Positions 1-64,000 of a DNA stretch of 64,000 nt are shown here, in pieces. Source of the stretch: Heptranchias perlo (taxonomy: Eukaryota); the NCBI RefSeq assembly GCF_035084215.1, contig NW_027139217.1, positions 62,001 to 126,000 on the forward strand, in the 5' to 3' direction. The notes below the pieces were generated by a model that made no database searches, was not told the DNA's origin, and saw only the letters and a list, made by a program, of their open reading frames with translations. The translations under genes were made by a program, and so were the position numbers. How positions within the stretch are numbered: position 1 is the first letter of the stretch; the number at the start of each line of letters is the position of its first letter.

Positions 1-3000
1 GTCTCCTGGTCGGAACCTCCTGACTGCAGCCTCTCTTACACTGGGCTCTCTGCTCTTCCTGCACCCTCTCGAAATGAGCCCTCACTATGGGGGGAACCGC
101 CTCAATCCGCGCCCCATCTTCACTCTGTGCTCAATAATATTATTGGAGGACCGAGGCCCCTCCCTCCCCGCCCGAGGCCCCTCCCTCCCCGACCGAGGCC
201 CCTCCCTCCCCGACCGAGGCCCCTCCCTCCCGACCGAGGCCCCTCCCTCCCCGACCGAGGCCCCTCCCTCCCTGACCGAGGCCCCTCCCTCCCCGACCGA
301 GGCCCCTCCCTCCCCGACCGAGGCCCCTCCCTCCCTGACCGAGGCCCCTCCCTCCCCGACCGAGGCCCCTCCCTCCCCGACCGAGGCCCCTCCCTCCCTG
401 ACCGAGGCCCCTCCCTCCCCGACCGAGGCCCCTCCCTCCCCGACCGAGGCCCCTCCCTCCCCGACCGAGGCCCCTCCCTCCCCGACCGAGGCCCCTCCCT
501 CCCTGACCGAGGCCCCTCCCTCCCCGACCGAGGCCCCTCCCTCCCCGACCGAGGCCCCTCCCTCCCCGACCGAGGCCCCTCCCTCCCCGACCGACCGAGG
601 CCCCTCCCTCCCCGACCGAGGCCCCTCCCTCCCCGACCGAGGCCCCTCCCTCCCTGACTGAGGCCCCTCCCTCCCTGACCGAGGCCCCTCCCTCCCCGAC
701 CGAGGCCCCTCCCTCCCCGACCGAGGCCCCTCCCTCCCCGACCGAGGCCCCTCCCTCCCTGACCGACCGAGGCCCCTCCCTCCCCGACCGAGGCCCCTCC
801 CTCCCCGACCGAGGCCCCTCCCTCCCCGCCCGAGGCCCCTCCCTCCTCGACCGAGGCCCCTCCCTCCCCGACCGAGGCCCCTCCCTCCCTGACCGACCGA
901 GGCCCCTCCCCGACCGACCGAGGCCCCTCCCTCCCCGACCGAGGCCCCTCCCTCCCCGACCGAGGCCCCTCCCTCCCCGACCGACCGAGGCCCCTCCCTC
1001 CCCGACCGAGGCCCCTCCCTCCCTCCCCGACCGAGGCCCCTCCCTCCCTCCCCGACCGAGGCCCCTCCCTCCCCGACCGAGGCCCCTCCCTCCCCGACCG
1101 AGGCCCCTCCCTCCCCGACCGAGGCCCCTCCCTCCCCGACCGACCGAGGCCCCTCCCTCCCCGACCGAGGCCCCTCCCTCCCTGACCGAGGCCCCTCCCT
1201 CCCCGACCGAGGCCCCTCCCTCCCCGCCCGAGGCCCCTCCCTCCCCGACCGAGGCCCCTCCCTCCCCGACCGACCGAGGCCCCTCCCTCCCCGACCGAGG
1301 CCCCTCCCTCCCCGACCGAGGCCCCTCCCTCCCCGACCGACCGAGGCCCCTCCCTCCCCGACCGAGGCCCCTCCCTCCCTCCCCGACCGAGGCCCCTCCC
1401 TCCCTCCCCGACCGAGGCCCCTCCCTCCCCGACCGAGGCCCCTCCCTCCCCGACCGAGGCCCCTCCCTCCCCGCCCGAGGCCCCTCCCTCCCCGACCGAG
1501 GCCCCTCCCTCCCTGACCGAGGCCCCTCCCTCCCCGACCGAGGCCCCTCCCTCCCCGACCGAGGCCCCTCCCTCCCCGCCCGAGGCCCCTCCCTCCCTGA
1601 CCGAGGCCCCTCCCTCCCCGACCGACCGAGGCCCCTCCCTCCCCGACCGAGGCCCCTCCCTCCCCGACCGAGGCCCCTCCCTCCCCGACCGACCGAGGCC
1701 CCGCCCTCCCCGACCGAGGCCCCTCCCTCCCCGACCGACCGAGGCCCCGCCCTCCCCGACCGAGGCCCCTCCCTCCCCGACCGAGGCCCCTCCCTCCCGA
1801 CCGAGGCCCCTCCCTCCCCGACCGAGGCCCCTCCCTCCCCGACCGAGGCCCCTCCCTCCCCGACCGACCGAGGCCCCGCCCTCCCCGACCGAGGCCCCTC
1901 CCTCCCCGACCGATCGAGGCCCCGCCCTCCCCGACCGAGGCCCCTCCCTCCCCGACCGAGGCCCCTCCCTCCCCGACCGAGGCCCCTCCCTCCCCGACCG
2001 AGGCCCCTCCCTCCCCGACCGAGGCCCCTCCCTCCCGACCGAGGCCCCTCCCTCCCCGCCCGAGGCCCCTCCCTCCCCGACCGAGGCCCCTCCCTCCCCG
2101 ACCGAGGCCCCGCCCTCCCCGACCGAGGCCCCTCCCTCCCCGACCGACCGAGGCCCCTCCCTCCCGACCGAGGCCCCTCCCTCCCGACCGAGGCCCCTCC
2201 CTCCCCGACCGACCGAGGCCCCTCCCTCCCGACCGAGGCCCCTCCCTCCCGACCGACCGAGGCCCCTCCCTCCCCGACCGACCGCGGCCCCTCCCTCCCC
2301 GACCGAGGCCCCTCCCTCCCCGACCGACCGAAGCCCCTCCCTCCCCGACCGAGGCCCCTCCCTCCCCGACCGAGGCCATTCCCTCCCCGACCGAGGCCCC
2401 TCCCTCCCCTCCCAGACCGAGGCCCCTCCCTCCCTCCCTCCCAGACCGAGGCCCCTCCCTCCCCGACCGAGGCCCCTCCCTCATCGACCGAGGCCCCTCC
2501 CTCCCCGACCGAGGCCCCTCCCTCCCCGACCGAGGCTCCTCCCTCCCCGACCGAGGCCCCTCCCTCCCGACCGAGGCCCCTCCCTCCCCGACCGAGGCCC
2601 CTCCCTCCCCGACCGAGGCCCCTCCCTCCCCGACCGAGGCCCCTCCCTCCCCGACCGAGGCCCCTCCCTCCCCGACCGAGGCCCCTCCCTCCCTGACCGA
2701 GGCCCCTCCCTCCCTCCCTCCCCGACCGAGGCCCCTCCCTCCCTGACCGAGGCCCCTCCCTCCCCGACCGAGGCCCCTCCCCGACTGCAGGCCTGAGACG
2801 GGGCAGTGAAGGATCCCGATTTGACCCATCTTTATGCCGGGCCTTTTTGAACATACTCGCGGGTCCCACTGACCCTCTCCACACGGCCCTCGGTTTGAGG
2901 GTTGATCCACGGAGGGCCTCAGACTTTTAATATGGAGGAGGGGACAGAGGCCCTTCATCAGTGTGGACACAGAGGGAGTCCCTGGTCCTTTGGGATCCCT

Positions 3001-3935
3001 ACCCCGGGGAACGCTCTCACTGACCCGCCCGCTATGGTTTTAGGGGCCGTGATCCTCGGTGGAATCGCCTCAGGATCGGGCCTGGAACAGGCAACAACTC
3101 CCAACATATATTGGTGACCTCGCGCTGACCCCTCCAGCGGGCCCACTGGTCCATCCCGATCCTTTCGAAAGGCCCCTCAATTCCGGGGAGAGGGATTAAT
3201 GGAGCGTGATAGTGAGGCCTGGGCCCACACAGCTGACACTGTGGACAGGAGGGACAGAACCCCCGGATCACTTCATCCACCCCTGGCCACAAGACCCACC
3301 TCAACAGCCCCTCCCGAGTTTGCTCTGTCCCCAGGTGAGCTCTGAATAGTTGCTTGTGGCCAAGTCAAGGACTATCTGCCTCTGTGTCCGTGGCACCAGC
3401 AACTGGTCAACTTGCTGCTGCTGCCCCGCACTCTCCCTGTATAGAAGGTCATTCTTTACCGGATAATAAGGCCCCGCACCTTTTGTTTTACCCTCAGTGG
3501 GGTGCCCACTTCTCACTACTCCCTCTTGTTTTATGATTTGGAGGACTGCATCATTTATCTGCTCCTGTTGGAAGTCTGAAAGATCCACATTGAGTCCCTC
3601 GAAATTGAGCCCGTGCTCTCCTGGGAGGCAGCCCGGAGGATCTTCCCTCTGTCCCAGGCCCTGGCTCCATCACTGGGGGTGGAGAAGCAGAGGGAATAGG
3701 GTCTGGTCCCCTCCTAAAGCTCTGGGCTCCTCCTCCCTCCGGCCTCTTGCTTTATCCTCCCTCCGCTCCCTGGTTGATTTTATTATCGGCTGGAAATTCG
3801 ATCCCGTTCTTCGGACTCGGGGGTCGCCCAGGGTTACACAGCCTGGGGAACGTCGGAGATCTGACCAAAGCTCGTCAGCGAGTTGTCGCTCCACCAGGGC
3901 GATCATCACTTGGGCATTGGCCGGGTCTCCCCGGG
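1..3935 (-). mobile_element. Inverted copy of the protease-end/integrase part of the Gmr1-like Gypsy element, decayed
   Basis: Integrase zinc-finger and core motifs (QLLVPRTQRQIVLDLA; WPGVDEVIRGFCPSCPQCQ; PLIPLPGIEGPFERIGMD) on the minus strand; mirror of ~23905-26253. Confidence 0.85.
149..2785. repeat. ~21-bp GC-rich minisatellite (GACCGAGGCCCCTCCCTCCCC)n
   Basis: Directly visible tandem array of about 120 units; source of the spurious 900+ aa ORFs. Confidence 0.97.
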
Positions 3936-3955
3936 GGGGGGGGGGGGAAGCTGCA

Positions 3956-4316
3956 GCAGACAGACAGACAGAGAGACCAGACAGAGACAGACAGACTCAG
4001 ACAGACAGAGAGAGAGACCAGACAGACACAGACTCAGACAGCCAGACTCAGACAGACAGACAGAGACCAGACAGACACAGACTCAGACAGACAGACACAG
4101 ACTCAGACAGACAGACAGAGAGACCAGACAGACACAGACTCAGACAGACAGAGAGACCAGACAGAGAGAGACAGAGAGAGAGAGACCAGACAGAGAGACC
4201 AGACAGAGACAGACAGACTCAGACTCAGACAGACAGACAGACAGACAGAGAGAGACAGAGAGATAGAGACCAGACAGAGACAGAGACAGACAGCCAGACT
4301 CAGACAGCCAGCCAGC
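3956..4316. repeat. Complex (CAGA/GA)n microsatellite
   Basis: Visible low-complexity CAGA/GAGA tract; mirrored at 23635-23875. Confidence 0.95.
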
Positions 4317-5335
4317 CGCAACCCCAGCGCAGGATCCCCGCTCTCCAATCCAGCCGCTCCCGCTCCCGCTCCCGGTCTGGGCCGTGTCTGGGAGCCGTCT
4401 GCCGCTCTCTCTTTACTGAACGGGACGGATCGAGGTGCAGCTCAGACACAGGTCCCGGAATCCCACTCCGCCCACACTCACTGCCTTGTTTCGATCCAGT
4501 GAGTTGGGATTGAATCCAATGCCCATCTGCCCTCCGCTCTCTCAGTTCAGCACTTTATTGAAGCCGAGATTTGGAGCTCTGCTTTCCAGGGTTGCCGCTG
4601 TTTAAGGATTTCTCAGTCCCACCACTCCCAGTAAGAACACTGTTTGCTGCTAAACTCTTGTTTGATCCAAAGCCCCGCTCCTGTTCAATTGAACAAAGGT
4701 TGCCCCAGATTCCTGGGCTGAGAAACACTGACCATTTCTACAAACACTGAAGATGCTGAGCTTTCCGGACTCGAACGATTCTCACTCTGGCCTCACTCCT
4801 CAAAGCTCCTTGATTTGATTCGGGTGCAAATCTTTCATTATGTTGCAACTTGCTCCGGGGAGAGTTCCTTCTCCTCTGGAAAGCGGGCGGCAATCGGCTG
4901 TTCCTCTTCATTTAACACATCCCTGGGGTCAGAAAGACTCAGCATTTTTAACCCGACTCCTAAATACAGTCGGGAAAGTGTCTCACAAACAAAACACAAA
5001 CATTCTTACATTTTCCCCTCACTCGGTAACCAGGTCAGCGTTTCCTTCAGTCCGCAACACAAAGTTACAGGTTGATTCATGGGGATTCCAAAAATGGTTC
5101 ATCTTTTCATAGACTTTAATTAGTTTCATGTCATTCATTAAATAGGTTGACGACAGTTTTGTAAAGTTAATTCCCTGAGTGAGAATCGGACCGGGCGGTG
5201 AGTGCGCCCAATTCTAACACCAGGTCACCAAGGAGCGGGACAGACGATTCACCAAATCCCGTTACTTTGGTCACCTGCCCCTCTCGACTGGGAAAAAACT
5301 TCAGGAGAGAGGCTGGGAAAAGGAGTCCTGTCCCC

Positions 5336-6203
5336 TTAATGAATCTGGTATCAATTAATGAATCTGATCAATTAATGAATCTGGTATCAATTAATGAAAC
5401 TGATATCAATTAATGAATCTGATATCAATTAATGAATCTGGTATCAATTAATGAATCTGATATCAATTAATGAAACTGGTATCAATTAGTGAATCTGATA
5501 TCAATTAATGAATCTGGTATCAATTAATGAATCTGGTATCTATTAGTGAATCTGATATCAATTAATGAATCTGGTATCTATTAGTGAATCTGATATCAAT
5601 TAATGAATCTGGTATCAATTAATGAATCTGGTATCAATTAATGAAACTGGTATCAATTAGTGAATCTGATATCAATTAATGAATCTGGTATCTATTAGTG
5701 AATCTGATATCAATTAATGAATCTGGTATCTATTAGTGAATCTGATATCAATTAATGAATCTGGTATCAATTAATGAATCTGATATCAATTAATGAATCT
5801 GGTATCTATTAGTGAATCTGGTATCAATTAATGAATCTGGTATCAATTAATGAATCTGGTATCTATTAGTGAATCTGATATCAATTAATGAATCTGGTAT
5901 CAATTAATGAATCTGATATCAATTAATGAATCTGGTATCTATTAGTGAATCTGATATCAATTAATGAATCTGGTATCAATTAATGAATCTGGTATCTATT
6001 AGTGAATCTGGTATCAATTAATGAATCTGGTATTAATTAATGAATCTGATATCTATTAGTGAATCTGGTATCAATTAATGAATCTGATATCAATTAATGA
6101 ATCTGGTATCTATTAGTGAATCTGGTATCAATTAATGAATCTGGTATCTATTAGTGAATCTGGTATCAATTAATGAATCTGATATCAATTAATGAATCTG
6201 ATA
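5336..6203. repeat. 19-bp AT-rich satellite (TCAATTAATGAATCTGRTA)n
   Basis: Visible tandem array; reverse complement of the array at 18306-22615. Confidence 0.97.
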
Positions 6204-7608
6204 TACCGTGTCCTGGTATTGAAGTGTGGGAGACCTCCAAAAACAGTGAGAAATGTCTCGGCAGCCAGAAGCAATAATCCAGCCACGAACCTGTAAATCC
6301 TGCATGGTCCCTTTAAATAGAGCCGGTGGGGGGTCCTCCAGACACTCTGAGACTCGTTCAGATGGACACGGGGACATAGTCTAACATTTAGAGCCAGGAC
6401 GTGCAGGAGTGAAGTTAGGAAATGCTTCTACACACAAAGGGTGGGAGATGTTTGGAACGATCTTCTACAGACGGCAGTTGATGCTCGCTCACTTGTGAAT
6501 GTTAAATCTGAGATTGATCGATTTCTGTGAACCAAGGGTATTATGGGATATGGGGCTAAGGCGGGTATATGGAGTGAGGTCACAGGTCCACCATGATCTC
6601 AATGAATGGTGGAACAGGCTCGAGGGGCTAAATGCCACGGCCACTTGCTGCCTCTTGATATGCGCCACCTTCTCCTGCAAGAAAGCGGGACGTGTGTCTG
6701 GGTGATGTGCCTGTCATGGTTGAATAGCTGCCAGTATGTGTGGCCTGTGAGTTGTGGGTGGTCGGCTTGAAACAGTGGTAATGTGTAAGGGTGAGAGGAA
6801 GCATCTGATGGGAAGAGTTGAGTTCTGATGGAAAGAGTTTGTTGGTATGTGGGTGATGGGGGTGTCGTGTGTGGAGCAGTTGGTTGGAGACACCACCTGA
6901 CAGTTGACTTCACTCACCTTGACCACTCATGTCAAAGCATTGAACTTCTTCCTGCACTGCATCCATGTTCATGATGCTGTGCTCCTGGCATTGACTTCAT
7001 CCCCCGCTGCCTCCCACTGCCTTTTGAGTATATGTCTGGAGGGCCTCTTGCCCCTCCCCCACCCCTGCGGATATAGGATGTCCCTCCTTCTGTCCACCTC
7101 TTGCACCAAGGTCTCTCGTGCATCAGCAGAGAACCTTGGTGCACGCACTCTCACAGGCCTGGTACCAACTCAGATCGGCAGATTGGTGAGGTCTGGTGTG
7201 CAGATTGGAGGATGTGGGATTTAGTAGTGTGCAACCTTTATTCAAAGTTTTAACATAACTCATCATTGTGTAAACATAGGGATGGGACCTGCATCTGTGT
7301 TTTATGTGTACGATGTCCGTGCAGACTGTTGTTTTCAGCAAGTAACAGGTCCCAGCTACCTTTAAGAGATTTCTAAGAAACATCCTCCCTTTAAGAGCTG
7401 CACCTCCCCCTGGTGGTGGAAAGTGTGAATTACATTGACTCCAGGTGCGAGGCCTGGGATGGAACGCTGATTACAGGTCAGTCCTCGGGCCGGCCGAGAC
7501 TCACCTCCTGCCTGCCCAGGGTCCATCGGGCGAGGGGTGTGAACATCGCCCAGAACGGACCCTTCTCCAGTTTTTCCCCCGGTGACTTTAATGGTTAGTC
7601 TGTTAGGA
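6204..7608 (-). mobile_element. Harbinger/PIF-like DNA transposon remnant encoding a Myb/SANT-like protein fragment, with a + strand CR1 3' fragment at ~6370-6630
   Basis: ORF 6969..7154 (RAPRFSADARETLVQEVDRRRDILY...WEAAGDEVNARS) matches the Myb/SANT-like DNA-binding domain of Harbinger accessory ORFs; homologous copy at 37100-38380. Confidence 0.7.
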
Positions 7609-10190
7609 TCATAGAATCTTAGAATGGTTACAGCATGGAAGGCGGCCATTCGGCCCATCGAGGCCATGCCGGCTCTCTGCAAGAGCAATCCAACGAGACC
7701 CACTCCCCCGACCTCTCCCCGTAGCCCTGCAAATTTTTTCCCTTCAAGTACTTATCCAGTTCCCTTTTGAAGGCCATGATTGAATCTGCCTCCACCACCC
7801 CCTCGGGCAGTGCATTCCAGATCCTAACCACTCGCTGTGTAAAAAAGTTTCTCCCCATGTCGTCTTTGGTTCTTTTGCCAATTACCTTAAATCTCTGTCC
7901 TTTGATTCTCTCTGCCTTGTGCCAATGGGAACAGTTTCTCTCTATCTACTCTGCCTAAACCCTTCATGATTTTGAACACCTCTATCAAATCTCCCCTTAA
8001 CCTTCTCTGCTCTAAGGAGAACAATCCCAGCTTCTCCAGTCTATCCATGTAACTGAAGTCCCTCATCCCTGGAACCATTCTAGTAAATCTTTTCTGCACC
8101 TTCTCCAAGGCCTTCACATCCTTCCTAAAGTACGGTGCCCAGAATTGGACACAATTCTCCAGCTGTGGCCGAACCAGTCATAACTTCCTTGCTTTTGTTC
8201 TCTATCCTCTATTTATAAAGCCCAGGATCCCCTATGCTTTTTTAACCGCTTTCTCAATCTGACCTGCCACCTTCAGCGATTTGTGTACATGCACCCCCAG
8301 GTCTCTCTGCTCCTGCACCCCCTTTCGAATTGTTCCCTTTAGTTTATATTGCCTCTCCTCATTCTTCCTACCAAAATGTATCACTTCACATTTTTCTGTG
8401 TTAAATTTCATCTGCCACGTGTCCGCCCATTCCACCAGCCTGTCTGTATCCTCTTGAAGTCTATCACTATCCTCCTCACTGTTTACTACACTTCCAAGTT
8501 TTGTGTCATCTGCAAATTTTGAAATTGTGCCCTGTACACCCAAGTCCAAGTCATTAATAAATATCAAGAAAAGCAGTCCCGAGCCCTGGGGAACACCACT
8601 GTACACCTCCCTCCAGTCCGAAAAACAATCGTTCACCACTACTCTCTGTTTCCTGTCACTCAGTCAATTCCGTATCCGTGCTGCCACTGCCCCTTTTATT
8701 CCATGGGCTTCAACTTTACTGATAAGCCTATTATGTGGCACTTTATCAAACACCTTTTGAAAGTCCATATACACAACATCAACCGCATTGCCCTCATCGA
8801 CCCTCTCTGTTACCGCATCAAAAAACTCTATCACGTTAGTTAAACATGATTTGCCTTTAATAAATCCGTGCTGGCCTTTCCTTTATTAATCCACACTTGT
8901 TCAAGTGACTGTTAATTTTGTCCCGGATTATTGTTTCTAAAAGTTTCCCCACCACCGAGGTTAATCTGACTGGCCTGTCCTTTTTTGAACAAGGGTGTAA
9001 CATTTGCAATTCTCCAGTCCTCGGGCACCACCCCCGTATCTAAGGATGATTGGGAGATTATGGCCAGTACCTCCGCAATTTCCACCCTTACTTCCCTCAG
9101 CAACCTAGGATGGATCCCATCGGACCGGGTGACTTTTCTACTTTAAATACAGCCAGCCTTTCTAGCACCTCTTCTTTATCAATTTTTAGCCCATCAAGTA
9201 TCTTAACTATATCTTCCTTTACTGACATTGTGGCAGCATCTTCTTCCTTGGTAAAGACAGATGCAAAGTACTCATTTCGTACCTCGGCCATGCCCTCTGC
9301 CTCCATGCACAGGTCTCCTTTTTGGTCCCTAATTGGCCCCACCCCTCCTCTTACTACCCGTTTACTGTTTATCTGCCGATAGACGACTTTTGGATTCCCT
9401 TTTATGTTAGTTGCCATTCTATTCTCACTCTCTCTCTTTGCCCCTCTTATTTCCTTCTGAACTTTCTATATTCAGCCTGGTTCTCACTTGTGTTATCAAT
9501 CTGATATCTCTCATACGCCCCCTTTCTCTGTTTCATCTTACTCTTTATCTCTTCCGTCACCCAGGGAGCTCTGGCTTTAGTTGTCCCACCTTTCCCCCTC
9601 ATGGAAATGTACCTAGACTGTACCCGAACCATCTCCACTTTAAAGGCCGCCCATTGTTCGATTACAGTCCCACCGGCCGATCTTTGATTCCGATTTACCC
9701 GGGCCAGATCCATTCTCAACTCACTGAAATTGGCCCTCCTCCAATTGAGTATTTTTAATCTAGATTGTTCCTTGCCCTTTTCCATAACTAATCTAAACCT
9801 GATGATACTACGATCACTGTTCCATAAAACTGGTCCCAATGCCCCAGGAATCTAAAGCCCTCGCTCCTGCACCATCTCTCCAGCCACGCATTCATCTGCT
9901 CTATCCTCCTATTTCTATACTCACCAGCGCGTGGCACTGGGAGTAATCCAGAGATTACTACCTTTGAGGTCCTGTTTGTTAATCTCTTTCCTAGCTCCCT
10001 AAAATCTGCCTGCAGGACCTCACCCCTCTTTCCACCTGTGTCGTTGGTACCGATATGGACCATGACCTCTGGCTGTTCACCCTCCCCCCCAAGAATGTTC
10101 TGCAGCCGCTCAGTGACATCCTTGCCCCTGGCACCAGGGAGGTAACACACCATCCTGGACTCACGTCTGCAGCCACAGAAATGCCTGTGT
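7609..10190 (-). mobile_element. CR1 LINE, internally deleted (ORF1 esterase remnant fused to ORF2 RT), frameshifted
   Basis: SGNH-esterase motifs (LPGARGKDV, VMVHIGTND) at 9788..10153; RT motifs SGVPQGS and KFADDTK at 8232..8639; 3' end RNFFTQRVV and (TTCTA)-type tail at ~7610. Confidence 0.9.
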
Positions 10191-11306
10191 GATGGTCAAA
10201 AAGCATAAAAACGAAACAAATAGTTAAAAAGAGCGGGAAACTAGTTTAAACTAAATAAATTAATCAGTTTAAAAAAACTAAAAATAAACCAAGTCAATGA
10301 ATGATATAAAAACTTTGATTCATTCAATAAATAAAACGGGGTTGGATGGAGATGACAGTGCAGGTGGTGCTGTAACTGCAGCGTGTGGGAGTTTGTGGAG
10401 AGCAGTGAGATCCCAGGAAACCACATCTGCAGGAAGTGTCTGCAACTCGAGGAACGTCGGCTCCGAGTTGTTGAGCTGGAGTCCGAGGTGCAGACATGGT
10501 GATGTATCAGGGAGGGGGAGAGTTACCTGGACACTTTGATCCAGGAGGCAGTCACACCCCTTAGATTAGGCGGTGGTTTAGATTCGTTCAGTGGTCAGGG
10601 ACAGGAGGGTGTGACTGTGAGTCAGGCAGGTCTGGGGACCCAGGAGGCAGTGATGGAGGAGCCTCAGCCTTTGACCTTGTCCAACAGGTACGAGGTACTT
10701 GCTACCTGTGTGGATGAGAACAAAGACTGCAGGGAGGATGGGCAAACTGACCACAGCAGCATGGACAGGAGGCCATTCAAGTGGGTTAGTGTTGGGGGAT
10801 AGTATAGTCAGGGGGATAGATACTGTTCTCTGCAGGTGTGACCGGGAGTCCCGAAGGCCGTGTTACCTGCTCGGTGCCGGGGTTAAGGACATCTCCTCAC
10901 GGCTGGAGAAGAACTTGGAGAATGAGGGGAGGATCCAGATAAGATTCTGAGAGGGCTTGACAGGGTAGATGCTGAGAGGCTGTTTCCCCTGGCTGGAGAG
11001 TCTAGAACTAGGGGGCATAGTCTCAGGATAAGGGGTCGGATGTTTGGGACTGAGATGAGGAGGAATTTCTTCACTCAGAAGATTGTGAATCTTTGGAATT
11101 CTCTACCCCAGAGGGCTGTGGATGCTCAGTCATTGAGTATATTCGAGGCTGAGATCGATAGATTTTTGGACACTGAGGGAATCGAGGGATCTGGGGATCG
11201 GACAGGAAAGTGGAGTTGAGGTCGAAGATCAGCCATGATGCGATTGAATGGTGGAGCAGGATCGAGGGGCCCTGTGGCCTACTCCTGCTCCTATTTCTTA
11301 TGTTCT
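10190..11306 (+). mobile_element. CR1 LINE ORF1 remnant joined directly to a CR1 3' end
   Basis: ORF1 zinc-finger/coiled-coil remnant and esterase motif VLGDSIVRGID (10699..10950), then CR1 3' terminus ending in CCTATTTCTTATGTTCT at ~11300. Confidence 0.8.
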
Positions 11307-11384
11307 AAGGCCAGGGATGGAGTCTGGGCCCATCCTGGTCTCTGTGGGGCTCAGGACCACACCGGGTGAGATCAACTATCGCAG

Positions 11385-11962
11385 TGCAGGCCGGGGATGG
11401 AGTGTGGGGACGATCTGCTCTGTGTGGGATTCAGTATCACACCGGGTGTGATCAGGGTGATACAGCACAGGCCAGGGATGGAGTGTGGGGATGATCTGCT
11501 CTGTGTGGGGTTCAGTATCACACCGGGTGTGATCAGGGTAATACAGCACAGGCCGGGGATGGAGTGTGGGGATGATCTGCTCTGTGTGGGGTTCAGTATC
11601 ACACCGGGTGTGATCAGGGTGATACAGCACAGGCCGGGGATGGAGTGTGGGGATGATCTGCTCTGTGTGGGGTTCAGTATCACACCGGGTGCGATCAGGG
11701 TAATACAGCACAGGCCAGGGATGGAGTGTGGGGATGATCTGCTCTGTGTGGGGTTCAGTATCACACCGGGTGTGATCAGGGTAATACAGCACAGGCCGGG
11801 GATGGAGTGTGGGGATGATCTGCTCTGTGTGGGATTCAGTATCACACCGGGTGTGATCAGGGTGATACAGCACAGGCCGGGGATGGAGTGTGGGGATGAT
11901 CTGCTCTGTGTGGGGTTCAGTATCACACCGGGTGTGATCAGGGTAATACAGCACAGGCCGGG
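11385..11962. repeat. 81-bp minisatellite, ~7 copies, palindromic core ATCACACC-G-GGTGTGAT
   Basis: 27-aa periodicity in the ORF track; visible tandem units. Confidence 0.95.
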
Positions 11963-12441
11963 GCTGATGCAGAGAGACAGACCCACGTGTTGTGTTCTGT
12001 AACTTTTACAAACACTTCAGTGTATTTCACTCCGTCTCCAACACTGTGAGGTCTCCCCTGGTGTGTCAGCTCTCTGTGTTTAGAAAGAGGGTAATTTATT
12101 GAATGGTCTCTTGGATCACATGGTGTGACAGACGGGGGTCTGTGTGTAGGGGGTTTGAGGGGGGGTGAGCTCTGATTCCCGTCCCCTTCTAGATTGAAAG
12201 GAGGAAAGAATTAATGAGAGAGAGAGCAGTGATGTGGGAGAAGGGATGATGGGAGAATTTGTCCATGAACCTGATCAAAAGTGGCCCAAAGACTGGATAA
12301 TATTCCGATATCATCAGTAGATCATGGACAGAAGCTGAGCTCGGAGATCTGCTCAGGTCCCATTCCCCTGAAGTGAGGAATGAGCGGGAGGGGCAATAGA
12401 TTTACTTCCAAAAGGGTGACCCAAAGTCTGATTTGCTGTGG

Positions 12442-12500
12442 GGTGAAATAGCTGAGTTGAGGGGGTTGGAAGGTCCCTGGTTCAGTCCTGGGCTTCGGCA
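12442..12500 (+). pseudogene. tRNA-Phe-derived pseudogene lacking the anticodon arm
   Basis: GGTGAAATAGCTGAGTTG...AAGGTCCCTGGTTCAGTCCTGGGCTTCGGCA aligns with vertebrate tRNA-Phe (GCCGAAATAGCTCAGTTG...AAGGTCCCTGGTTCGATCCCGGGTTTCGGCA) with the centre deleted; followed by TTTTT. Confidence 0.7.
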
Positions 12501-12789
12501 GTTTTTGGGCTGTTTTGTGTCGGCTTCATTTTAAGGGCAGGGAATCAGAGTGGAGATTATTCGCTTCTGACCCCGTGTATCTCAGGTCACGGGTTCAATG
12601 TTCCCCAGTGATTAAAAAATATAAATGAAATGTTTAAAAGGAAAATCATGAACAAAATTTAAAAACAAAGTGAAATGAATCCTGAGTAAAATGGATTGTA
12701 ATGTTTGGAAGGTAAAACGAGCAGAAGATGTGGGTTATATTGCCGATCGGAGAGCGGATTCCATCACTCTCTCGGGCTTTTGTTGGTTG

Positions 12790-13100
12790 ATTTACGGATA
12801 AAATAAAAACCAAAGTAATAGTTTGGGAAAAAGCTAATTTTGAGGGGATGAGAATGGAGTGGGAAATATTTCAAACGGCGATCAATCGAGTTCAGGAGAA
12901 ATATATTCCCTAAAATACAAGAACAAACCGTGGATGAATAAAGAGATAAGGGTAAAATTGTAACTTGAGAAAAAAGCGCAGTCGAAGAACACAGACAATA
13001 AAGGAGAGGATGAGAAAAGGGAAAAGGAAAAGGTTTGGAAAGAAATCAAAAAAACAATTAGGAAATCAAAGAGGAACAATAAAATTAAATTCTCAAGGTG
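12790..13100 (+). mobile_element. Degenerate CR1 ORF2 fragment
   Basis: KPWMNKEIRVKL-type linker motif found between EN and RT of CR1 ORF2. Confidence 0.5.
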
Positions 13101-13267
13101 CATGTGTCCAGTTGGAAACCTGTCTGAAGGAACATCAGTCTGACAGAGCCAGAAATCCAGCAGATTGACCTTTGCTCTGAGCAGATGATGAGCCTCCTTC
13201 TTCAGAGTGTTTCGCCAATCCAGCTCAGAGGGGATTAAACATCATGGATTCAAATGGGAGATAGTTT

Positions 13268-13500
13268 CATAAGAACAAGAGAAATAGGAGCAGGAGTAGG
13301 CCATTCGGCCCCGCGAGCCTGCCCCACCATTCAATCAGATCATGGCTGATCTTCTACCTCAACTCCATTTTCCCGCCCGATCCCCATTTCCCTTGATTCC
13401 CCGAGTGCCCAAATATCTATCGATCTCAGTCTTGAATATACTCAACGACTGAGCATCCACAGCCCTCTGGAGTAGAGAATTCCAAAGATTCACAACCCTT
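13268..13500 (-). mobile_element. CR1 3' end fragment
   Basis: Reverse complement of the CR1 3' UTR seen at 11100-11300 (ATAAGAA...GGAGCAGGAGTAGGCC). Confidence 0.85.
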
Positions 13501-13509
13501 CCTTGAAGG

Positions 13510-16180
13510 ACATTTTATTTATTTGCTCATGGGATGTGGGCATCACTGGCGAGACGAGTATTTATTGCCCATCCCTAATTGCCCCTGAGAAGGTGGTGGT
13601 GAGCCGCCTTCTTGAACCGCTGCAGTCCGTGTGCTGTTCGGAAGGGAGTTGACCCAGCGACGATGAACGGCGATATATTTCCAAGTCAGGATGGTGTGTG
13701 ACTTGGAGGGGAACGTGCAGGTGGTGTTGTTCCCATGTACCTGCTGCCCTTGTCCTTCTAGATGGTAGAGGCGCGGTTTTGGGAGGTGCTGTTGAAGAAG
13801 CCTTGGCGAGTTGCTGCAGTGCATCCTGTGGATGGTACACACTGCAGCCACGGTGCGCTGGTGGTGAAGGGAGTGAATGTTTAGGGTGGTGGATGGGCTG
13901 CCAATCAAGTGGGCTACTTTGTCCTGGATGGCATCGAGCTTCTTGAGTGTTGTTGGAGCTGCACTCATCCAGGCAAGTGGAGAGTATTCCATCCACTGTA
14001 GATGGTGGAAAGGCTTTGTGGAGTCAGGAGGTGAGTCACTCGCCGCTGAATACCCAGCCTCTGACCTGCTCTCGTAGCCACAGTATTTATATGGCTGGTC
14101 CAGTTAAGTTTCTGGTCAATGGTGACCCTCAGGATGTTGATGGTGGGGGGTTCGGCGATGGTAATGCCGTTGAATGTCAAGGGGAGGTGGTTAGATTCTC
14201 TCTTATTGGAGACGGTCATTGCCTGGCACTTATCTGGCGCGAATGTTACTTGCCACTTATCAGCACAAGCCTGGATGTTGTCCAGGTGTTGCTGCATGCG
14301 GGCTCGGACTGCTTCATTATCTGAGTGGTTGCGAATGGAACTGAACACTGTGCAATCATCAGCAAACATCCCGATTTCTGACCTTATGATGGAGGGAAGG
14401 TCATTGATGAAGCAGCTGAAGATGGTTGGGCCTAGGACACTGCCCTGAGGAACTCCTGCAGCAATGTCCTGGGGCTGAGATGATTGACCTCCAACAACCA
14501 TTACCATCTTCCTTTGTGCTAGGTATGACTCCAGCCACTGGAGAGTTTTCCCCCTGATTCCCATTGACTTCAATTTTACTAGGGCTCCTTGGTGCCACAT
14601 TTGGTCAAATGCTGCCTTGAAGTCAAGGGCAGTCACTCTCACCTCACCTCTGGAATTCAGCTCTTTTGTCCATGTTTGGACCAAGGCTGTAATGAGGCCT
14701 GGAGCCGAATGGTCCTGGTGGAACCCAAACTGAGCATCGGTGAGCAGGTTATGGTGAGTAAGTGCCGCTTGATAGTACTGTCGACGACACCTTCCATCAC
14801 TTTGCTGTTGATTGAGAGTAGACTGATGGGGCGGTAATTGGCCGGATTGGATTTGTCCTGCTTTTTGTGGACAGGACATACCTGGGTAATTTTCCACATT
14901 GTCGGGTCGATGCCAGTGTTGTAGCTGTACTGGAACAGCTTGGCTAGAGGCGCAGCTAGTTCTGGAGCACAGGTCTTCAGCACTACAGCCAGGATGTTGT
15001 CAGGGCCCATAGCCTTTGCTGTATCCAGTGCACTCAGCCGTTTCTTGATATCACGTGGAGTGAATTGAATTGGCTGAAGACTGGCTTCTGTGATGGTGGT
15101 GATATCGGGAGGAGGCCGAGATGGATCGCCCACTCGGCACTCCTGGCTGAAGATGGTTGCAAACATTTCAGCCTTGTCTTTTGCACTCACGTGCTGGACT
15201 CCGCCATCATTGAGGATGGGGATGTTTACAGAGCCTCCTCCTCCCGTTAGTTGTTTAATTGTCCACCACCATTCACGACTGGATGTGGCAGGACTGCAGA
15301 GCTTTGATCTGATCCGTTGGTTGTGGAATTGCTTAGCTCTATCTATAGCATGTTGCTTGCGCTGTTTAGCATGCATGTAGTCCTGAGTTGTAGCTTCACC
15401 AGGTTGGTTCCTCATTTTTAGGTACGCCTGGTGCTGCTCCTGGCATGCTCTTCTACACTCCTCATTGAACCAGGGTTGATCCCCTGGCTTGTTGGTAATG
15501 TTGGAGTGAGGAATATGCGGGGCCATGAGGTTACATGCTGGAATACAGTTCTGCTGCTGCTGATGGCCCACAGTGCCTCATGGATGCCCAGTTTTGAGCT
15601 GTTAGATCTGTTCTGAATCTATCCCATTTAGCACGGTGATAGTGCCACATAACACGTTGGATGGTGTCCTCAGAGTGAAGATGGGACTTCGTCTCCACAA
15701 GGACTGTGCGGTGGTCACTTCTACCAATACTGTCATGGACGGATGCATCTGCGACAGGTAGATTGGTGAGGACGAGGTCAGGTAAGTTTTTCCCTCTTGT
15801 TGGTTCACTCACCACCTGCCGCAGGCCCAGTCTGGCAGCTATGTCCTTCAGGACTCGGCCAGCTTGGTCCGTCGTGGTGCTCCTGAGCCACTCTTGATGA
15901 TGGACATTGAAGTCCCCCACCCAGAATGCGTTCTGTGCCCTTGCTACCCTCAGTGCTTCCTCCAAGTGGTGCTCAACATGGAGGAGGACTGATTCATCAG
16001 CTGAGGAAGGGCAGTAGTTGGTAATCAGCAGGAGGTTTCCTTGCCCATGAGATTTCATGGGGTCCGGAGTCAATGTTGAGGACTCCCAGGGCCACTCCCT
16101 CCTGACTGTATATCACTGTACCGCCACCTCTGGTGGGTCTGTCCTGCCGGTGGACAGGACATACCCAGGGATGGTGATGG
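13510..16180 (-). mobile_element. Non-LTR retrotransposon (CR1/L2 superclade), endonuclease + RT, frameshifted
   Basis: APE motifs VGDFNVHH, LDLVLTN-like and SDH (15531..16073); RT motifs NYRPISLL, LDFKAAFD, GVPQGSVLGP, FADD (13965..15571). Confidence 0.9.
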
Positions 16181-16419
16181 AAATTAATGGTCCAGTCACA
16201 CTTTCGCTGTAAAATGTCACTTCCCAGCGCCGTAAGCACCGAACCCTGAACTAAAATACAACTCTGGTGGGACTGGAACCCACAAACTTTAAATTTTTGT
16301 TCAGCCATCCAATTAGAAGTCCAACACACATTGCGAGACGGTTTGTCCAATACAGAGTGCTGTCTCTCTCTCCCTTTTGCTCTCCCTCGCTCTCTCTTGC
16401 ACTCTCACTCTCCCCCTTT

Positions 16420-17390
16420 ATCTCGGGGACTGGAATACAAAGGGGAGGAAGTTATGTTCCAGCTGGTCAGACCACAGTTCTGGGCACCGCACCTCAAGAC
16501 CATGGCAGATGGAAAATAACATGGAAAAATGTGAAGTTATCCACTTCGGAAGGAAAAACAGAAATGTCGAGTACTTTTTAAATGGTAAGAGATTGGGAAA
16601 TGTTGATGTTCAAAGGGACCTGGGTGTCCTTGTACATGCGTCACTGAAAGCTAACATGCAGGTGCAGCAAGCAATTAGGAAGGCAAATAGGATGTTGGCC
16701 TTAATTACAAGAGCATTTGAGTACAGGAGTAAAGATGTCTTCCTACAATTATATCGGGCCTTGGTGAGACCACACCTGGAGTATTGTGCACAATTTTTGG
16801 TCTCCTTACCGAAGGAAAGAGAGGGAGTGCAACAAAGGTTCACCAGACTGATTCCTGGGATGGCGGGATTGTCGTATGAGGAGAGATTGAGTAGACTGGG
16901 CCTGTATTCTCTAGAGTTTAGAAGAATGAGAGGTGATCTGATTGAAACATACAAAATTCTTACAGGGCTCGACAGGGTAGATGCAGGGAGGATGTTTCCC
17001 CAGGCTGGGGAGTCTAGAACCAGGGGTCACAGACTCAGAATAAGGGGTCGGCCATTTAGGACTGAGATGAGGAGAAATTTCTTCACTCAGAGAGTGGTGA
17101 ATCTTTGGAATTTTCTACCCCAGAGGGCTGTGGAGGCTCAGTCATTGAGTACATTCAAAACAGAGATCGATAGATTTCTAGATATTAAAGGCATCAAGGG
17201 ATATGGGGATAGTGCAGGAAAATGGCGTTGAGATAGAGGATCAGCCATGATCAGATTGAATGGTGGAGCAGGCTCGAGGGGCCGGACGGCCTACTCCTGC
17301 TCCTATTTCTTATGTTCTTATGTTCTTAAAGAAGGATATATTAGCCTCTGGGCTTGAGGGGCTGAATGGCCTCGTCCTGTTCCTATGTTC
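16420..17390 (+). mobile_element. CR1 LINE RT C-terminus and 3' UTR
   Basis: KCEVIHFG, LVRPHLEYC, RRNFFTQRVV; (TTCTTATG)n tail at ~17310. Confidence 0.9.
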
Positions 17391-18305
17391 CAATGAATGA
17401 AACAATAATTCAGGTATAGAGACCAGGATGTTTCGGGGTATGTGAGGGAATCATGTTTCCTGTTTAAAGTGTTGATTTCAGGATTTGACTGTCCTCAGTG
17501 TCCCAGCTCAGTGAAGTCCAGTCCGGAGAAGCTGCTCCCACAAAGTGGCATTTTCTGTGAGGATGTGAAATACTTGTTGAGACAGTGACAGGACCGAGTG
17601 CGGGTCGGTCTGTGCGTGAAATAGAAAGTGAGGTGAAATATTACCACAAGCTGCTGATGTCCCTGTTCACATTTATAAAATTCACGGAGGGGCCAAATCG
17701 ACACAGCTCCTGGGAAAGCTGCGAGGCCACCCAGGGCCGTCTTGCATCATTTGAAGCAACTGGCACACACCAGATTCTGCCCGTTTCACCCGCCATCTCC
17801 TGCTTCTGACTCTTTCCCTCCAGCTCCCTCTGCTCCTCCAGCTGCCGGTGAATTAAATACTCGATTCAAGCAGCGAATTCATGAAACCCATCCTGACATT
17901 GAGAGCAGGGAGAGAGAGAGAGAATGAACGGGGCTGGTCATTGAGAGGGGAATGGATTTTACACATGTCCAGATAAATAAACACAAGGATCTCATCTCCC
18001 TGTTTTGTTCCGATACAGAATATCTTAATGGTCAGGAGATGATCTCACTGTCCCCCAGGCCCATTATCCCCACTCACACCCTCGGTCCAATCTCACACAC
18101 TTTGCTTCGCTGTGAGATCCTGTATGTTTTCACACTGAGATTTAATTTGAAGAATGCGGTGTTGTGATAACCTGGGGCTATTGAGGAGACGCAGAGCAAG
18201 AAGGTACATGAAAGGCTAATGATAACGGTGAGTGTTCTGACACTGTGAGGTACAGTTAAAGACTGGAAACATTTCAGGTCTCATGCAGCAGGTCCTTCTC
18301 GTGTC

Positions 18306-21300
18306 AATAGATATCAGATTCATTAATCGATATCAGATTCATTAATTGATATCAGATTCATCAATCGATATCAGATTCATTAATTGATATCAGTTTCATT
18401 AATTGATACCAGATTCATTAATCGATATCAGATTCATTAATCGATATCAGATTCATTAATCGATATCAGATTCATTAATTGATATCAGTTTCATTAATTG
18501 ATACCAGATTCATTAATCGATATCAGATTCATTAATAGATATCAGATTCATTAATCGATATCAGATTCATTAATCGATATCAGATTCATTAATTGATATC
18601 AGTTTCATTAATTGATACCAGATTCATTAATCGATATCAGATTCATTAATCGATATCAGATTCATTAATTGATATCAGTTTCATTAATTGATACCAGATT
18701 CATTAATCGATATCAGATTCATTAATCGATATCAGATTCATTAATTGAGATCAGTTTCATTAATTGATACCAGATTCATTAATTGATCAGTTTCATTAAT
18801 TGATACCAGATTCATTAATTGATCAGTTTCATTAATTGATACCAGTTTCATTAATTGATACCAGATTCATTAATTGATCAGTTTCATTAATTGATATCAG
18901 TTTCATTAATTGATACCAGATTCATTAATTGATATCAGTTTCATTAATTGATACCAGATTCATTAATTGATATCAGTTTCATTAATTGATACCAGATTCA
19001 TTAATTGATCAGTTTCATTAATTGATACCAGTTTCATTAATTGATATCAGATTCATTAATAGATACCAGTTTCATTAATTGATACCAGATTCATTAATTG
19101 ATCAGTTTCATTAATTGATATCAGTTTCATTAATTGATACCAGATTCATTAATTGATCAGTTTCATTAATTGATACCAGATTCATTAATTGATCAGTTTC
19201 ATTAATAGATACCAGTTTCATTAATTGATACCAGATTCATTAATTGATATCAGATTCATTAATTGATCAGTTTCATTAATTGATACCAGTTTCATTAATT
19301 GATACCAGATTCATTAATTGATATCAGATTCATTAATTGATATCAGATTCATCAATTGATACCAGATTCATTAATTGATATCAGATTCATTAATTGATAT
19401 CAGATTCATTAATTGATCAGTTTCATTAATTGATATCAGTTTCATTAATTGATACCAGTTTCATTAATTGATATCAGTTTCATCAATTATTACCAGATTC
19501 ATTAATTGATATCAGATTCATTAATTGATCAGTTTCATTAATTGATATCAGTTTCATCAATTGATACCAGATTCATTAATTGATATCAGTTCCATCAATT
19601 GATACCAGATTCATTAATTGATATCAGATTCATTAATTGATCAGTTTCATTAATTGATACCAGATTCATTAATTGATATCAGATTCATTAATTGATCAGT
19701 TTCATTAATTGATACCAGATTCATTAATTGATACCAGTTTCATTAATTGATGTCAGATTCATTAATTGATCAGTTTCATTAATTGATACCAGATTCATTA
19801 ATTGATATCAGTTTCATCAATTGATACCAGATTCATTAATTGATATCAGTTTCATTAATTGATCAGTTTCATTAATTGATACCAGATTCATTAATTGATA
19901 TCAGTTTCATTAATTGATATCAGTTTCATCAATTGATACCAGATTCATTAATTGATATCAGTTTCATTAATTGATACCAGATTCATTAATTGATATCAGT
20001 TTCATTAATTGATATCAGTTTCATCAATTGATACCAGATTCATTAATTGATATCAGATTCATTAATTGATCAGTTTCATTAATTGATTCCAGATTCATTA
20101 ATTGATACCAGTTTCATTAATTGATACCAGATTCATTAATTGATCAGTTTCATTAATTGATACCAGATTCATTAATTGATCAGTTTCATTAATTGATACC
20201 AGATTCATTAATAGATACCAGTTTCATTAATTGATATCAGTTTCATCAATTGATACCAGATTCATTAATTGATATCAGATTCATTAATTGATCAGTTTCA
20301 TTAATTGATATCAGTTTCATTAATTGATACCAGATTCATTAATTGATATCAGTTTCATCAATTATTACCAGATTCATTAATTGATATCAGATTCATTAAT
20401 TGATCAGTTTCATTAATTGATATCAGTTTCATCAATTGATACCAGATTCATTAATTGATATCAGTTCCATCAATTGATACCAGATTCATTAATTGATATC
20501 AGATTCATTAATTGATCAGTTTCATTAATTGATACCAGATTCGTTAATTGATATCAGATTCATTAATTGATCAGTTTCATTAATTGATACCAGATTCATT
20601 AATTGATACCAGTTTCATTAATTGATGTCAGATTCATTAATTGATCAGTTTCATCAATTGATACCAGATTCATTAATTGATATCAGTTTCATCAATTGAT
20701 ACCAGATTCATTAATTGATATCAGTTTCATTAATTGATCAGTTTCATTAATTGATACCAGATTCATTAATTGATATCAGTTTCATTAATTGATATCAGTT
20801 TCATCAATTGATACCAGATTCATTAATTGATATCAGTTTCATTAATTGATACCAGATTCATTAATTGATATCAGATTCATTAATTGATCAGTTTCATTAA
20901 TTGAATCCAGATTCATTAATTGATACCAGTTTCATTAATTGATACCAGATTCATTAATTGATCAGTTTCATTAATTGATACCAGATTCATTAATTGATCA
21001 GTTTCATTAATTGATACCAGATTCATTAATAGATACCAGTTTCATTAATTGATATCAGTTTCATCAATTGATACCAGATTCATTAATTGATATCAGATTC
21101 ATTAATTGATCAGTTTCATTAATTGATATCAGTTTCATTAATTGATACCAGATTCATTAATTGATATCAGTTTCATCAATTATTACCAGATTCATTAATT
21201 GATATCAGATTCATTAATTGATCAGTTTCATTAATTGATATCAGTTTCATCAATTGATACCAGATTCATTAATTGATATCAGTTCCATCAATTGATACCA

Positions 21301-22615
21301 GATTCATTAATTGATATCAGATTCATTAATTGATCAGTTTCATTAATTGATACCAGATTCATTAATTGATATCAGATTCATTAATTGATCAGTTTCATTA
21401 ATTGATACCAGATTCATTAATTGATACCAGTTTCATTAATTGATGTCAGATTCATTAATTGATCAGTTTCATCAATTGATACCAGATTCATCAATTGATA
21501 CCAGATTCATTAATTGATATCAGTTTCATTAATTGATACCAGATTCATTAATTGATATCAGATTCATTAATTGATCAGTTTCATTAATTGATTCCAGATT
21601 CATCAATTGATATCAGTTTCATTAATTGATACCAGATTCATTAATAGATATCAGTTTCATTAATTGATACCAGATTCATTAATTGATATCAGATTCATTA
21701 ATTGATACCAGATTCATTAATTGATATCAGTTTCATGACTTGATATCAGATTCATTAATTGATCAGTTTCATTAATTGATACCAGATTCATTAATTGATA
21801 TCAGATTCATTAATTGATCAGTTTCATTAATTGATACCAGATTCATTAATTGATACCAGATTCATTAATTGATCAGTTTCATTAATTGATACCAGATTCA
21901 TTAATTGATCAGATTCATTAATTGATACCAGATTCATTAATTGATCAGATTCATTAATTGATACCAGATTCATTAATTGATCAGTTTCATTAATTGATAC
22001 CAGATTCATTAATTGATCTCAGATTCATTAATTGATACCAGATTCATTAATTGAGATCAGATTCATTAATTGATACCAGATTCATTAATTGAGATCAGTT
22101 TCATTAATTGATACCAGATTCATTAATTGATCTCAGATTCATTAATTGATACCAGATTCATTAATTGAGATCAGTTTCATTAATTGATCAGATTCATTAA
22201 TTGATACCAGATTCATTAATTGATCTCAGATTAATTAATTGATACCAGATTCATTAATTGAGATCAGTTTCATTAATTGATACCAGATTCATTAATTGAT
22301 ACCAGATTCATTAATTGAGATCAGTTTCATTAATTGATCTCAGATTCATTAATTGATACCAGATTCATTAATTGATATCAGTTTCATTAATTGATATCAG
22401 ATTCATTAATTGATCTCAGATTCATTAATTGATATCAGATTCATTAATTGATCTCAGATTCATTAATTGATACCAGATTCATTAATTGATATCAGTTTCA
22501 TTAATTGATCAGTTTCATCAATTGATACCAGATTCATTAATTGATACCAGATTCATTAATTGATATCAGTTCATTAATTGAGATCAGATTCATTAATTGA
22601 TACCAGATTCATTAA
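18306..22615. repeat. 17/19-bp AT-rich satellite (CAGWTTCATTAATTGATAY)n, ~4.3 kb, with higher-order duplications
   Basis: Visible array; diagnostic variants (TTATTACC, GTTCCATC, GATGTCAG) recur at offsets of 875 and 818 bp. Confidence 0.97.
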
Positions 22616-23634
22616 GGGGACAGGACTCCTTTTCCCAGCCTCTCTCCTGAAGTTTTTTCCCAGTCGAGAGGGGCAGGTGACCAAAGTAACGGGATTTGGT
22701 GAATCGTCTGTCCCGCTCCTTGGTGACCTGGTGTTAGAATTGGGCGCACTCACCGCCCGGTCCGATTCTCACTCAGGGAATTAACTTTACAAAACTGTCG
22801 TCAACCTATTTAATGAATGACATGAAACTAATTAAAGTCTATGAAAAGATGAACCATTTTTGGAATCCCCATGAATCAACCTGTAACTTTGTGTTGCGGA
22901 CTGAAGGAAACGCTGACCTGGTTACCGAGTGAGGGGAAAATGTAAGAATGTTTGTGTTTTGTTTGTGAGACACTTTCCCGACTGTATTTAGGAGTCGGGT
23001 TAAAAATGCTGAGTCTTTCTGACCCCAGGGATGTGTTAAATGAAGAGGAACAGCCGATTGCCGCCCGCTTTCCAGAGGAGAAGGAACTCTCCCCGGAGCA
23101 AGTTGCAACATAATGAAAGATTTGCACCCGAATCAAATCAAGGAGCTTTGAGGAGTGAGGCCAGAGTGAGAATCGTTCGAGTCCGGAAAGCTCAGCATCT
23201 TCAGTGTTTGTAGAAATGGTCAGTGTTTCTCAGCCCAGGAATCTGGGGCAACCTTTGTTCAATTGAACAGGAGCGGGGCTTTGGATCAAACAAGAGTTTA
23301 GCAGCAAACAGTGTTCTTACTGGGAGTGGTGGGACTGAGAAATCCTTAAACAGCGGCAACCCTGGAAAGCAGAGCTCCAAATCTCGGCTTCAATAAAGTG
23401 CTGAACTGAGAGAGCGGAGGGCAGATGGGCATTGGATTCAATCCCAACTCACTGGATCGAAACAAGGCAGTGAGTGTGGGCGGAGTGGGATTCCGGGACC
23501 TGTGTCTGAGCTGCACCTCGATCCGTCCCGTTCAGTAAAGAGAGAGCGGCAGACGGCTCCCAGACACGGCCCAGACCGGGAGCGGGAGCGGCTGCATGAG
23601 AGAGCGGGGATCCTGCGCTGGGGTTGCGGCTGGC

Positions 23635-23875
23635 TGGCTGTCTGAGTCTGTCTCTGGCTGGTCTGAGTCTGTGTGGTCTGTGTCTGTCTGGTCTCTCTGT
23701 CTGTCTGTCTCTGTCTGTCTGAGTCTGTGTCTGTCTGGTCTCTCTGTCTGTCTGTCTGAGTCTGGCTGTCTGAGTCTGTGTCTGTCTCTGTCTGTCTGAG
23801 TCTGTGTCTGTCTGGTCTCTCTGTCTGTCTGTCTGAGTCTGTGTCTGTCTGGTCTCTCTGTCTGTCTGTCTGCTG
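23635..23875. repeat. Complex (TCTG)n microsatellite
   Basis: Visible; mirror of 3956-4316. Confidence 0.95.
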
Positions 23876-23904
23876 CAGCTTCCCCCCGCCCCCCCCCCCC
23901 CGCC

Positions 23905-26900
23905 CCCCGGGGAGACCCGGCCAATGCCCAAGTGATGATCGCCCTGGTGGAGCGACAACTCGCTGACGAGCTTTGGTCAGATCTCCGACGTTCCCCAGGC
24001 TGTGTAACCCTGGGCGACCCCCGAGTCCGAAGAATGGGATCGAATTTCCAGCCGATAATAAAATCAACCAGGGAGCGGAGGGAGGATAAAGCAAGAGGCC
24101 GGAGGGAGGAGGAGCCCAGAGCTTTAGGAGGGGACCAGACCCTATTCCCTCTGCTTCTCCACCCCCAGTGATGGAGCCAGGACCTGGGACAGAGGGAAGA
24201 TCCTCCGGGCTGCCTCCCAGGAGAGCACGGGCTCAATTTCGAGGGACTCAATCTGGATCTTTCAGACTTCCAACAGGAGCAGATAAATGATGCAGTCCTC
24301 CAAATCATAAAACAAGAGGGAGTAGTGAGAAGTGGGCACCCCACTGAGGGTAAAACAAAAGGTGCGGGGCCTTATTATCCGGTAAAGAATGACCTTCTAT
24401 ACAGGGAGAGTGCGGGGCAGCAGCAGCAAGTTGACCAGTTGCTGGTGCCACGGACACAGAGGCAGATAGTCCTTGACTTGGCCACAAGCAACTATTCAGA
24501 GCTCACCTGGGGACAGAGCAAACTCGGGAGGGGCTGTTGAGGTGGGTCTTGTGGCCAGGGGTGGATGAAGTGATCCGGGGGTTCTGTCCCTCCTGTCCAC
24601 AGTGTCAGCTGTGTGGGCCCAGGCCTCACTATCACGCTCCATTAATCCCTCTCCCCGGAATTGAGGGGCCTTTCGAAAGGATCGGGATGGACCAGTGGGC
24701 CCGCTGGAGGGGTCAGCGCGAGGTCACCAATATATGTTGGGAGTTGTTGCCTGTTCCAGGCCCGATCCTGAGGCGATTCCACCGAGGATCACGGCCCCTA
24801 AAACCATAGCGGGCGGGTCAGTGAGAGCGTTCCCCGGGGTAGGGATCCCAAAGGACCAGGGACTCCCTCTGTGTCCACACTGATGAAGGGCCTCTGTCCC
24901 CTCCTCCATATTAAAAGTCTGAGGCCCTCCGTGGATCAACCCTCAAACCGAGGGCCGTGTGGAGAGGGTCAGTGGGACCCGCGAGTATGTTCAAAAAGGC
25001 CCGGCATAAAGATGGGTCAAATCGGGATCCTTCACTGCCCCGTCTCAGGCCTGCAGTCGGGGAGGGAGGGGCCTCGGTCAGGGAGGGAGGGGCCTCGGTC
25101 AGGGAGGGAGGGGCCTCGGGGGAGGGAGGGGCCTCGGTCAGGGAGGGAGGGGCCTCGGTCAGGGAGGGAGGGGCCTCGGGGGAGGGAGGGGCCTCGGTCA
25201 GGGAGGGGCCTCGGTCAGGGAGGGAGGGGCCTCGGTCAGGGAGGGAGGGGCCTCGGTCAGGGAGGGAGGGGCCTCGGTCAGGGAGGGAGGGGCCACGGTC
25301 AGGGAGGGAGGGGCCTCGGTCAGGGAGGGAGGGGCCTCGGTCGGGGAGGGAGGGGCCTCGGTCGGGGAGGGAGGGGCCTCGGTCGGGGAGGGAGGGGCCT
25401 CGGGGGAGGGAGGGGCCTCGGTCAGGGAGGGAGGGGCCTCGGGGGAGGGAGGGGCGTCGGTCAGGGAGGGAGGGGCCTCGGGGGAGGGAGGGGCCTCGGT
25501 CAGGGAGGGGCCTCGGTCAGGGAGGGAGGGGCCTCGGTCAGGGAGGGAGGGGCCTCGGTCAGGGAGGGAGGGGCCTCGGTCAGGGAGGGAGGGGCCTCGG
25601 TCAGGGAGGGAGGGGCCTCGGGAGAGGGAGGGGCCTCGGTCAGGGAGGGAGGGGCCTCGGTCAGGGAGGGAGGAGCCTCGGTCAGGGAGGGAGGGGCCTC
25701 GGTCAGGGAGGGAGGGGCCTCGGTCGGGGAGGGAGGGGCCTCGGTCGGGGAGGGAGGGGCCTCGGTCGGGGAGGGAGGGAGGGGCCTCGGTCGGGGAGGG
25801 AGGGAGGGGCCTCGGTCGGGGAGGGAGGGAGGGGCCTCGGTCGGGGAGGGAGGGAGGGGCCTCGGTCGGGGAGGGAGGGAGGGGCCTCGGTCGGGGAGGG
25901 AGGGAGGGGCCTCGGTCGGGGAGGGAGGGGCCTCGGTCGGGGAGGGAGGGGCCTCGGTCGGGGAGGGAGGGGCCTCGGTCGGTCGGGGAGGGAGGGGCCT
26001 CGGTCGGGGAGGGGCCTCGGTCGGGAGGGAGGGGCCTCGGGCGGGGAGGGAGGGGCCTCGGTCGGGGAGGGAGGGGCCTCGGGCGGGGAGGGAGGGGCCT
26101 CGGTCCTCCAATAATATTATTGAGCACAGAGTGAAGATGGGGCGCGGATTGAGGCGGTTCCCCCCATAGTGAGGGCTCATTTAGAGAGGGTGCAGGAAGA
26201 GCAGAGAGCCCAGTGTAAGAGAGGCTGCAGTCAGGAGGTTCCGACCAGGAGACCGAGTTACGGTCCTCGTTCCCACACCTGAAACAAGCTCTTTGCAGGG
26301 TGGCAGGGACTTTAGGAGGTTCTAGAGGCTGTGGGCCCAGTGAACTATAAGGTCAGGCAACCTCAGAGAAGGAAGCCTGACCAGAAAGACCATGTGCCCC
26401 TCCTGAAGCCATGGAGAGAGAGAGGCCCTCGCAGTGATGGAGAAAGCACTAGGGGGGCCCTGGCTCCAAGGTACAAAGCCCAGTTCACCTCTCTAGTGAG
26501 CTGCCTGAGGATCAGTGCAGGCAGGCTCAGCACCTGGGAGATGGAACCTGCAATGTATTCACATCTGGGCCTGGGAGGACGGGGGCCATCTGCTCTCACC
26601 TGGTGACACCACCAGGAGTGACAATAAAGGTCAGACCGGACCGAATCCCAGAAGCCAAACGGAGGGAGGTTCGCCAGGAGATTCCGAGGGTGTTGATCTT
26701 CGGGCTGATTGAAGAATCACGGTGAACGGAGCAGCCCCATTGTGTTGGTTCTGAATCCCGATGGGAATTGGCGATTCTGAAATGACTTTCGGAAACTGAA
26801 TGAGGATTGAAATCCGATGCTTTCCCGATGCCCCGGGGGGATGAGTTGATTGAGAGATTGGCGAAGGCCCCTTCGATCTTACCCCCTTCGATCTGACCAA

Positions 26901-28015
26901 GGGGTGCTGGCAGATCCCTTTAACAGAGGCTGCAAAAGGAAACCCGTGTTTCGGGGTTCCCGAGGGGCTCTCCCATTCACCGTCATGGCATTTGGATTCC
27001 ATGGGGGCCCAGTCACCTTCCAAAGGCTCATGGACCAAGTGTTGAGACCCCCATACCCGGGGTGCAGCCTCATATCTGGATGATGCCATTATTTATAGTA
27101 CAGACTGGTGATCCCATTTACCTGGAGGAGAGGCTGGATTACACAGCCTAAGAAAGATTGGGCTCACGGCAAACCCGGCCAAGGGCCACCTGGTGTTGTC
27201 GGAGGCCGACTACCGAGGGTGGGCTGTAGGAGGAGGGGTGGTGAAGTCTCAGGTAAATAGAGTTGAACCTATAAAAGCCTGGCCCCGACCGAGGAATAAG
27301 CAAGTCGGGGCTTTCTTGGGCATCGTTGGTTACTCCTGCCGCTTTATTCCTGCCTTTCTCCCCGAGCCGCGCCCCCCACTTACCGAGCGGAGTAAAGCAG
27401 AGGCACTGAACCTTGTACGGTGGGACCCTGAGGCGGAGACTGCTTTCAGGGACCTGAACCAAACACTGTGAATGATCCTGAGCTCATGGTCCCAGACTTT
27501 AGTCCAAAATTTGTCTTGCAAACCGCTGCCTCCGAGGTGGGTTTGGGGGCCGTCCTCTCTCAAATGGTGAAGGGGGAGGAAATCCTGTGCTCGACCTGAA
27601 CAGAAAGCTGTTGCCCAGGGGGCAGCGACACACTACGGCAGAGAAGGAGTGCCCACCAATTAAATGGGCGGTAGAAACCCTTAAAACACCACCTGTTGGG
27701 GTACCAGCTTCTCCTCGTGACCAATCACGTGCCCCTCAAATGGATGTGGTCCAACAGTGAGAAAAATGCCCGGGTTACCCGGTGGATTTCGTCACTCCAG
27801 CCCGATTGTTTCGAGGTGGAACACCGGGCGGGAGTGGCACACGGTAACTCCGATGCCCTCTCCCGGGAGTATTGCCTCGCGGAGTGAGCAGCCAGAGCCT
27901 AGGGGTCTATGATGGGGGGGAGGATGTGTAAGGGAGGGCCCTGATCCCCAAATAAGGGAGTGGCCCTTTTAAGGAGACCTCCCCATTAAGAGGAAGGGTG
28001 TGGTCCTTTTAATGG
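23905..28015 (+). mobile_element. Gmr1-like Ty3/Gypsy LTR retrotransposon remnant (PR-IN-RT-RH order), decayed
   Basis: Integrase motifs at 24325-25050 and C-terminal GPVNYKVRQP...HVPLLKPW at 26331 come before RT motifs (DLTKGCWQIPL, FGFHGGPVTFQRLMD, YLDD at ~27073) and RNase H (VTNHVPLKWM...HGNSDALSR, 27696..27887); purine tract then TGT at ~27925. Confidence 0.85.
25058..26104. repeat. ~21-bp G-rich minisatellite (GGGAGGGAGGGGCCTCGGTCR)n inside the integrase
   Basis: Visible; shorter counterpart of 149-2785. Confidence 0.97.
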
Positions 28016-28016
28016 G

Positions 28017-28262
28017 AACACCACCACCCGCACGTTCCCCTCCAAATCACACACCATCCCGACTTGGAAATATATCACCGTTCCTTCATCGTCACTGGGT
28101 CAAAATCCTGGAACTCCCTCCCTAACAGCACTGTGGGAGAACCTTCACCACACGGACTGCAGCGGTTCAAGAAGGCGGCTCACCACCACCTTCTCAAGGG
28201 CAATTAAGGATGGGCAATAAATGCCGGCCTCGCCAGCGATGCCCACATCCCATGAATGAATT
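28017..28262 (+). mobile_element. 3' end of the same LINE family as 13510-16180
   Basis: CACACCATCCCGACTTGGAAATATATC...GCCCACATCCCATGA matches the reverse complement of ~13525-13730. Confidence 0.85.
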
Positions 28263-28279
28263 TTTTTTAAAAAGCACGG

Positions 28280-28945
28280 AAGACCATTTGACCCTTCTGC
28301 CTCTGGAAACAGTTTCTCTTTATTTACTCTCTCAAAACCCTTCATGATTTTGAACACCTCTATTAAATCTCCCCTTAACCTTCTCTGCTCGAAGGAGAAC
28401 AACCCCAGCTTCTCCAGTCTCTCCACGTTACTGAAGTCCCTCATCCCTGGAACCATTCCAGTAAATCTCCTCTGCACCCTCTCTGAGGCCTTCACATCCT
28501 TCCTAAAGTGCGGTGCCCAGAATTGGACACAATACTCCAGCTGAGGTCTAACCAGTGTTTTATAAAGGTTTTGGTTGAGGGGTTTATAATGTTCACAGGA
28601 TTCGATAGGGTGAGACGGAGAAACTATTTCCTCTGGTGGGGGAGTCAAGAACGAGGGGACATCATCTTAAAATTAGAGTGAGGTCATTTAGGAGGGAAAT
28701 CAGGAATCCCATTTTCACACAAAGGGAAGTGGAAATCTGGAACTCTCTCCCCCAAAAGGCTGTGGATGTCGGGACAATTGGAGCTTTTAAGACTGCGATT
28801 GATCAGAGTTTTGTTGGGTAACGGGATCAAGGGACACGGAGCAAAGCGGGAAAATGGAGATGAGGTACAGATCAGCCATGATCTGATTGAATGGAGGAGC
28901 AGGCTCGAGGGGCTGAATGGCCTCCTCCTGTTCCTATGTTCTTCT
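28280..28945. mobile_element. Two CR1 fragments (28280-28570 minus; 28575-28945 plus)
   Basis: LVRPQLEYCVQFWAP on minus; SRTRGHHLKI...FTQREVEIWNSLP and 3' UTR on plus. Confidence 0.85.
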
Positions 28946-28969
28946 CTCTGTCACTTTCTGCAACAAACT

Positions 28970-29162
28970 ACTTTCAGTTCCTTGTTTAATGATCAAATCC
29001 TGTTCAGTTCATTCTCCCTGGCAACTGAACATGTACCGAGCAGTATTTCTCTGATTGGACGGTTCAGGATATTTGGACAGTTTATTTTTACACCGACACA
29101 AACTCTCTGGGACTACTCTGGCCGGAGTTTGCTGATTCACAGGCTGCTTTCATTCTGATTGG
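28970..29162 (+). promoter_or_regulatory. MHC class I proximal promoter module: ISRE-like site, X box, Y box, second inverted CCAAT
   Basis: ACTTTCAGTTCC (28970-28981, ISRE-like); CCTGGCAACTGAAC (29017-29030, RFX X-box-like); CTGATTGG (29051-29058) exactly 20 bp after X, the canonical X-Y spacing; second CTGATTGG at 29155-29162. Confidence 0.75.
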
Positions 29163-29208
29163 GCACAAACTGACTGTCGAAGCAAACAACATGGAGGTGA
29201 CTGAGTGA

Positions 29209-30196
29209 GAGGGAGAGACCAGGGGGTACAGTGTTAGCACAGGGACAGAGAGAGGGAGAGACCAGGAGGTACAGTGTTAGCACAGGGACAGAGAGAGGGA
29301 GAGACCAGGAGGTACAGTGTTAGCACAGGGACAGAGAGAGGGAGAGACCAGGAGGTACAGTGTTAGCACAGGGACAGAGAGAGGGAGAGACCAGGAGGTA
29401 CAGTGTTAGCACAGGGACAGAGAGAGGGAGAGACCAGGAGGTACAGTGTGAGCACAGGGACAGAGAGAGGGAGAGACCAGGAGGTACAGTGTTAGCACAG
29501 GGACAGAGAGAGGGAGAGACCAGGAGGTACAGTGTTAGCACAGGGACAGAGAGAGGGAGAGACCAGGAGGTACAGTGTTAGCACAGGGACAGAGAGAGGG
29601 AGAGACCAGGAGGTACAGTGTTAGCACAGGGACAGAGAGAGGGAGAGACCAGGAGGTACAGTGTTAGCACAGGGACAGAGAGAGGGAGAGACCAGGAGGT
29701 ACAGTGTTAGCACAGGGACAGAGAGAGGGAGAGACCAGGAGGTACAGTGTTAGCACAGGGACAGAGAGAGGGCGAGACCAGGAGGTACAGTGTTAGCACA
29801 GGGACAGAGAGAGGGAGAGACCAGGAGGTACAGTGTTAGCACAGGGACAGAGAGAGGGAGAGACCAGGAGGTACAGTGTTAGCACAGGGACAGAGAGAGG
29901 GAGAGACCAGGAGGTACAGTGTTAGCACAGGGACAGAGAGAGGGAGAGACCAGGAGGTACAGTGTTAGCACAGGGACAGAGAGAGGGAGAGACCAGGAGG
30001 TACAGTGTTAGCACAGGGACAGAGAGAGGGCGAGACCAGGAGGTACAGTGTTCGCACAGGGACAGAGGGAGGGAGAGACCAGGAGGTACAGTGTGAGCAC
30101 AGGGACAGAGAGAGGGAGAGACCAGGAGGTACAGTGTTAGCACAGGGACAGAGAGAGGGAGAGACCAGGAGGTACAGTGTTAGCACAGGGACAGAG
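29209..30196. repeat. 43-bp VNTR (~23 copies) between promoter module and ATG
   Basis: Unit ACCAGGAGGTACAGTGTTAGCACAGGGACAGAGAGAGGGAGAG; period 43 (29261, 29304...). Confidence 0.97.
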
Positions 30197-30261
30197 GAGA
30201 CCGTCTCCTGGAAAAGGATTTCCCACAAACTGCTCATCCCAGCCTGTCGAGGGAAGCAGCA

Positions 30262-30310
30262 ATGATTGGACTGATAGTTCTGGTCGTTCTGTGTGGAGGG
30301 GTCTCTGCAG
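30262..30310 (+). CDS. MHC class I heavy chain exon 1 (signal peptide MIGLIVLVVLCGGVSA)
   Basis: GCAATGA start context, hydrophobic leader ending VSA, phase-1 donor G|GTGAGT joining in frame to GSHSLRY. Confidence 0.9.
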
Positions 30311-30349
30311 GTGAGTAATGGGGTCTGAGAGGGGCTCAGTGCCAGGCTG

Positions 30350-30872
30350 GGTCTGTCAGGGGGTGTGTTACCCCAGGCCCTTCTCCCTCAGTCCCTCAGT
30401 GGGTGTGTTACCCCAGGCCCATCTCCCTCAGTCTGTCAGTGGGTGTGTTACCCCAGGCCCCTCTCCCTCAGTCCCTCAGTGGGTGTGTTACCCCAGGCCC
30501 CTCTCCCTCAGTCTGTCAGTGGGTGTGTTACCCCAGGCCCCTCTCGCTCAGTCTGTCAGTGGGTGTGTTACCCCAGGCCCCTCTCCCTCAGTCTGTCAGT
30601 GGGTGTGTTACCCCAGGCCCCTCTCCCTCAGTCTGTCAGTGGGTGTGTTACCCCAGGTACCACTCCCTCAGTCTGTCAGGGGGTGTGTTACCCCCGGCCC
30701 CTCTCCCTCAGTCTGTCAGGGGGTGTGTTACCCCAGGCCCCTCTCCCTCAGTCTGTCAGTGGGTGTGTTACCCCAGGTACCACTCCCTCAGTCTGTCAGG
30801 GGGTGTGTTACCCCCGGCCCCTCTCCCTCAGTCTGTCAGGGGGTGTGATACCCCAGGCCCCTCTCCCTCAGC
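30350..30872. repeat. 40-bp minisatellite in intron 1
   Basis: Unit GGGTGTGTTACCCCAGGCCCCTCTCCCTCAGTCTGTCAGT, ~13 copies. Confidence 0.95.
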
Positions 30873-30883
30873 CTGTGTTGTGT

Positions 30884-31012
30884 TGATGTGGAGATGCCGG
30901 TGATGGACTGGGGTTGACAATTGTAAACAATTTTACAACACCAAGTTATAGTCCAGCAATTTTATTTTAAATTCACAAGCTTTCGGAGACTTCCTCCTTC
31001 CTCAGGTAAATG
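30884..31012 (-). mobile_element. Penelope-like element terminal fragment containing a minimal hammerhead ribozyme motif
   Basis: Minus strand reads ATTTAC-CTGAGGA-A-GGAG-GAAGT-CTCC-GAAA-GCTT-GTGAAT: CUGANGA and GAAA cores, 4-bp stem II, stem I ATTTAC/GTGAAT, palindromic AAGCTT. Confidence 0.65.
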
Positions 31013-31069
31013 TTCAGGGACTCTGTGTTGTGTTGGGGATTATTTACAGGGAGTCTGTGTTATTTTGTT

Positions 31070-31630
31070 GGTTCATGCCCTGATCTCTCTCTCTCTCTCT
31101 CTCTGGGGTTGGTGTTTTGGGGTTGGTGTTTTGGGGTTCATGCCCTGATCTCTCTCTCTCTGGGGTTGGTGTTTTGGGGTTCATGCCCTGATCTCTCTCT
31201 CTCTCTGGGGTTGGTGTTTTGGGGTTCATGCCCTGATCTCTCTCTCTCTGGGGTTGGTGTTTTGGGGTTCATGCCCTGATCTCTCTCTCTCTGGGGTTGG
31301 TGTTTTGGGGTTCATGCCCTGATCTCTCTCTCTGGGGTTGGTGTTTTGGGGTTCATGCCCTGATCTCTCTCTCTCTGGGGTTGGTGTTTTGGGGTTCATG
31401 CCCTGATCTCTCTCTCTCTGGGGTTGGTGTTTTGGGGTTCATGCCCTGATCTCTCTCTCTCTGGGGTTGGTGTTTTGGGGTTCATGCCCTGATCTCTCTC
31501 TCTGGGGTTGGTGTTTTGGGGTTCATGCCCTGATCTCTCTCTCTGGGGTTGGTGTTTTGGGGTTCATGCCCTGATCTCTCTCTCTCTGGGGTTGGTGTTT
31601 TGGGGTTCATGCCCTGATCTCTCTCTCTCT
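31070..31630. repeat. ~40-bp minisatellite abutting the exon 2 acceptor
   Basis: Unit (TC)nTGGGGTTGGTGTTTTGGGGTTCATGCCCTGA; the last (TC)n run forms the polypyrimidine tract before TTTCAG. Confidence 0.95.
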
Positions 31631-31639
31631 GTGTTTCAG

Positions 31640-31900
31640 GCTCTCACTCTCTCCGGTATTTTCTGACCGCAATGACCCCGATCCCTGGTCTGCCGGAGTT
31701 TGTTGCTGTCGGGTATGTGGACGAGGCCCAGTTTGTGATGTACGACAGCAAGCGGAGGGAGTTGATCCCACGGCTGTGGTGGATGGAGGAGAGGGAGGGG
31801 CCCGAGAACTGGGAGCGGAAGAAACAGCTGGTGCGAGGCGAGGAACAGTGGATGAAGGATTATATTCAGATCCTCCTGACCCGGACCAACCAGTCGGTCG
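31640..31900 (+). CDS. MHC class I heavy chain exon 2 (alpha1 domain), shark UAA-like
   Basis: GSHSLRYFLTAMTPIPGLPEFVAVGYVDEAQFVMYDS...EGPENWER...LLTRTNQSVG; TTTCAG acceptor, G|GTGAGT donor, 261 nt, N86 glycosylation site NQS. Confidence 0.95.
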
Positions 31901-31944
31901 GTGAGTTCACTCCCTCCCAACGCACTCGGGCTCTTCCTGCGGAG

Positions 31945-32492
31945 TCAGGGGGCGGAGAGCGGGGTCAGGGAGCGGGGAGCGGGGAGCGGGGTCAGGGAGC
32001 GGGGTCAGGGAGCGGGGAGCGGGGTCAGGGAGCGGGGAGCGGGGTCAGGGAGCGGGGAGCGGGGTCAGGGAGCGGGGAGCGGGGTCAGGGAGCGTGTCGG
32101 GGAGCAGGGTCGGGGCGGGGAGCGGGGTCAGGGGTCGTGGTCGGGGAGCGGGGTCGGGGCGGGGTCAGGGGTCAGGGAGCTGGGGCGGGGAGATGGGTCG
32201 GGGAGTGGGGTCGGGGTGGGGAGCGGCGTCAGGGGGCGGGGAGTGGGGTCAGGGGGCATGGAGTGGGGTCAGGGAGTGAGGTCAGAGGCAGGGAGCGGGG
32301 TCAGGGAGCGGGGTCAGGGGGCGGGTAGTGGGTCAGGGAGCGAGGTCAGGGTGCAGGGAGCGAGGTCAGGGGGCAGGGAGCGGGGTCAGGGGGCGGGGAG
32401 TGGGGTCAGGGGGCATGGAGCGGGGTCAGGGAGCGAGGTCAGGGGGCAGGGAGCGGGGTCAGGGGGCAGGGAGCGGGGTCAGGGGGCGGGGC
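31945..32492. repeat. Irregular G-rich tandem repeat (CGGGGTCAGGGAG...) at the start of intron 2
   Basis: Visible G-run array on the sense strand. Confidence 0.9.
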
Positions 32493-32498
32493 CAGGGG

Positions 32499-32600
32499 TT
32501 GACATGCGATATTCTGACGGTCATGGACTCGGACCAACCAGTCGGGCGGTGAGTCCTCGGCCTCAAACCGCACTCGGGCTGATCCCGGGGTCAGGAGTGG
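32499..32600 (+). pseudogene. Relic 3' end of a second, diverged MHC class I alpha1 exon with its splice donor and intron start
   Basis: GATATTCTGACGGTCATGG-ACTCGGACCAACCAGTCGGGCG|GTGAGT...CGCACTCGGGCT parallels 31861-31932; encodes DILTVM(fs)TRTNQSGG. Confidence 0.85.
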
Positions 32601-32654
32601 GCAGGGCTGCTCCCCCTGGAAGTGAGGAAGTTCCACCCCCTCCCCCACTGTGTG

Positions 32655-35290
32655 ACATAAGAACATAAGAAATAGGAGCAGGAGTAGGCCATCCGGCCCC
32701 TCGAGCCTGCTCCGCCATTCATAGAATCATAGAATTATAGAATCGTAGAAAATTTATGGCACAGAAGGAGGCCATTCGACCCATCGTGTCCGTGCCGGCC
32801 AAAAATGTGCCACCCAGCCGAATCCCACTTTCCAGCACTTGGTCCGTAGCCCTGTAGGTTATGGCACTTCAGGAGCACATCCAGGTACTTTTTAAATGAG
32901 TTGAGGGTTTCTGCCTCTCCCACCCTCTCAGGCGGTGAGTTCCAGACCCCCACCACCCTCTGGGTGAAAAAAATTCACCTCAGCTCCCCTCTAATCCTTC
33001 TACCAATTACTTTAAATCCATGCCCCCTGGGCATTGACCTCTCTGCTAAGGGAAATAGGTCCTTGCCCCTCATAATTTTATACACCGGGGAACATAGGAA
33101 CAGGAGTAGGCCATTCAGCCCCTCGAGCCTGCTCCACCATTTGATAAGATCATGGCTGATCTGTGATCTCACTCCATATACCTGCCTTTGGCCCATATCC
33201 CTTAATACCTTTGGTTGCCAAAAAGCTATCCATCTCAGATTTAAAATTAGCAATTGAGCTAGTATCAATTGCCGTTTGCAAAAGAGAGTTCCAAACTTCT
33301 ACCACCCTTTGTGTGTAGAAATGTTTTCTAATCTCACTCCTGAAAGGTCTGGCTCTAATTTTTAGACTGTGCCCCCGACTCCTAGAATCCCCAACCAGCG
33401 GAAATAGTTTCTCTCTATCCACCCTATCTGTTCCTTTTAATATCTTATAAACTTCGATCAGATCACCCCTTAACCTTCGAAACTCTAGAGAATACAACCC
33501 CAATTTGTGTAATCTCTCCTCGTAACTTAACCCTTGAAGTCCGGGTATCATTCTAGTAAACCTACGCTGCACTGCCTCCAAGGCCAATATGTCCTTCCGA
33601 AGGTGCGGTGCCCAGAACTGCTCACAGTACCTCAATTAAATCTCCCCTCAGCCTCCTTTGTTCAAAAGAAAACAACCCCAGCCCATCCAATCTTTCCTCA
33701 TAGCTAAAATTCTCCAGTCCTGGCAACATCCTCGCAAATCTCCTCTGTACCCTCTCTAGTGCAATCACATCTTTCCTGTAATGTGGTGACCAGAACTGTA
33801 CACAGTACTCAAGCTGTGGCCTAACCAATGTTTTATACAGTTCCAGCATAACCTCCCTGCACTTATATTCGATGCCTTGGCCCAATAAAGGAAAGTATTC
33901 CATCTGCCTTCTTAACCACCTTATCTGTCCTGCTACCTCGGGGATCTGTGGACATGCACTCCAAGGTCCCTCTCTTCCTCGACACCTCTCAGTATCCTCC
34001 CATTTATTGTGTGCTCCCTTGCCTTGTTTGCCCTCCCCAAAGGCACTACCTCACACTTCTCTGGATTGAATTCCATTTGTCACTTTTCTGCCCACCTGAC
34101 CAGTCCATTGATATCTTCCTGCAGTCTACAGCTTTCCTCCTCACTATCAACCGCACGGTCAATTTTTGTATCATCTGCAAACTTCTTAATCATGGCCCTA
34201 CATTTAAGTCCAAATCATTAATATATATCAAAAAAAGCAAGAGACCCAGTATCGAGCCTTGTGGAACCCCACTGGAAACAGCCTTCCAGTCACAAAAACA
34301 CCCGTCGACCATTTCCCTTTGCTTCCTGCCACTGAGCCAATTTTGGATACAATTTGCCACTTTCCCTTGGATCCCATGAGCTTGTACTTTTTTGACCAGT
34401 CTGCCATGTGGGACCTTGTCAAAAGCCTTGCTAAAATCCATGTATTCTACATCAAACGCACTACCCTCATCGACCCTCCTTGTTACCTCCTCAAAAAATT
34501 CAATCAAGTTGGTCAGACATGACCTTCCCTTAACAAATCCATGCTGACTGTCCTTGATTACTCCGTGCCTTTCTAAGTGACGGTTTATCCTGTCCCTCAC
34601 AATTGATACCAATAATTTGCCCACCACTGAGGTTAGACTGACTGGCCTATAATTACTCGGTCTCTCTCTTTCTCCCTTTTTAAACAACAGTAGAACGTTA
34701 GCAGTCCTCCAATCCTCCGGCATCACGCCTGTATCCAGGGAGGATTGGAAAATGATGGTCAGAGCCTCCGCTATTTCCTCTCTTGCTTCTTTCAACAACC
34801 TGGGATACATTTCATCCGGGCCTGGTGATTTGTTTACTTTCAAAGATGCTAATCCCCTTAATATTTCCTCTCTCACTGTTTATCCCATCCAATATTTCAC
34901 ACTCCTCCTCCTTAACTACAATCTCTGCATCGTCCCTCTCCTTTGTGAAGACAGACGCAAAGTATTCATTAAGAACCAAACCCACATCTTCCCCCTCCAC
35001 ACACAGGTTACCTTTTTGGTCTCAATCAGATCATGACTGATCTTCGACCTCAACTCCACTTTGCCGCCCGATCCCAATATCCCTTGTTTCCATCCCAGCC
35101 TTGAATATATTCAATGACTGACCATCCACAGCTCTCTGGGGGAGAGAATTCCAAAGATTCACAGCCCTCTGAGTGAAGAAATTCCTCCTCATCTCAGTCT
35201 TGAATGGCCGACCCCGAATCCTGCGACAATGCCCCCGAGTTCTAGACTCTCACAGGGGAAACAATCTCTCAGCATCTACACTGTCAAACT
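32655..35290 (-). mobile_element. Cluster of nested CR1 LINE fragments in intron 2
   Basis: Several 3' tails (32655, 32720, 33090, 35020) and RT ORFs 33150..33635, 33622..33903, 34190..34876 (DFSKAFDKVPH, GVPQGS). Confidence 0.9.
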
Positions 35291-35317
35291 CCCTCTACTA
35301 CCCACCCCCCCCGCAGC

Positions 35318-36846
35318 CCGTGTCTCTCTATTCCCCCTGTGTCTCTCTATTCCCCCCCGTGTCTCTCTATTCCCCCCCCGTGTCTCTCTATTCCCCCCCG
35401 TGTCTCTGTATTCCCCCCCCCGTGTCTCTCTATTCCCCCCCCGTGTCTCTCGATTCCCCCCCCTGTGTCTCTGTATTCCCCCCCCGTGTCTCTGTATTCC
35501 CCCCCCGTGTCTCTCTATTCCCCCCCCGTGTCTCTCTATTCCCCCCCGTGTCTCTCTATTCCCCCCCCGTGTCTTTCTATTCCCCCCCTGTGTCTCTCTA
35601 TTCCCCCCCACCCCGTGTCTCTCTATTCCCCCCCCGTGTCTCTCTATTCCCCCCCCGTGTCTCTCTATTCCCCCCCCGTGTCTCTGTATTCCCCCCCCGT
35701 GTCTCTCTATTCCTCCCCCGTGTCTCTCTATTCCCCCCCCCGTGTCTCTCTATTCCCCCCCCGTGTCTCTCTATTCCCCCCCCGTGTCTCTCTATTCCCC
35801 CCCCCCGTGTCTCTCTATCCCCCCCCGTGTCTCTCTATTCCCCCCCCGTGTCTCTCTATTCCCCCCCCGTGTCTCTCTATTCCCCCCCCGTGTCTCTCTA
35901 TTCCCCCCCCCGTGTCTCTCTATTCCCCCCCCCGTGTCTCTCTATTCCCCCCCCGTGTCTCTCTATTCCCCCCCCGTGTCTCTCTATTCCCCCCCCGTGT
36001 CTCTCTATTCCCCCCCACCCCGTGTCTCTCTATTCCCCCCCACCCCGTGTCTCTCTATTCCCCCCCCGTGTCTCTCTATTCCCCCCCCGTGTCTCTCTAT
36101 TCCCCCCCGTGTCTCTCTATTCCCCCCCCCGTGTCTCTCTATTCCCCCCCACCCCGTGTCTCTCTATTCCCCCCCACCCCGTGTCTCTCTATTCCCCCCC
36201 ACCCCGTGTCTCTCTATTCCCCCCCCGTGTCTCTCTATTCCCCCCCCGTGTCTCTCTATTCCCCCCCCGTGTCTCTCTATTCCCCCCCCGTGTCTCTCTA
36301 TTCCCCCCCACCCCGTGTCTCTCCATTCCCCCCACCCCGTGTCTCTCTATTCCCCCCCCCGTGTCTCTCTATTCCCCCCCGTGTCTCTCTATTCCCCCCC
36401 CGTGTCTCTCTATTCCCCCCCGTGTCTCTCTATTCCCCCCCCCGTGTCTCTCTATTCCCCACCCCGTGTCTCTCTATTCCCCCCCACCCCGTGTCTCTCT
36501 ATTCCCCCCCCGTGTCTCTCTATTCCCCCCGTGTCTCTCTATTCCCCCCCGTGTCTCTCTATTCCCCCCGTGTCTCTCTATTCCATCCCCGTGTCTCTCT
36601 ATTCCCCCCCCCGTGTCTCTCTATTCCTCCCCGTGTCTCTCTATTCCCCCCCCCCGTGTCTCTCTATTCCCCCCCCGTGTCTCTCTATTCCCCCCCCGTG
36701 TCTCTCTATTCCCCCCCCGTGTCTCTCTATTCCCCCCCCGTGTCTCTCTATTCCCCCCCGTGTCTCTCTATTCCCCCCCCGTGTCTCTCTATTCCCCCCC
36801 CGTGTCTCTCTATTCCCCCCCGTGTCTCTCTATTCCCCCACCCCGT
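35318..36846. repeat. ~21-bp C-rich minisatellite (CCCCCCCGTGTCTCTCTATTC)n
   Basis: Visible array with variable C-run length; source of the spurious 540-620 aa ORFs. Confidence 0.97.
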
Positions 36847-37095
36847 GAAGTTAAGAAACACTTCGACACTCAAAGGGTGGGAGAAGTTTGGAACTCTCCT
36901 CCGCAAATGGCAGTTGGTGCGAGCTCAATTCGTAATTTTAAATCTGAGATTGATAGATTTTTGTTCACCAAAGATATTAAGGGATGTGGGGCTAAGGCGG
37001 GGAAATGGACTGAGGTCACAGATCAACCATGATCTCATCGAATGGCGGAACAGGCTCGAGGGGCCAAATGGCCTCGTCCTGTTCCTTTGTTCCTG
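36846..37095 (+). mobile_element. CR1 3' end fragment
   Basis: KKHFDTQRVGEVWNS...FKSEIDRFL and CR1 3' UTR. Confidence 0.85.
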
Positions 37096-37099
37096 TAAT

Positions 37100-38380
37100 A
37101 AAGTTTCAATACTCTACAGGGAGTGGGCTGGTTTAGTTGACAGGCAACAGCAAGGGCACTGGCGAAGTGGCAGGGATGGGACAGGAGTGCTGTCATCCTG
37201 AGAGTGGACACTCGGTTCATGTTCCATGGAGCCACTGCCACTTGTTGTCTCCTGTTATGCACCACCTTCTCCTGCAAGAAAGCGGGACGTGTGTCGGTGA
37301 GTGTCCTGCAAGATGTTTGGGTGATGAGCCTGTCATGGTTGAATAGCTAGTGCGTGTGGCCTGTGTGTTGTGGGTGGGTGGCTTGCAGCAGTGGTAATGT
37401 GTGAGGGTGAGAGGAAGCTTCTGGTGGGAAGAGTTGAGTACTGATGGAAAGAGTTTGTTGGTATGTGGGTGATGAGGGTGTCGTGTGTGGGGCAGTTGGT
37501 TGGAGACACCACTTGACAGTTGACCTCACTCACCTTGACCACTCATGTCAGAGCATTGAACTTCTTCCTGCACTGCGTCCATGTTCATGATGCTGTGGGC
37601 CTGGCATTGACTTCGTCCCCCGCTGCCTTGGGAGCATATATCTGGAGGGCCTCTTGACCCCCCGCGGATATAGGATGTCCCTCCTTCTGTCCACCTCTTG
37701 CACCAAGGCCTCTCGTGCATCATCAGAGAACCTTGGTGCACGCACTCTCACAGGCCTGGTACCAACTCAGATCGGCAGATTGGTGAGGTCTGACCTGCAG
37801 ATTGGAGGATGTGGGATTTAGTAATGTGCAACCTTTATTCAATGTTTTAACATAACTCAACAGTTTGTAAACATAGGGAGGGGACCTGTATCTGTGTTTT
37901 ACGTGTGCGATGTCTGATCTCCGTTCAGACTCTGTCCGAACCCGTATCTTATATTTTGCAAATATCAGAGTCCCTCAAACGTTGAGCAGCCCAGTTGTTG
38001 CTCATTAAAAATTCCACAGTTCCCATCATCATCGTGTTTCACGATATTGCAGCACAGATTCACTTCACCATTGACTTCCTCCACTTCCTGCAGACACACT
38101 GCACCTTCCCTTTAAGTGGTGCAGGCTGCCTTTAAGTGGTGCGAGCCACTCGTGATATCTGGGCCCCTGCTGGTGAGCAGCCACTCACAGTGCAGGGAGT
38201 GCTGGCTGGACGCAGCAATCAGGTAAATCACCAGGCAGCACGAATGTTACGTTCTTCCCACATCTCACCGACCGGGCACGGGTTCATCACGACCCGTGGA
38301 AGTGGTTTTCTCGGGCGGACCGAAAACACACCTCTTACTATAAGTTCAGGAACGATCGGGACACTCGCTGGGAGCACGGG
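37100..38380 (-). mobile_element. Harbinger/PIF-like transposon remnant (Myb/SANT-like ORF)
   Basis: ORF 37548..37751 RAPRFSDDAREALVQEVDRRRDILY; homologous to 6630-7320. Confidence 0.7.
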
Positions 38381-39877
38381 GGGTCCTTTAAATACACAGA
38401 TTGTGGTCCAGGGGGTCCCTTAAATATACAGATTGAGGTTCGGGGGTCCTTTAAATACACTGATCGGGGTCCGGGGGGTCCTTTAAATACACTGATCGGG
38501 GTCCGGGGGGTCCTTTAAATACACTGATCGGGGTTCGGGGGGTCCTTTAAATACACTGATCGGGGTCCGGGGGGGTCCTTTAAATACACAGATCGGGGTC
38601 CGGGGGTCCTTTAAATACACTGATCGGGGTCCGGGGATCCTTGAAATACACAGATCGGGGTCCGGGGGTCCTTTAAATACACTGATCGTGGTCCGGGGGT
38701 CCTTTAAATACACTGATCGGGGTCCGGGGGATCCTTTAAATACACTGATCGGGGTCCGGGGGTCCTTTAAATACACAGATCGTGGTCCGGGGATCCTTTA
38801 AATACACTGATCGGGGTCCGGGGATCCTTTAAATACACTGATCGGGGTCCGGGGATCCTTTAAATACACTGATCAGGGTCCGGGGGGTCCTTTAAATACA
38901 CAGATCGTGGTCCGGGGATCCTTTAAATACACTGATCGGGGTCCAGGGATCCTTTAAATACACTGATCGGGGTCCGGGGGGTCCTTTAAATACACTGATC
39001 GGGGTCCGGGGATCCTTTAAATACATTGATCGGGGTCCGGGGGTCCTTTAAATACACTGATCGGGGTCCGGGGGTCCTTTAAATACACTGATCGGGGTCC
39101 GGGGGTCCTTTAAATACACTGATCGAGGTCCGGGGGGTCCTTTAAATACACTGATCGTGGTCCGGGGGGTCCTTTAAATACACTTATCGGGGTCTGGGGG
39201 TCCTTTAAATACATTGATCGAGGTCCGGGGGTCCTTTAAATACATTGATCGGTGTCCAGGGGGTCCTTTAAATACACTGATCGGGGTCCGGGGGTCCTTT
39301 AAATACACTGATCGGGGTCCGGGGGTCCTTTAAATACACTGATCGAGGTCCGGGGGATCCTTTAAATACACTGATCGGGGTCCAGGGGGTCCTTTAAATG
39401 CACTGATCGGGGTCCGGGGGATCCTTTAAATACACTGATCGGGGTCCAGGGGTCCTTTAAATACACTGATCGGGGTCCGGGGGTCCTTTAAATAAACTGA
39501 TCGGGGTCCGGGGGTCCTTTAAATACACTGATCGGGGTCCAGGGGTCCTTTAAATGCACTGATCGGGGTCCGGGGGTCCTTTAAATACACTGATCGGGGT
39601 CCGGGGGGTCCTTTAAATACACTGATCGGGGTCCGGGGGTCCTTTAAATAAACTGATCGAGGTCCGGGGGTCCTTTAAATACATTGATCGGTGTCCAGGG
39701 GGTCCTTTAAATACACTGATCAGGGTCCGGGGGTCCTTTAAATACACTGATCGGGGTCCGGGGGATCCTTTAAATACACTGATCGGAGTCCGGGGGTCCT
39801 TTAAATACACTGATCGGGGTCCGGGGGTCCTTTAAATACACTGGTTGGGGTCCGGGGGGTCCTTTAAATACACTGAT
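38380..39877. repeat. ~30-bp minisatellite (GGGTCCTTTAAATACACTGATCGGGGTCCG)n
   Basis: Visible array ending ~140 bp before exon 3. Confidence 0.97.
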
Positions 39878-40020
39878 TGTCTCCGTAACCCATCTGCCCA
39901 CTGCCCCCCTCCCCCCACCCCCGGCTTCCCAGGTGATTTCCGACTGTGAGCTGGGTGGTGATGGGATGGTGGACGGGGTCTCGGACTGGGTCTGACTGAC
40001 CCCCTGTGTTTGATTGACAG

Positions 40021-40293
40021 GAATCCACATGATCCAGCAGATGACCGGCTGTGATCTGGGGGATGATGGGATCACCAGTGGGTTCTTTCAGTACGCCTGG
40101 GACGGGGAGGATTTCATCAACTTCGACAGGGATCAGATGGGATGGGTAACACCGGTACAGTGGGGAGAGATCACCAAGAACAGGTGGGACCAGGACACGC
40201 CCCGGAACCAAGGGGTGAAGGGATACCTGGAGGGGGAGTGCATCGAGTGGCTGAGGAAATACCTCGAGTACGGAGAGAGGGAACTGAGGGCCG
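40021..40293 (+). CDS. MHC class I heavy chain exon 3 (alpha2 domain)
   Basis: GIHMIQQMTGCD...QYAWDGEDFI...WVTPVQWGEITKNRW...GYLEGECIEWLRKYLEYG; both Cys present; GACAG acceptor, G|GTGAGT donor, 273 nt. Confidence 0.95.
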
Positions 40294-40700
40294 GTGAGTG
40301 AGGGGGGAGTGAGAGTCGGTGAGTGAGGGGGGGAGTGAGAGTCGGTGAGTGAGGGGGGAGTGAGAGTAGGTGAGTGAGGGGGGGAGTGAGAGTCGGTGAG
40401 TGAAGGGGGGGACTGAGAGTCGGTGAGTGAGGGGGGAGTGAGAGTCGGTGAGTGAAGGGGGGGACTGAGAGTCGGTGAGTGAAGGGGGACTGAGAGTCGG
40501 GGAGTGAGGGGAGGAGTGAGATTCGGTGAGTGAGGGGGGGGAGTGAGAGTCGGTGAGTGAGGGGGGGGAGTGAGAGTCGGTGAGTGAGGGTGGGAGTGAG
40601 AGTCAGTGAGTGAGGGGGGGACTGAGAGTCGGTGAGTGAGGGGGGAGTGAGAGTCGGTGAGTGAGGGGGGAGTGAGAGTCGGTGAGTGAGGGGGGGACTG
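40294..40700. repeat. ~25-27-bp minisatellite whose unit begins with the exon 3 splice donor
   Basis: Unit GTGAGTGAG(G)nAGTGAGAGTCG, ~16 copies, most recreating CG|GTGAGT. Confidence 0.93.
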
Positions 40701-41070
40701 GGGTCTGATCCCCAATTTAAAGGGGTTTGTCCCGTTCCCTGGGGTCTAATCCCCAGTTTAAAGGGGTTTGTCCCGTTCCCCTGGGGTCTAATCCCCAGTT
40801 TAAAGGGGTTTGTCCCGTTCCCTGGGGTCTCATCCCCAGTTTAAAGGGGTTTGTCCCGTTCCCCGGGGTCTAATCCCCAGTTTAAAGGGGTTTGTCCCGT
40901 TCCCTGGGGTCTAATCCCCAGTTTAAAGGGGTTTGTCCCGTTCCCTGGGGTCTAATCCCCAGTTTAAAGGGGTTTGTCCCGTTCCCTGGGGTCTAATCCC
41001 CAGTTTAAAGGGGTTTGTCCCGTTCCCTGGGGTCTAATCCCCAGTTTAAAGGGGTTTGTACCGTTCCCTG
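40700..41070. repeat. ~41-bp minisatellite upstream of exon 4
   Basis: Unit CCCCAGTTTAAAGGGGTTTGTCCCGTTCCCTGGGGTCTAAT, ~9 copies. Confidence 0.95.
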
Positions 41071-41108
41071 TCTCACACTGACTCGGCTCTGATCTGTTTT
41101 ACTCTCAG

Positions 41109-41384
41109 TTACTCCCCAAGTGTTTCTTTCTGTGGACAAGGCCTCAGACTCTAAACCGGCCCAACTCTCCTGCCTGGTCACGGGGTTTTACCCTCGAGAT
41201 ATCGAACTCACCCTCCTGAGAAATGGACGGCCGATCTCAGACACTGATTCCACTGGCATCCTGCCCAACCACGATGGCACCTACCAGATCAAGAGATGGG
41301 TTGAGATCGGGCCCGAGGACGGAGCCACCTACTCCTGTCAGGTGGATCACAGCAGCAAAGCAGGAGTGGAGACCCGAGACTGGG
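41109..41384 (+). CDS. MHC class I heavy chain exon 4 (alpha3, Ig C1-set)
   Basis: LSCLVTGFYPRDI...ILPNHDGTYQ...YSCQVDHSS; CTCAG acceptor, G|GTAAGA donor, 276 nt. Confidence 0.95.
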
Positions 41385-41429
41385 GTAAGAGGATCAGTGA
41401 GTGCAGGGGGAGAGTCTGAGGCTGAGGAT

Positions 41430-41640
41430 TAAAGATGTTTCTATCGCCTCTCCTCATTCTTCCTTCCAAAATACATCACTTCACACTTCTCTGTGTTAAA
41501 TTTCATCTGCCATGTGTCTGCCCATTTCACCAGTCTGTCTGTGTCCTCCTGAACTCTGTTACTATCCTCCACATTGTTTACTACATTTCCGAGTTTCGTG
41601 TCAGCTGCAAACTTTGAAATTATACCCTCTGTACCTGTGA
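41430..41640 (-). mobile_element. CR1 RT fragment in intron 4
   Basis: Homologous to 8345-8535 (KFADDTK region). Confidence 0.75.
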
Positions 41641-42161
41641 CGGGGAAATTTTATTCAGAAATACAAGAGATTTCCAAACCTGCCTGTCTATAATGAGCAG
41701 CACCATATATCTGGGTTACACTGAGTTATTGACTGGCTGGGATCTGTGTGTCAGGTGAAGGAGGCCGTTAGTCCATTGAACTCCTCAACCTTCCATAGAA
41801 AGGCCGTATCACCCATCACTATACTTCCACCAGCCGACTCTGAGACTGTGCTGGGGATTCATCACTTGTGGAGGGGACTAGTAATGACTTTGGACTGATG
41901 GGTAATTCCAATATCTGCAGACAAGCAACAACTTGTATTTATAAAGTGCCTTTAATGGAGAGAAACGTCCCAAAGTGCTTCCCAGGAGTGGAATCAAAGC
42001 CACGCTGAACTTTCTAACCTCCAACTTGCTCTGATCAGACTGCCCATCACATCGCAGACTCGAATCGAACTCAGTCTCAGGCACAGCTTTGGTCTCATTA
42101 CTTCCTAATCAGCAGCGACTGTCGTTATTCATTTCTCTCCTCCTCCTTATTCCCCCCACAG

Positions 42162-42287
42162 ATGGGACGTTCCGAGTGACTCCGGGATCTTCAGAGGGAC
42201 CGAATCTGGGTTTAATTGTTGGAATTGTTCTTGCTGCCATCGCCCTGATTGCTCTCGTCATTGGTGCCGTTGTCTGGAAGAAGAGAG
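42162..42287 (+). CDS. MHC class I heavy chain exon 5 (connecting peptide + transmembrane)
   Basis: DGTFRVTPGSSEGPNLGLIVGIVLAAIALIALVIGAVVWKKR; long polypyrimidine tract + CAG acceptor, G|GTAGGA donor; read-through gives GRK-stop at 42298. Confidence 0.9.
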
Positions 42288-42412
42288 GTAGGAAATGAGG
42301 ACAGGATCTGTCCCACACGGGGATGAGCAGGTTCAAATGTTACAGCACAAATGGCAGAACATTAGAGACTTCCCATAGACATGTGGGAAACTCCGACACA
42401 GTCCAGTGATGG

Positions 42413-43410
42413 ACAGGGACCCGTACAGGGAGTGAAGGGACCGGGGCCCCGTACGGGGAGTGAAGGGACCGGGGCCCCGTACGGGGAGTGAAGGGACCGG
42501 GGCCCCGTACAGGGAGTGAAGGGACCGGGGACCCGTACAGGGAGTGAAGGGACCGGGGCCCCGTGCAGGGAGTGAAGGGACCGGGGACCCGTACAGGGAG
42601 TGAAGGGACCGGGGCCCCGTACAGGGAGTGAAGGGACCGGGGCCCCGTACAGGGAGTGAAGGGACCGGGGCCCCGTACAGGGAGTGAAGGGACCGGGGCC
42701 CCGTACATGGAGTGAAGGGACCGGGGCCCCGTACAGGGAGTGAAGGGACCGGGGCCCCGTACATGGAGTGAAGGGACCGGGGCCCCGTACAGGGAGTGAA
42801 GGGACCGGGGCCCCGTACAGGGAGTGAAGGGACCGGGGCCCCGTACAGGGAGTGAAGGGACCGGGGCCCCGTACATGGAGTGAAGGGACCGGGGCCCCGT
42901 ACGGGGAGTGAAGGGACCGGGGCCCCGTACATGGAGTGAAGGGACCGGGGCCCCGTACAGGGAGTGAAGGGACCGGGGCCCCGTACAGGGAGTGAAGGGA
43001 CCGGGGCCCCGTACGGGGAGTGAAGGGACCGGGGCCCCGTACGGGGAGTGAAGGGACCGGGGCCCCGTACGGGGAGTGAAGGGACCGGGGCCCCGTACAG
43101 GGAGTGAAGGGACCGGGGCCCCGTACAGGGAGTGAAGGGACCGGGGCCCCGTACAGGGAGTGAAGGGACCGGGGCCCCGTACAGGGAGTGAAGGGACCGG
43201 GGCCCCGTACATGGAGTGAAGGGACCGGGGCCCCGTACGGGGAGTGAAGGGACCGGGGCCCCGTACAGGGAGTGAAGGGACCGGGGCCCCGTACGGGGAG
43301 TGAAGGGACCGGGGCCCCGTACAGGGAGTGAAGGGACCGGGGCCCCGTACAGGGAGTGAAGGGACCGGGGCCCCGTACAGGGAGTGAAGGGACCGGGGCC
43401 CCGTACAGGG
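42413..43410. repeat. 28-bp minisatellite (CAGGGAGTGAAGGGACCGGGGCCCCGTA)n, ~36 copies
   Basis: Visible; period 28. Confidence 0.97.
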
Positions 43411-43419
43411 AATGGGAGG

Positions 43420-43685
43420 CGGACAAGAGGCACAATTTGGAGGAACGCAGAGATCTCGGAGGGTTGTAGGGCTGGAGGAGGTTACAGAGATAGGGAGGGG
43501 GCGAGGGCCATGGAGGGATTTGAAAACAAGGATGAGAATTTTAAAATCGAGGCGTTCCCGGACCGGGAGCCAGTGTAGGTCAGTGAGCACAGGGGGTGCT
43601 GGGAGAACGGGACTTGGTGTGAGTTAGGATACGGGAGCAGAGTTTTGGATGAGTTGAAGTTTACGGAGGGTGGAAGGTGGGAGGA
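43420..43685 (-). mobile_element. L2-type LINE fragment
   Basis: LTDLHWLPVRERLDFKILILVFKSLHG, typical of the L2 ORF2 C-terminus. Confidence 0.75.
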
Positions 43686-45214
43686 TGAAGGGAGCTGATC
43701 ACTCCTTGATTCTGGGTGCAGTACAGTCCGAACAAAGGTTGTGTGTATTTGGCGACTGAATGATGGAGTAAATTTAGTTACTGAGTATTGTTAACATCTT
43801 TAATCGAAATTGGGATTGTGTATTGAGTGTTTATTTTTGTTGTAATAAAAGGAACAAAAAGGGAAGGACTCTTTGTGTCTGTGACTAAGTTTGTCTAATT
43901 TTATCGACGTTTATCGAAGTTTCTCTCTCCACTCTGTACCTTGTTTAAGCCGAGCCTCACAGGGTTAATGAGAAAATGCTTCAGGTTTCAGTGCGTGACG
44001 TGGATCCTGAGTTTAAAAGGAGTGTAAACTACCGCAGACAGTGAGCTCTGTCTGAGCTCAGTGCTGTTATGGCCGATATGGAAGGACAAATATCTGCCCA
44101 TATAGCTGAGAAACTTCCGAAGTGGGAGGAAGAGTTTCAGGGCATGGAAAGCCAGGCAGACACGATGAGGGCGTGTCAGGGGAGATTTCATCAATTAATT
44201 CAGGACAAGGAACTTAAAGAGAAACAAGAGAAAGCCGTATGGTTCTTAGCGATGGGCATTCAGTCCAAAACAAGGACGGAGCGGCAGGAGAAGAAGGTTG
44301 TTTTTCGGACTGGAGGGAGGTGGAGCACCGAAACAACGGGCGATACACGGGCCAATTTAGCGCCCAGAGGGTTTTGAAAAAGAACTGGGAATGAAGGAAG
44401 AGATTTTTAAACAGGAGCAGAGAGACAAGGAAAAGGCTTTGGACAAAGAGGGGAAGAATAAAGAGATGGTGGAGAGACGAGTCCAGTCTCTCGAAAACCA
44501 CGTTGAGTATTTCCAGACAAAGGTTCTCAGTGAGAACTTGAGAGATTTAAAGCTCTGAATAATAATCAGGAACTCTTGTGTTTGAAATTGCGAAGAGAAC
44601 ATGGTGATTTCTGAGCAACAGTGAGAAGCCAGTTTGAGTTGGTTAAACAGGTTGGGGAGGGAGATGAAGTGAGTCGCACTCACTGTCAGCGAGAGACACT
44701 AAAGTTCCCGGCGGTGTTGAGAGTAAAAGGGGGGGATAGTGTGAACGATAGTGCCGCCTGGTGAAGAGGGGGAAGGAAGGGAGTTGGATGAGGGAGACTG
44801 GGAAGATTTGGCAGGGAAGGCAGCACAGTCCCATAGTGGGGATTGTGAGCCCAGACTCAGAGAGCTGCCCCCACCTATGGAGCCAGTGATTCAGGTAAAG
44901 AGAGAGGACGCAGACAGAGACCCAGGAGAGGGAGTGAGTCACTATGTAGGATTGGATAGTCAGTAGGTCCTTCAGGAACGAGCCAAACAAGTCCCCGAGT
45001 TTGACAGGAAAGGGGACGTGATGAGACATTGTGTAGAAGGGGAACAAACGGCTGTGCCCAGCGGCATGGATGATGGGGGGAAGTGAGATTGTTACCGTGG
45101 ACCTTGGGGGGGCTGTTTGGAGCGCTGACAGCAAACCGTAAAAATGGTTCCGGGGATTGGCGACAAACACAGGAAGCTGGATTAACAGTGATCGGGTTTA
45201 ATAGAAGGGAACAC

Positions 45215-45930
45215 ACCGAGGGTCTAAAAATACCATCAGGGGCCCACTGAGGGTCTAAAAATACCATCAGGGGCCCACTGAGGGTCTAAAAATACCATCA
45301 GGGGCCCACTGAGAGTCTAAAAATACCATCAGGGGCCCACTGAGGGTCTAAAAATACCATCAGGGGCCCACTGAGAGTCTAAAAATACCATCAGGGGCCC
45401 ACTGAGGGTCTAAAAATACCATCAGGGGCCCACTGAGGGTCTAAAAATACCATCAGGGGCCCACCGAGGGTCTAAAAATACCATCAGGGGCCCACTGAGG
45501 GTCTAAAAATACCATCAGGGGCCCACTGAGGGTCTAAAAATACCATCAGGGGCCCACTGAGAGTCTAAAAATACCATCAGGGGCCCACTGAGGGTCTAAA
45601 AATACCATCAGGGGCCCACTGAGGGTCTAAAAATACCATCAGGGGCCCACTGAGGGTCTAAAAATACCATCAGGGGCCCACTGAGAGTCTAAAAATACCA
45701 TCAGGGGCCCACTGAGGGTCTAAAAATACCATCAGGGGCCCACTGAGAGTCTAAAAATACCATCAGGGGCCCACTGAGAGTCTAAAAATACCATCAGGGG
45801 CCCACTGAGGGTCTAAAAATACCATCAGGGGCCCACTGAGGGTCTAAAAATACCATCAGGGGCCCACTGAGGGTCTAAAAATACCATCAGGGGCCCACTG
45901 AGGGTCTAAAAATACCATCAGGGGCCCAGT
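45215..45930. repeat. 31-bp minisatellite inside gag
   Basis: Unit CCACTGAGGGTCTAAAAATACCATCAGGGGC, ~23 copies. Confidence 0.97.
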
Positions 45931-46534
45931 GAATATCGCGAGGTGTTTGCCAATCGATTATAACGACTCTATGATCGGGTGTACGGTCCAGGATTGAACG
46001 GTGGGACTTCGGGCAGCGTCCCACAGTGAGCCACTGGTTTAGAAGCCTGAACGGTCAGGCCCGACCCTATTTGCCGTCTGCCCTTGTGGGATTCGATCCC
46101 AGAGGAGGCCAATCAGAGTGAGGCGTGGGTCCTTCAGAGAATGACCCGAACCTGGGAAAACCGGAAAGTGGGTGGTGTGCCCGGGGTAAGTCTGGTCACA
46201 GCTCGGAAAAATGAGGGACCAGGTACTCAGAAACAGGGTCAGGATAAGAAAGGGAGCGGGAAACCAACAGAAAAACCCATAAATACAAGTGTCAGGGTGA
46301 GAGGGAGCAGTGGGATGAAATGTTCCAACTGTAGGGAGACGGGACACCTTGCTCGGGACTGTGGGCAGGACTGGAAGGGAGATCAGGCTGGTGAGGAAAG
46401 AGGCCGGGCAGGATTGGACCCTGACTTGGCAGAGTTTGGGAGAGAGCTCGATAACACATTCCATGGGGCGATTCCGAGTGTCCCCGGCACCAGGATCACT
46501 GATGGTGGGAGACAAGAGAGGAGACAAAGAGACG

Positions 46535-47780
46535 GGGTCCGGGCACAGTGACCCGGGGGGAGGGGGGTCACAGTGACCCGGGGGGAGGGGGGTCACAGTG
46601 ACCCGGGGGGAGGGGGGGGTCACAGTGACCCGGGGGGAGGGGAGGGTCTGGTCACAGTGACCCGGGGGGAGGGGGGGGGTCACAGTGACCCGGGGGAGGG
46701 GAGGGTCCGGTCACAGTGACCGGGGGAGGGGAGGGTCACAATGACCCGGGGGAGGGGAGGGTCCGGTCACAGTGACCCGGGGGAGGGGAGGGTCACAGTG
46801 ACCCGGGGGAGGGGAGGGTCCGGTCACAGTGACCCGGGGGAGGGGAGGGTCACAGTGACCCGGGGGAGGGGGGGGGTCCGGTCACAGTGACCCGGGGGAG
46901 GGGAGGGTCACAGTGACCCGGGGGAGGGGGGGGGTCCGGTCACAGTCACCCGGTGGGGGGGGGGGGTCACAGTGACCCGGGGGAGGGGAGGGTCCAATCA
47001 CAGTGACCGGGGGGAGGGGAGGGTCCGGTCACAGTGACCCGGGGGAGGGGAGGGTCCGGTCACAGTGACCGGGGGGAGGGGAGGGTCCGATCACAGTGAC
47101 CGGGGAGAGGGGAGGGTCACAGTGACCCGGGGGGAGGGGAGGGTCCGGTCACAGTGACCCGGGGGAGGGGAGGGTCACAGTGACCCGGGGGAGGGGAGGG
47201 TCCGGTCACAGTGACCCGGGGGAAGGGAGGGTCCGGTCACAGTGACCCGGGGGAGGGGAGCGTCCGGTCACAGTGACCCGGGGGAGGGGAGGGTCACAGT
47301 GACCCGGGGGAGGGGAGGGTCACAGTGACCCGGGGGAGGGGAGGGTCCGGTCACAGTGACCCGGGGGAAGGGAGGGTCCGGTCACAGTGACCCGGGGGAG
47401 GGGAGGGTCCGGTCACAGTGACCCGGGGGAGGGGAGGGTCCGGTCACAGTGACCCGGGGGAGGGGAGGGTCACAGTGACCCGGGGGAGGGGAGGGTCCGG
47501 TCACAGTGACCCGGGGGAAGGGAGGGTCCGGTCACAGTGACCCGGGGGAGGGGAGGGTCACAGTGACCCGGGGGAGGGGAGGGTCCGGTCACAGTGACCC
47601 GGGGGAAGGGAGGGTCCGGTCACAATGACCCGGGGGAGGGGAGGGTCCGGTCACAGTGACCCGGGGGAGGGGAGGGTCACAGTGACCCGGGGGAGGGGAG
47701 GGTCCGGTCACAGTGACCCGGGGGGGGGAGGGTCCGGTCACAGTGACCCGGGGGAGGGGTGGGTCACAGTGACCCCGGGC
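46535..47780. repeat. 26/31-bp G-rich minisatellite with core GGTCACAGTGACC
   Basis: Visible; lies where protease/RT core would be expected. Confidence 0.97.
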
Positions 47781-49259
47781 GGGGTGGGGGGAGGATGAGA
47801 AAAGCAGAGCCCGAGGGAAAGGACAAACACTGCCGGAGTTCCCCAGGCTCCCTCAGTAAAGGTGGTCCCATCTTTCCTGGGTTCGGGTGGGTATTGGAGG
47901 GACTGGACAGCAGACTCTGTGACTCTCAGCACTCCCTTATTTGCCTTGCTAAAGACGGATGCGCCCTGGGACTGGACGCCTGCCTGCACAGAGGAAGTGG
48001 GGAAACTAAAAGCTGCTCTTCACACAGCTCCCGTCTTACAACAGCCACCCCAGAAGGCCCTTCCTCACTCCAAGTGGCAGTTTCCGAGTTTGCTCTGCCA
48101 GCTGGATTGCTGCAGGAGACACCGGGGAAGTTGTGTCCTGTAGCGTGTGTCTCCTGGGTCCTAAGGCCGGTCCAGGTTAATTATTCAGCAGGTGAAGGGC
48201 ACGTCTCGGCCACATTCTGGACCGGTGCAGCTTTTCACTGACATCATCGGCCGAGCTCCCCTGCATTTGTTCACATCTCACTCCCCGACCGAGTTATTGT
48301 TCGATGGGAGATTGAAAGATGGGTCAATCTCAATAACTGACCAGTGAGGTGGACCTTCCTCCTCCAGGGTAGAGATACCGTGGACAAACACACCAGAGAC
48401 TGACCCGAACTTACCCGGAAAGCTGCTGTATCAGGGTCGGCCCCACCGTTATAAGGTAACCACCGATCTGGGGAATGGACCGATTCAAGGCCCAGAAAAT
48501 TCCCAACTCTACTCCAGTGTTTGTTGGCGGCTCCTGACGAGCAAAGAGAGGGGTTACACCTAACTGGCTGTGGGATATATTTCCACAACAGGGAAAGGAG
48601 ATCTCCCGACTGTGACCATCCCCGCTCTGGGCTCAAACAGCTGAATCAGCAGTGATTATCGAGATGATGACCCAGATGAGCCAGGTTCAGCTCCCAGCCG
48701 CCATCGATTCAGATTCCCGGACGGAATCCTCACCCATCTGGGAAAAGAGAGGTTTTCCATCAGCGGATGGGAAGCTTTTCCCATCGGCCCCCCCCACGAC
48801 TTCAGTCCGTTTCCTCACACATTAAATCGTACGCAGGGCAAATTACATCACAGAAAGTTAAAGCTCACACCAGGAACGGGAGTGGGTGGGAAGGAAATGA
48901 GAGGGCAGAGCAGTTGGTCAAAGAAGGGGGAGAGAATGGAATTCAGTGGGACCCTCGAACGAGAGCTTCCCCAGCAGAGATTGTGACCTTCCTGAAAGAT
49001 CCTCTGACTCTGGGGGATTTGAAGGAGACGCAGGCTGAGGAGATCCAAATCCAGCAAGTGATTAATTCACTGGAGGAGGGAATCTCCCCTCCGAGCCCGG
49101 GTGAAGAGAGAAAGGGATTAACAGTTAAGGCTGGTTTATTATTCCGGGTCGGAGCATGGGTCGTACTGGAGGGCTTAAGGAATCACTTCCTTTATCAGGC
49201 ACACCAGGCACCTACAGTGTGACATTCTGGTCCAGTCACAACTCTCACCCCATTAAAGG

Positions 49260-49578
49260 GGCAGTCTGGTGATCTGGCAGTCTGGTGATCTGGCAGTCTG
49301 GTGATCTGGCAGTCTGGTGATCTGGCAGTCTGGTGATCTGCCGGTCTGGTGATCTGGTGTTCTGTTGATCTGGCAGTCTGGTGATCTGGCAGTCTGTTGA
49401 TCTGGCAGTCTGTTGATCTGGCAGTCCGGTGATCTGCCGGTCTGGTGATCTGGCGGTCTGGTGATCTGGCGGTCTGGTGATCTGGCGGTCTGGTGATCTG
49501 GCGGTCTGGTGATCTGGCAGTCTGGTGATCTTGTGGTCTGGTGATCTGGCAGTCTGGTGATCTGACAGTCCGGTGATC
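49260..49578. repeat. 16-bp minisatellite (CTGGCAGTCTGGTGAT)n
   Basis: Visible; lies where the integrase core would be expected. Confidence 0.95.
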
Positions 49579-51368
49579 CATTGATTCAGACCAAGGAAGT
49601 CATTTCACCGGGGAGGAGATGCAGCACGCTGGGGGTTAAAATGTACGTTGATGGAAAAGTGCGGCCTATGGAATGGGACAGATCGGCCAACAGGTTCTGG
49701 TCAAGACTTATGACCAGACCGGCCCATTCTCTGCGACCTATCAAGGCCCAGACCCATAGTGGACAAGGCCAGCCCATCGCTGTACAAGGTGATGATGGGC
49801 AAAAGGAAAAGTGGTTCCATGTTAACCAGCGAAAAGCATTTCCCAACCAGAATCCGCCCCCAGCAGGTTCAATAAATGAAATCCCATTGGACAATATCCC
49901 ACGGGGGGAACGACCCCGGTGTTGGGACGATGAGCCCTTCCCCCGAGCTCCATCGTCCTCACCAGAGAGAAGGGGCCGACAGCAATTGAGAGGGAGACGA
50001 CTATCTCTCCCTGCCCAGGATGTCATTAAAGGGGAAGCGATCCTGGGGACAACCCTTCTGAGGTTCCGAAGGGAAAGAGAGGGAGGATCAGGGATTAACA
50101 AAGAACAGCCATTACTGCCCGTGTTTTCTCTTTCTCCTGATGTGTAGACTGTTAAAGACCAAGTCTCCTGGGGTGGCTGTTCAACATGAAACTATCAACA
50201 CTTCTCAATATCTCCATCTGGGTCTACGGATACACAACGTCCTAAGTCAGACCACTTCTGCCCACTGGGACTCTCCACAACTGATACACCCCCCAAATGT
50301 TTGGAGATCATGAAGGGTGGAGATTGTTGATAACAATGGACAATATCCGTGGGTCAGGATCACATCGATGTTGTTATTGATAATTCAGATTGGACTGGTG
50401 ATTGTTGCACTCGGGATTTTTAAATCGACCTGACACAGACAGAGACAAATAGTCCCTGCTCGACAACAAGTGGAAATGGAACGGTGATATGGCTTCCACC
50501 AATGATCATCCTTTGTCTAATGTCCTGTTAGATACTGCACAAGTGTGAGTATCCGTTCGTTCAGACTGTACGAGCACTCGACAATCAGCGATGATCAGAT
50601 CACTCATTAAAAGTGGATCTGGATCAATCTGATCCACTCGAGGAGGGAGTGTCGAGATTGATGAATAAAAGGACTGAAGGGAAATGTTGACGGTCAGCGT
50701 GCTGGTGCATCATGGGATATTTGACCATGTTGTGCTCCACTGTGTTGAGCGAGAGACATTCTTTGTAAATTTAACAGTGACCTTGTCTTCGAGCGATCCT
50801 GTGGAAACTTAATGTGGGACAGAAACCGCCTACGAGGGAGAAGAGCTCAGACGTGTGTGGGGGAACCTCCAGAGATGGAGGGAGCTGATCACTCCTTGAT
50901 TCTGGGTGCAGTGCAGTCCGAACAAAGGTTCCGTGGATTTGGCCACTGAAAGATATTGTAAATTTAGTGACTGAGTTTTGTTAAACTCTGTAATCGAAAT
51001 TGGGATTGTGTATTGAGTATTTATTTTTGTTTTAATAAAGTGAACAAAAAGGGAAGTACTCTTTGTGTCTGACTAATTTTATCTAATTGTATCTCTAAGT
51101 TTATCTAAGTTGATCACTCTGCTCAGTAACTTGTTTAAGCCGAGCCTCACAGGGTTAATGGGAAACTCCGACACTGGGGATTGACTCTGGGCCCTGCCTG
51201 GTGTGTGACTCAGAGAGTTCACCCAGTCAGTAGCTGAGCCCAGGGACAATCCCCAGTCTGCAATCCCCCATCGGAGAACTCATCTCTTCCCCTTTCTGTT
51301 CCTCACTATCACCCGTCACTAATCACAAAACACACACTTACTGAGTTTTCCTCCACATTTATTTCCAG

Positions 51369-51403
51369 ATGTTAAACTTCTCACATTTGAGGCGTTGAAA
51401 TAA
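51369..51403 (+). CDS. Candidate MHC class I cytoplasmic-tail exon (D)VKLLTFEALK-stop
   Basis: Strong acceptor (TTTTCCTCCACATTTATTTCCAG), phase-1 compatible with exon 5; would lie ~0.3 kb from exon 5 if the 16-bp-flanked block is removed. The tail sequence itself is not recognised. Confidence 0.4.
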
Positions 51404-51419
51404 CGTGACTCTTAAAACA

Positions 51420-51910
51420 CACAAAGATACGAGAAATGACGGCCAGGAAAAGACACTCTGGTCCATCCAGCCTGACCCACAACTACCAAGCCTTGTGTAT
51501 CACAATATATCGACTCCCCACCCCACCCGAGACCACGTGATCTCCTGGGAGAGGCAGAAAAACAGATTAAAAACACAGGCAATTTGGGGAAATAAATCGG
51601 GGAAATTCCTCTCCGACCCCCTAAGGCGATGGGAACTCGTCCAGGAGATCACTCTGGCCCTGATACGGCCCTGCATTACAAGGCGATTGCTTTTCCACTC
51701 CTACTCTGCGGACACCATCTGAACACAGGGTCTCGGAGCCTGGTCTCCGACCATCTCCAGTCCAGCTCTGTCCCAGCAGACACTCCCTGAACATTCGGCA
51801 ATGATTGAAACCAGTCGGTGGATTGTCCAGAGTTCCCACTTCTGTCTCGTGACAGCTTGAACAAAAACTCTCCCAATCTTTCTTTTAAAGTGTTTACTGT
51901 AATATCCTTG
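51420..51910 (-). mobile_element. CR1-like 3' end fragment (different subfamily)
   Basis: Minus strand GEFKDITVNTLKERLGEFL-type ORF2 terminus and 3' UTR-like end GGCTGGATGGACCAGA...TTTCTCGTATCTT. Confidence 0.55.
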
Positions 51911-53070
51911 AATTCACCGGGATCTGATCCCATTCCATTAATTCACCGGGATCTGATCACGTTCCATTAATTCACCGGGATCTGATCCCGTTTCTTTAAT
52001 TCACCGGGATCTGATCCCATTCCATTAATTCACCTGGATCCTATCCCATTCCATTAATTCACCAGGATCTGATCCCATTCCATTAATTCACTGGGATCCG
52101 ATCCCATTCCTTCAATTCACCGGGATCTGATCCCATTCCTTTAATTCACTGGGATCTGATCCCATTCCATTAATTCACTGGGATCCGATCCGATTCCTTT
52201 AATTCACCGGGATCTGATCCCATTCCTTTAATTCACTGGGATCTGATCCCATTCCATTAATTCACCAGGATCTGATCCCATTCCATTAATTCACTGGGAT
52301 CCGATCCCATTCCTTCAATTCACCGGGATCTGATCCCATTCCTTTAATTCACTGGGATCTGATCCCATTCCATTAATTCACTGGGATCCGATCCGATTCC
52401 TTTAATTCACCGGGATCTGATCCCATTCCTTTAATTCACTGGGATCTGATCCCATTCCATTAATTCACCAGGATCTGATCCCGCTCCATTAACTCACCGG
52501 GATCTGATCCCATTCCTTTAATTAACCGGGATCTGATCCCATTCCTTTCATACACCGGGATCTGATCCCATTCCATTAATTCACTGGAATCTGATCCCAT
52601 TCCTTTAATTCACCGGGATCTGATCCCATTCCTTTAATTTACTGGGATCTGATCCCATTCCTTTAATTCACTGGGATCTGATCCCATTCCTTTAATTCAC
52701 CGGGATCTGATCCCATTCCTTTAATTCACTGGGATCTGATCCCATTCCATTAATTCACTGGGATCTGATCCCATTCCTTTAATTCACCGGGATCTGATCC
52801 CATTCCTTTAATTCACCGGGATCTGATCCCACTCCTTTAATTCACCGGGATCTGATCCCATTCCTTTAATTCACCGGGATCTGATCCCATTCCTTTAATT
52901 CACCGGGATCTGATCCCATTCCTTTAATTCACCGGGATCTGATCCCATTCCTTTAATTCACCGGGATCTGATCCCATTCCATTCATTCACCGGGATCTGA
53001 TCCCATTCCTTTAATTCACTGGGATCTGATCCCATTCCATTAATTCACCGGGATCTGATCCCGTTCCTTT
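51910..53070. repeat. 29-bp minisatellite with palindromic core GGGATC-T-GATCCC
   Basis: Unit AATTCACCGGGATCTGATCCCATTCCTTT, ~40 copies. Confidence 0.97.
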
Positions 53071-53339
53071 TGGCCGTGCTGTGCTCAGTGGATTGGAATT
53101 CAGTTACTGAGCCAGCAATGATTGGATGGAACATCAGCTCCTGACCATTGACGGGCCGAATGGGGCAGAATGTGAATCTAATCATCGGGATCTTTCCCAT
53201 TTGTTGGGAATCTCTTCAAGCGTGAACTCCTTTTTGAGACATTTTTTAGACCGCCTAAATTTGGAGGGCCGACCACATGTTTTTCCACAAACTCCCCGGC
53301 TCCCGTACAGTGTTCACTTTTAGCACAACCCAGAACTCA

Positions 53340-53497
53340 ATCAGGGTGGGTTACAGAGCAGGAGAGTGTGGGTCACCCACTGGTCAGGGTGGGTTACAGA
53401 GCAGGAGAGTGTGGGTCACCCACTGGTCAGGGTGGGTTCCAGAGCAGGAGAGTGTGGGTCACCCACTGGTCAGGGTGGGTTACAGAGCAGGAGAGTG
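53340..53497. repeat. 43-bp tandem repeat, ~3.6 copies, core GTGGGT-C-ACCCAC
   Basis: Period 43 (53341, 53384...). Confidence 0.9.
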
Positions 53498-53519
53498 CAG
53501 GTCATACTGTCTGTCTGGA

Positions 53520-55185
53520 GACACACTGAGACCCCACACCCAGTCTGAAAGTGGATAATGTCCTATTGGACCGTTCACACCTCGGGCCTGTTGAAATGCC
53601 AAGTGAACCCACCCTTGTCCACTGGTCCAGAAGCCCGTTGATCCTGAATGAGGCCTCCCGCCCATATGTCGAAGCATTATCTGAAGAGCCTGATGGCTGT
53701 AGCCCAACCCCTGGAGAACACTGTGCTCCCAGGACAACCAGCTCGAGTTCAGATGCTGTGACAAAGGAGACCTGTGGAAACATTACTGGTGGAGCGAGGC
53801 TCAACTGGAGAAATATCCCCACCAGTTGGTCCTTCTGGATGACGAAACTGACTGTGACTCTCACTCACTCTCAGTGTGGATGGGAGAAGACCCTGATCTC
53901 ACCTATCAGTTCACCCACTGGTAGATAGTTCCTCTGGTGGTCAAACCAAACCACATTGTGAAAACACAGAGACTCAAGCTGCTAATGCCGAGGATTCTCA
54001 CTACTCCTGGTCTCCTGGACCCAAGTGTCCAGAGTGATCCACGTCCACATGGAAGGACTGGAAATGGCCCACCATCCAGATCTGTGGTGGGCTATCAAGG
54101 CAGGAATCACTGCTTGGGGAGGTGGAGCTGGACAGGGTCTCGAAGGTTACTTGTTGTGATCTCCCTGTATTCCAGGTCCTAATCTGGAATGACGGGCTGG
54201 CCTGGAACAAAGGACATTGGGGTCCGGTTAAAGCCTTGAAAAGGCTGCTGTCCCTGAAGGGGTCTCTAGATGGGGGATGGGCTAAGCTACAAAGTGAGAC
54301 TGTGCCCCCTTGGGTGCCAATCCAGGAATGCCTGAAGGTTCTGCTGGAGATGCTTGTTGCCCTGCAGCAGCTCCTCCACTTGCTCACCACAGAAGCCCTC
54401 AGCATCGAACGGCAGCTGCAGTCGTTGCTGCTCCAGTTCCTGAAGGAACCCCAAGGTGCACAGACAAGCTAATTGGCGATACAAGATCCACTGGACGATG
54501 GACAGTGCTCCTACATCGAGGGCACACACACGGCCTGCTGCTGCAGTGATGCTCTCTGAAGGTGGTCCTCACTCTGTGGCAGGGATTCCTCCCTCAACTC
54601 ACCTGCGAGACATTAACCTGCTGATAATAAAGCCGGCCCCAGTGGATTTGGTTCAAGGAACACGGGAGATGCCCCAAACCCTGCAGGAAGGTCCACCAGA
54701 CCCACATGTCCCACCATTTGGATTGTGGTGGGTGGAACAGGACCAGTTTCCTGGGCGGTGACCTTCCTTCTGATGTTTTCAGGACTGAAGTTCACCAGGG
54801 GGATCAGTGAACTGCAAGGTGTGACGCAGGGTGGTGGAGGCACTATGGACACTGTCCACCTTGGCCATAACCGGAGGCTGCTTATCAAGTCTGCCCAAAC
54901 TGCCCTGGAGATTGGTGGGACGAATCCAGCAAAGGTCGGTGCCAGAGGCCTTTACAAGACCCCCAGTAAAGAATCAACCCCCCGGGTGCAGGGACTTGTG
55001 GAACTGAGAGTTTCAGACTCTGGGTCACCCTTGTGTTGAAGAGATGAAGAAGCCTCAGTGACTGGAGGTCGTGGTCTGAATCAGGCTCCCAACTGGGCTT
55101 CCGAAGGTGGGAAGCCTCCGGGCAGCTTCCTCGGGCTGAACCGACAGGGCGGCTACATCAGCACCGAGTTCATGAACACAAGGGC
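53520..55185 (+). mobile_element. Possible highly degenerate L1/Tx1-like LINE ORF2 3' part
   Basis: CPKPCRKVHQTHMSHHLDC (~54670) resembles the CCHC finger of L1/Tx1 ORF2; GARLNWRN resembles the late-RT GAKVNW motif. Weak. Confidence 0.35.
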
Positions 55186-58100
55186 TGATCGAGTTACACC
55201 CTGGAGACATGAGCCCTGTCACTCTGAGAGTACTGATCGAGTTAAACCCTGGAGACATGAGCCCTGTCACTCTGAGAGTACTGATCGAGTTACACCCTGG
55301 AGACATGAGCCCTGTCACTCTGAGAGTACTGATCGAGTTAAACCCTGGAGACATGAGCCCTGTCACTCTGAGAGTACTGATCGAGTTAAACTGTGGAGAC
55401 ATGAGCCCTGTCACTCTGAGAGTACTGATCGAGTTAAACCCTGGAGACATGAGCCCTGTCACTCTGAGAGTACTGAACGAGTTAAACCCTGGAGACATGA
55501 GCCCTGTCACTCTGAGAGTACTGATAGAGTTAAACCCTGGAGACATGAGCCCTGTCACTCTGAGAGTACTGATCGAGTTAAACCCTGGAGACATGAGCCC
55601 TGTCACTCTGAGAGTACTGATCGAGTTAAACCCTGGAGACATGAGCCCTGTCACTCTGGGAGTACTGATCGAGTTAAACCCTGGAGACATGAGCCCTGTC
55701 ACTCTGAGAGCACTGATCGAGTTACACCCTGGAGACATGAGCCCTGTCACTCTGAGAGTACTGATCGAGTTAAACCCTGGAGACATGAGCCCTGTCACTC
55801 TGAGAGTACTGATCGAGTTACACCCTGGAGACATGAGCCGTGTCACTCTGAGAGTACTGATCGAGTTAAACCCTGGAGACATGAGCACTGTCACTCTGAG
55901 AGTACTGATCGAGTTACACCCTGGAGACATGAGCCCTGTCACTCTGAGAGTACTGATCGAGTTAAACCCTGGAGACATGAGCCCTGTCACTCTGAGAGTA
56001 CTGATCGAGTTAAACCCTGGATACATGAGCCCTGTCACTCTGAGTACTGGTCGAATTAAACCGTGGAGACATGAGCCCTGTCACTCTGAGAGTACTGATC
56101 GAGTTACACTCTGGAGACATGAGCCCTGTCACTCTGAGAGCACTGATCGAGTTACACCCTGGAGACATGAGCCCTGTCACTCTGAGAGTACTGATCGAGT
56201 TACACCCTGGAGACATGAGCCCTGTCACTCTGAGTACTGATCGAGTTACACCCTAGTGACATGAGCCCTGTCACTCTGAGAGTACTGATCGAGTTAAACC
56301 CTGGAGACATGAGCCCTGTCACTCTGAGTACTGATCGAGTTAAACCCTGGAGACATGAGTCCTGTCACTCTGAGAGTACTGATCGAGTTAAACCCTGGAG
56401 ACATGAGCCCTGTCACTCTGGGAGTACTGATCGAGTTAAACCCTGGAGACATGAGCCCTGTCACTCTGAGAGTACTGATCGAGTTAAACCCTGGAGACAT
56501 GAGCCCTGTCACTCTGAGAGTACTGATCGAGTTAAACCCTGGAGACATGAGCCCTGTCACTCTGAGAGTACTGATCGAGTTAAACCCTGGAGACATGAGC
56601 CCTGTCACTCTGAGTACTGATCGAGTTAAACCCTGGAGACATGAGCCCTGTCACTCTGAGAGCACTGAACGAGTTACACCCTGGAGACATGAGCCCTGTC
56701 ACTCTGAGAGTACTGATCGAGTTTAACCCTGGAGACATGAGCCCTGTCACTCAGAGTACTGATCGAGTTACACCCTGGAGACATGAGCCGTGTCACTCTG
56801 AGAGTACTGATCGAGTTAAACCGTGGAGACATGAGCCGTGTCACTCTGAGAGTACTGATCGAGTTAAACCCTGGAGACATGAGCCCTGTCACTCTGAGAG
56901 TACTGATCGAGTTAAACCCTGGAGACATGAGCCCTGTCACTCTGAGTACTGATCGAGTTAAACCCTGGAGACATGAGCCCCGTCACTCTGAGAGTACTGA
57001 TCGAGTTAAACCCTGGAGACATGAGCCCTGTCACTCTGAGTACTGATCGAGTTAAACCCTGGAGACATGAGCCCTGTCACTCTGAGAGCACTGATCGAGT
57101 TACACCCTGGAGACATGAGCCCTGTCACTCTGAGAGTACTGATCGAGTTAAACCCTGGAGACATGAGCCCTGTCACTCTGAGAGTACTGATCGAGTTACA
57201 CCCTGGAGACATGAGCCGTGTCACTCTGAGAGTACTGATCGAGTTAAACCCTGGAGACATGAGCACTGTCACTCTGAGAGTACTGATCGAGTTACACCCT
57301 GGAGACATGAGCCCTGTCACTCTGAGAGTACTGATCGAGTTAAACCCTGGAGACATGAGCCCTGTCACTCTGAGAGTACTGATCGAGTTAAACCCTGGAT
57401 ACATGAGCCCTGTCACTCTGAGTACTGGTCGAATTAAACCGTGGAGACATGAGCCCTGTCACTCTGAGAGTACTGATCGAGTTACACTCTGGAGACATGA
57501 GCCCTGTCACTCTGAGAGCACTGATCGAGTTACACCCTGGAGACATGAGCCCTGTCACTCTGAGAGTACTGATCGAGTTACACCCTGGAGACATGAGCCC
57601 TGTCACTCTGAGTACTGATCGAGTTACACCCTAGTGACATGAGCCCTGTCACTCTGAGAGTACTGATCGAGTTAAACCCTGGAGACATGAGCCCTGTCAC
57701 TCTGAGTACTGATCGAGTTAAACCCTGGAGACATGAGTCCTGTCACTCTGAGAGTACTGATCGAGTTAAACCCTGGAGACATGAGCCCTGTCACTCTGGG
57801 AGTACTGATCGAGTTAAACCCTGGAGACATGAGCCCTGTCACTCTGAGAGTACTGATCGAGTTAAACCCTGGAGACATGAGCCCTGTCACTCTGAGAGTA
57901 CTGATCGAGTTAAACCCTGGAGACATGAGCCCTGTCACTCTGAGAGTACTGATCGAGTTAAACCCTGGAGACATGAGCCCTGTCACTCTGAGTACTGATC
58001 GAGTTAAACCCTGGAGACATGAGCCCTGTCACTCTGAGAGCACTGAACGAGTTACACCCTGGAGACATGAGCCCTGTCACTCTGAGAGTACTGATCGAGT

Positions 58101-61100
58101 TTAACCCTGGAGACATGAGCCCTGTCACTCAGAGTACTGATCGAGTTACACCCTGGAGACATGAGCCGTGTCACTCTGAGAGTACTGATCGAGTTAAACC
58201 GTGGAGACATGAGCCGTGTCACTCTGAGAGTACTGATCGAGTTAAACCCTGGAGACATGAGCCCTGTCACTCTGAGAGTACTGATCGAGTTAAACCCTGG
58301 AGACATGAGCCCTGTCACTCTGAGTACTGATCGAGTTAAACCCTGGAGACATGAGCCCCGTCACTCTGAGAGTACTGATCGAGTTAAACCCTGGAGACAT
58401 GAGCCCTGTCACTCTGAGTACTGATCGAGTTAAACCCTGGAGACATGAGCCCTGTCACTCTGAGAGTACTGATCGAGTTAAACCCTGGAGACATGAGCCC
58501 TGTCACTCTGAGTACAGATCGAGTTAAACCCTGGAGACATGAGCCCTGTCACTCTGAGAGTACTGATCGAGTTAAACCCTGGAGACATGAGCCCTGTCAC
58601 TCTGAGAGTACTGATCGAGTTAAACCGTGGAGACATGAGCCCTGTCACTCTGAGAGTACTGATCGAGTTACACCCTGGAGACATGAGCCCTGTCACTCTG
58701 AGTACTGATCGAGTAAAACCCTCGAGACATGAGCCCTGTCACTCTGAGAGTACTGATCGAGTTAAACCCTGGAGACATGAGCCGTGTCACTCTGAGAGTA
58801 CTGATCGAGTTAAACCCTGGAGACATGAGCCCTGTCACTCTGAGAGTACTGATCGAGTTAAACCCTGGAGACATGAGCCCTGTCACTCTGAGAGTACTGA
58901 TCGAGTTAAACCCTGGAGACATGAGCCCTGTCACTCTGGGAGTACTGATCGAGTTAAACCGTGGAGACATGAGCCCTGTCACTCTGAGAGTACTGATCGA
59001 GTTGAACCCTGGAGACATGAGCACTGTCACTCTGAGAGTACTGATCGAGTTACACCCTGGAGACATGAGCCCTGTCACACTGAGTACTGATCGAGTTAAA
59101 CCCTCGAGACATGAGCCCTGTCACTCTGAGAGTACTGATCGAGTTAAACCCTGGAGACATGAGCCCTGTCACACTGAGTACTGATCGAGTTAAACCCTCG
59201 AGACATGAGCCCTGTCACTCTGAGAGTACTGATCGAGTTAAACCCTGGAGACATGAGCCGTGTCACTCTGAGAGTACTGATCGAGTTAAACCCTGGAGAC
59301 ATGAGCCCTGTCACTCTGAGAGTACTGATCGAGTTAAACCCTGGAGACATGAGCCCTGTCACTCTGAGAGTACTGATCGAGTTAAACCCTGGAGACATGA
59401 GCCCTGTCACTCTGAGAGTACTGATCGAGTTAAACCCTGGAGACATGAGCCCTGTCACTCTGAGAGTACTGATCGAGTTACACCCTGGAGACATGAGCCC
59501 TGTCACTCTGAGAGTACTGATCGAGTTAAACCCTGGAGACATGAGCCCTGTCACTCTGAGAGTACTGATCGAGTTACACCCTAGTGACATGAGCCCTGTC
59601 ACTCTGAGAGTACTGATCGAGTTAAACCCTGGAGACATGAGCCCTGTCACTCTGAGTACTGATCGAGTTAAACCCTGGAGACATGAGCCCTGTCACTCTG
59701 AGAGTACTGAACGAGTTAAACCCTGGAGACATGAGCCCTGTCACTCTGAGAGCACTGAACGAGTTACACCCTGGAGACATGAGCCCTGTCACTCTGAGAG
59801 TACTGATCGAGTTAAACCCTGGAGACATGAGCCCTGTCACTCTGAGAGTACTGATCGAGTTAAACCCTGGAGACATGAGCCGTGTCACTCTGAGAGTACT
59901 GATCGAGTTAAACCCTGGAGACATGAGCTCTGTCACTCTGAGAGTACTGATCGAGTTACACCCTGGAGACATGAGCCCTGTCACTCTGAGAGTACTGATC
60001 GAGTTAAACCCTGGAGACATGAGCCCTGTCACTCTGAGAGTACTGATCGAGTTACACCCTAGTGACATGAGCCCTGTCACTCTGAGAGTACTGATCGAGT
60101 TACACCCTGGAGACATGAGCCCTGTCACTCTGAGAGTACTGATCGAGTTACACCCTGGAGACATGAGCCGTGTCACTCTGAGAGTACTGATCGAGTTAAA
60201 CCGTGGAGACATGAGCCCTGTCACTCAGAGTACTGATCGAGTTAAACCCTGGAGACATGAGCCCTGTCACTCTGAGTACTGATCGAGTTAAACCCTCGAG
60301 ACATGAGCCCTGTCACTCTGAGAGTACTGATTGAGTTAAACCCTGGAGACATGAGCCGTGTCACTCTGAGAGTACTGATCGAGTTAAACCCTGGAGACAT
60401 GAGCCCTGTCACTCTGAGAGTACTGATCGAGTTAAACCCTGGAGACATGAGCCCTGTCACTCTGAGTACTGATCGAGTTAAACCCTGGAGACATGAGCCC
60501 CGTCACTCTGAGAGTACTGATCGAGTTAAACCCTGGAGACATGAGCCCTGTCACTCTGAGAGTACTGATCGAGTTAAACCCTGGAGACATGAGCCCTGTC
60601 ACTCTGAGAGTACTGATCGAGTTAAACCCTCGAGACATGAGCCCTGTCACTCTGAGAGTACTGATCGAGTTAAACCTTGGAGACATGAGCCCTGTTACTC
60701 TGAGTACTGATCGAGTTAAACCCTGGAGACATGAGCCCTGTCACTCTGAGAGTACTGATCGAGTTAAACCCTGGAGACATGAGCCCTGTCACTCTGAGAG
60801 TACTGATCGAGTTAAACCCTGGAGACATGAGCCCTGTCACTCTGAGAGTACTGATCGAGTTAAACCCTGGAGACATGAGCCCTGTCACTCTGAGAGTACT
60901 GATCGAGTTACACCCTGGAGACATGAGCCCTGTCACTCTGAGAGTACTGATCGAGTTAAACCCTGGAGACATGAGCCCTGTCACTCTGAGAGTACTGATC
61001 GAGTTAAACCCTGGAGACATGAGCCCTGTCACTCTGAGAGTACTGATCGAGTTAAACCCTGGAGACATGAGCCCTGTCACTCTGAGAGTACTGATCGAGT

Positions 61101-62160
61101 TAAACCCTGGAGTCATGAGCCCTGTCACTCTGAGAGTACTGATCGAGTTAAACCCTGGAGACATGAGCCCTGTCACTCTGAGAGTACTGATCGAGTTAAA
61201 CCCTGGAGACATGAGCCCTGTCACTCTGATTACTGATCGAGTTAAACCCGAGAGACATGAGCCCTGTCACTCTGAGAGTACTGATCGAGTTACACCCTGG
61301 AGACATGAGCCCTGTCACTCTGAGAGTACTGATCGAGTTAAACCCTGGAGACATGAGCCCTGTCACTCTGAGAGTACTGATCGAGTTAAACCCTGGAGAC
61401 ATGAGCCCTGTCACTCTGAGAGTACTGATCGAGTTAAACCCTGGAGACATGAGCCCTGTCACTCTGAGTACTGATCGAGTTAAACCCTGGAGACATGAGC
61501 CCTGTCACTCTGAGAGTACTGATCGAGTTAAACCCTGGAGACATGAGCCCTGTCACTCTGAGAGGACTGATCGAGTTAAACCGTGGAGACATGAGCCCTG
61601 TCACTCTGAGTACTGATCGAGTTAAACCGTGGAGACATGAGCCCTGTCACTCTGAGAGTACTGATCGAGTTAAACCCTGGAGACATGAGCCCTGTCACTC
61701 TGAGAGTACTGATCGAGTTAAACCCTGGAGACATGAGCCCTGTCACTCTGAGAGTACTGATCGAGTTAAACCCTGGAGACATGAGCCCTGTCACTCTGAG
61801 AGTACTGATCGAGTTAAACCCTGGAGACATGAGCCCTGTCACTCTGAGAGTACTGATAGAGTTAAACCCTGGAGACATGAGCCCTGTCACTCTGAGAGTA
61901 CTGATCGAGTTAAACCCTGGAGACATGAGCCCTGTCACTCTGAGAGTACTGATCGAGTTAAACCCTGGAGACATGAGCCCTGTCACTCTGAGAGTACTGA
62001 TCGAGTTAAACCCTGGAGACATGAGCCCTGTCACTCTGAGTACTGATCGAGTTAAACCCTGGAGACATGAGCCCTGTCACTCTGAGAGTACTGATCGAGT
62101 TACACCCTGGAGACATGAGCCCTGTCACTCTGAGTACTGATTGAGTTAAACCCTGGAGAC
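55185..62160. repeat. 48-bp (46-bp variant) satellite, ~7 kb, with a 1378-bp higher-order duplication
   Basis: Unit CTGATCGAGTTAAACCCTGGAGACATGAGCCCTGTCACTCTGAGAGTA; identical ORFs recur at +1378 (56010/57388, 56261/57639, 56783/58161). Confidence 0.97.
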
Positions 62161-62399
62161 CCTGTAAACTGTAATGACCACACTTGGTGCAGCCGAGATC
62201 AGCACAGAGACTGAACTTGGAGTGTTGCTGGTCTGTTGAGCTCAGTCACACGCTGCATTGTGCACTTACCGACTGAAGGACTGTGTGAGCTCGCAGAACA
62301 GGTACCCAGCAGACCTTTGGAGAAATTGCTCAGATGCCCTGTCACTCTGAGTCATTCTGTTTTTTGGTCAGCCGGGTGTCTGACCGAATTTATTTAATG

Positions 62400-64000
62400 A
62401 TGTAGCTTCCACAGCTTCCTGGGGCAGCAAATTCCACAGACCTACTACCCTCTGAGTGAAGAAGTTTCTCCTTATCTCAGTTTTGAAAGAACAACCCCTT
62501 GTTCTAAGATTATGCCCCTAGTTCTAGTTTCACCCATCCTTGGGAACATCCTTACCACATCCACCCGATCAAGCCCCTTCACAATCTTATATGTTTCAAT
62601 AAGATCGCCTCTCAATCTTCTGAACTCCAATAAGTGGAGTCCCAATCTACTCAACCTCTCCTCATATGTCCGCCCCCTCATCCCAGGGATTAACCGAGTG
62701 AACCTTCTTTGTACTGCCTCGAGAGCAAGTATGTCTTTTCTTAAGTATGGAGACCAAAACTGTATGCAGTATTCCAGGTGCGGTCTCACCAATACCTTAT
62801 ATAACTGCAGCAATACCTCCCTGTTTCTTTATTCTATCCCCCAAGCAATAAAAGCCAACATTCCGTTGGCCTTCTTGATCACCTGCTGCACCTGCATACT
62901 AACTTTTTGATTTTCTTGCACTAAGACCCCCAGATCCCTTTGTACTGCAGTACTTTCCAGTTTCTCGCCATTAAGATAATAACTTGCTCTCTGATTTTTC
63001 CTGCCAAAGTGCATAACCTCACATTTTCCAATATTGTATTGCATCTGCCAAATCTCCGCCCACTCACCCAGCCTGTCTATATCCCCCTGTAGGTTTTTTA
63101 TGTCCTCCTCACTCTCCACTTTCCCTCCCATCTTTGTATCATCTGCAAACTTTGATATGTTACACTCGGTCACCTCCTCCAAATCGTTAATATAGATTGT
63201 AAAGAGTTGGGGACCCAGCACCGACCCCTGCGGAACACCACTGGCTACTGGTTACCAGTCCGAGGATGAACCATTTATCCCAACTCTCTGCTTCCTGTTA
63301 GATAACCAATCCTCCACCCATGCCAGAATATTACCCCCAATCCAGTGATTCTTTATCTTGAGCAATAATCTTTTATGTGGCACCTTGTCAAATGCCTTCT
63401 GGAAGTCTAAATGCACTACGTCCACTGGTTCCCCTTTATCCACCCTGTACGTTATGTCCTCAAAGAACTCAAGCAAATTTGTCAGACATGACTTCCCCTT
63501 CGTAAAGCCATGCTGACTTTGTCCTATTAAATTATGTTTATCCAAATGTTCCACTACTGTCTCCTTAATAATAGATTCCAAAATGTTACCCACCACAGAT
63601 GTTCGGCTAACTGGTCTGTAATTTCCAGCCTTCTGCCCACTCCCATTTCAAATAAGGGTGTTACATTGGCAGTTTTCCAATCTGCCGGGACCTTTGCCGA
63701 GTCCAGAGAATTTTGGAAAATTATTACCAAAGCATCCACAATCCCTACTGCCACTTCCCTCAAGACCCTAGGATGTAAGCCATCAGGTCCAGGGGATTTA
63801 TCCGCCTTGAGTCCCATTATTTTACTGAGTACCAATTCCTTAGTGATTTTAATCGTATTTAGCTCCTCCCCCCCTAGTGCCCCCTGTTTGTCCAATGTTG
63901 GGATATTCTTAGTGTCCTCTACCGTAAAGACTGAAACAAAATATTTGTTCAGCATTTTTGCCATCTCCATGTTTCCCACCATTAATTTCCCGGTCTCATC
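62400..64000 (-). mobile_element. CR1 LINE ORF2 RT region, runs off the right edge
   Basis: KSPGPDGLHPRVL, DFQKAFDKVPH, KFADDTK, LVRPHLEYC. Confidence 0.92.

Follow-up and report, generated by a model that had tools for sequence, protein, structure and literature searches.

Does a second MHC class I gene lie just to the left of the window, that is, of the 64-kb stretch of Heptranchias perlo DNA analysed here, and does it face away from it? The question is raised by an inverted repeat whose right-arm run ends in an intact class I gene, and whose left arm is cut by the window edge. In the first-pass annotation, positions 1-6203 were described as mirroring about 18306-26253 outside the tandem arrays, around a non-duplicated spacer of about 12 kb, with the left arm still matching at the edge of the window. 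Self-BLAST and global alignments confirmed all of these points, showing three collinear non-array blocks and arm homology that persists up to base 1.

1..6204, minus strand: left arm, carrying the class I upstream unit in inverted orientation; the window edge cuts the integrase region of a fossil element
1-148 against 26253-26106, inverted: non-array block 1, 1 mismatch in 148
2794-3931 against 25047-23909, inverted: non-array block 2, 3 mismatches in 1,138
4312-5335 against 23633-22616, inverted: non-array block 3, 3 mismatches in 1,018 and one 6-bp gap
22616..23633, plus strand: unique 1-kb block common to both arms
149..2793, no strand: 21-bp GC-rich minisatellite in the left fossil, 117 parsed units
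25048-26105, no strand: 21-bp array of the right arm, 49 parsed units
5336..6204, no strand: 19-bp AT-rich minisatellite closing the left arm, 45 parsed units
18304..22615, no strand: 19-bp minisatellite opening the right arm in the orientation opposite to its left counterpart, 225 parsed units
6205..18303, no strand: non-duplicated spacer with decayed LINE pieces, SINE-like pieces and an 81-bp array

Once the minisatellites are set aside, 7 of 2,304 aligned columns differ between the arms (0.30%, 95% interval 0.12-0.62%), with an additional 12-bp difference in the G/C run at 3932. The longest exact matches between them measure 794 and 1,010 bp, far above chance (BLAST E=0.0 for the second block). 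With 2,304 non-array columns at 99.7% identity in three collinear blocks, the repeat is an inverted segmental duplication, being over 1 kb long, over 90% identical, in opposite orientation and not just a dispersed repeat. Both inner ends coincide with the ends of the 19-bp array, at 6204 on the left and about 18304 on the right, and alignment shows the flanking sequences beyond the two arrays to be unrelated. The spacer between them (~12.1 kb) contains minus-strand RVT_1 matches in 7600-10199 and 13510-16190; self-BLAST found no arm-level match in 6205-18303, and a search of the same interval for class I exon remnants returned chance-level matches only. The shared 1-kb block lacks a Pfam match in the three plus-strand frames, and past the 21-mer array only 148 bp of the left arm fall within the window.

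The arrays behave differently from these blocks. They account for ~62% of the left arm and do not match base for base, their lengths differing 1.4- to 5-fold between the arms. The CAGA-type repeat, for example, covers ~350 bp in the left arm and ~240 bp in the right. One 19-mer variant accounts for 10 of the 45 left units and none of the 225 right units, while another is absent from the 45 left units and present in 37 of the 225 right ones. Homogenisation thus does not extend along the whole length of the arms, where all three arrays are of unequal length and have unit variants private to one arm, and the arrays have turned over independently in the two arms. Rapid array mutation could also account for the differences between them.

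Rightwards, the right-arm run continues through a retroelement fossil and promoter-like motifs into the gene.

23909..28011, plus strand: decayed Gmr1-type Ty3/Gypsy element with many stops and frameshifts
about 24480-24620, plus strand: Integrase_H2C2 (Pfam E 2e-7)
about 26320-26410, plus strand: Integrase_p58_C, the integrase C-terminus (Pfam E 3e-4)
about 27470-27800, plus strand: RT_RNaseH, the RNase H (Pfam E 8e-10)
about 27915-28011, plus strand: purine tract and LTR-like stub, the stub at 27926-28011
28970, plus strand: ISRE-like motif, a sequence motif only
29017, plus strand: X-box-like motif, a sequence motif only
29051 and 29155, plus strand: Y-box (inverted CCAAT), a sequence motif only
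29207..30196, no strand: 43-bp minisatellite, downstream of the promoter-like motifs and ahead of the ATG
30262..30310, plus strand: class I exon 1, leader
31640..31900, plus strand: exon 2, alpha1 (Pfam MHC_I), N at the Y59 position
40021..40293, plus strand: exon 3, alpha2 (Pfam MHC_I), R at the K146 position
41109..41384, plus strand: exon 4, alpha3 (Pfam C1-set)
42162..42287, plus strand: exon 5, connecting peptide and transmembrane (TM) segment

The integrase lies upstream of the RNase H, which is the Gmr1-type gene order, and the fossil sits in the continued right arm where a Gmr1 reverse transcriptase (RT) had been annotated; the RT itself is without a Pfam match and was assigned from motifs by eye. 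Within the window, a second copy of the LTR-like stub, as paired LTRs would require, is absent. Since both arms carry the same broken element together with 1 kb of non-coding flank and array, the copying came after the fossil had decayed. Downstream, the motifs at 28970..29163, which resemble ISRE, X-box and Y-box, mark a putative promoter, and the ATG at 30262 stands 4,009 bases past 26253, in agreement with the promoter, class I gene and ATG that had been placed about 4 kb beyond that position.

Leader, alpha1, alpha2, C1-set alpha3 and TM segment occupy separate exons with an open frame, identifying a class I heavy chain. Cytoplasmic tail exons like those of the paralogs were not found in 42288-64000 and could sit beyond the window. 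Classical class Ia molecules anchor the peptide termini through Y7, Y59, R84, T143, K146, W147, Y159 and Y171. The window protein keeps six of these eight residues, with Y59 replaced by N and K146 by R, and so lacks the full anchor set of a classical class Ia (UAA) molecule; its nearest relative of solved structure is nurse shark UAA, 6LUP (E 2e-98). Named references of the shark class Ib lineages UBA, UDA and UEA do not appear among its listed database matches. Its alpha1 clusters with nine proteins, most of which lack Y59, from four other shark genera (SH-aLRT 99 in a quick tree, two long rows omitted), and its alpha3 matches classical-like paralogs. Intron 2 contains a relic exon-2 end. The idea of a chimeric gene was set aside: with the two long rows omitted, an all-Heptranchias clade for alpha1 (p=0.086) and, for alpha2, a clade uniting it with the nine proteins (p=0.57) both survive the AU test.

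The spliced window protein is identical to P0037/P0033 over 328 of 328 residues, in a record labelled Heptranchias perlo, and the alternative end of P0033 fits an acceptor at 50148. Its scaffold is 612,036 bp long, and five further class I proteins (P0005, P0034, P0035, P0036 and P0018) are listed for a contig of that very length, here taken to be the same scaffold; P0038, P0039 and P0041 are found on three other contigs; some of the four class I-bearing contigs could be alternative haplotypes. The five scaffold neighbours comprise two intact near-twins (P0035 and P0036, differing at 6 and 5 of 328 residues), one truncated near-twin (P0034, which ends after alpha2) and two proteins with diverged grooves. 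Among the eight other proteins, alpha3 is identical at 91 of 92 residues and the TM exon at 40-41 of 42 in all except P0034, and alpha1 identity ranges from 57 to 86 of 87.

Runs X1, X4 and X6, whose organism code is that of the Heptranchias perlo record, represent one sample, possibly the source of the window assembly, and are not independent. In X1, one contig (26106-26625, depth 461) spans 26253 without a difference. Contig depth from the fossil through the promoter is 434-590 in X1 and 195-267 in X4, with promoter values (590 and 260) not below those of the fossil, and minor-variant contigs reach depths of 27-192 (X1) and 16-101 (X4). Contig depth is no copy number, and as an estimate uncalibrated against single-copy sequence, these values suggest that the upstream unit is present in roughly 7-10 copies. 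Between the right arm and the majority contigs, 4 of 1,762 positions differ. The left-arm allele at 26183 is not among the contig variants listed, which carries no weight because contigs drop rare variants. Run X5, which has another organism code, carries the fossil with 14 differences in ~1,406 bases and a promoter piece with 7 differences in 234, showing that neither is private to this assembly. Run X6, guessed to be RNA, reaches depth 30 in a contig covering 28946-29206 but scarcely covers the fossil, and no expression is concluded from it.

We favour, as fairly probable, a reading in which the arms are two members of a multi-copy unit consisting of minisatellite, dead Gmr1-type retrotransposon, promoter and class I gene, so that a second gene would probably lie to the left. 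The fossil would have inserted and decayed once, and then travelled with the cluster as segmental duplication enlarged it; one copy would have been inverted, with the break probably at the 19-bp array that ends both arms. Repeated duplication, family-wide gene conversion, or both, likely keep the upstream DNA and the leader, alpha3 and TM exons near-identical, while alpha1 and alpha2 differ. Kilobase-long exact matches would permit flipping of the gene-free 12-kb spacer or conversion between the arms, and nothing shows that exchange between these two arms exceeds exchange with other copies.

On this sequence evidence, a class I gene left of the window and facing away from it is quite likely to exist, because the scaffold carries five further class I proteins and because contig depth is steady between 26253 and the promoter. 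It may not be a near-twin of the window gene, since the five scaffold candidates vary, and its offset of about 4 kb hinges on the 990-bp array, whose length there probably differs. The left arm might instead be an orphan fragment, an inverted copy that stops in the fossil or promoter, with the class I gene absent or surviving as a remnant only. Just 148 bp are visible past the 21-mer array, the truncation of P0034 after alpha2 shows that broken copies exist in the family, and the depth scatter of 434-590 exceeds one copy in about eight, leaving a single early-ending arm below resolution. However, promoter depth is at least that of the fossil in both X1 and X4, no loose end falls between 26106 and 27977 among the contig ends listed, and five more class I proteins are listed for a contig of the scaffold's length; we therefore consider an orphan fragment unlikely. 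Nor does it seem at all probable that a haplotype or paralog was misjoined in inverted orientation via the 19-bp array during assembly. Both junctions do lie at array ends in a region rich in long minisatellites, and the family is spread across four short contigs, but the arms are non-identical and differ in array unit make-up, the sequences past the two arrays are unrelated, unlike those of a fold-back chimera, and the unit is multi-copy anyway.

The first-pass annotation had also proposed a special, young palindromic pair exchanging sequence arm to arm, and this did not find support. A private pair of twin genes kept alike in this manner would suit the 0.30% divergence, the exact runs of 794 and 1,010 bp and the intact near-twins P0035 and P0036 on the scaffold. 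Yet the right arm is about equally near to the family majority and to the left arm, the 7/2,304 between the arms being no smaller than the 4/1,762 between right arm and majority (Fisher p=0.77, for different stretches and a majority contig that is not a single copy). Furthermore, the three arrays are unequal and carry private unit variants, several copies rather than two offer conversion many partners, and two of the five candidates for the neighbour are diverged in the groove, all of which makes such a pair doubtful. We likewise give a slim chance to head-to-head, tail-less, non-classical UAA-like genes of a deep-branching shark forming a true palindrome with arms interconverting as on Y chromosomes; if true, arm conversion would maintain a uniform promoter, leader and alpha3, and other family members would supply the groove exons. 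Retroelement makes up much of the arms outside the arrays, as two separate insertions of one young retrotransposon in opposite orientation, with no gene duplication involved, would leave it. This is scarcely credible given that the element is broken identically in both arms, that the window yielded no second LTR, that the shared unit continues for 1 kb and an array past recognisable coding sequence, and that depth is the same over the promoter, which lies outside the element.

The multi-copy unit that we favour can be set beside known systems. Y-chromosome palindromes consist of inverted arms around a non-duplicated spacer. Such arms also flank a non-duplicated spacer in a palindromic segmental duplication of mouse chromosome 12, SD12A1, in the part of the account drawn on here (PMC13688818); the visible shark arms differ from both in being 6-8 kb long, mostly unequal minisatellite and 99.7% alike in their unique parts, and in belonging to a several-copy family. 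As described in part for the Gmr1 clade of Ty3/Gypsy elements (PMC8220671), the integrase precedes the RT/RNase H region on one strand, but the window element is fully decayed, split by minisatellite and without an LTR pair, and the Gmr1 call rests on domain order. In the human genome, according to the relevant section of PMC6562477, HERV16 recurs at least twelve times with HLA class I sequences, and the HLA class I/HERV16/MIC duplicon resembles the shark unit in that a class I gene is duplicated with a dead LTR element tagging each unit. The shark passenger, in contrast, is a Gmr1-type Ty3/Gypsy fossil, its copies are ~99.7% alike and without a visible MIC-like partner, and two neighbours are inverted around a 12-kb spacer. 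Newt MHC-I genes, in the portion of PMC12863176 considered, show lineage-specific duplications and conversion that is commoner in alpha3 and leaves it little diverged, whereas near-identity in the shark spans kilobases of upstream DNA. Among the main texts of open papers, no inverted or head-to-head class I pair was found in a shark.

We would class the locus as a known kind, a class I duplicon tagged by a retroelement in the manner of HLA/HERV16, with inversion of one copy. Class I growth as duplicons tagged by dead retroelements, with alpha3 homogenisation, is already known, and the architecture is therefore unsurprising. The fossil-plus-promoter unit provides a neutral marker for ordering, orienting and dating about nine class I copies in a hexanchiform shark, and could separate conversion from recent duplication. 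The MHC of the order to which Heptranchias perlo belongs seems little studied, with a literature search on this species and its MHC turning up one mitochondrial paper. For elasmobranchs, the part of PMC10751288 drawn on here describes a single classical gene in each genome, with Ia-like genes amid zinc-finger genes; its 'MHC-Ia-like' genes near UAA are similar to ours as extra UAA-like class I genes in species-dependent number, but zinc-finger neighbours are absent from the 64-kb window. If several classical-looking and non-classical genes share a single alpha3 and a single upstream region, the 'single class Ia gene' view of sharks would gain a refinement.

By comparing the window with itself, and repeating the comparison with the tandem arrays masked, we found three collinear inverted blocks joining the left arm (1–6204, minus strand) to the DNA upstream of the class I gene (right arm, from 18304).

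Inverted blocks, left arm against right arm
1–148 against 26253–26106, inverted block 1
2794–3931 against 25047–23909, inverted block 2
4312–5335 against 23633–22616, inverted block 3

As the first-pass annotation had proposed, the arms are nearly identical outside the arrays: 7 of 2,304 aligned non-array bases differ (0.30%, 95% interval 0.12–0.62%), a G/C run adds a further 12 bp of difference, a single gap of 6 bp is present, and the longest exact runs measure 794 and 1,010 bp. Three of the seven substitutions cluster with the 6-bp gap in 14 bp (4346–4359 versus 23592–23599), probably a single complex event, so that the true event count is probably below seven substitutions plus a gap. Homology still holds at base 1, the window edge, and the non-duplicated spacer, predicted at about 12 kb, measures 12.1 kb; it holds decayed LINEs, and no class I exons were found in it. 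A LINE 3′ end and a second repeat are collinear at 6409–7317 (spacer) and 36845–37914 (intron 2 of the window gene) with 83–87% identity, reflecting either an older duplication or common repeats paired by chance.

The remainder of both arms is minisatellite, and these portions are not mirror images. The 21-mer array has 117 units on the left versus 49 on the right, the CAGA-type repeat about 350 versus 240 bp, and the 19-mer array 45 versus 225 units; the end of this last array is the inner boundary of each arm, with unrelated sequence beyond. One variant of the 19-mer occurs in 10/45 left and 0/225 right units, a second in 0/45 left and 37/225 right units. Minisatellites are unusually dense throughout the window: it has about 20 arrays, one of them a 7-kb 48-mer array at 55185–62160, and several start at exon edges or close to them.

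Translation of the right arm with stops as X, followed by a Pfam domain search, revealed a decayed retroelement (the fossil, 23909–28011, plus strand).

Domains of the fossil, in order along the right arm
Integrase_H2C2, plus strand, Pfam E 2e-7
Integrase C-terminal domain, plus strand, E 3e-4, under the Pfam cut-off
RT_RNaseH, plus strand, Pfam E 8e-10

No RT domain was matched by Pfam in the right arm, its motifs being discernible by eye across frames. Integrase ahead of RT/RNase H is shared with Gmr1 elements, of which an integrase preceding RT is the hallmark (PMC8220671), and upholds the earlier placing of a Gmr1-type element ahead of the promoter-like motifs and gene. The fossil is full of stops and frameshifts, and its sole LTR trace is an LTR-like stub. 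Its lesions are common to both arms wherever comparable, showing that the unit was copied after the element's death.

Promoter-like motifs at 28970–29163 precede the ATG (30262) by ~1.1 kb; the interval contains a 43-mer array of 990 bp, possibly within a 5′ UTR intron. The right arm indeed runs into an open class I frame of five GT-AG exons (30262, 31640, 40021, 41109 and 42162), matching Pfam MHC_I and C1-set, whose ATG lies 4,009 bases beyond 26253, where about 4 kb had been predicted. Its closest solved relative is nurse shark UAA (6LUP). Of the eight peptide-terminus anchor residues, six are kept (Y59 is N, K146 is R), and a search of the 21.7 kb between exon 5 and the window end (42288–64000) turned up no cytoplasmic-tail exons; on both counts the gene looks, from its sequence, non-classical and UAA-like. 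Database models of it end by read-through into intron 5 or at acceptor 50148, within a decayed same-strand LTR element (43684–51165; LTR-like pair 43684–43975 and 50874–51165, 87%; zinc knuckle and RNase H matches). The short ending recurs in database proteins P0005 and P0035, both on the same scaffold, and the tail is retained in P0036. Intron 2 contains, at ~32507–32580, a relic of an exon-2 3′ end plus donor site, which ends QSGG like classical-type paralogs, not QSVG. A GC-rich array lies between this relic and the gene's own exon 2, and the relic is a possible trace of exon replacement.

An alpha1 protein search listed 29 matches of 46 candidates, 5 of them covered by a cluster look-up, and yielded proteins labelled Heptranchias perlo. 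P0037 and P0033 are identical to the window protein (328/328 residues), and five further proteins are listed for the same 612,036-bp contig.

Other class I proteins labelled Heptranchias perlo, compared with the window protein
P0035, 612,036-bp contig, 6 residue differences
P0036, 612,036-bp contig, 5 residue differences
P0034, 612,036-bp contig, near-identical, stops after alpha2
P0005, 612,036-bp contig, diverged groove (alpha1 71/87, alpha2 72/91)
P0018, 612,036-bp contig, diverged groove (alpha1 57/87, alpha2 72/91)
P0038, P0039 and P0041, on three other contigs

The matches listed thus amount to about nine related loci, some of which may be alternative haplotypes. Alpha3 identity is 91/92 in 7 of the 8 other proteins and leader identity 15–16/16 in all eight; since copies with 66–70% identical alpha1 share almost identical alpha3 and leader, high flank identity gives no gene age. 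Similar alpha3 despite diverged grooves recalls newt class I genes, in which this pattern has been ascribed to conversion (PMC12863176). P0018, P0038, P0039, P0041 and P0044 retain the classical anchor residues completely or almost so, and these classical-looking proteins have two alpha3 types, P0044 being nearer nurse shark UAA; Heptranchias perlo may therefore have more than one classical-looking class I gene. A mixed alpha1 versus alpha3 history, suggested by trees, was not established by AU tests.

Contigs from 4 of 24 listed sequencing runs were placed on the array-free stretch 26106–29206; at least half of 26106–31900 was covered in four runs, all from one sample. One contig of run X1 spans 26253 with zero differences. 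X1 depths were 461, 521, 477 and 434 (fossil), 488 (LINE-like piece) and 590 (promoter), those of X4 195–267 (fossil) and 260 (promoter), and minor-variant contigs had 27–192 (X1) and 16–101 (X4). If ~60–70 is one diploid locus in X1, an assumed baseline with contig depth no strict copy number, the upstream unit exists in roughly 7–10 copies, in agreement with the protein count. The left-arm allele at 26183 is absent among the contig variants listed, the contigs being uninformative on this point. Run X5, of another organism code, differs at 14 of about 1,406 fossil bases and 7 of 234 in a promoter piece; its differences at 26322, 26632, 26639, 26672 and 26814 coincide with minor variants of X1 or X4, which suggests copy-specific variants common to both organism codes.

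The arms are best explained, with reasonable probability, by a fossil-tagged class I unit multiplied through segmental duplication, with one copy inverted. A Gmr1-type element would have inserted ahead of a UAA-like gene and degenerated there, the combined unit would have been multiplied, and one unit would have been inverted through breakage within or at the 19-bp array. The ATG of a left-facing class I gene would then be expected a few kb beyond the left window edge, some 34 kb away from the window ATG, each gene having its own promoter. That a class I gene exists there is likely; that it is an intact near-twin has roughly even chances.

The left arm could instead be an orphan ending early without a gene, which is unlikely: X1 and X4 contig depths give no sign of surplus fossil copies lacking the promoter, although their scatter exceeds one copy in eight and a single early-ending arm would escape notice. 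Rather improbable, too, is a private palindrome of twin genes converting arm to arm; the first-pass annotation had envisaged a palindromic pair able to exchange sequence in this way. Between the majority contigs and the right arm there are 4 differences in 1,762 positions (26705, 26874, 27128 and 27632), a rate indistinguishable from the arm-to-arm one (p=0.77), in a comparison that is indicative only, being of different stretches and of a majority versus single copies. As the arrays have also turned over independently, there appears to be no reason to regard the arms as a privileged pair. An assembly misjoin is very improbable, and two separate insertions of the retroelement, rather than copying of a dead one, are scarcely credible.

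In carrying a dead LTR-type retroelement along with a class I gene, the multiplied unit resembles the HLA/HERV16 duplicons, class I duplicons bearing a dead LTR element (PMC6562477); such a duplicon is already known in kind, and this locus is an added case. Among elasmobranchs, the number of UAA-like genes is reported to vary (PMC10751288). No description of this locus, or of inverted or head-to-head class I pairs matching it, was found in open-access main texts, including by species and MHC. The Heptranchias perlo locus offers a handle on an apparently unstudied shark class I cluster.

Follow-up and report, generated by a model that had tools for sequence, protein, structure and literature searches.

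Decayed exon stubs at both ends of intron 2 in an MHC class I gene of Heptranchias perlo: a candidate scar of exchange between paralogs

Introduction

How does the end of an alpha1 exon, complete with splice donor and intron start, come to lie inside the second intron of an MHC class I gene that has a functional alpha1 exon of its own? This question is raised by a 64,000-nt stretch of DNA from Heptranchias perlo, the whole of which was analysed here and is called the window below. A first-pass annotation had described such a relic and had read it as the footprint of alpha1 replacement by an out-of-register exchange, noting that alpha1 can be shuffled across a long intron 2 in fish class I genes. 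Such shuffling is documented in the accessible parts of PMC1971071 and PMC6523485, and intron 2 measures 8120 nt in the present gene. In those parts, and in the part of PMC4364491 that was available, the process is described for salmonid UBA and zebrafish class I genes; the same part of PMC4364491 terms the breakpoints and the mechanism of the shuffling unclear.

Results

A single class I gene with a long second intron

The window holds a single gene for an MHC class I heavy chain, on the + strand (Table 1). Exons for a leader, alpha1, alpha2, a C1-set alpha3 and a transmembrane (TM) segment follow each other in this order with phase-1 junctions, and both groove domains score above the Pfam MHC_I cut-off of 28.3 bits (alpha1 78.9, alpha2 88.7), as alpha3 does above that for C1-set. 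Intron 2 runs from 31901 to 40020. The nearest named proteins are from H. perlo itself; compared with P0002, the leader is identical, alpha3 99%, alpha1 81% and alpha2 79% alike. If the donor at 42288 is read through, exon 5 meets a stop at 42296-42298. No match to the cytoplasmic tail of P0015 was found in the 21.7 kb behind the TM exon, a stretch in which short exons can escape detection and past which, beyond the window, they can also lie.

Six of the eight anchor residues considered (Y7, Y59, R84, T143, K146, W147, Y159 and Y171) are kept, the exceptions being Y59N and K146R. The residues are given in HLA numbering. The anchor positions were taken from alignments to nurse shark UAA*01, 6LUP, and the list of eight from the accessible part of PMC4364491; 6LUP was identified as nurse shark UAA*01 by way of the part of PMC8236899 at hand. 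Because only six of the eight anchors are kept and no cytoplasmic exon was found downstream in the window, the gene would, judged from its sequence, best be called Ia-like rather than classical.

Table 1. Features of the class I gene and of its intron 2, in positions of the window.
Feature	Position	Strand	Remarks
Exon 1, leader peptide	30262..30310	+	16/16 residues identical to H. perlo P0002 and P0015; donor GTGAGT at 30311
Exon 2, functional alpha1	31640..31900	+	Y59 to N; Pfam MHC_I 78.9 bits (cut-off 28.3); 81% to P0002; aligned to 6LUP
Donor of functional exon 2 and start of intron 2	31901..31938	+	
G-rich minisatellite	31939..32497	+	Periods of 13, 20 and 33 nt; 63% G; 15 non-overlapping motifs of G-quadruplex type
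Stub 1, decayed alpha1 exon tail	32499..32548	+	Codon homology clear over 32508-32548, where one base is inserted; lacks a usable upstream acceptor
Second GTGAGT donor and second intron-2 start	32549..32597	+	First 17 nt nearly identical to the intron start of another class I gene
Stub 2, decayed alpha2 exon head	39929..39980	+	Reads QVISDCELGGDG...; its counterpart in exon 3 lies 105 nt further downstream
Exon 3, alpha2	40021..40293	+	K146 to R; Pfam MHC_I 88.7 bits; 77-79% to three H. perlo proteins; aligned to 6LUP
25-nt tandem array of exon-3 end and donor	40285..40697	+	About 16 copies
Exon 4, alpha3	41109..41384	+	Pfam C1-set 65.2 bits; 99% to P0002 and P0015
Exon 5, transmembrane	42162..42298	+	95.6% to P0002 over 45 residues; donor 42288

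A decayed alpha1 exon tail behind exon 2

The relic described by the first-pass annotation is indeed present. Directly behind the G-rich array of 31939-32497, as it had stated, lies a diverged copy of an alpha1 exon end with its donor and intron start, offset by 648 nt from the functional one (donors at 31901 and 32549). With BLASTN, 31878-31949 and 32526-32595 were 80.6% alike over 72 columns (E 1e-12), and stub 1 reached a local score of 67, whereas 200 Markov-resampled intron sequences gave 30 at most. The residues that had been read from it are borne out as well: stub 1 reads DILTVM, one extra base and TRTNQSG, and exon 2 reads YIQILLTRTNQSV. Under an alpha1-tail profile, the DILTVM block by itself falls within the top 0.37% of 127,960 six-residue windows.

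These scores speak against a chance similarity. A join of two genes made by the assembler at the G-rich array would be another trivial source of the stub, and the connection from exon 2 to stub 1 across the array is indeed supplied by the window's assembly alone. The contig comparison covered 32494-32654 on four of nine runs, eight of the nine being from one sample and none being on record as RNA. A single contig of DNA run X1 spans this interval with 0 differences and so links the array end, stub 1 and the intron beyond; one X5 contig, which is RNA only by guess, likewise covers stub 1 without a difference. Since X1 and X5 are from the same sample, possibly the source of the window, they exclude a local assembly error only weakly. 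The frameshift and the stops, however, imply that the assembler did not simply attach an intact exon end at this place, and we regard both chance and an assembly join as barely credible.

Could the second donor be in use, either for an extended or alternative alpha1 exon or for regulation by unproductive splicing? Its GTGAGT is intact, the X5 contig that may be RNA covers the stub, and the 648-nt offset is divisible by three, yet the read-through frame contains three stops, two of which lie inside stub 1 or at its start, and no polypyrimidine tract was found ahead of the stub. The X5 contig passes the donor unbranched, and the four contig sets (two of them RNA by guess) contained no joint or loose end at 32548, although this negative is weak because contigs lose rare forms. 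Since read-through meets three stops and no spliced branch was seen, stub 1 looks dead; it is most likely inert, and splicing from 32549 appears very improbable.

A second stub before exon 3

The far end of intron 2 holds a second stub, a decayed alpha2 exon head, which is an addition to the first-pass annotation. In a self-comparison, 39929-39967 and exon 3 were 79.5% alike over 39 nt (E 5.6e-4), and the score of the stub was reached by none of 200 resampled introns and none of 1000 resampled local stretches. Its nucleotide score of 38 is equalled by a low-complexity match of exon 2 elsewhere, and the identification of stub 2 is therefore based on the protein profile. In this profile, which was built from 33 alpha2 starts, stub 2 came second of 127,924 windows with 19.1 bits, between exon 3 (34.9 bits) and the next window (8.5 bits). 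We found no recognisable acceptor, or remnant of one, before it. Both stubs are presumably without function of their own.

Read from exon 2 to exon 3, the intron consists of its start, the array, the alpha1 tail, a second intron start, the core, the alpha2 head and the intron end, and the 7.3-kb core between the stubs is made up mostly of mobile elements and arrays. This nested order cannot arise by a single tandem duplication; it can be produced by one insertion or by two separate events.

The stubs are nearer to other class I sequences than to the neighbouring exons

Both stubs have decayed, and each resembles other class I sequences more than it does its neighbouring exon. For stub 1 this agrees with the earlier view that it is no recent copy of the adjacent exon. 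At 80% likeness, the contigs gave three partial matches beyond stub 1 itself; none was a diverged copy of the full stub, a result that does not imply its absence from paralogs. The first is a gene (X1, X5, X6) whose alpha1 ends in ALS followed by RTNQSG, referred to here as the ALS gene; it has 1 difference from 32530-32565 (35/36 nt), as against 6 for the own exon (30/36). A short X1 contig has 2 differences in 32 nt from 32526-32557, as against 4 for the own exon, and an exon end of organism B has 8 differences from 32532-32580, the own exon likewise having 8. Past the donor, where loose ends were compared by eye, stub 1 and the ALS gene both go on with TGA.CC, while the functional intron start and the organism B exon end share a TC..TTCC continuation. 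This suggests that there are two old types of intron start, and that stub 1 belongs to the type other than that of the functional one. Neither the ALSRTN ending nor that of organism B was found among 256 proteins (a search of representatives gave 150).

Counts of minimum codon changes point the same way. Among 35 rows, stub 1 is 2 changes from two Triakis classical alleles, 4 from Pristiophorus P0012 and Scyliorhinus P0006, 5 from H. perlo P0021 and Squalus P0041, 7 from its own exon (8 actual) and 8 from P0015. Stub 2, ranked against 34 of 36 rows with P0034 and P0037 omitted, is 4 changes from H. perlo P0021, 5 from Squalus P0041 and 7 from its own exon (8 actual), and the G that follows CEL in it occurs otherwise only in the four hexanchiform-type rows among these 34. 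The first-pass annotation had further expected the relic to group with genes closest to this alpha2/alpha3. In that direction, an AL.R ending, which is that of the ALS gene, was present in 5 of 10 rows with the alpha3 type of this gene and in 1 of 25 others, a count in which the alpha3 of P0018 is known only in part.

The likeness of stub 1 to other genes has to be read with a caveat. Its mean codon distance to the two protein groups is equal (7.6 vs 7.5), which leaves the clades unseparated, and DIQ.LM endings also occur within the clade of the functional alpha1 (P0006, distance 4). Because both other contigs are nearer to stub 1 than the own exon is, and because the informative stretches are just 32-49 nt long, stub 1 may simply have kept the family consensus while exon 2 diverged. 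The contrast of 6 differences with 1 is accordingly no more than a slight pointer to another gene.

Domain trees place the provable break between alpha2 and alpha3

Trees were built from 35-36 rows per domain, with P0020, P0027-P0029 and non-shark matches left out. For the AU tests, P0070 and P0086, both of them long, and P0037, a partial row, were also omitted, and the groups compared in these tests were named after the free trees had been seen. The alpha1 domain of this gene is sister to that of P0002 within a clade of 16 rows from multi-copy shark genes (100/98), which we label the WERKK clade. Its alpha2 domain falls with three H. perlo proteins (94/87; 98/87 in another tree), and these fall with the WERKK clade (97/88). 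The alpha3 domain lies across a 100/99 branch, beside Squalus P0041, Pristiophorus P0012 and others, and is thus of the Squalus/Pristiophorus class I type, which by the trees and AU tests is not the usual partner of this alpha1. A placement of alpha3 in the WERKK clade was rejected (AU p 1.3e-6), as was an alpha2 that follows alpha3 (p 0.0016). There was no rejection of an alpha2 that follows alpha1 (p 0.238), nor of a single clade for the four alpha1 rows of hexanchiform type (p 0.107).

Exchange between paralogs therefore belongs to the history of this gene, and its provable break lies in intron 3, between alpha2 and alpha3, not in intron 2. This bears directly on the proposal that alpha1 had been replaced by an out-of-register exchange. 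One part of the proposal stands, in that stub 1 is nearer to other genes; the other part is not supported, since alpha1 and alpha2 are compatible, both fall with the same clade, and the break comes after alpha2. A replacement of alpha1 only is thus no more than partly supported, and it is further weakened because a single crossover on the alpha1 side leaves stub 2, before exon 3, unexplained. Agreement between the alpha1 and alpha2 trees had been named beforehand as part of the evidence against the proposal, and such agreement was found in part (100/98 and 97/88; p 0.107 and 0.238).

The rows from other genes have mosaic histories too. P0002 and P0015 combine identical alpha3 domains with alpha1 domains of different clades, the four alpha2 rows of hexanchiform type form one cluster, and the free alpha1 and alpha2 trees differ for P0015 and P0021 and agree for this gene.

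As a separate observation, shark class I genes have two deeply split alpha3 types, and the present gene combines a WERKK alpha1-alpha2 with the Squalus/Pristiophorus type. H. perlo P0021 and P0015 have sister alpha1 domains and different alpha3 types.

Tandem arrays at the exon borders

Tandem arrays make up about 44% of the window and border most exon edges. The unit of the G-rich minisatellite resembles a motif found once per intron start. The array at the exon-3 donor contains copies of the exon end that are unlike it: each of the 14 extra copies counted departs from the functional end, always at the same two bases. Because these copies differ from their exon, local duplication followed by change is a real process at this locus. 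The copies read RV and not RA, and RV-type endings were found in 11 of 14 WERKK rows and in 0 of 19 others. The surroundings of exon 3 thus seem to derive from the WERKK clade, which would make the core of intron 2 the foreign part. The 25-nt exon-end/donor pattern had 0 matches in metagenome contigs.

The same array also amounts to a row of potential alternative GTGAGT donors, 25-26 nt apart.

Origin of the stubs

We favour the explanation, with a probability of roughly 40%, that the stubs are the two ends of a segment of a classical-type sister gene that was copied out of register into intron 2. The event would have begun with a break or a replication stall in the G-rich minisatellite, whose position makes it the presumable starting point, and with repair by a template switch to the paralog. 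Synthesis would have entered exon 2 of the paralog some 50 nt short of the exon's end, copied the intron 2 that follows and the opening codons of exon 3, and then returned to the host's own intron end. Since the host kept both of its own splice sites, the protein would have been unaffected and the event neutral; the stubs could then have decayed neutrally, and mobile elements and minisatellites would have come to form most of the present 8.1-kb intron. Several lines of evidence lead us to this choice. One insertion gives the order exon 2, array, alpha1 tail, core, alpha2 head; the flanks agree with each other, with alpha1 and alpha2 in the same clade and an exon-3 donor array that ends in RV; the stubs are nearer to paralogs by nucleotides, by type of intron start and by codon changes; and paralog exchange is known in this gene, whose alpha3 is rejected from the clade (p 1.3e-6). 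The fuller statement, that the entire intron of a classical-type gene, together with a stub of each flanking exon, was inserted at a minisatellite prone to form G-quadruplexes within an Ia-like gene's intron, is offered tentatively and is best regarded as doubtful.

The most serious rival assumes that two tandem duplications of about 100 nt arose independently, each across a splice site. Splicing would have continued from the first donor and to the second acceptor, growth of the minisatellite would have stretched the first duplication to 648 nt, and the exons would have changed later by point mutation and in-register gene conversion, so that the stubs preserve older states. Amplification across a splice site is certain at the exon-3 donor, with 16 copies and the two-base change in 14 of 14; most exon borders adjoin an array; stub 2 has a period of 105 nt; and stub 1 resembles a DIQTLMTR ending that is shared by both sides of the alpha1 tree. 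The non-coding intron start that follows stub 1, however, fits another gene better than its supposed twin, and the intron-start type of that twin is common to another species, which calls for a further conversion event. There is also no recognisable acceptor remnant before stub 2, and two events plus conversions are needed where one insertion would do. On balance, we consider local duplication rather unlikely. The crossover proposed by the first-pass annotation, in which a new leader-alpha1 half was joined to a classical-type exon-2 tail and downstream half, would leave stub 2 as a separate and probably older relic. It can draw on the ALS-RTNQSG gene as the nearest relative of stub 1 and on the enrichment of that ending with this alpha3 (5/10 vs 1/25), on the identical alpha3 and differing alpha1 clades of P0002 and P0015, on the four hexanchiform-type alpha2 rows that fall together, on the fair proximity of both stubs to Squalus P0041, a bearer of this alpha3 type (5 and 5 changes), and on the intron-2 shuffling documented in salmonids in the accessible parts of PMC1971071 and PMC6523485. 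Against it, alpha1 and alpha2 are in the same clade and their agreement is not rejected (p 0.238, 0.107), whereas an alpha2 that follows alpha3 is (p 0.0016); P0015, with its near-identical alpha3, is not near stub 1 (8 changes); and alpha2 is just 79% alike to that of P0015, whereas salmonid recombinants have identical downstream halves. We judge this crossover to be unlikely, and prefer the copied paralog segment to it.

Relation to known systems

The gene resembles salmonid UBA and zebrafish class I genes, as far as these are described in the parts of the sources at hand, in being a fish class I gene whose intron 2 is long (8.1 kb; more than 10 kb in trout) and whose domains differ in history. 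In those systems the crossover is in register and is known from pairs of cDNAs with identical downstream halves, and the same parts describe no exon remnants; here, by contrast, stubs lie at both ends of the intron, alpha2 is 77-79% alike to its nearest relatives, and the break lies between alpha2 and alpha3. Among the three H. perlo cluster representatives there was no partner with a near-identical alpha2 and downstream part but a different alpha1; P0015 is 99% alike in alpha3 and 79% in alpha2. Because a partner with an identical downstream half was not found, we have not filed the case as salmonid-type shuffling.

Among sharks, the available part of PMC10751288 describes Ia-like genes beside the Ia gene and proposes that recombination between the two may be inhibited by zinc-finger genes. 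None of the proteins compared here bore the name of a shark nonclassical lineage (UBA, UCA, UDA, UEA or UFA). The present gene is like these elasmobranch MHC-Ia-like genes in being UAA-like, in the partial loss of anchors (6/8 kept) and in having several related genes, but unlike that suggestion of inhibited recombination, its domain mosaic indicates that exchange did occur in the lineage. P0002 and P0015 share with it an identical leader and a 99% alpha3, and P0002 also the alpha1 clade and a KKRGRK read-through end; unlike this gene, P0002 keeps Y59 and K146, and it is 81% alike in alpha1 and 79% in alpha2. Homogenisation of alpha3 within species, reported for fish class I in the part of PMC4364491 consulted, has its likeness here in the near-identical alpha3 domains on genes with divergent alpha1. 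Unlike what is described in that part, there are two ancient alpha3 types in the set of one species (P0021 vs P0002/P0015).

The stubs are likely an unusual visible scar of a known process, the exchange of class I domains. If the transplant from a paralog is true, they would be a physical and datable record of exchange between loci, classical versus Ia-like, in sharks, and fossils of peptide-binding sequences that the gene has lost. Fish class I shuffling is so far known from mismatched cDNAs; the stubs would give exact junctions and would make three mechanisms separable by the pattern of presence and absence across paralogs. In addition, they would demonstrate that shark Ia and Ia-like genes have exchanged sequence, a process suggested to be inhibited (PMC10751288, in the part available). 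If they are local duplications, the case is an ordinary one. We found no description of exon stubs in class I intron 2 in the literature searched, in which subscription papers are sparsely covered, so that this argues only weakly for novelty.

Other features of the window

Several further features were noted in the window and in the protein record. A large recent inverted duplication (149-6204 and 18306-26105), whose minisatellites are mirrored and whose arms stand about 12 kb apart, ends about 4 kb upstream of the gene. Its unique parts are 99.7% (2790-3947 vs 25051-23894) and 99.1% (4300-5330 vs 23645-22621) alike, and it could be real or a fold-back of the assembly. A decayed LTR retroelement occupies 43684-51165, 1.4 kb behind the TM exon; its repeats (43684-43975 and 50874-51165) are 87% alike, and fragments of zinc-knuckle and RNase H-like type lie in short broken frames. 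This element may be related to the missing cytoplasmic exons, and P0002 ends alike. Two copies of a 0.7-kb dispersed repeat, 87% alike, lie upstream of the gene (6634-7317) and in intron 2 (37231-37914). Among the protein matches, P0027 and P0029 are mammal-like class I sequences labelled Vibrio parahaemolyticus on contigs of less than 600 nt, labels that likely reflect contamination in the public record. Finally, 55185-62160 is a 7-kb array with a 48-nt unit that forms an open 16-residue repeat in one frame.
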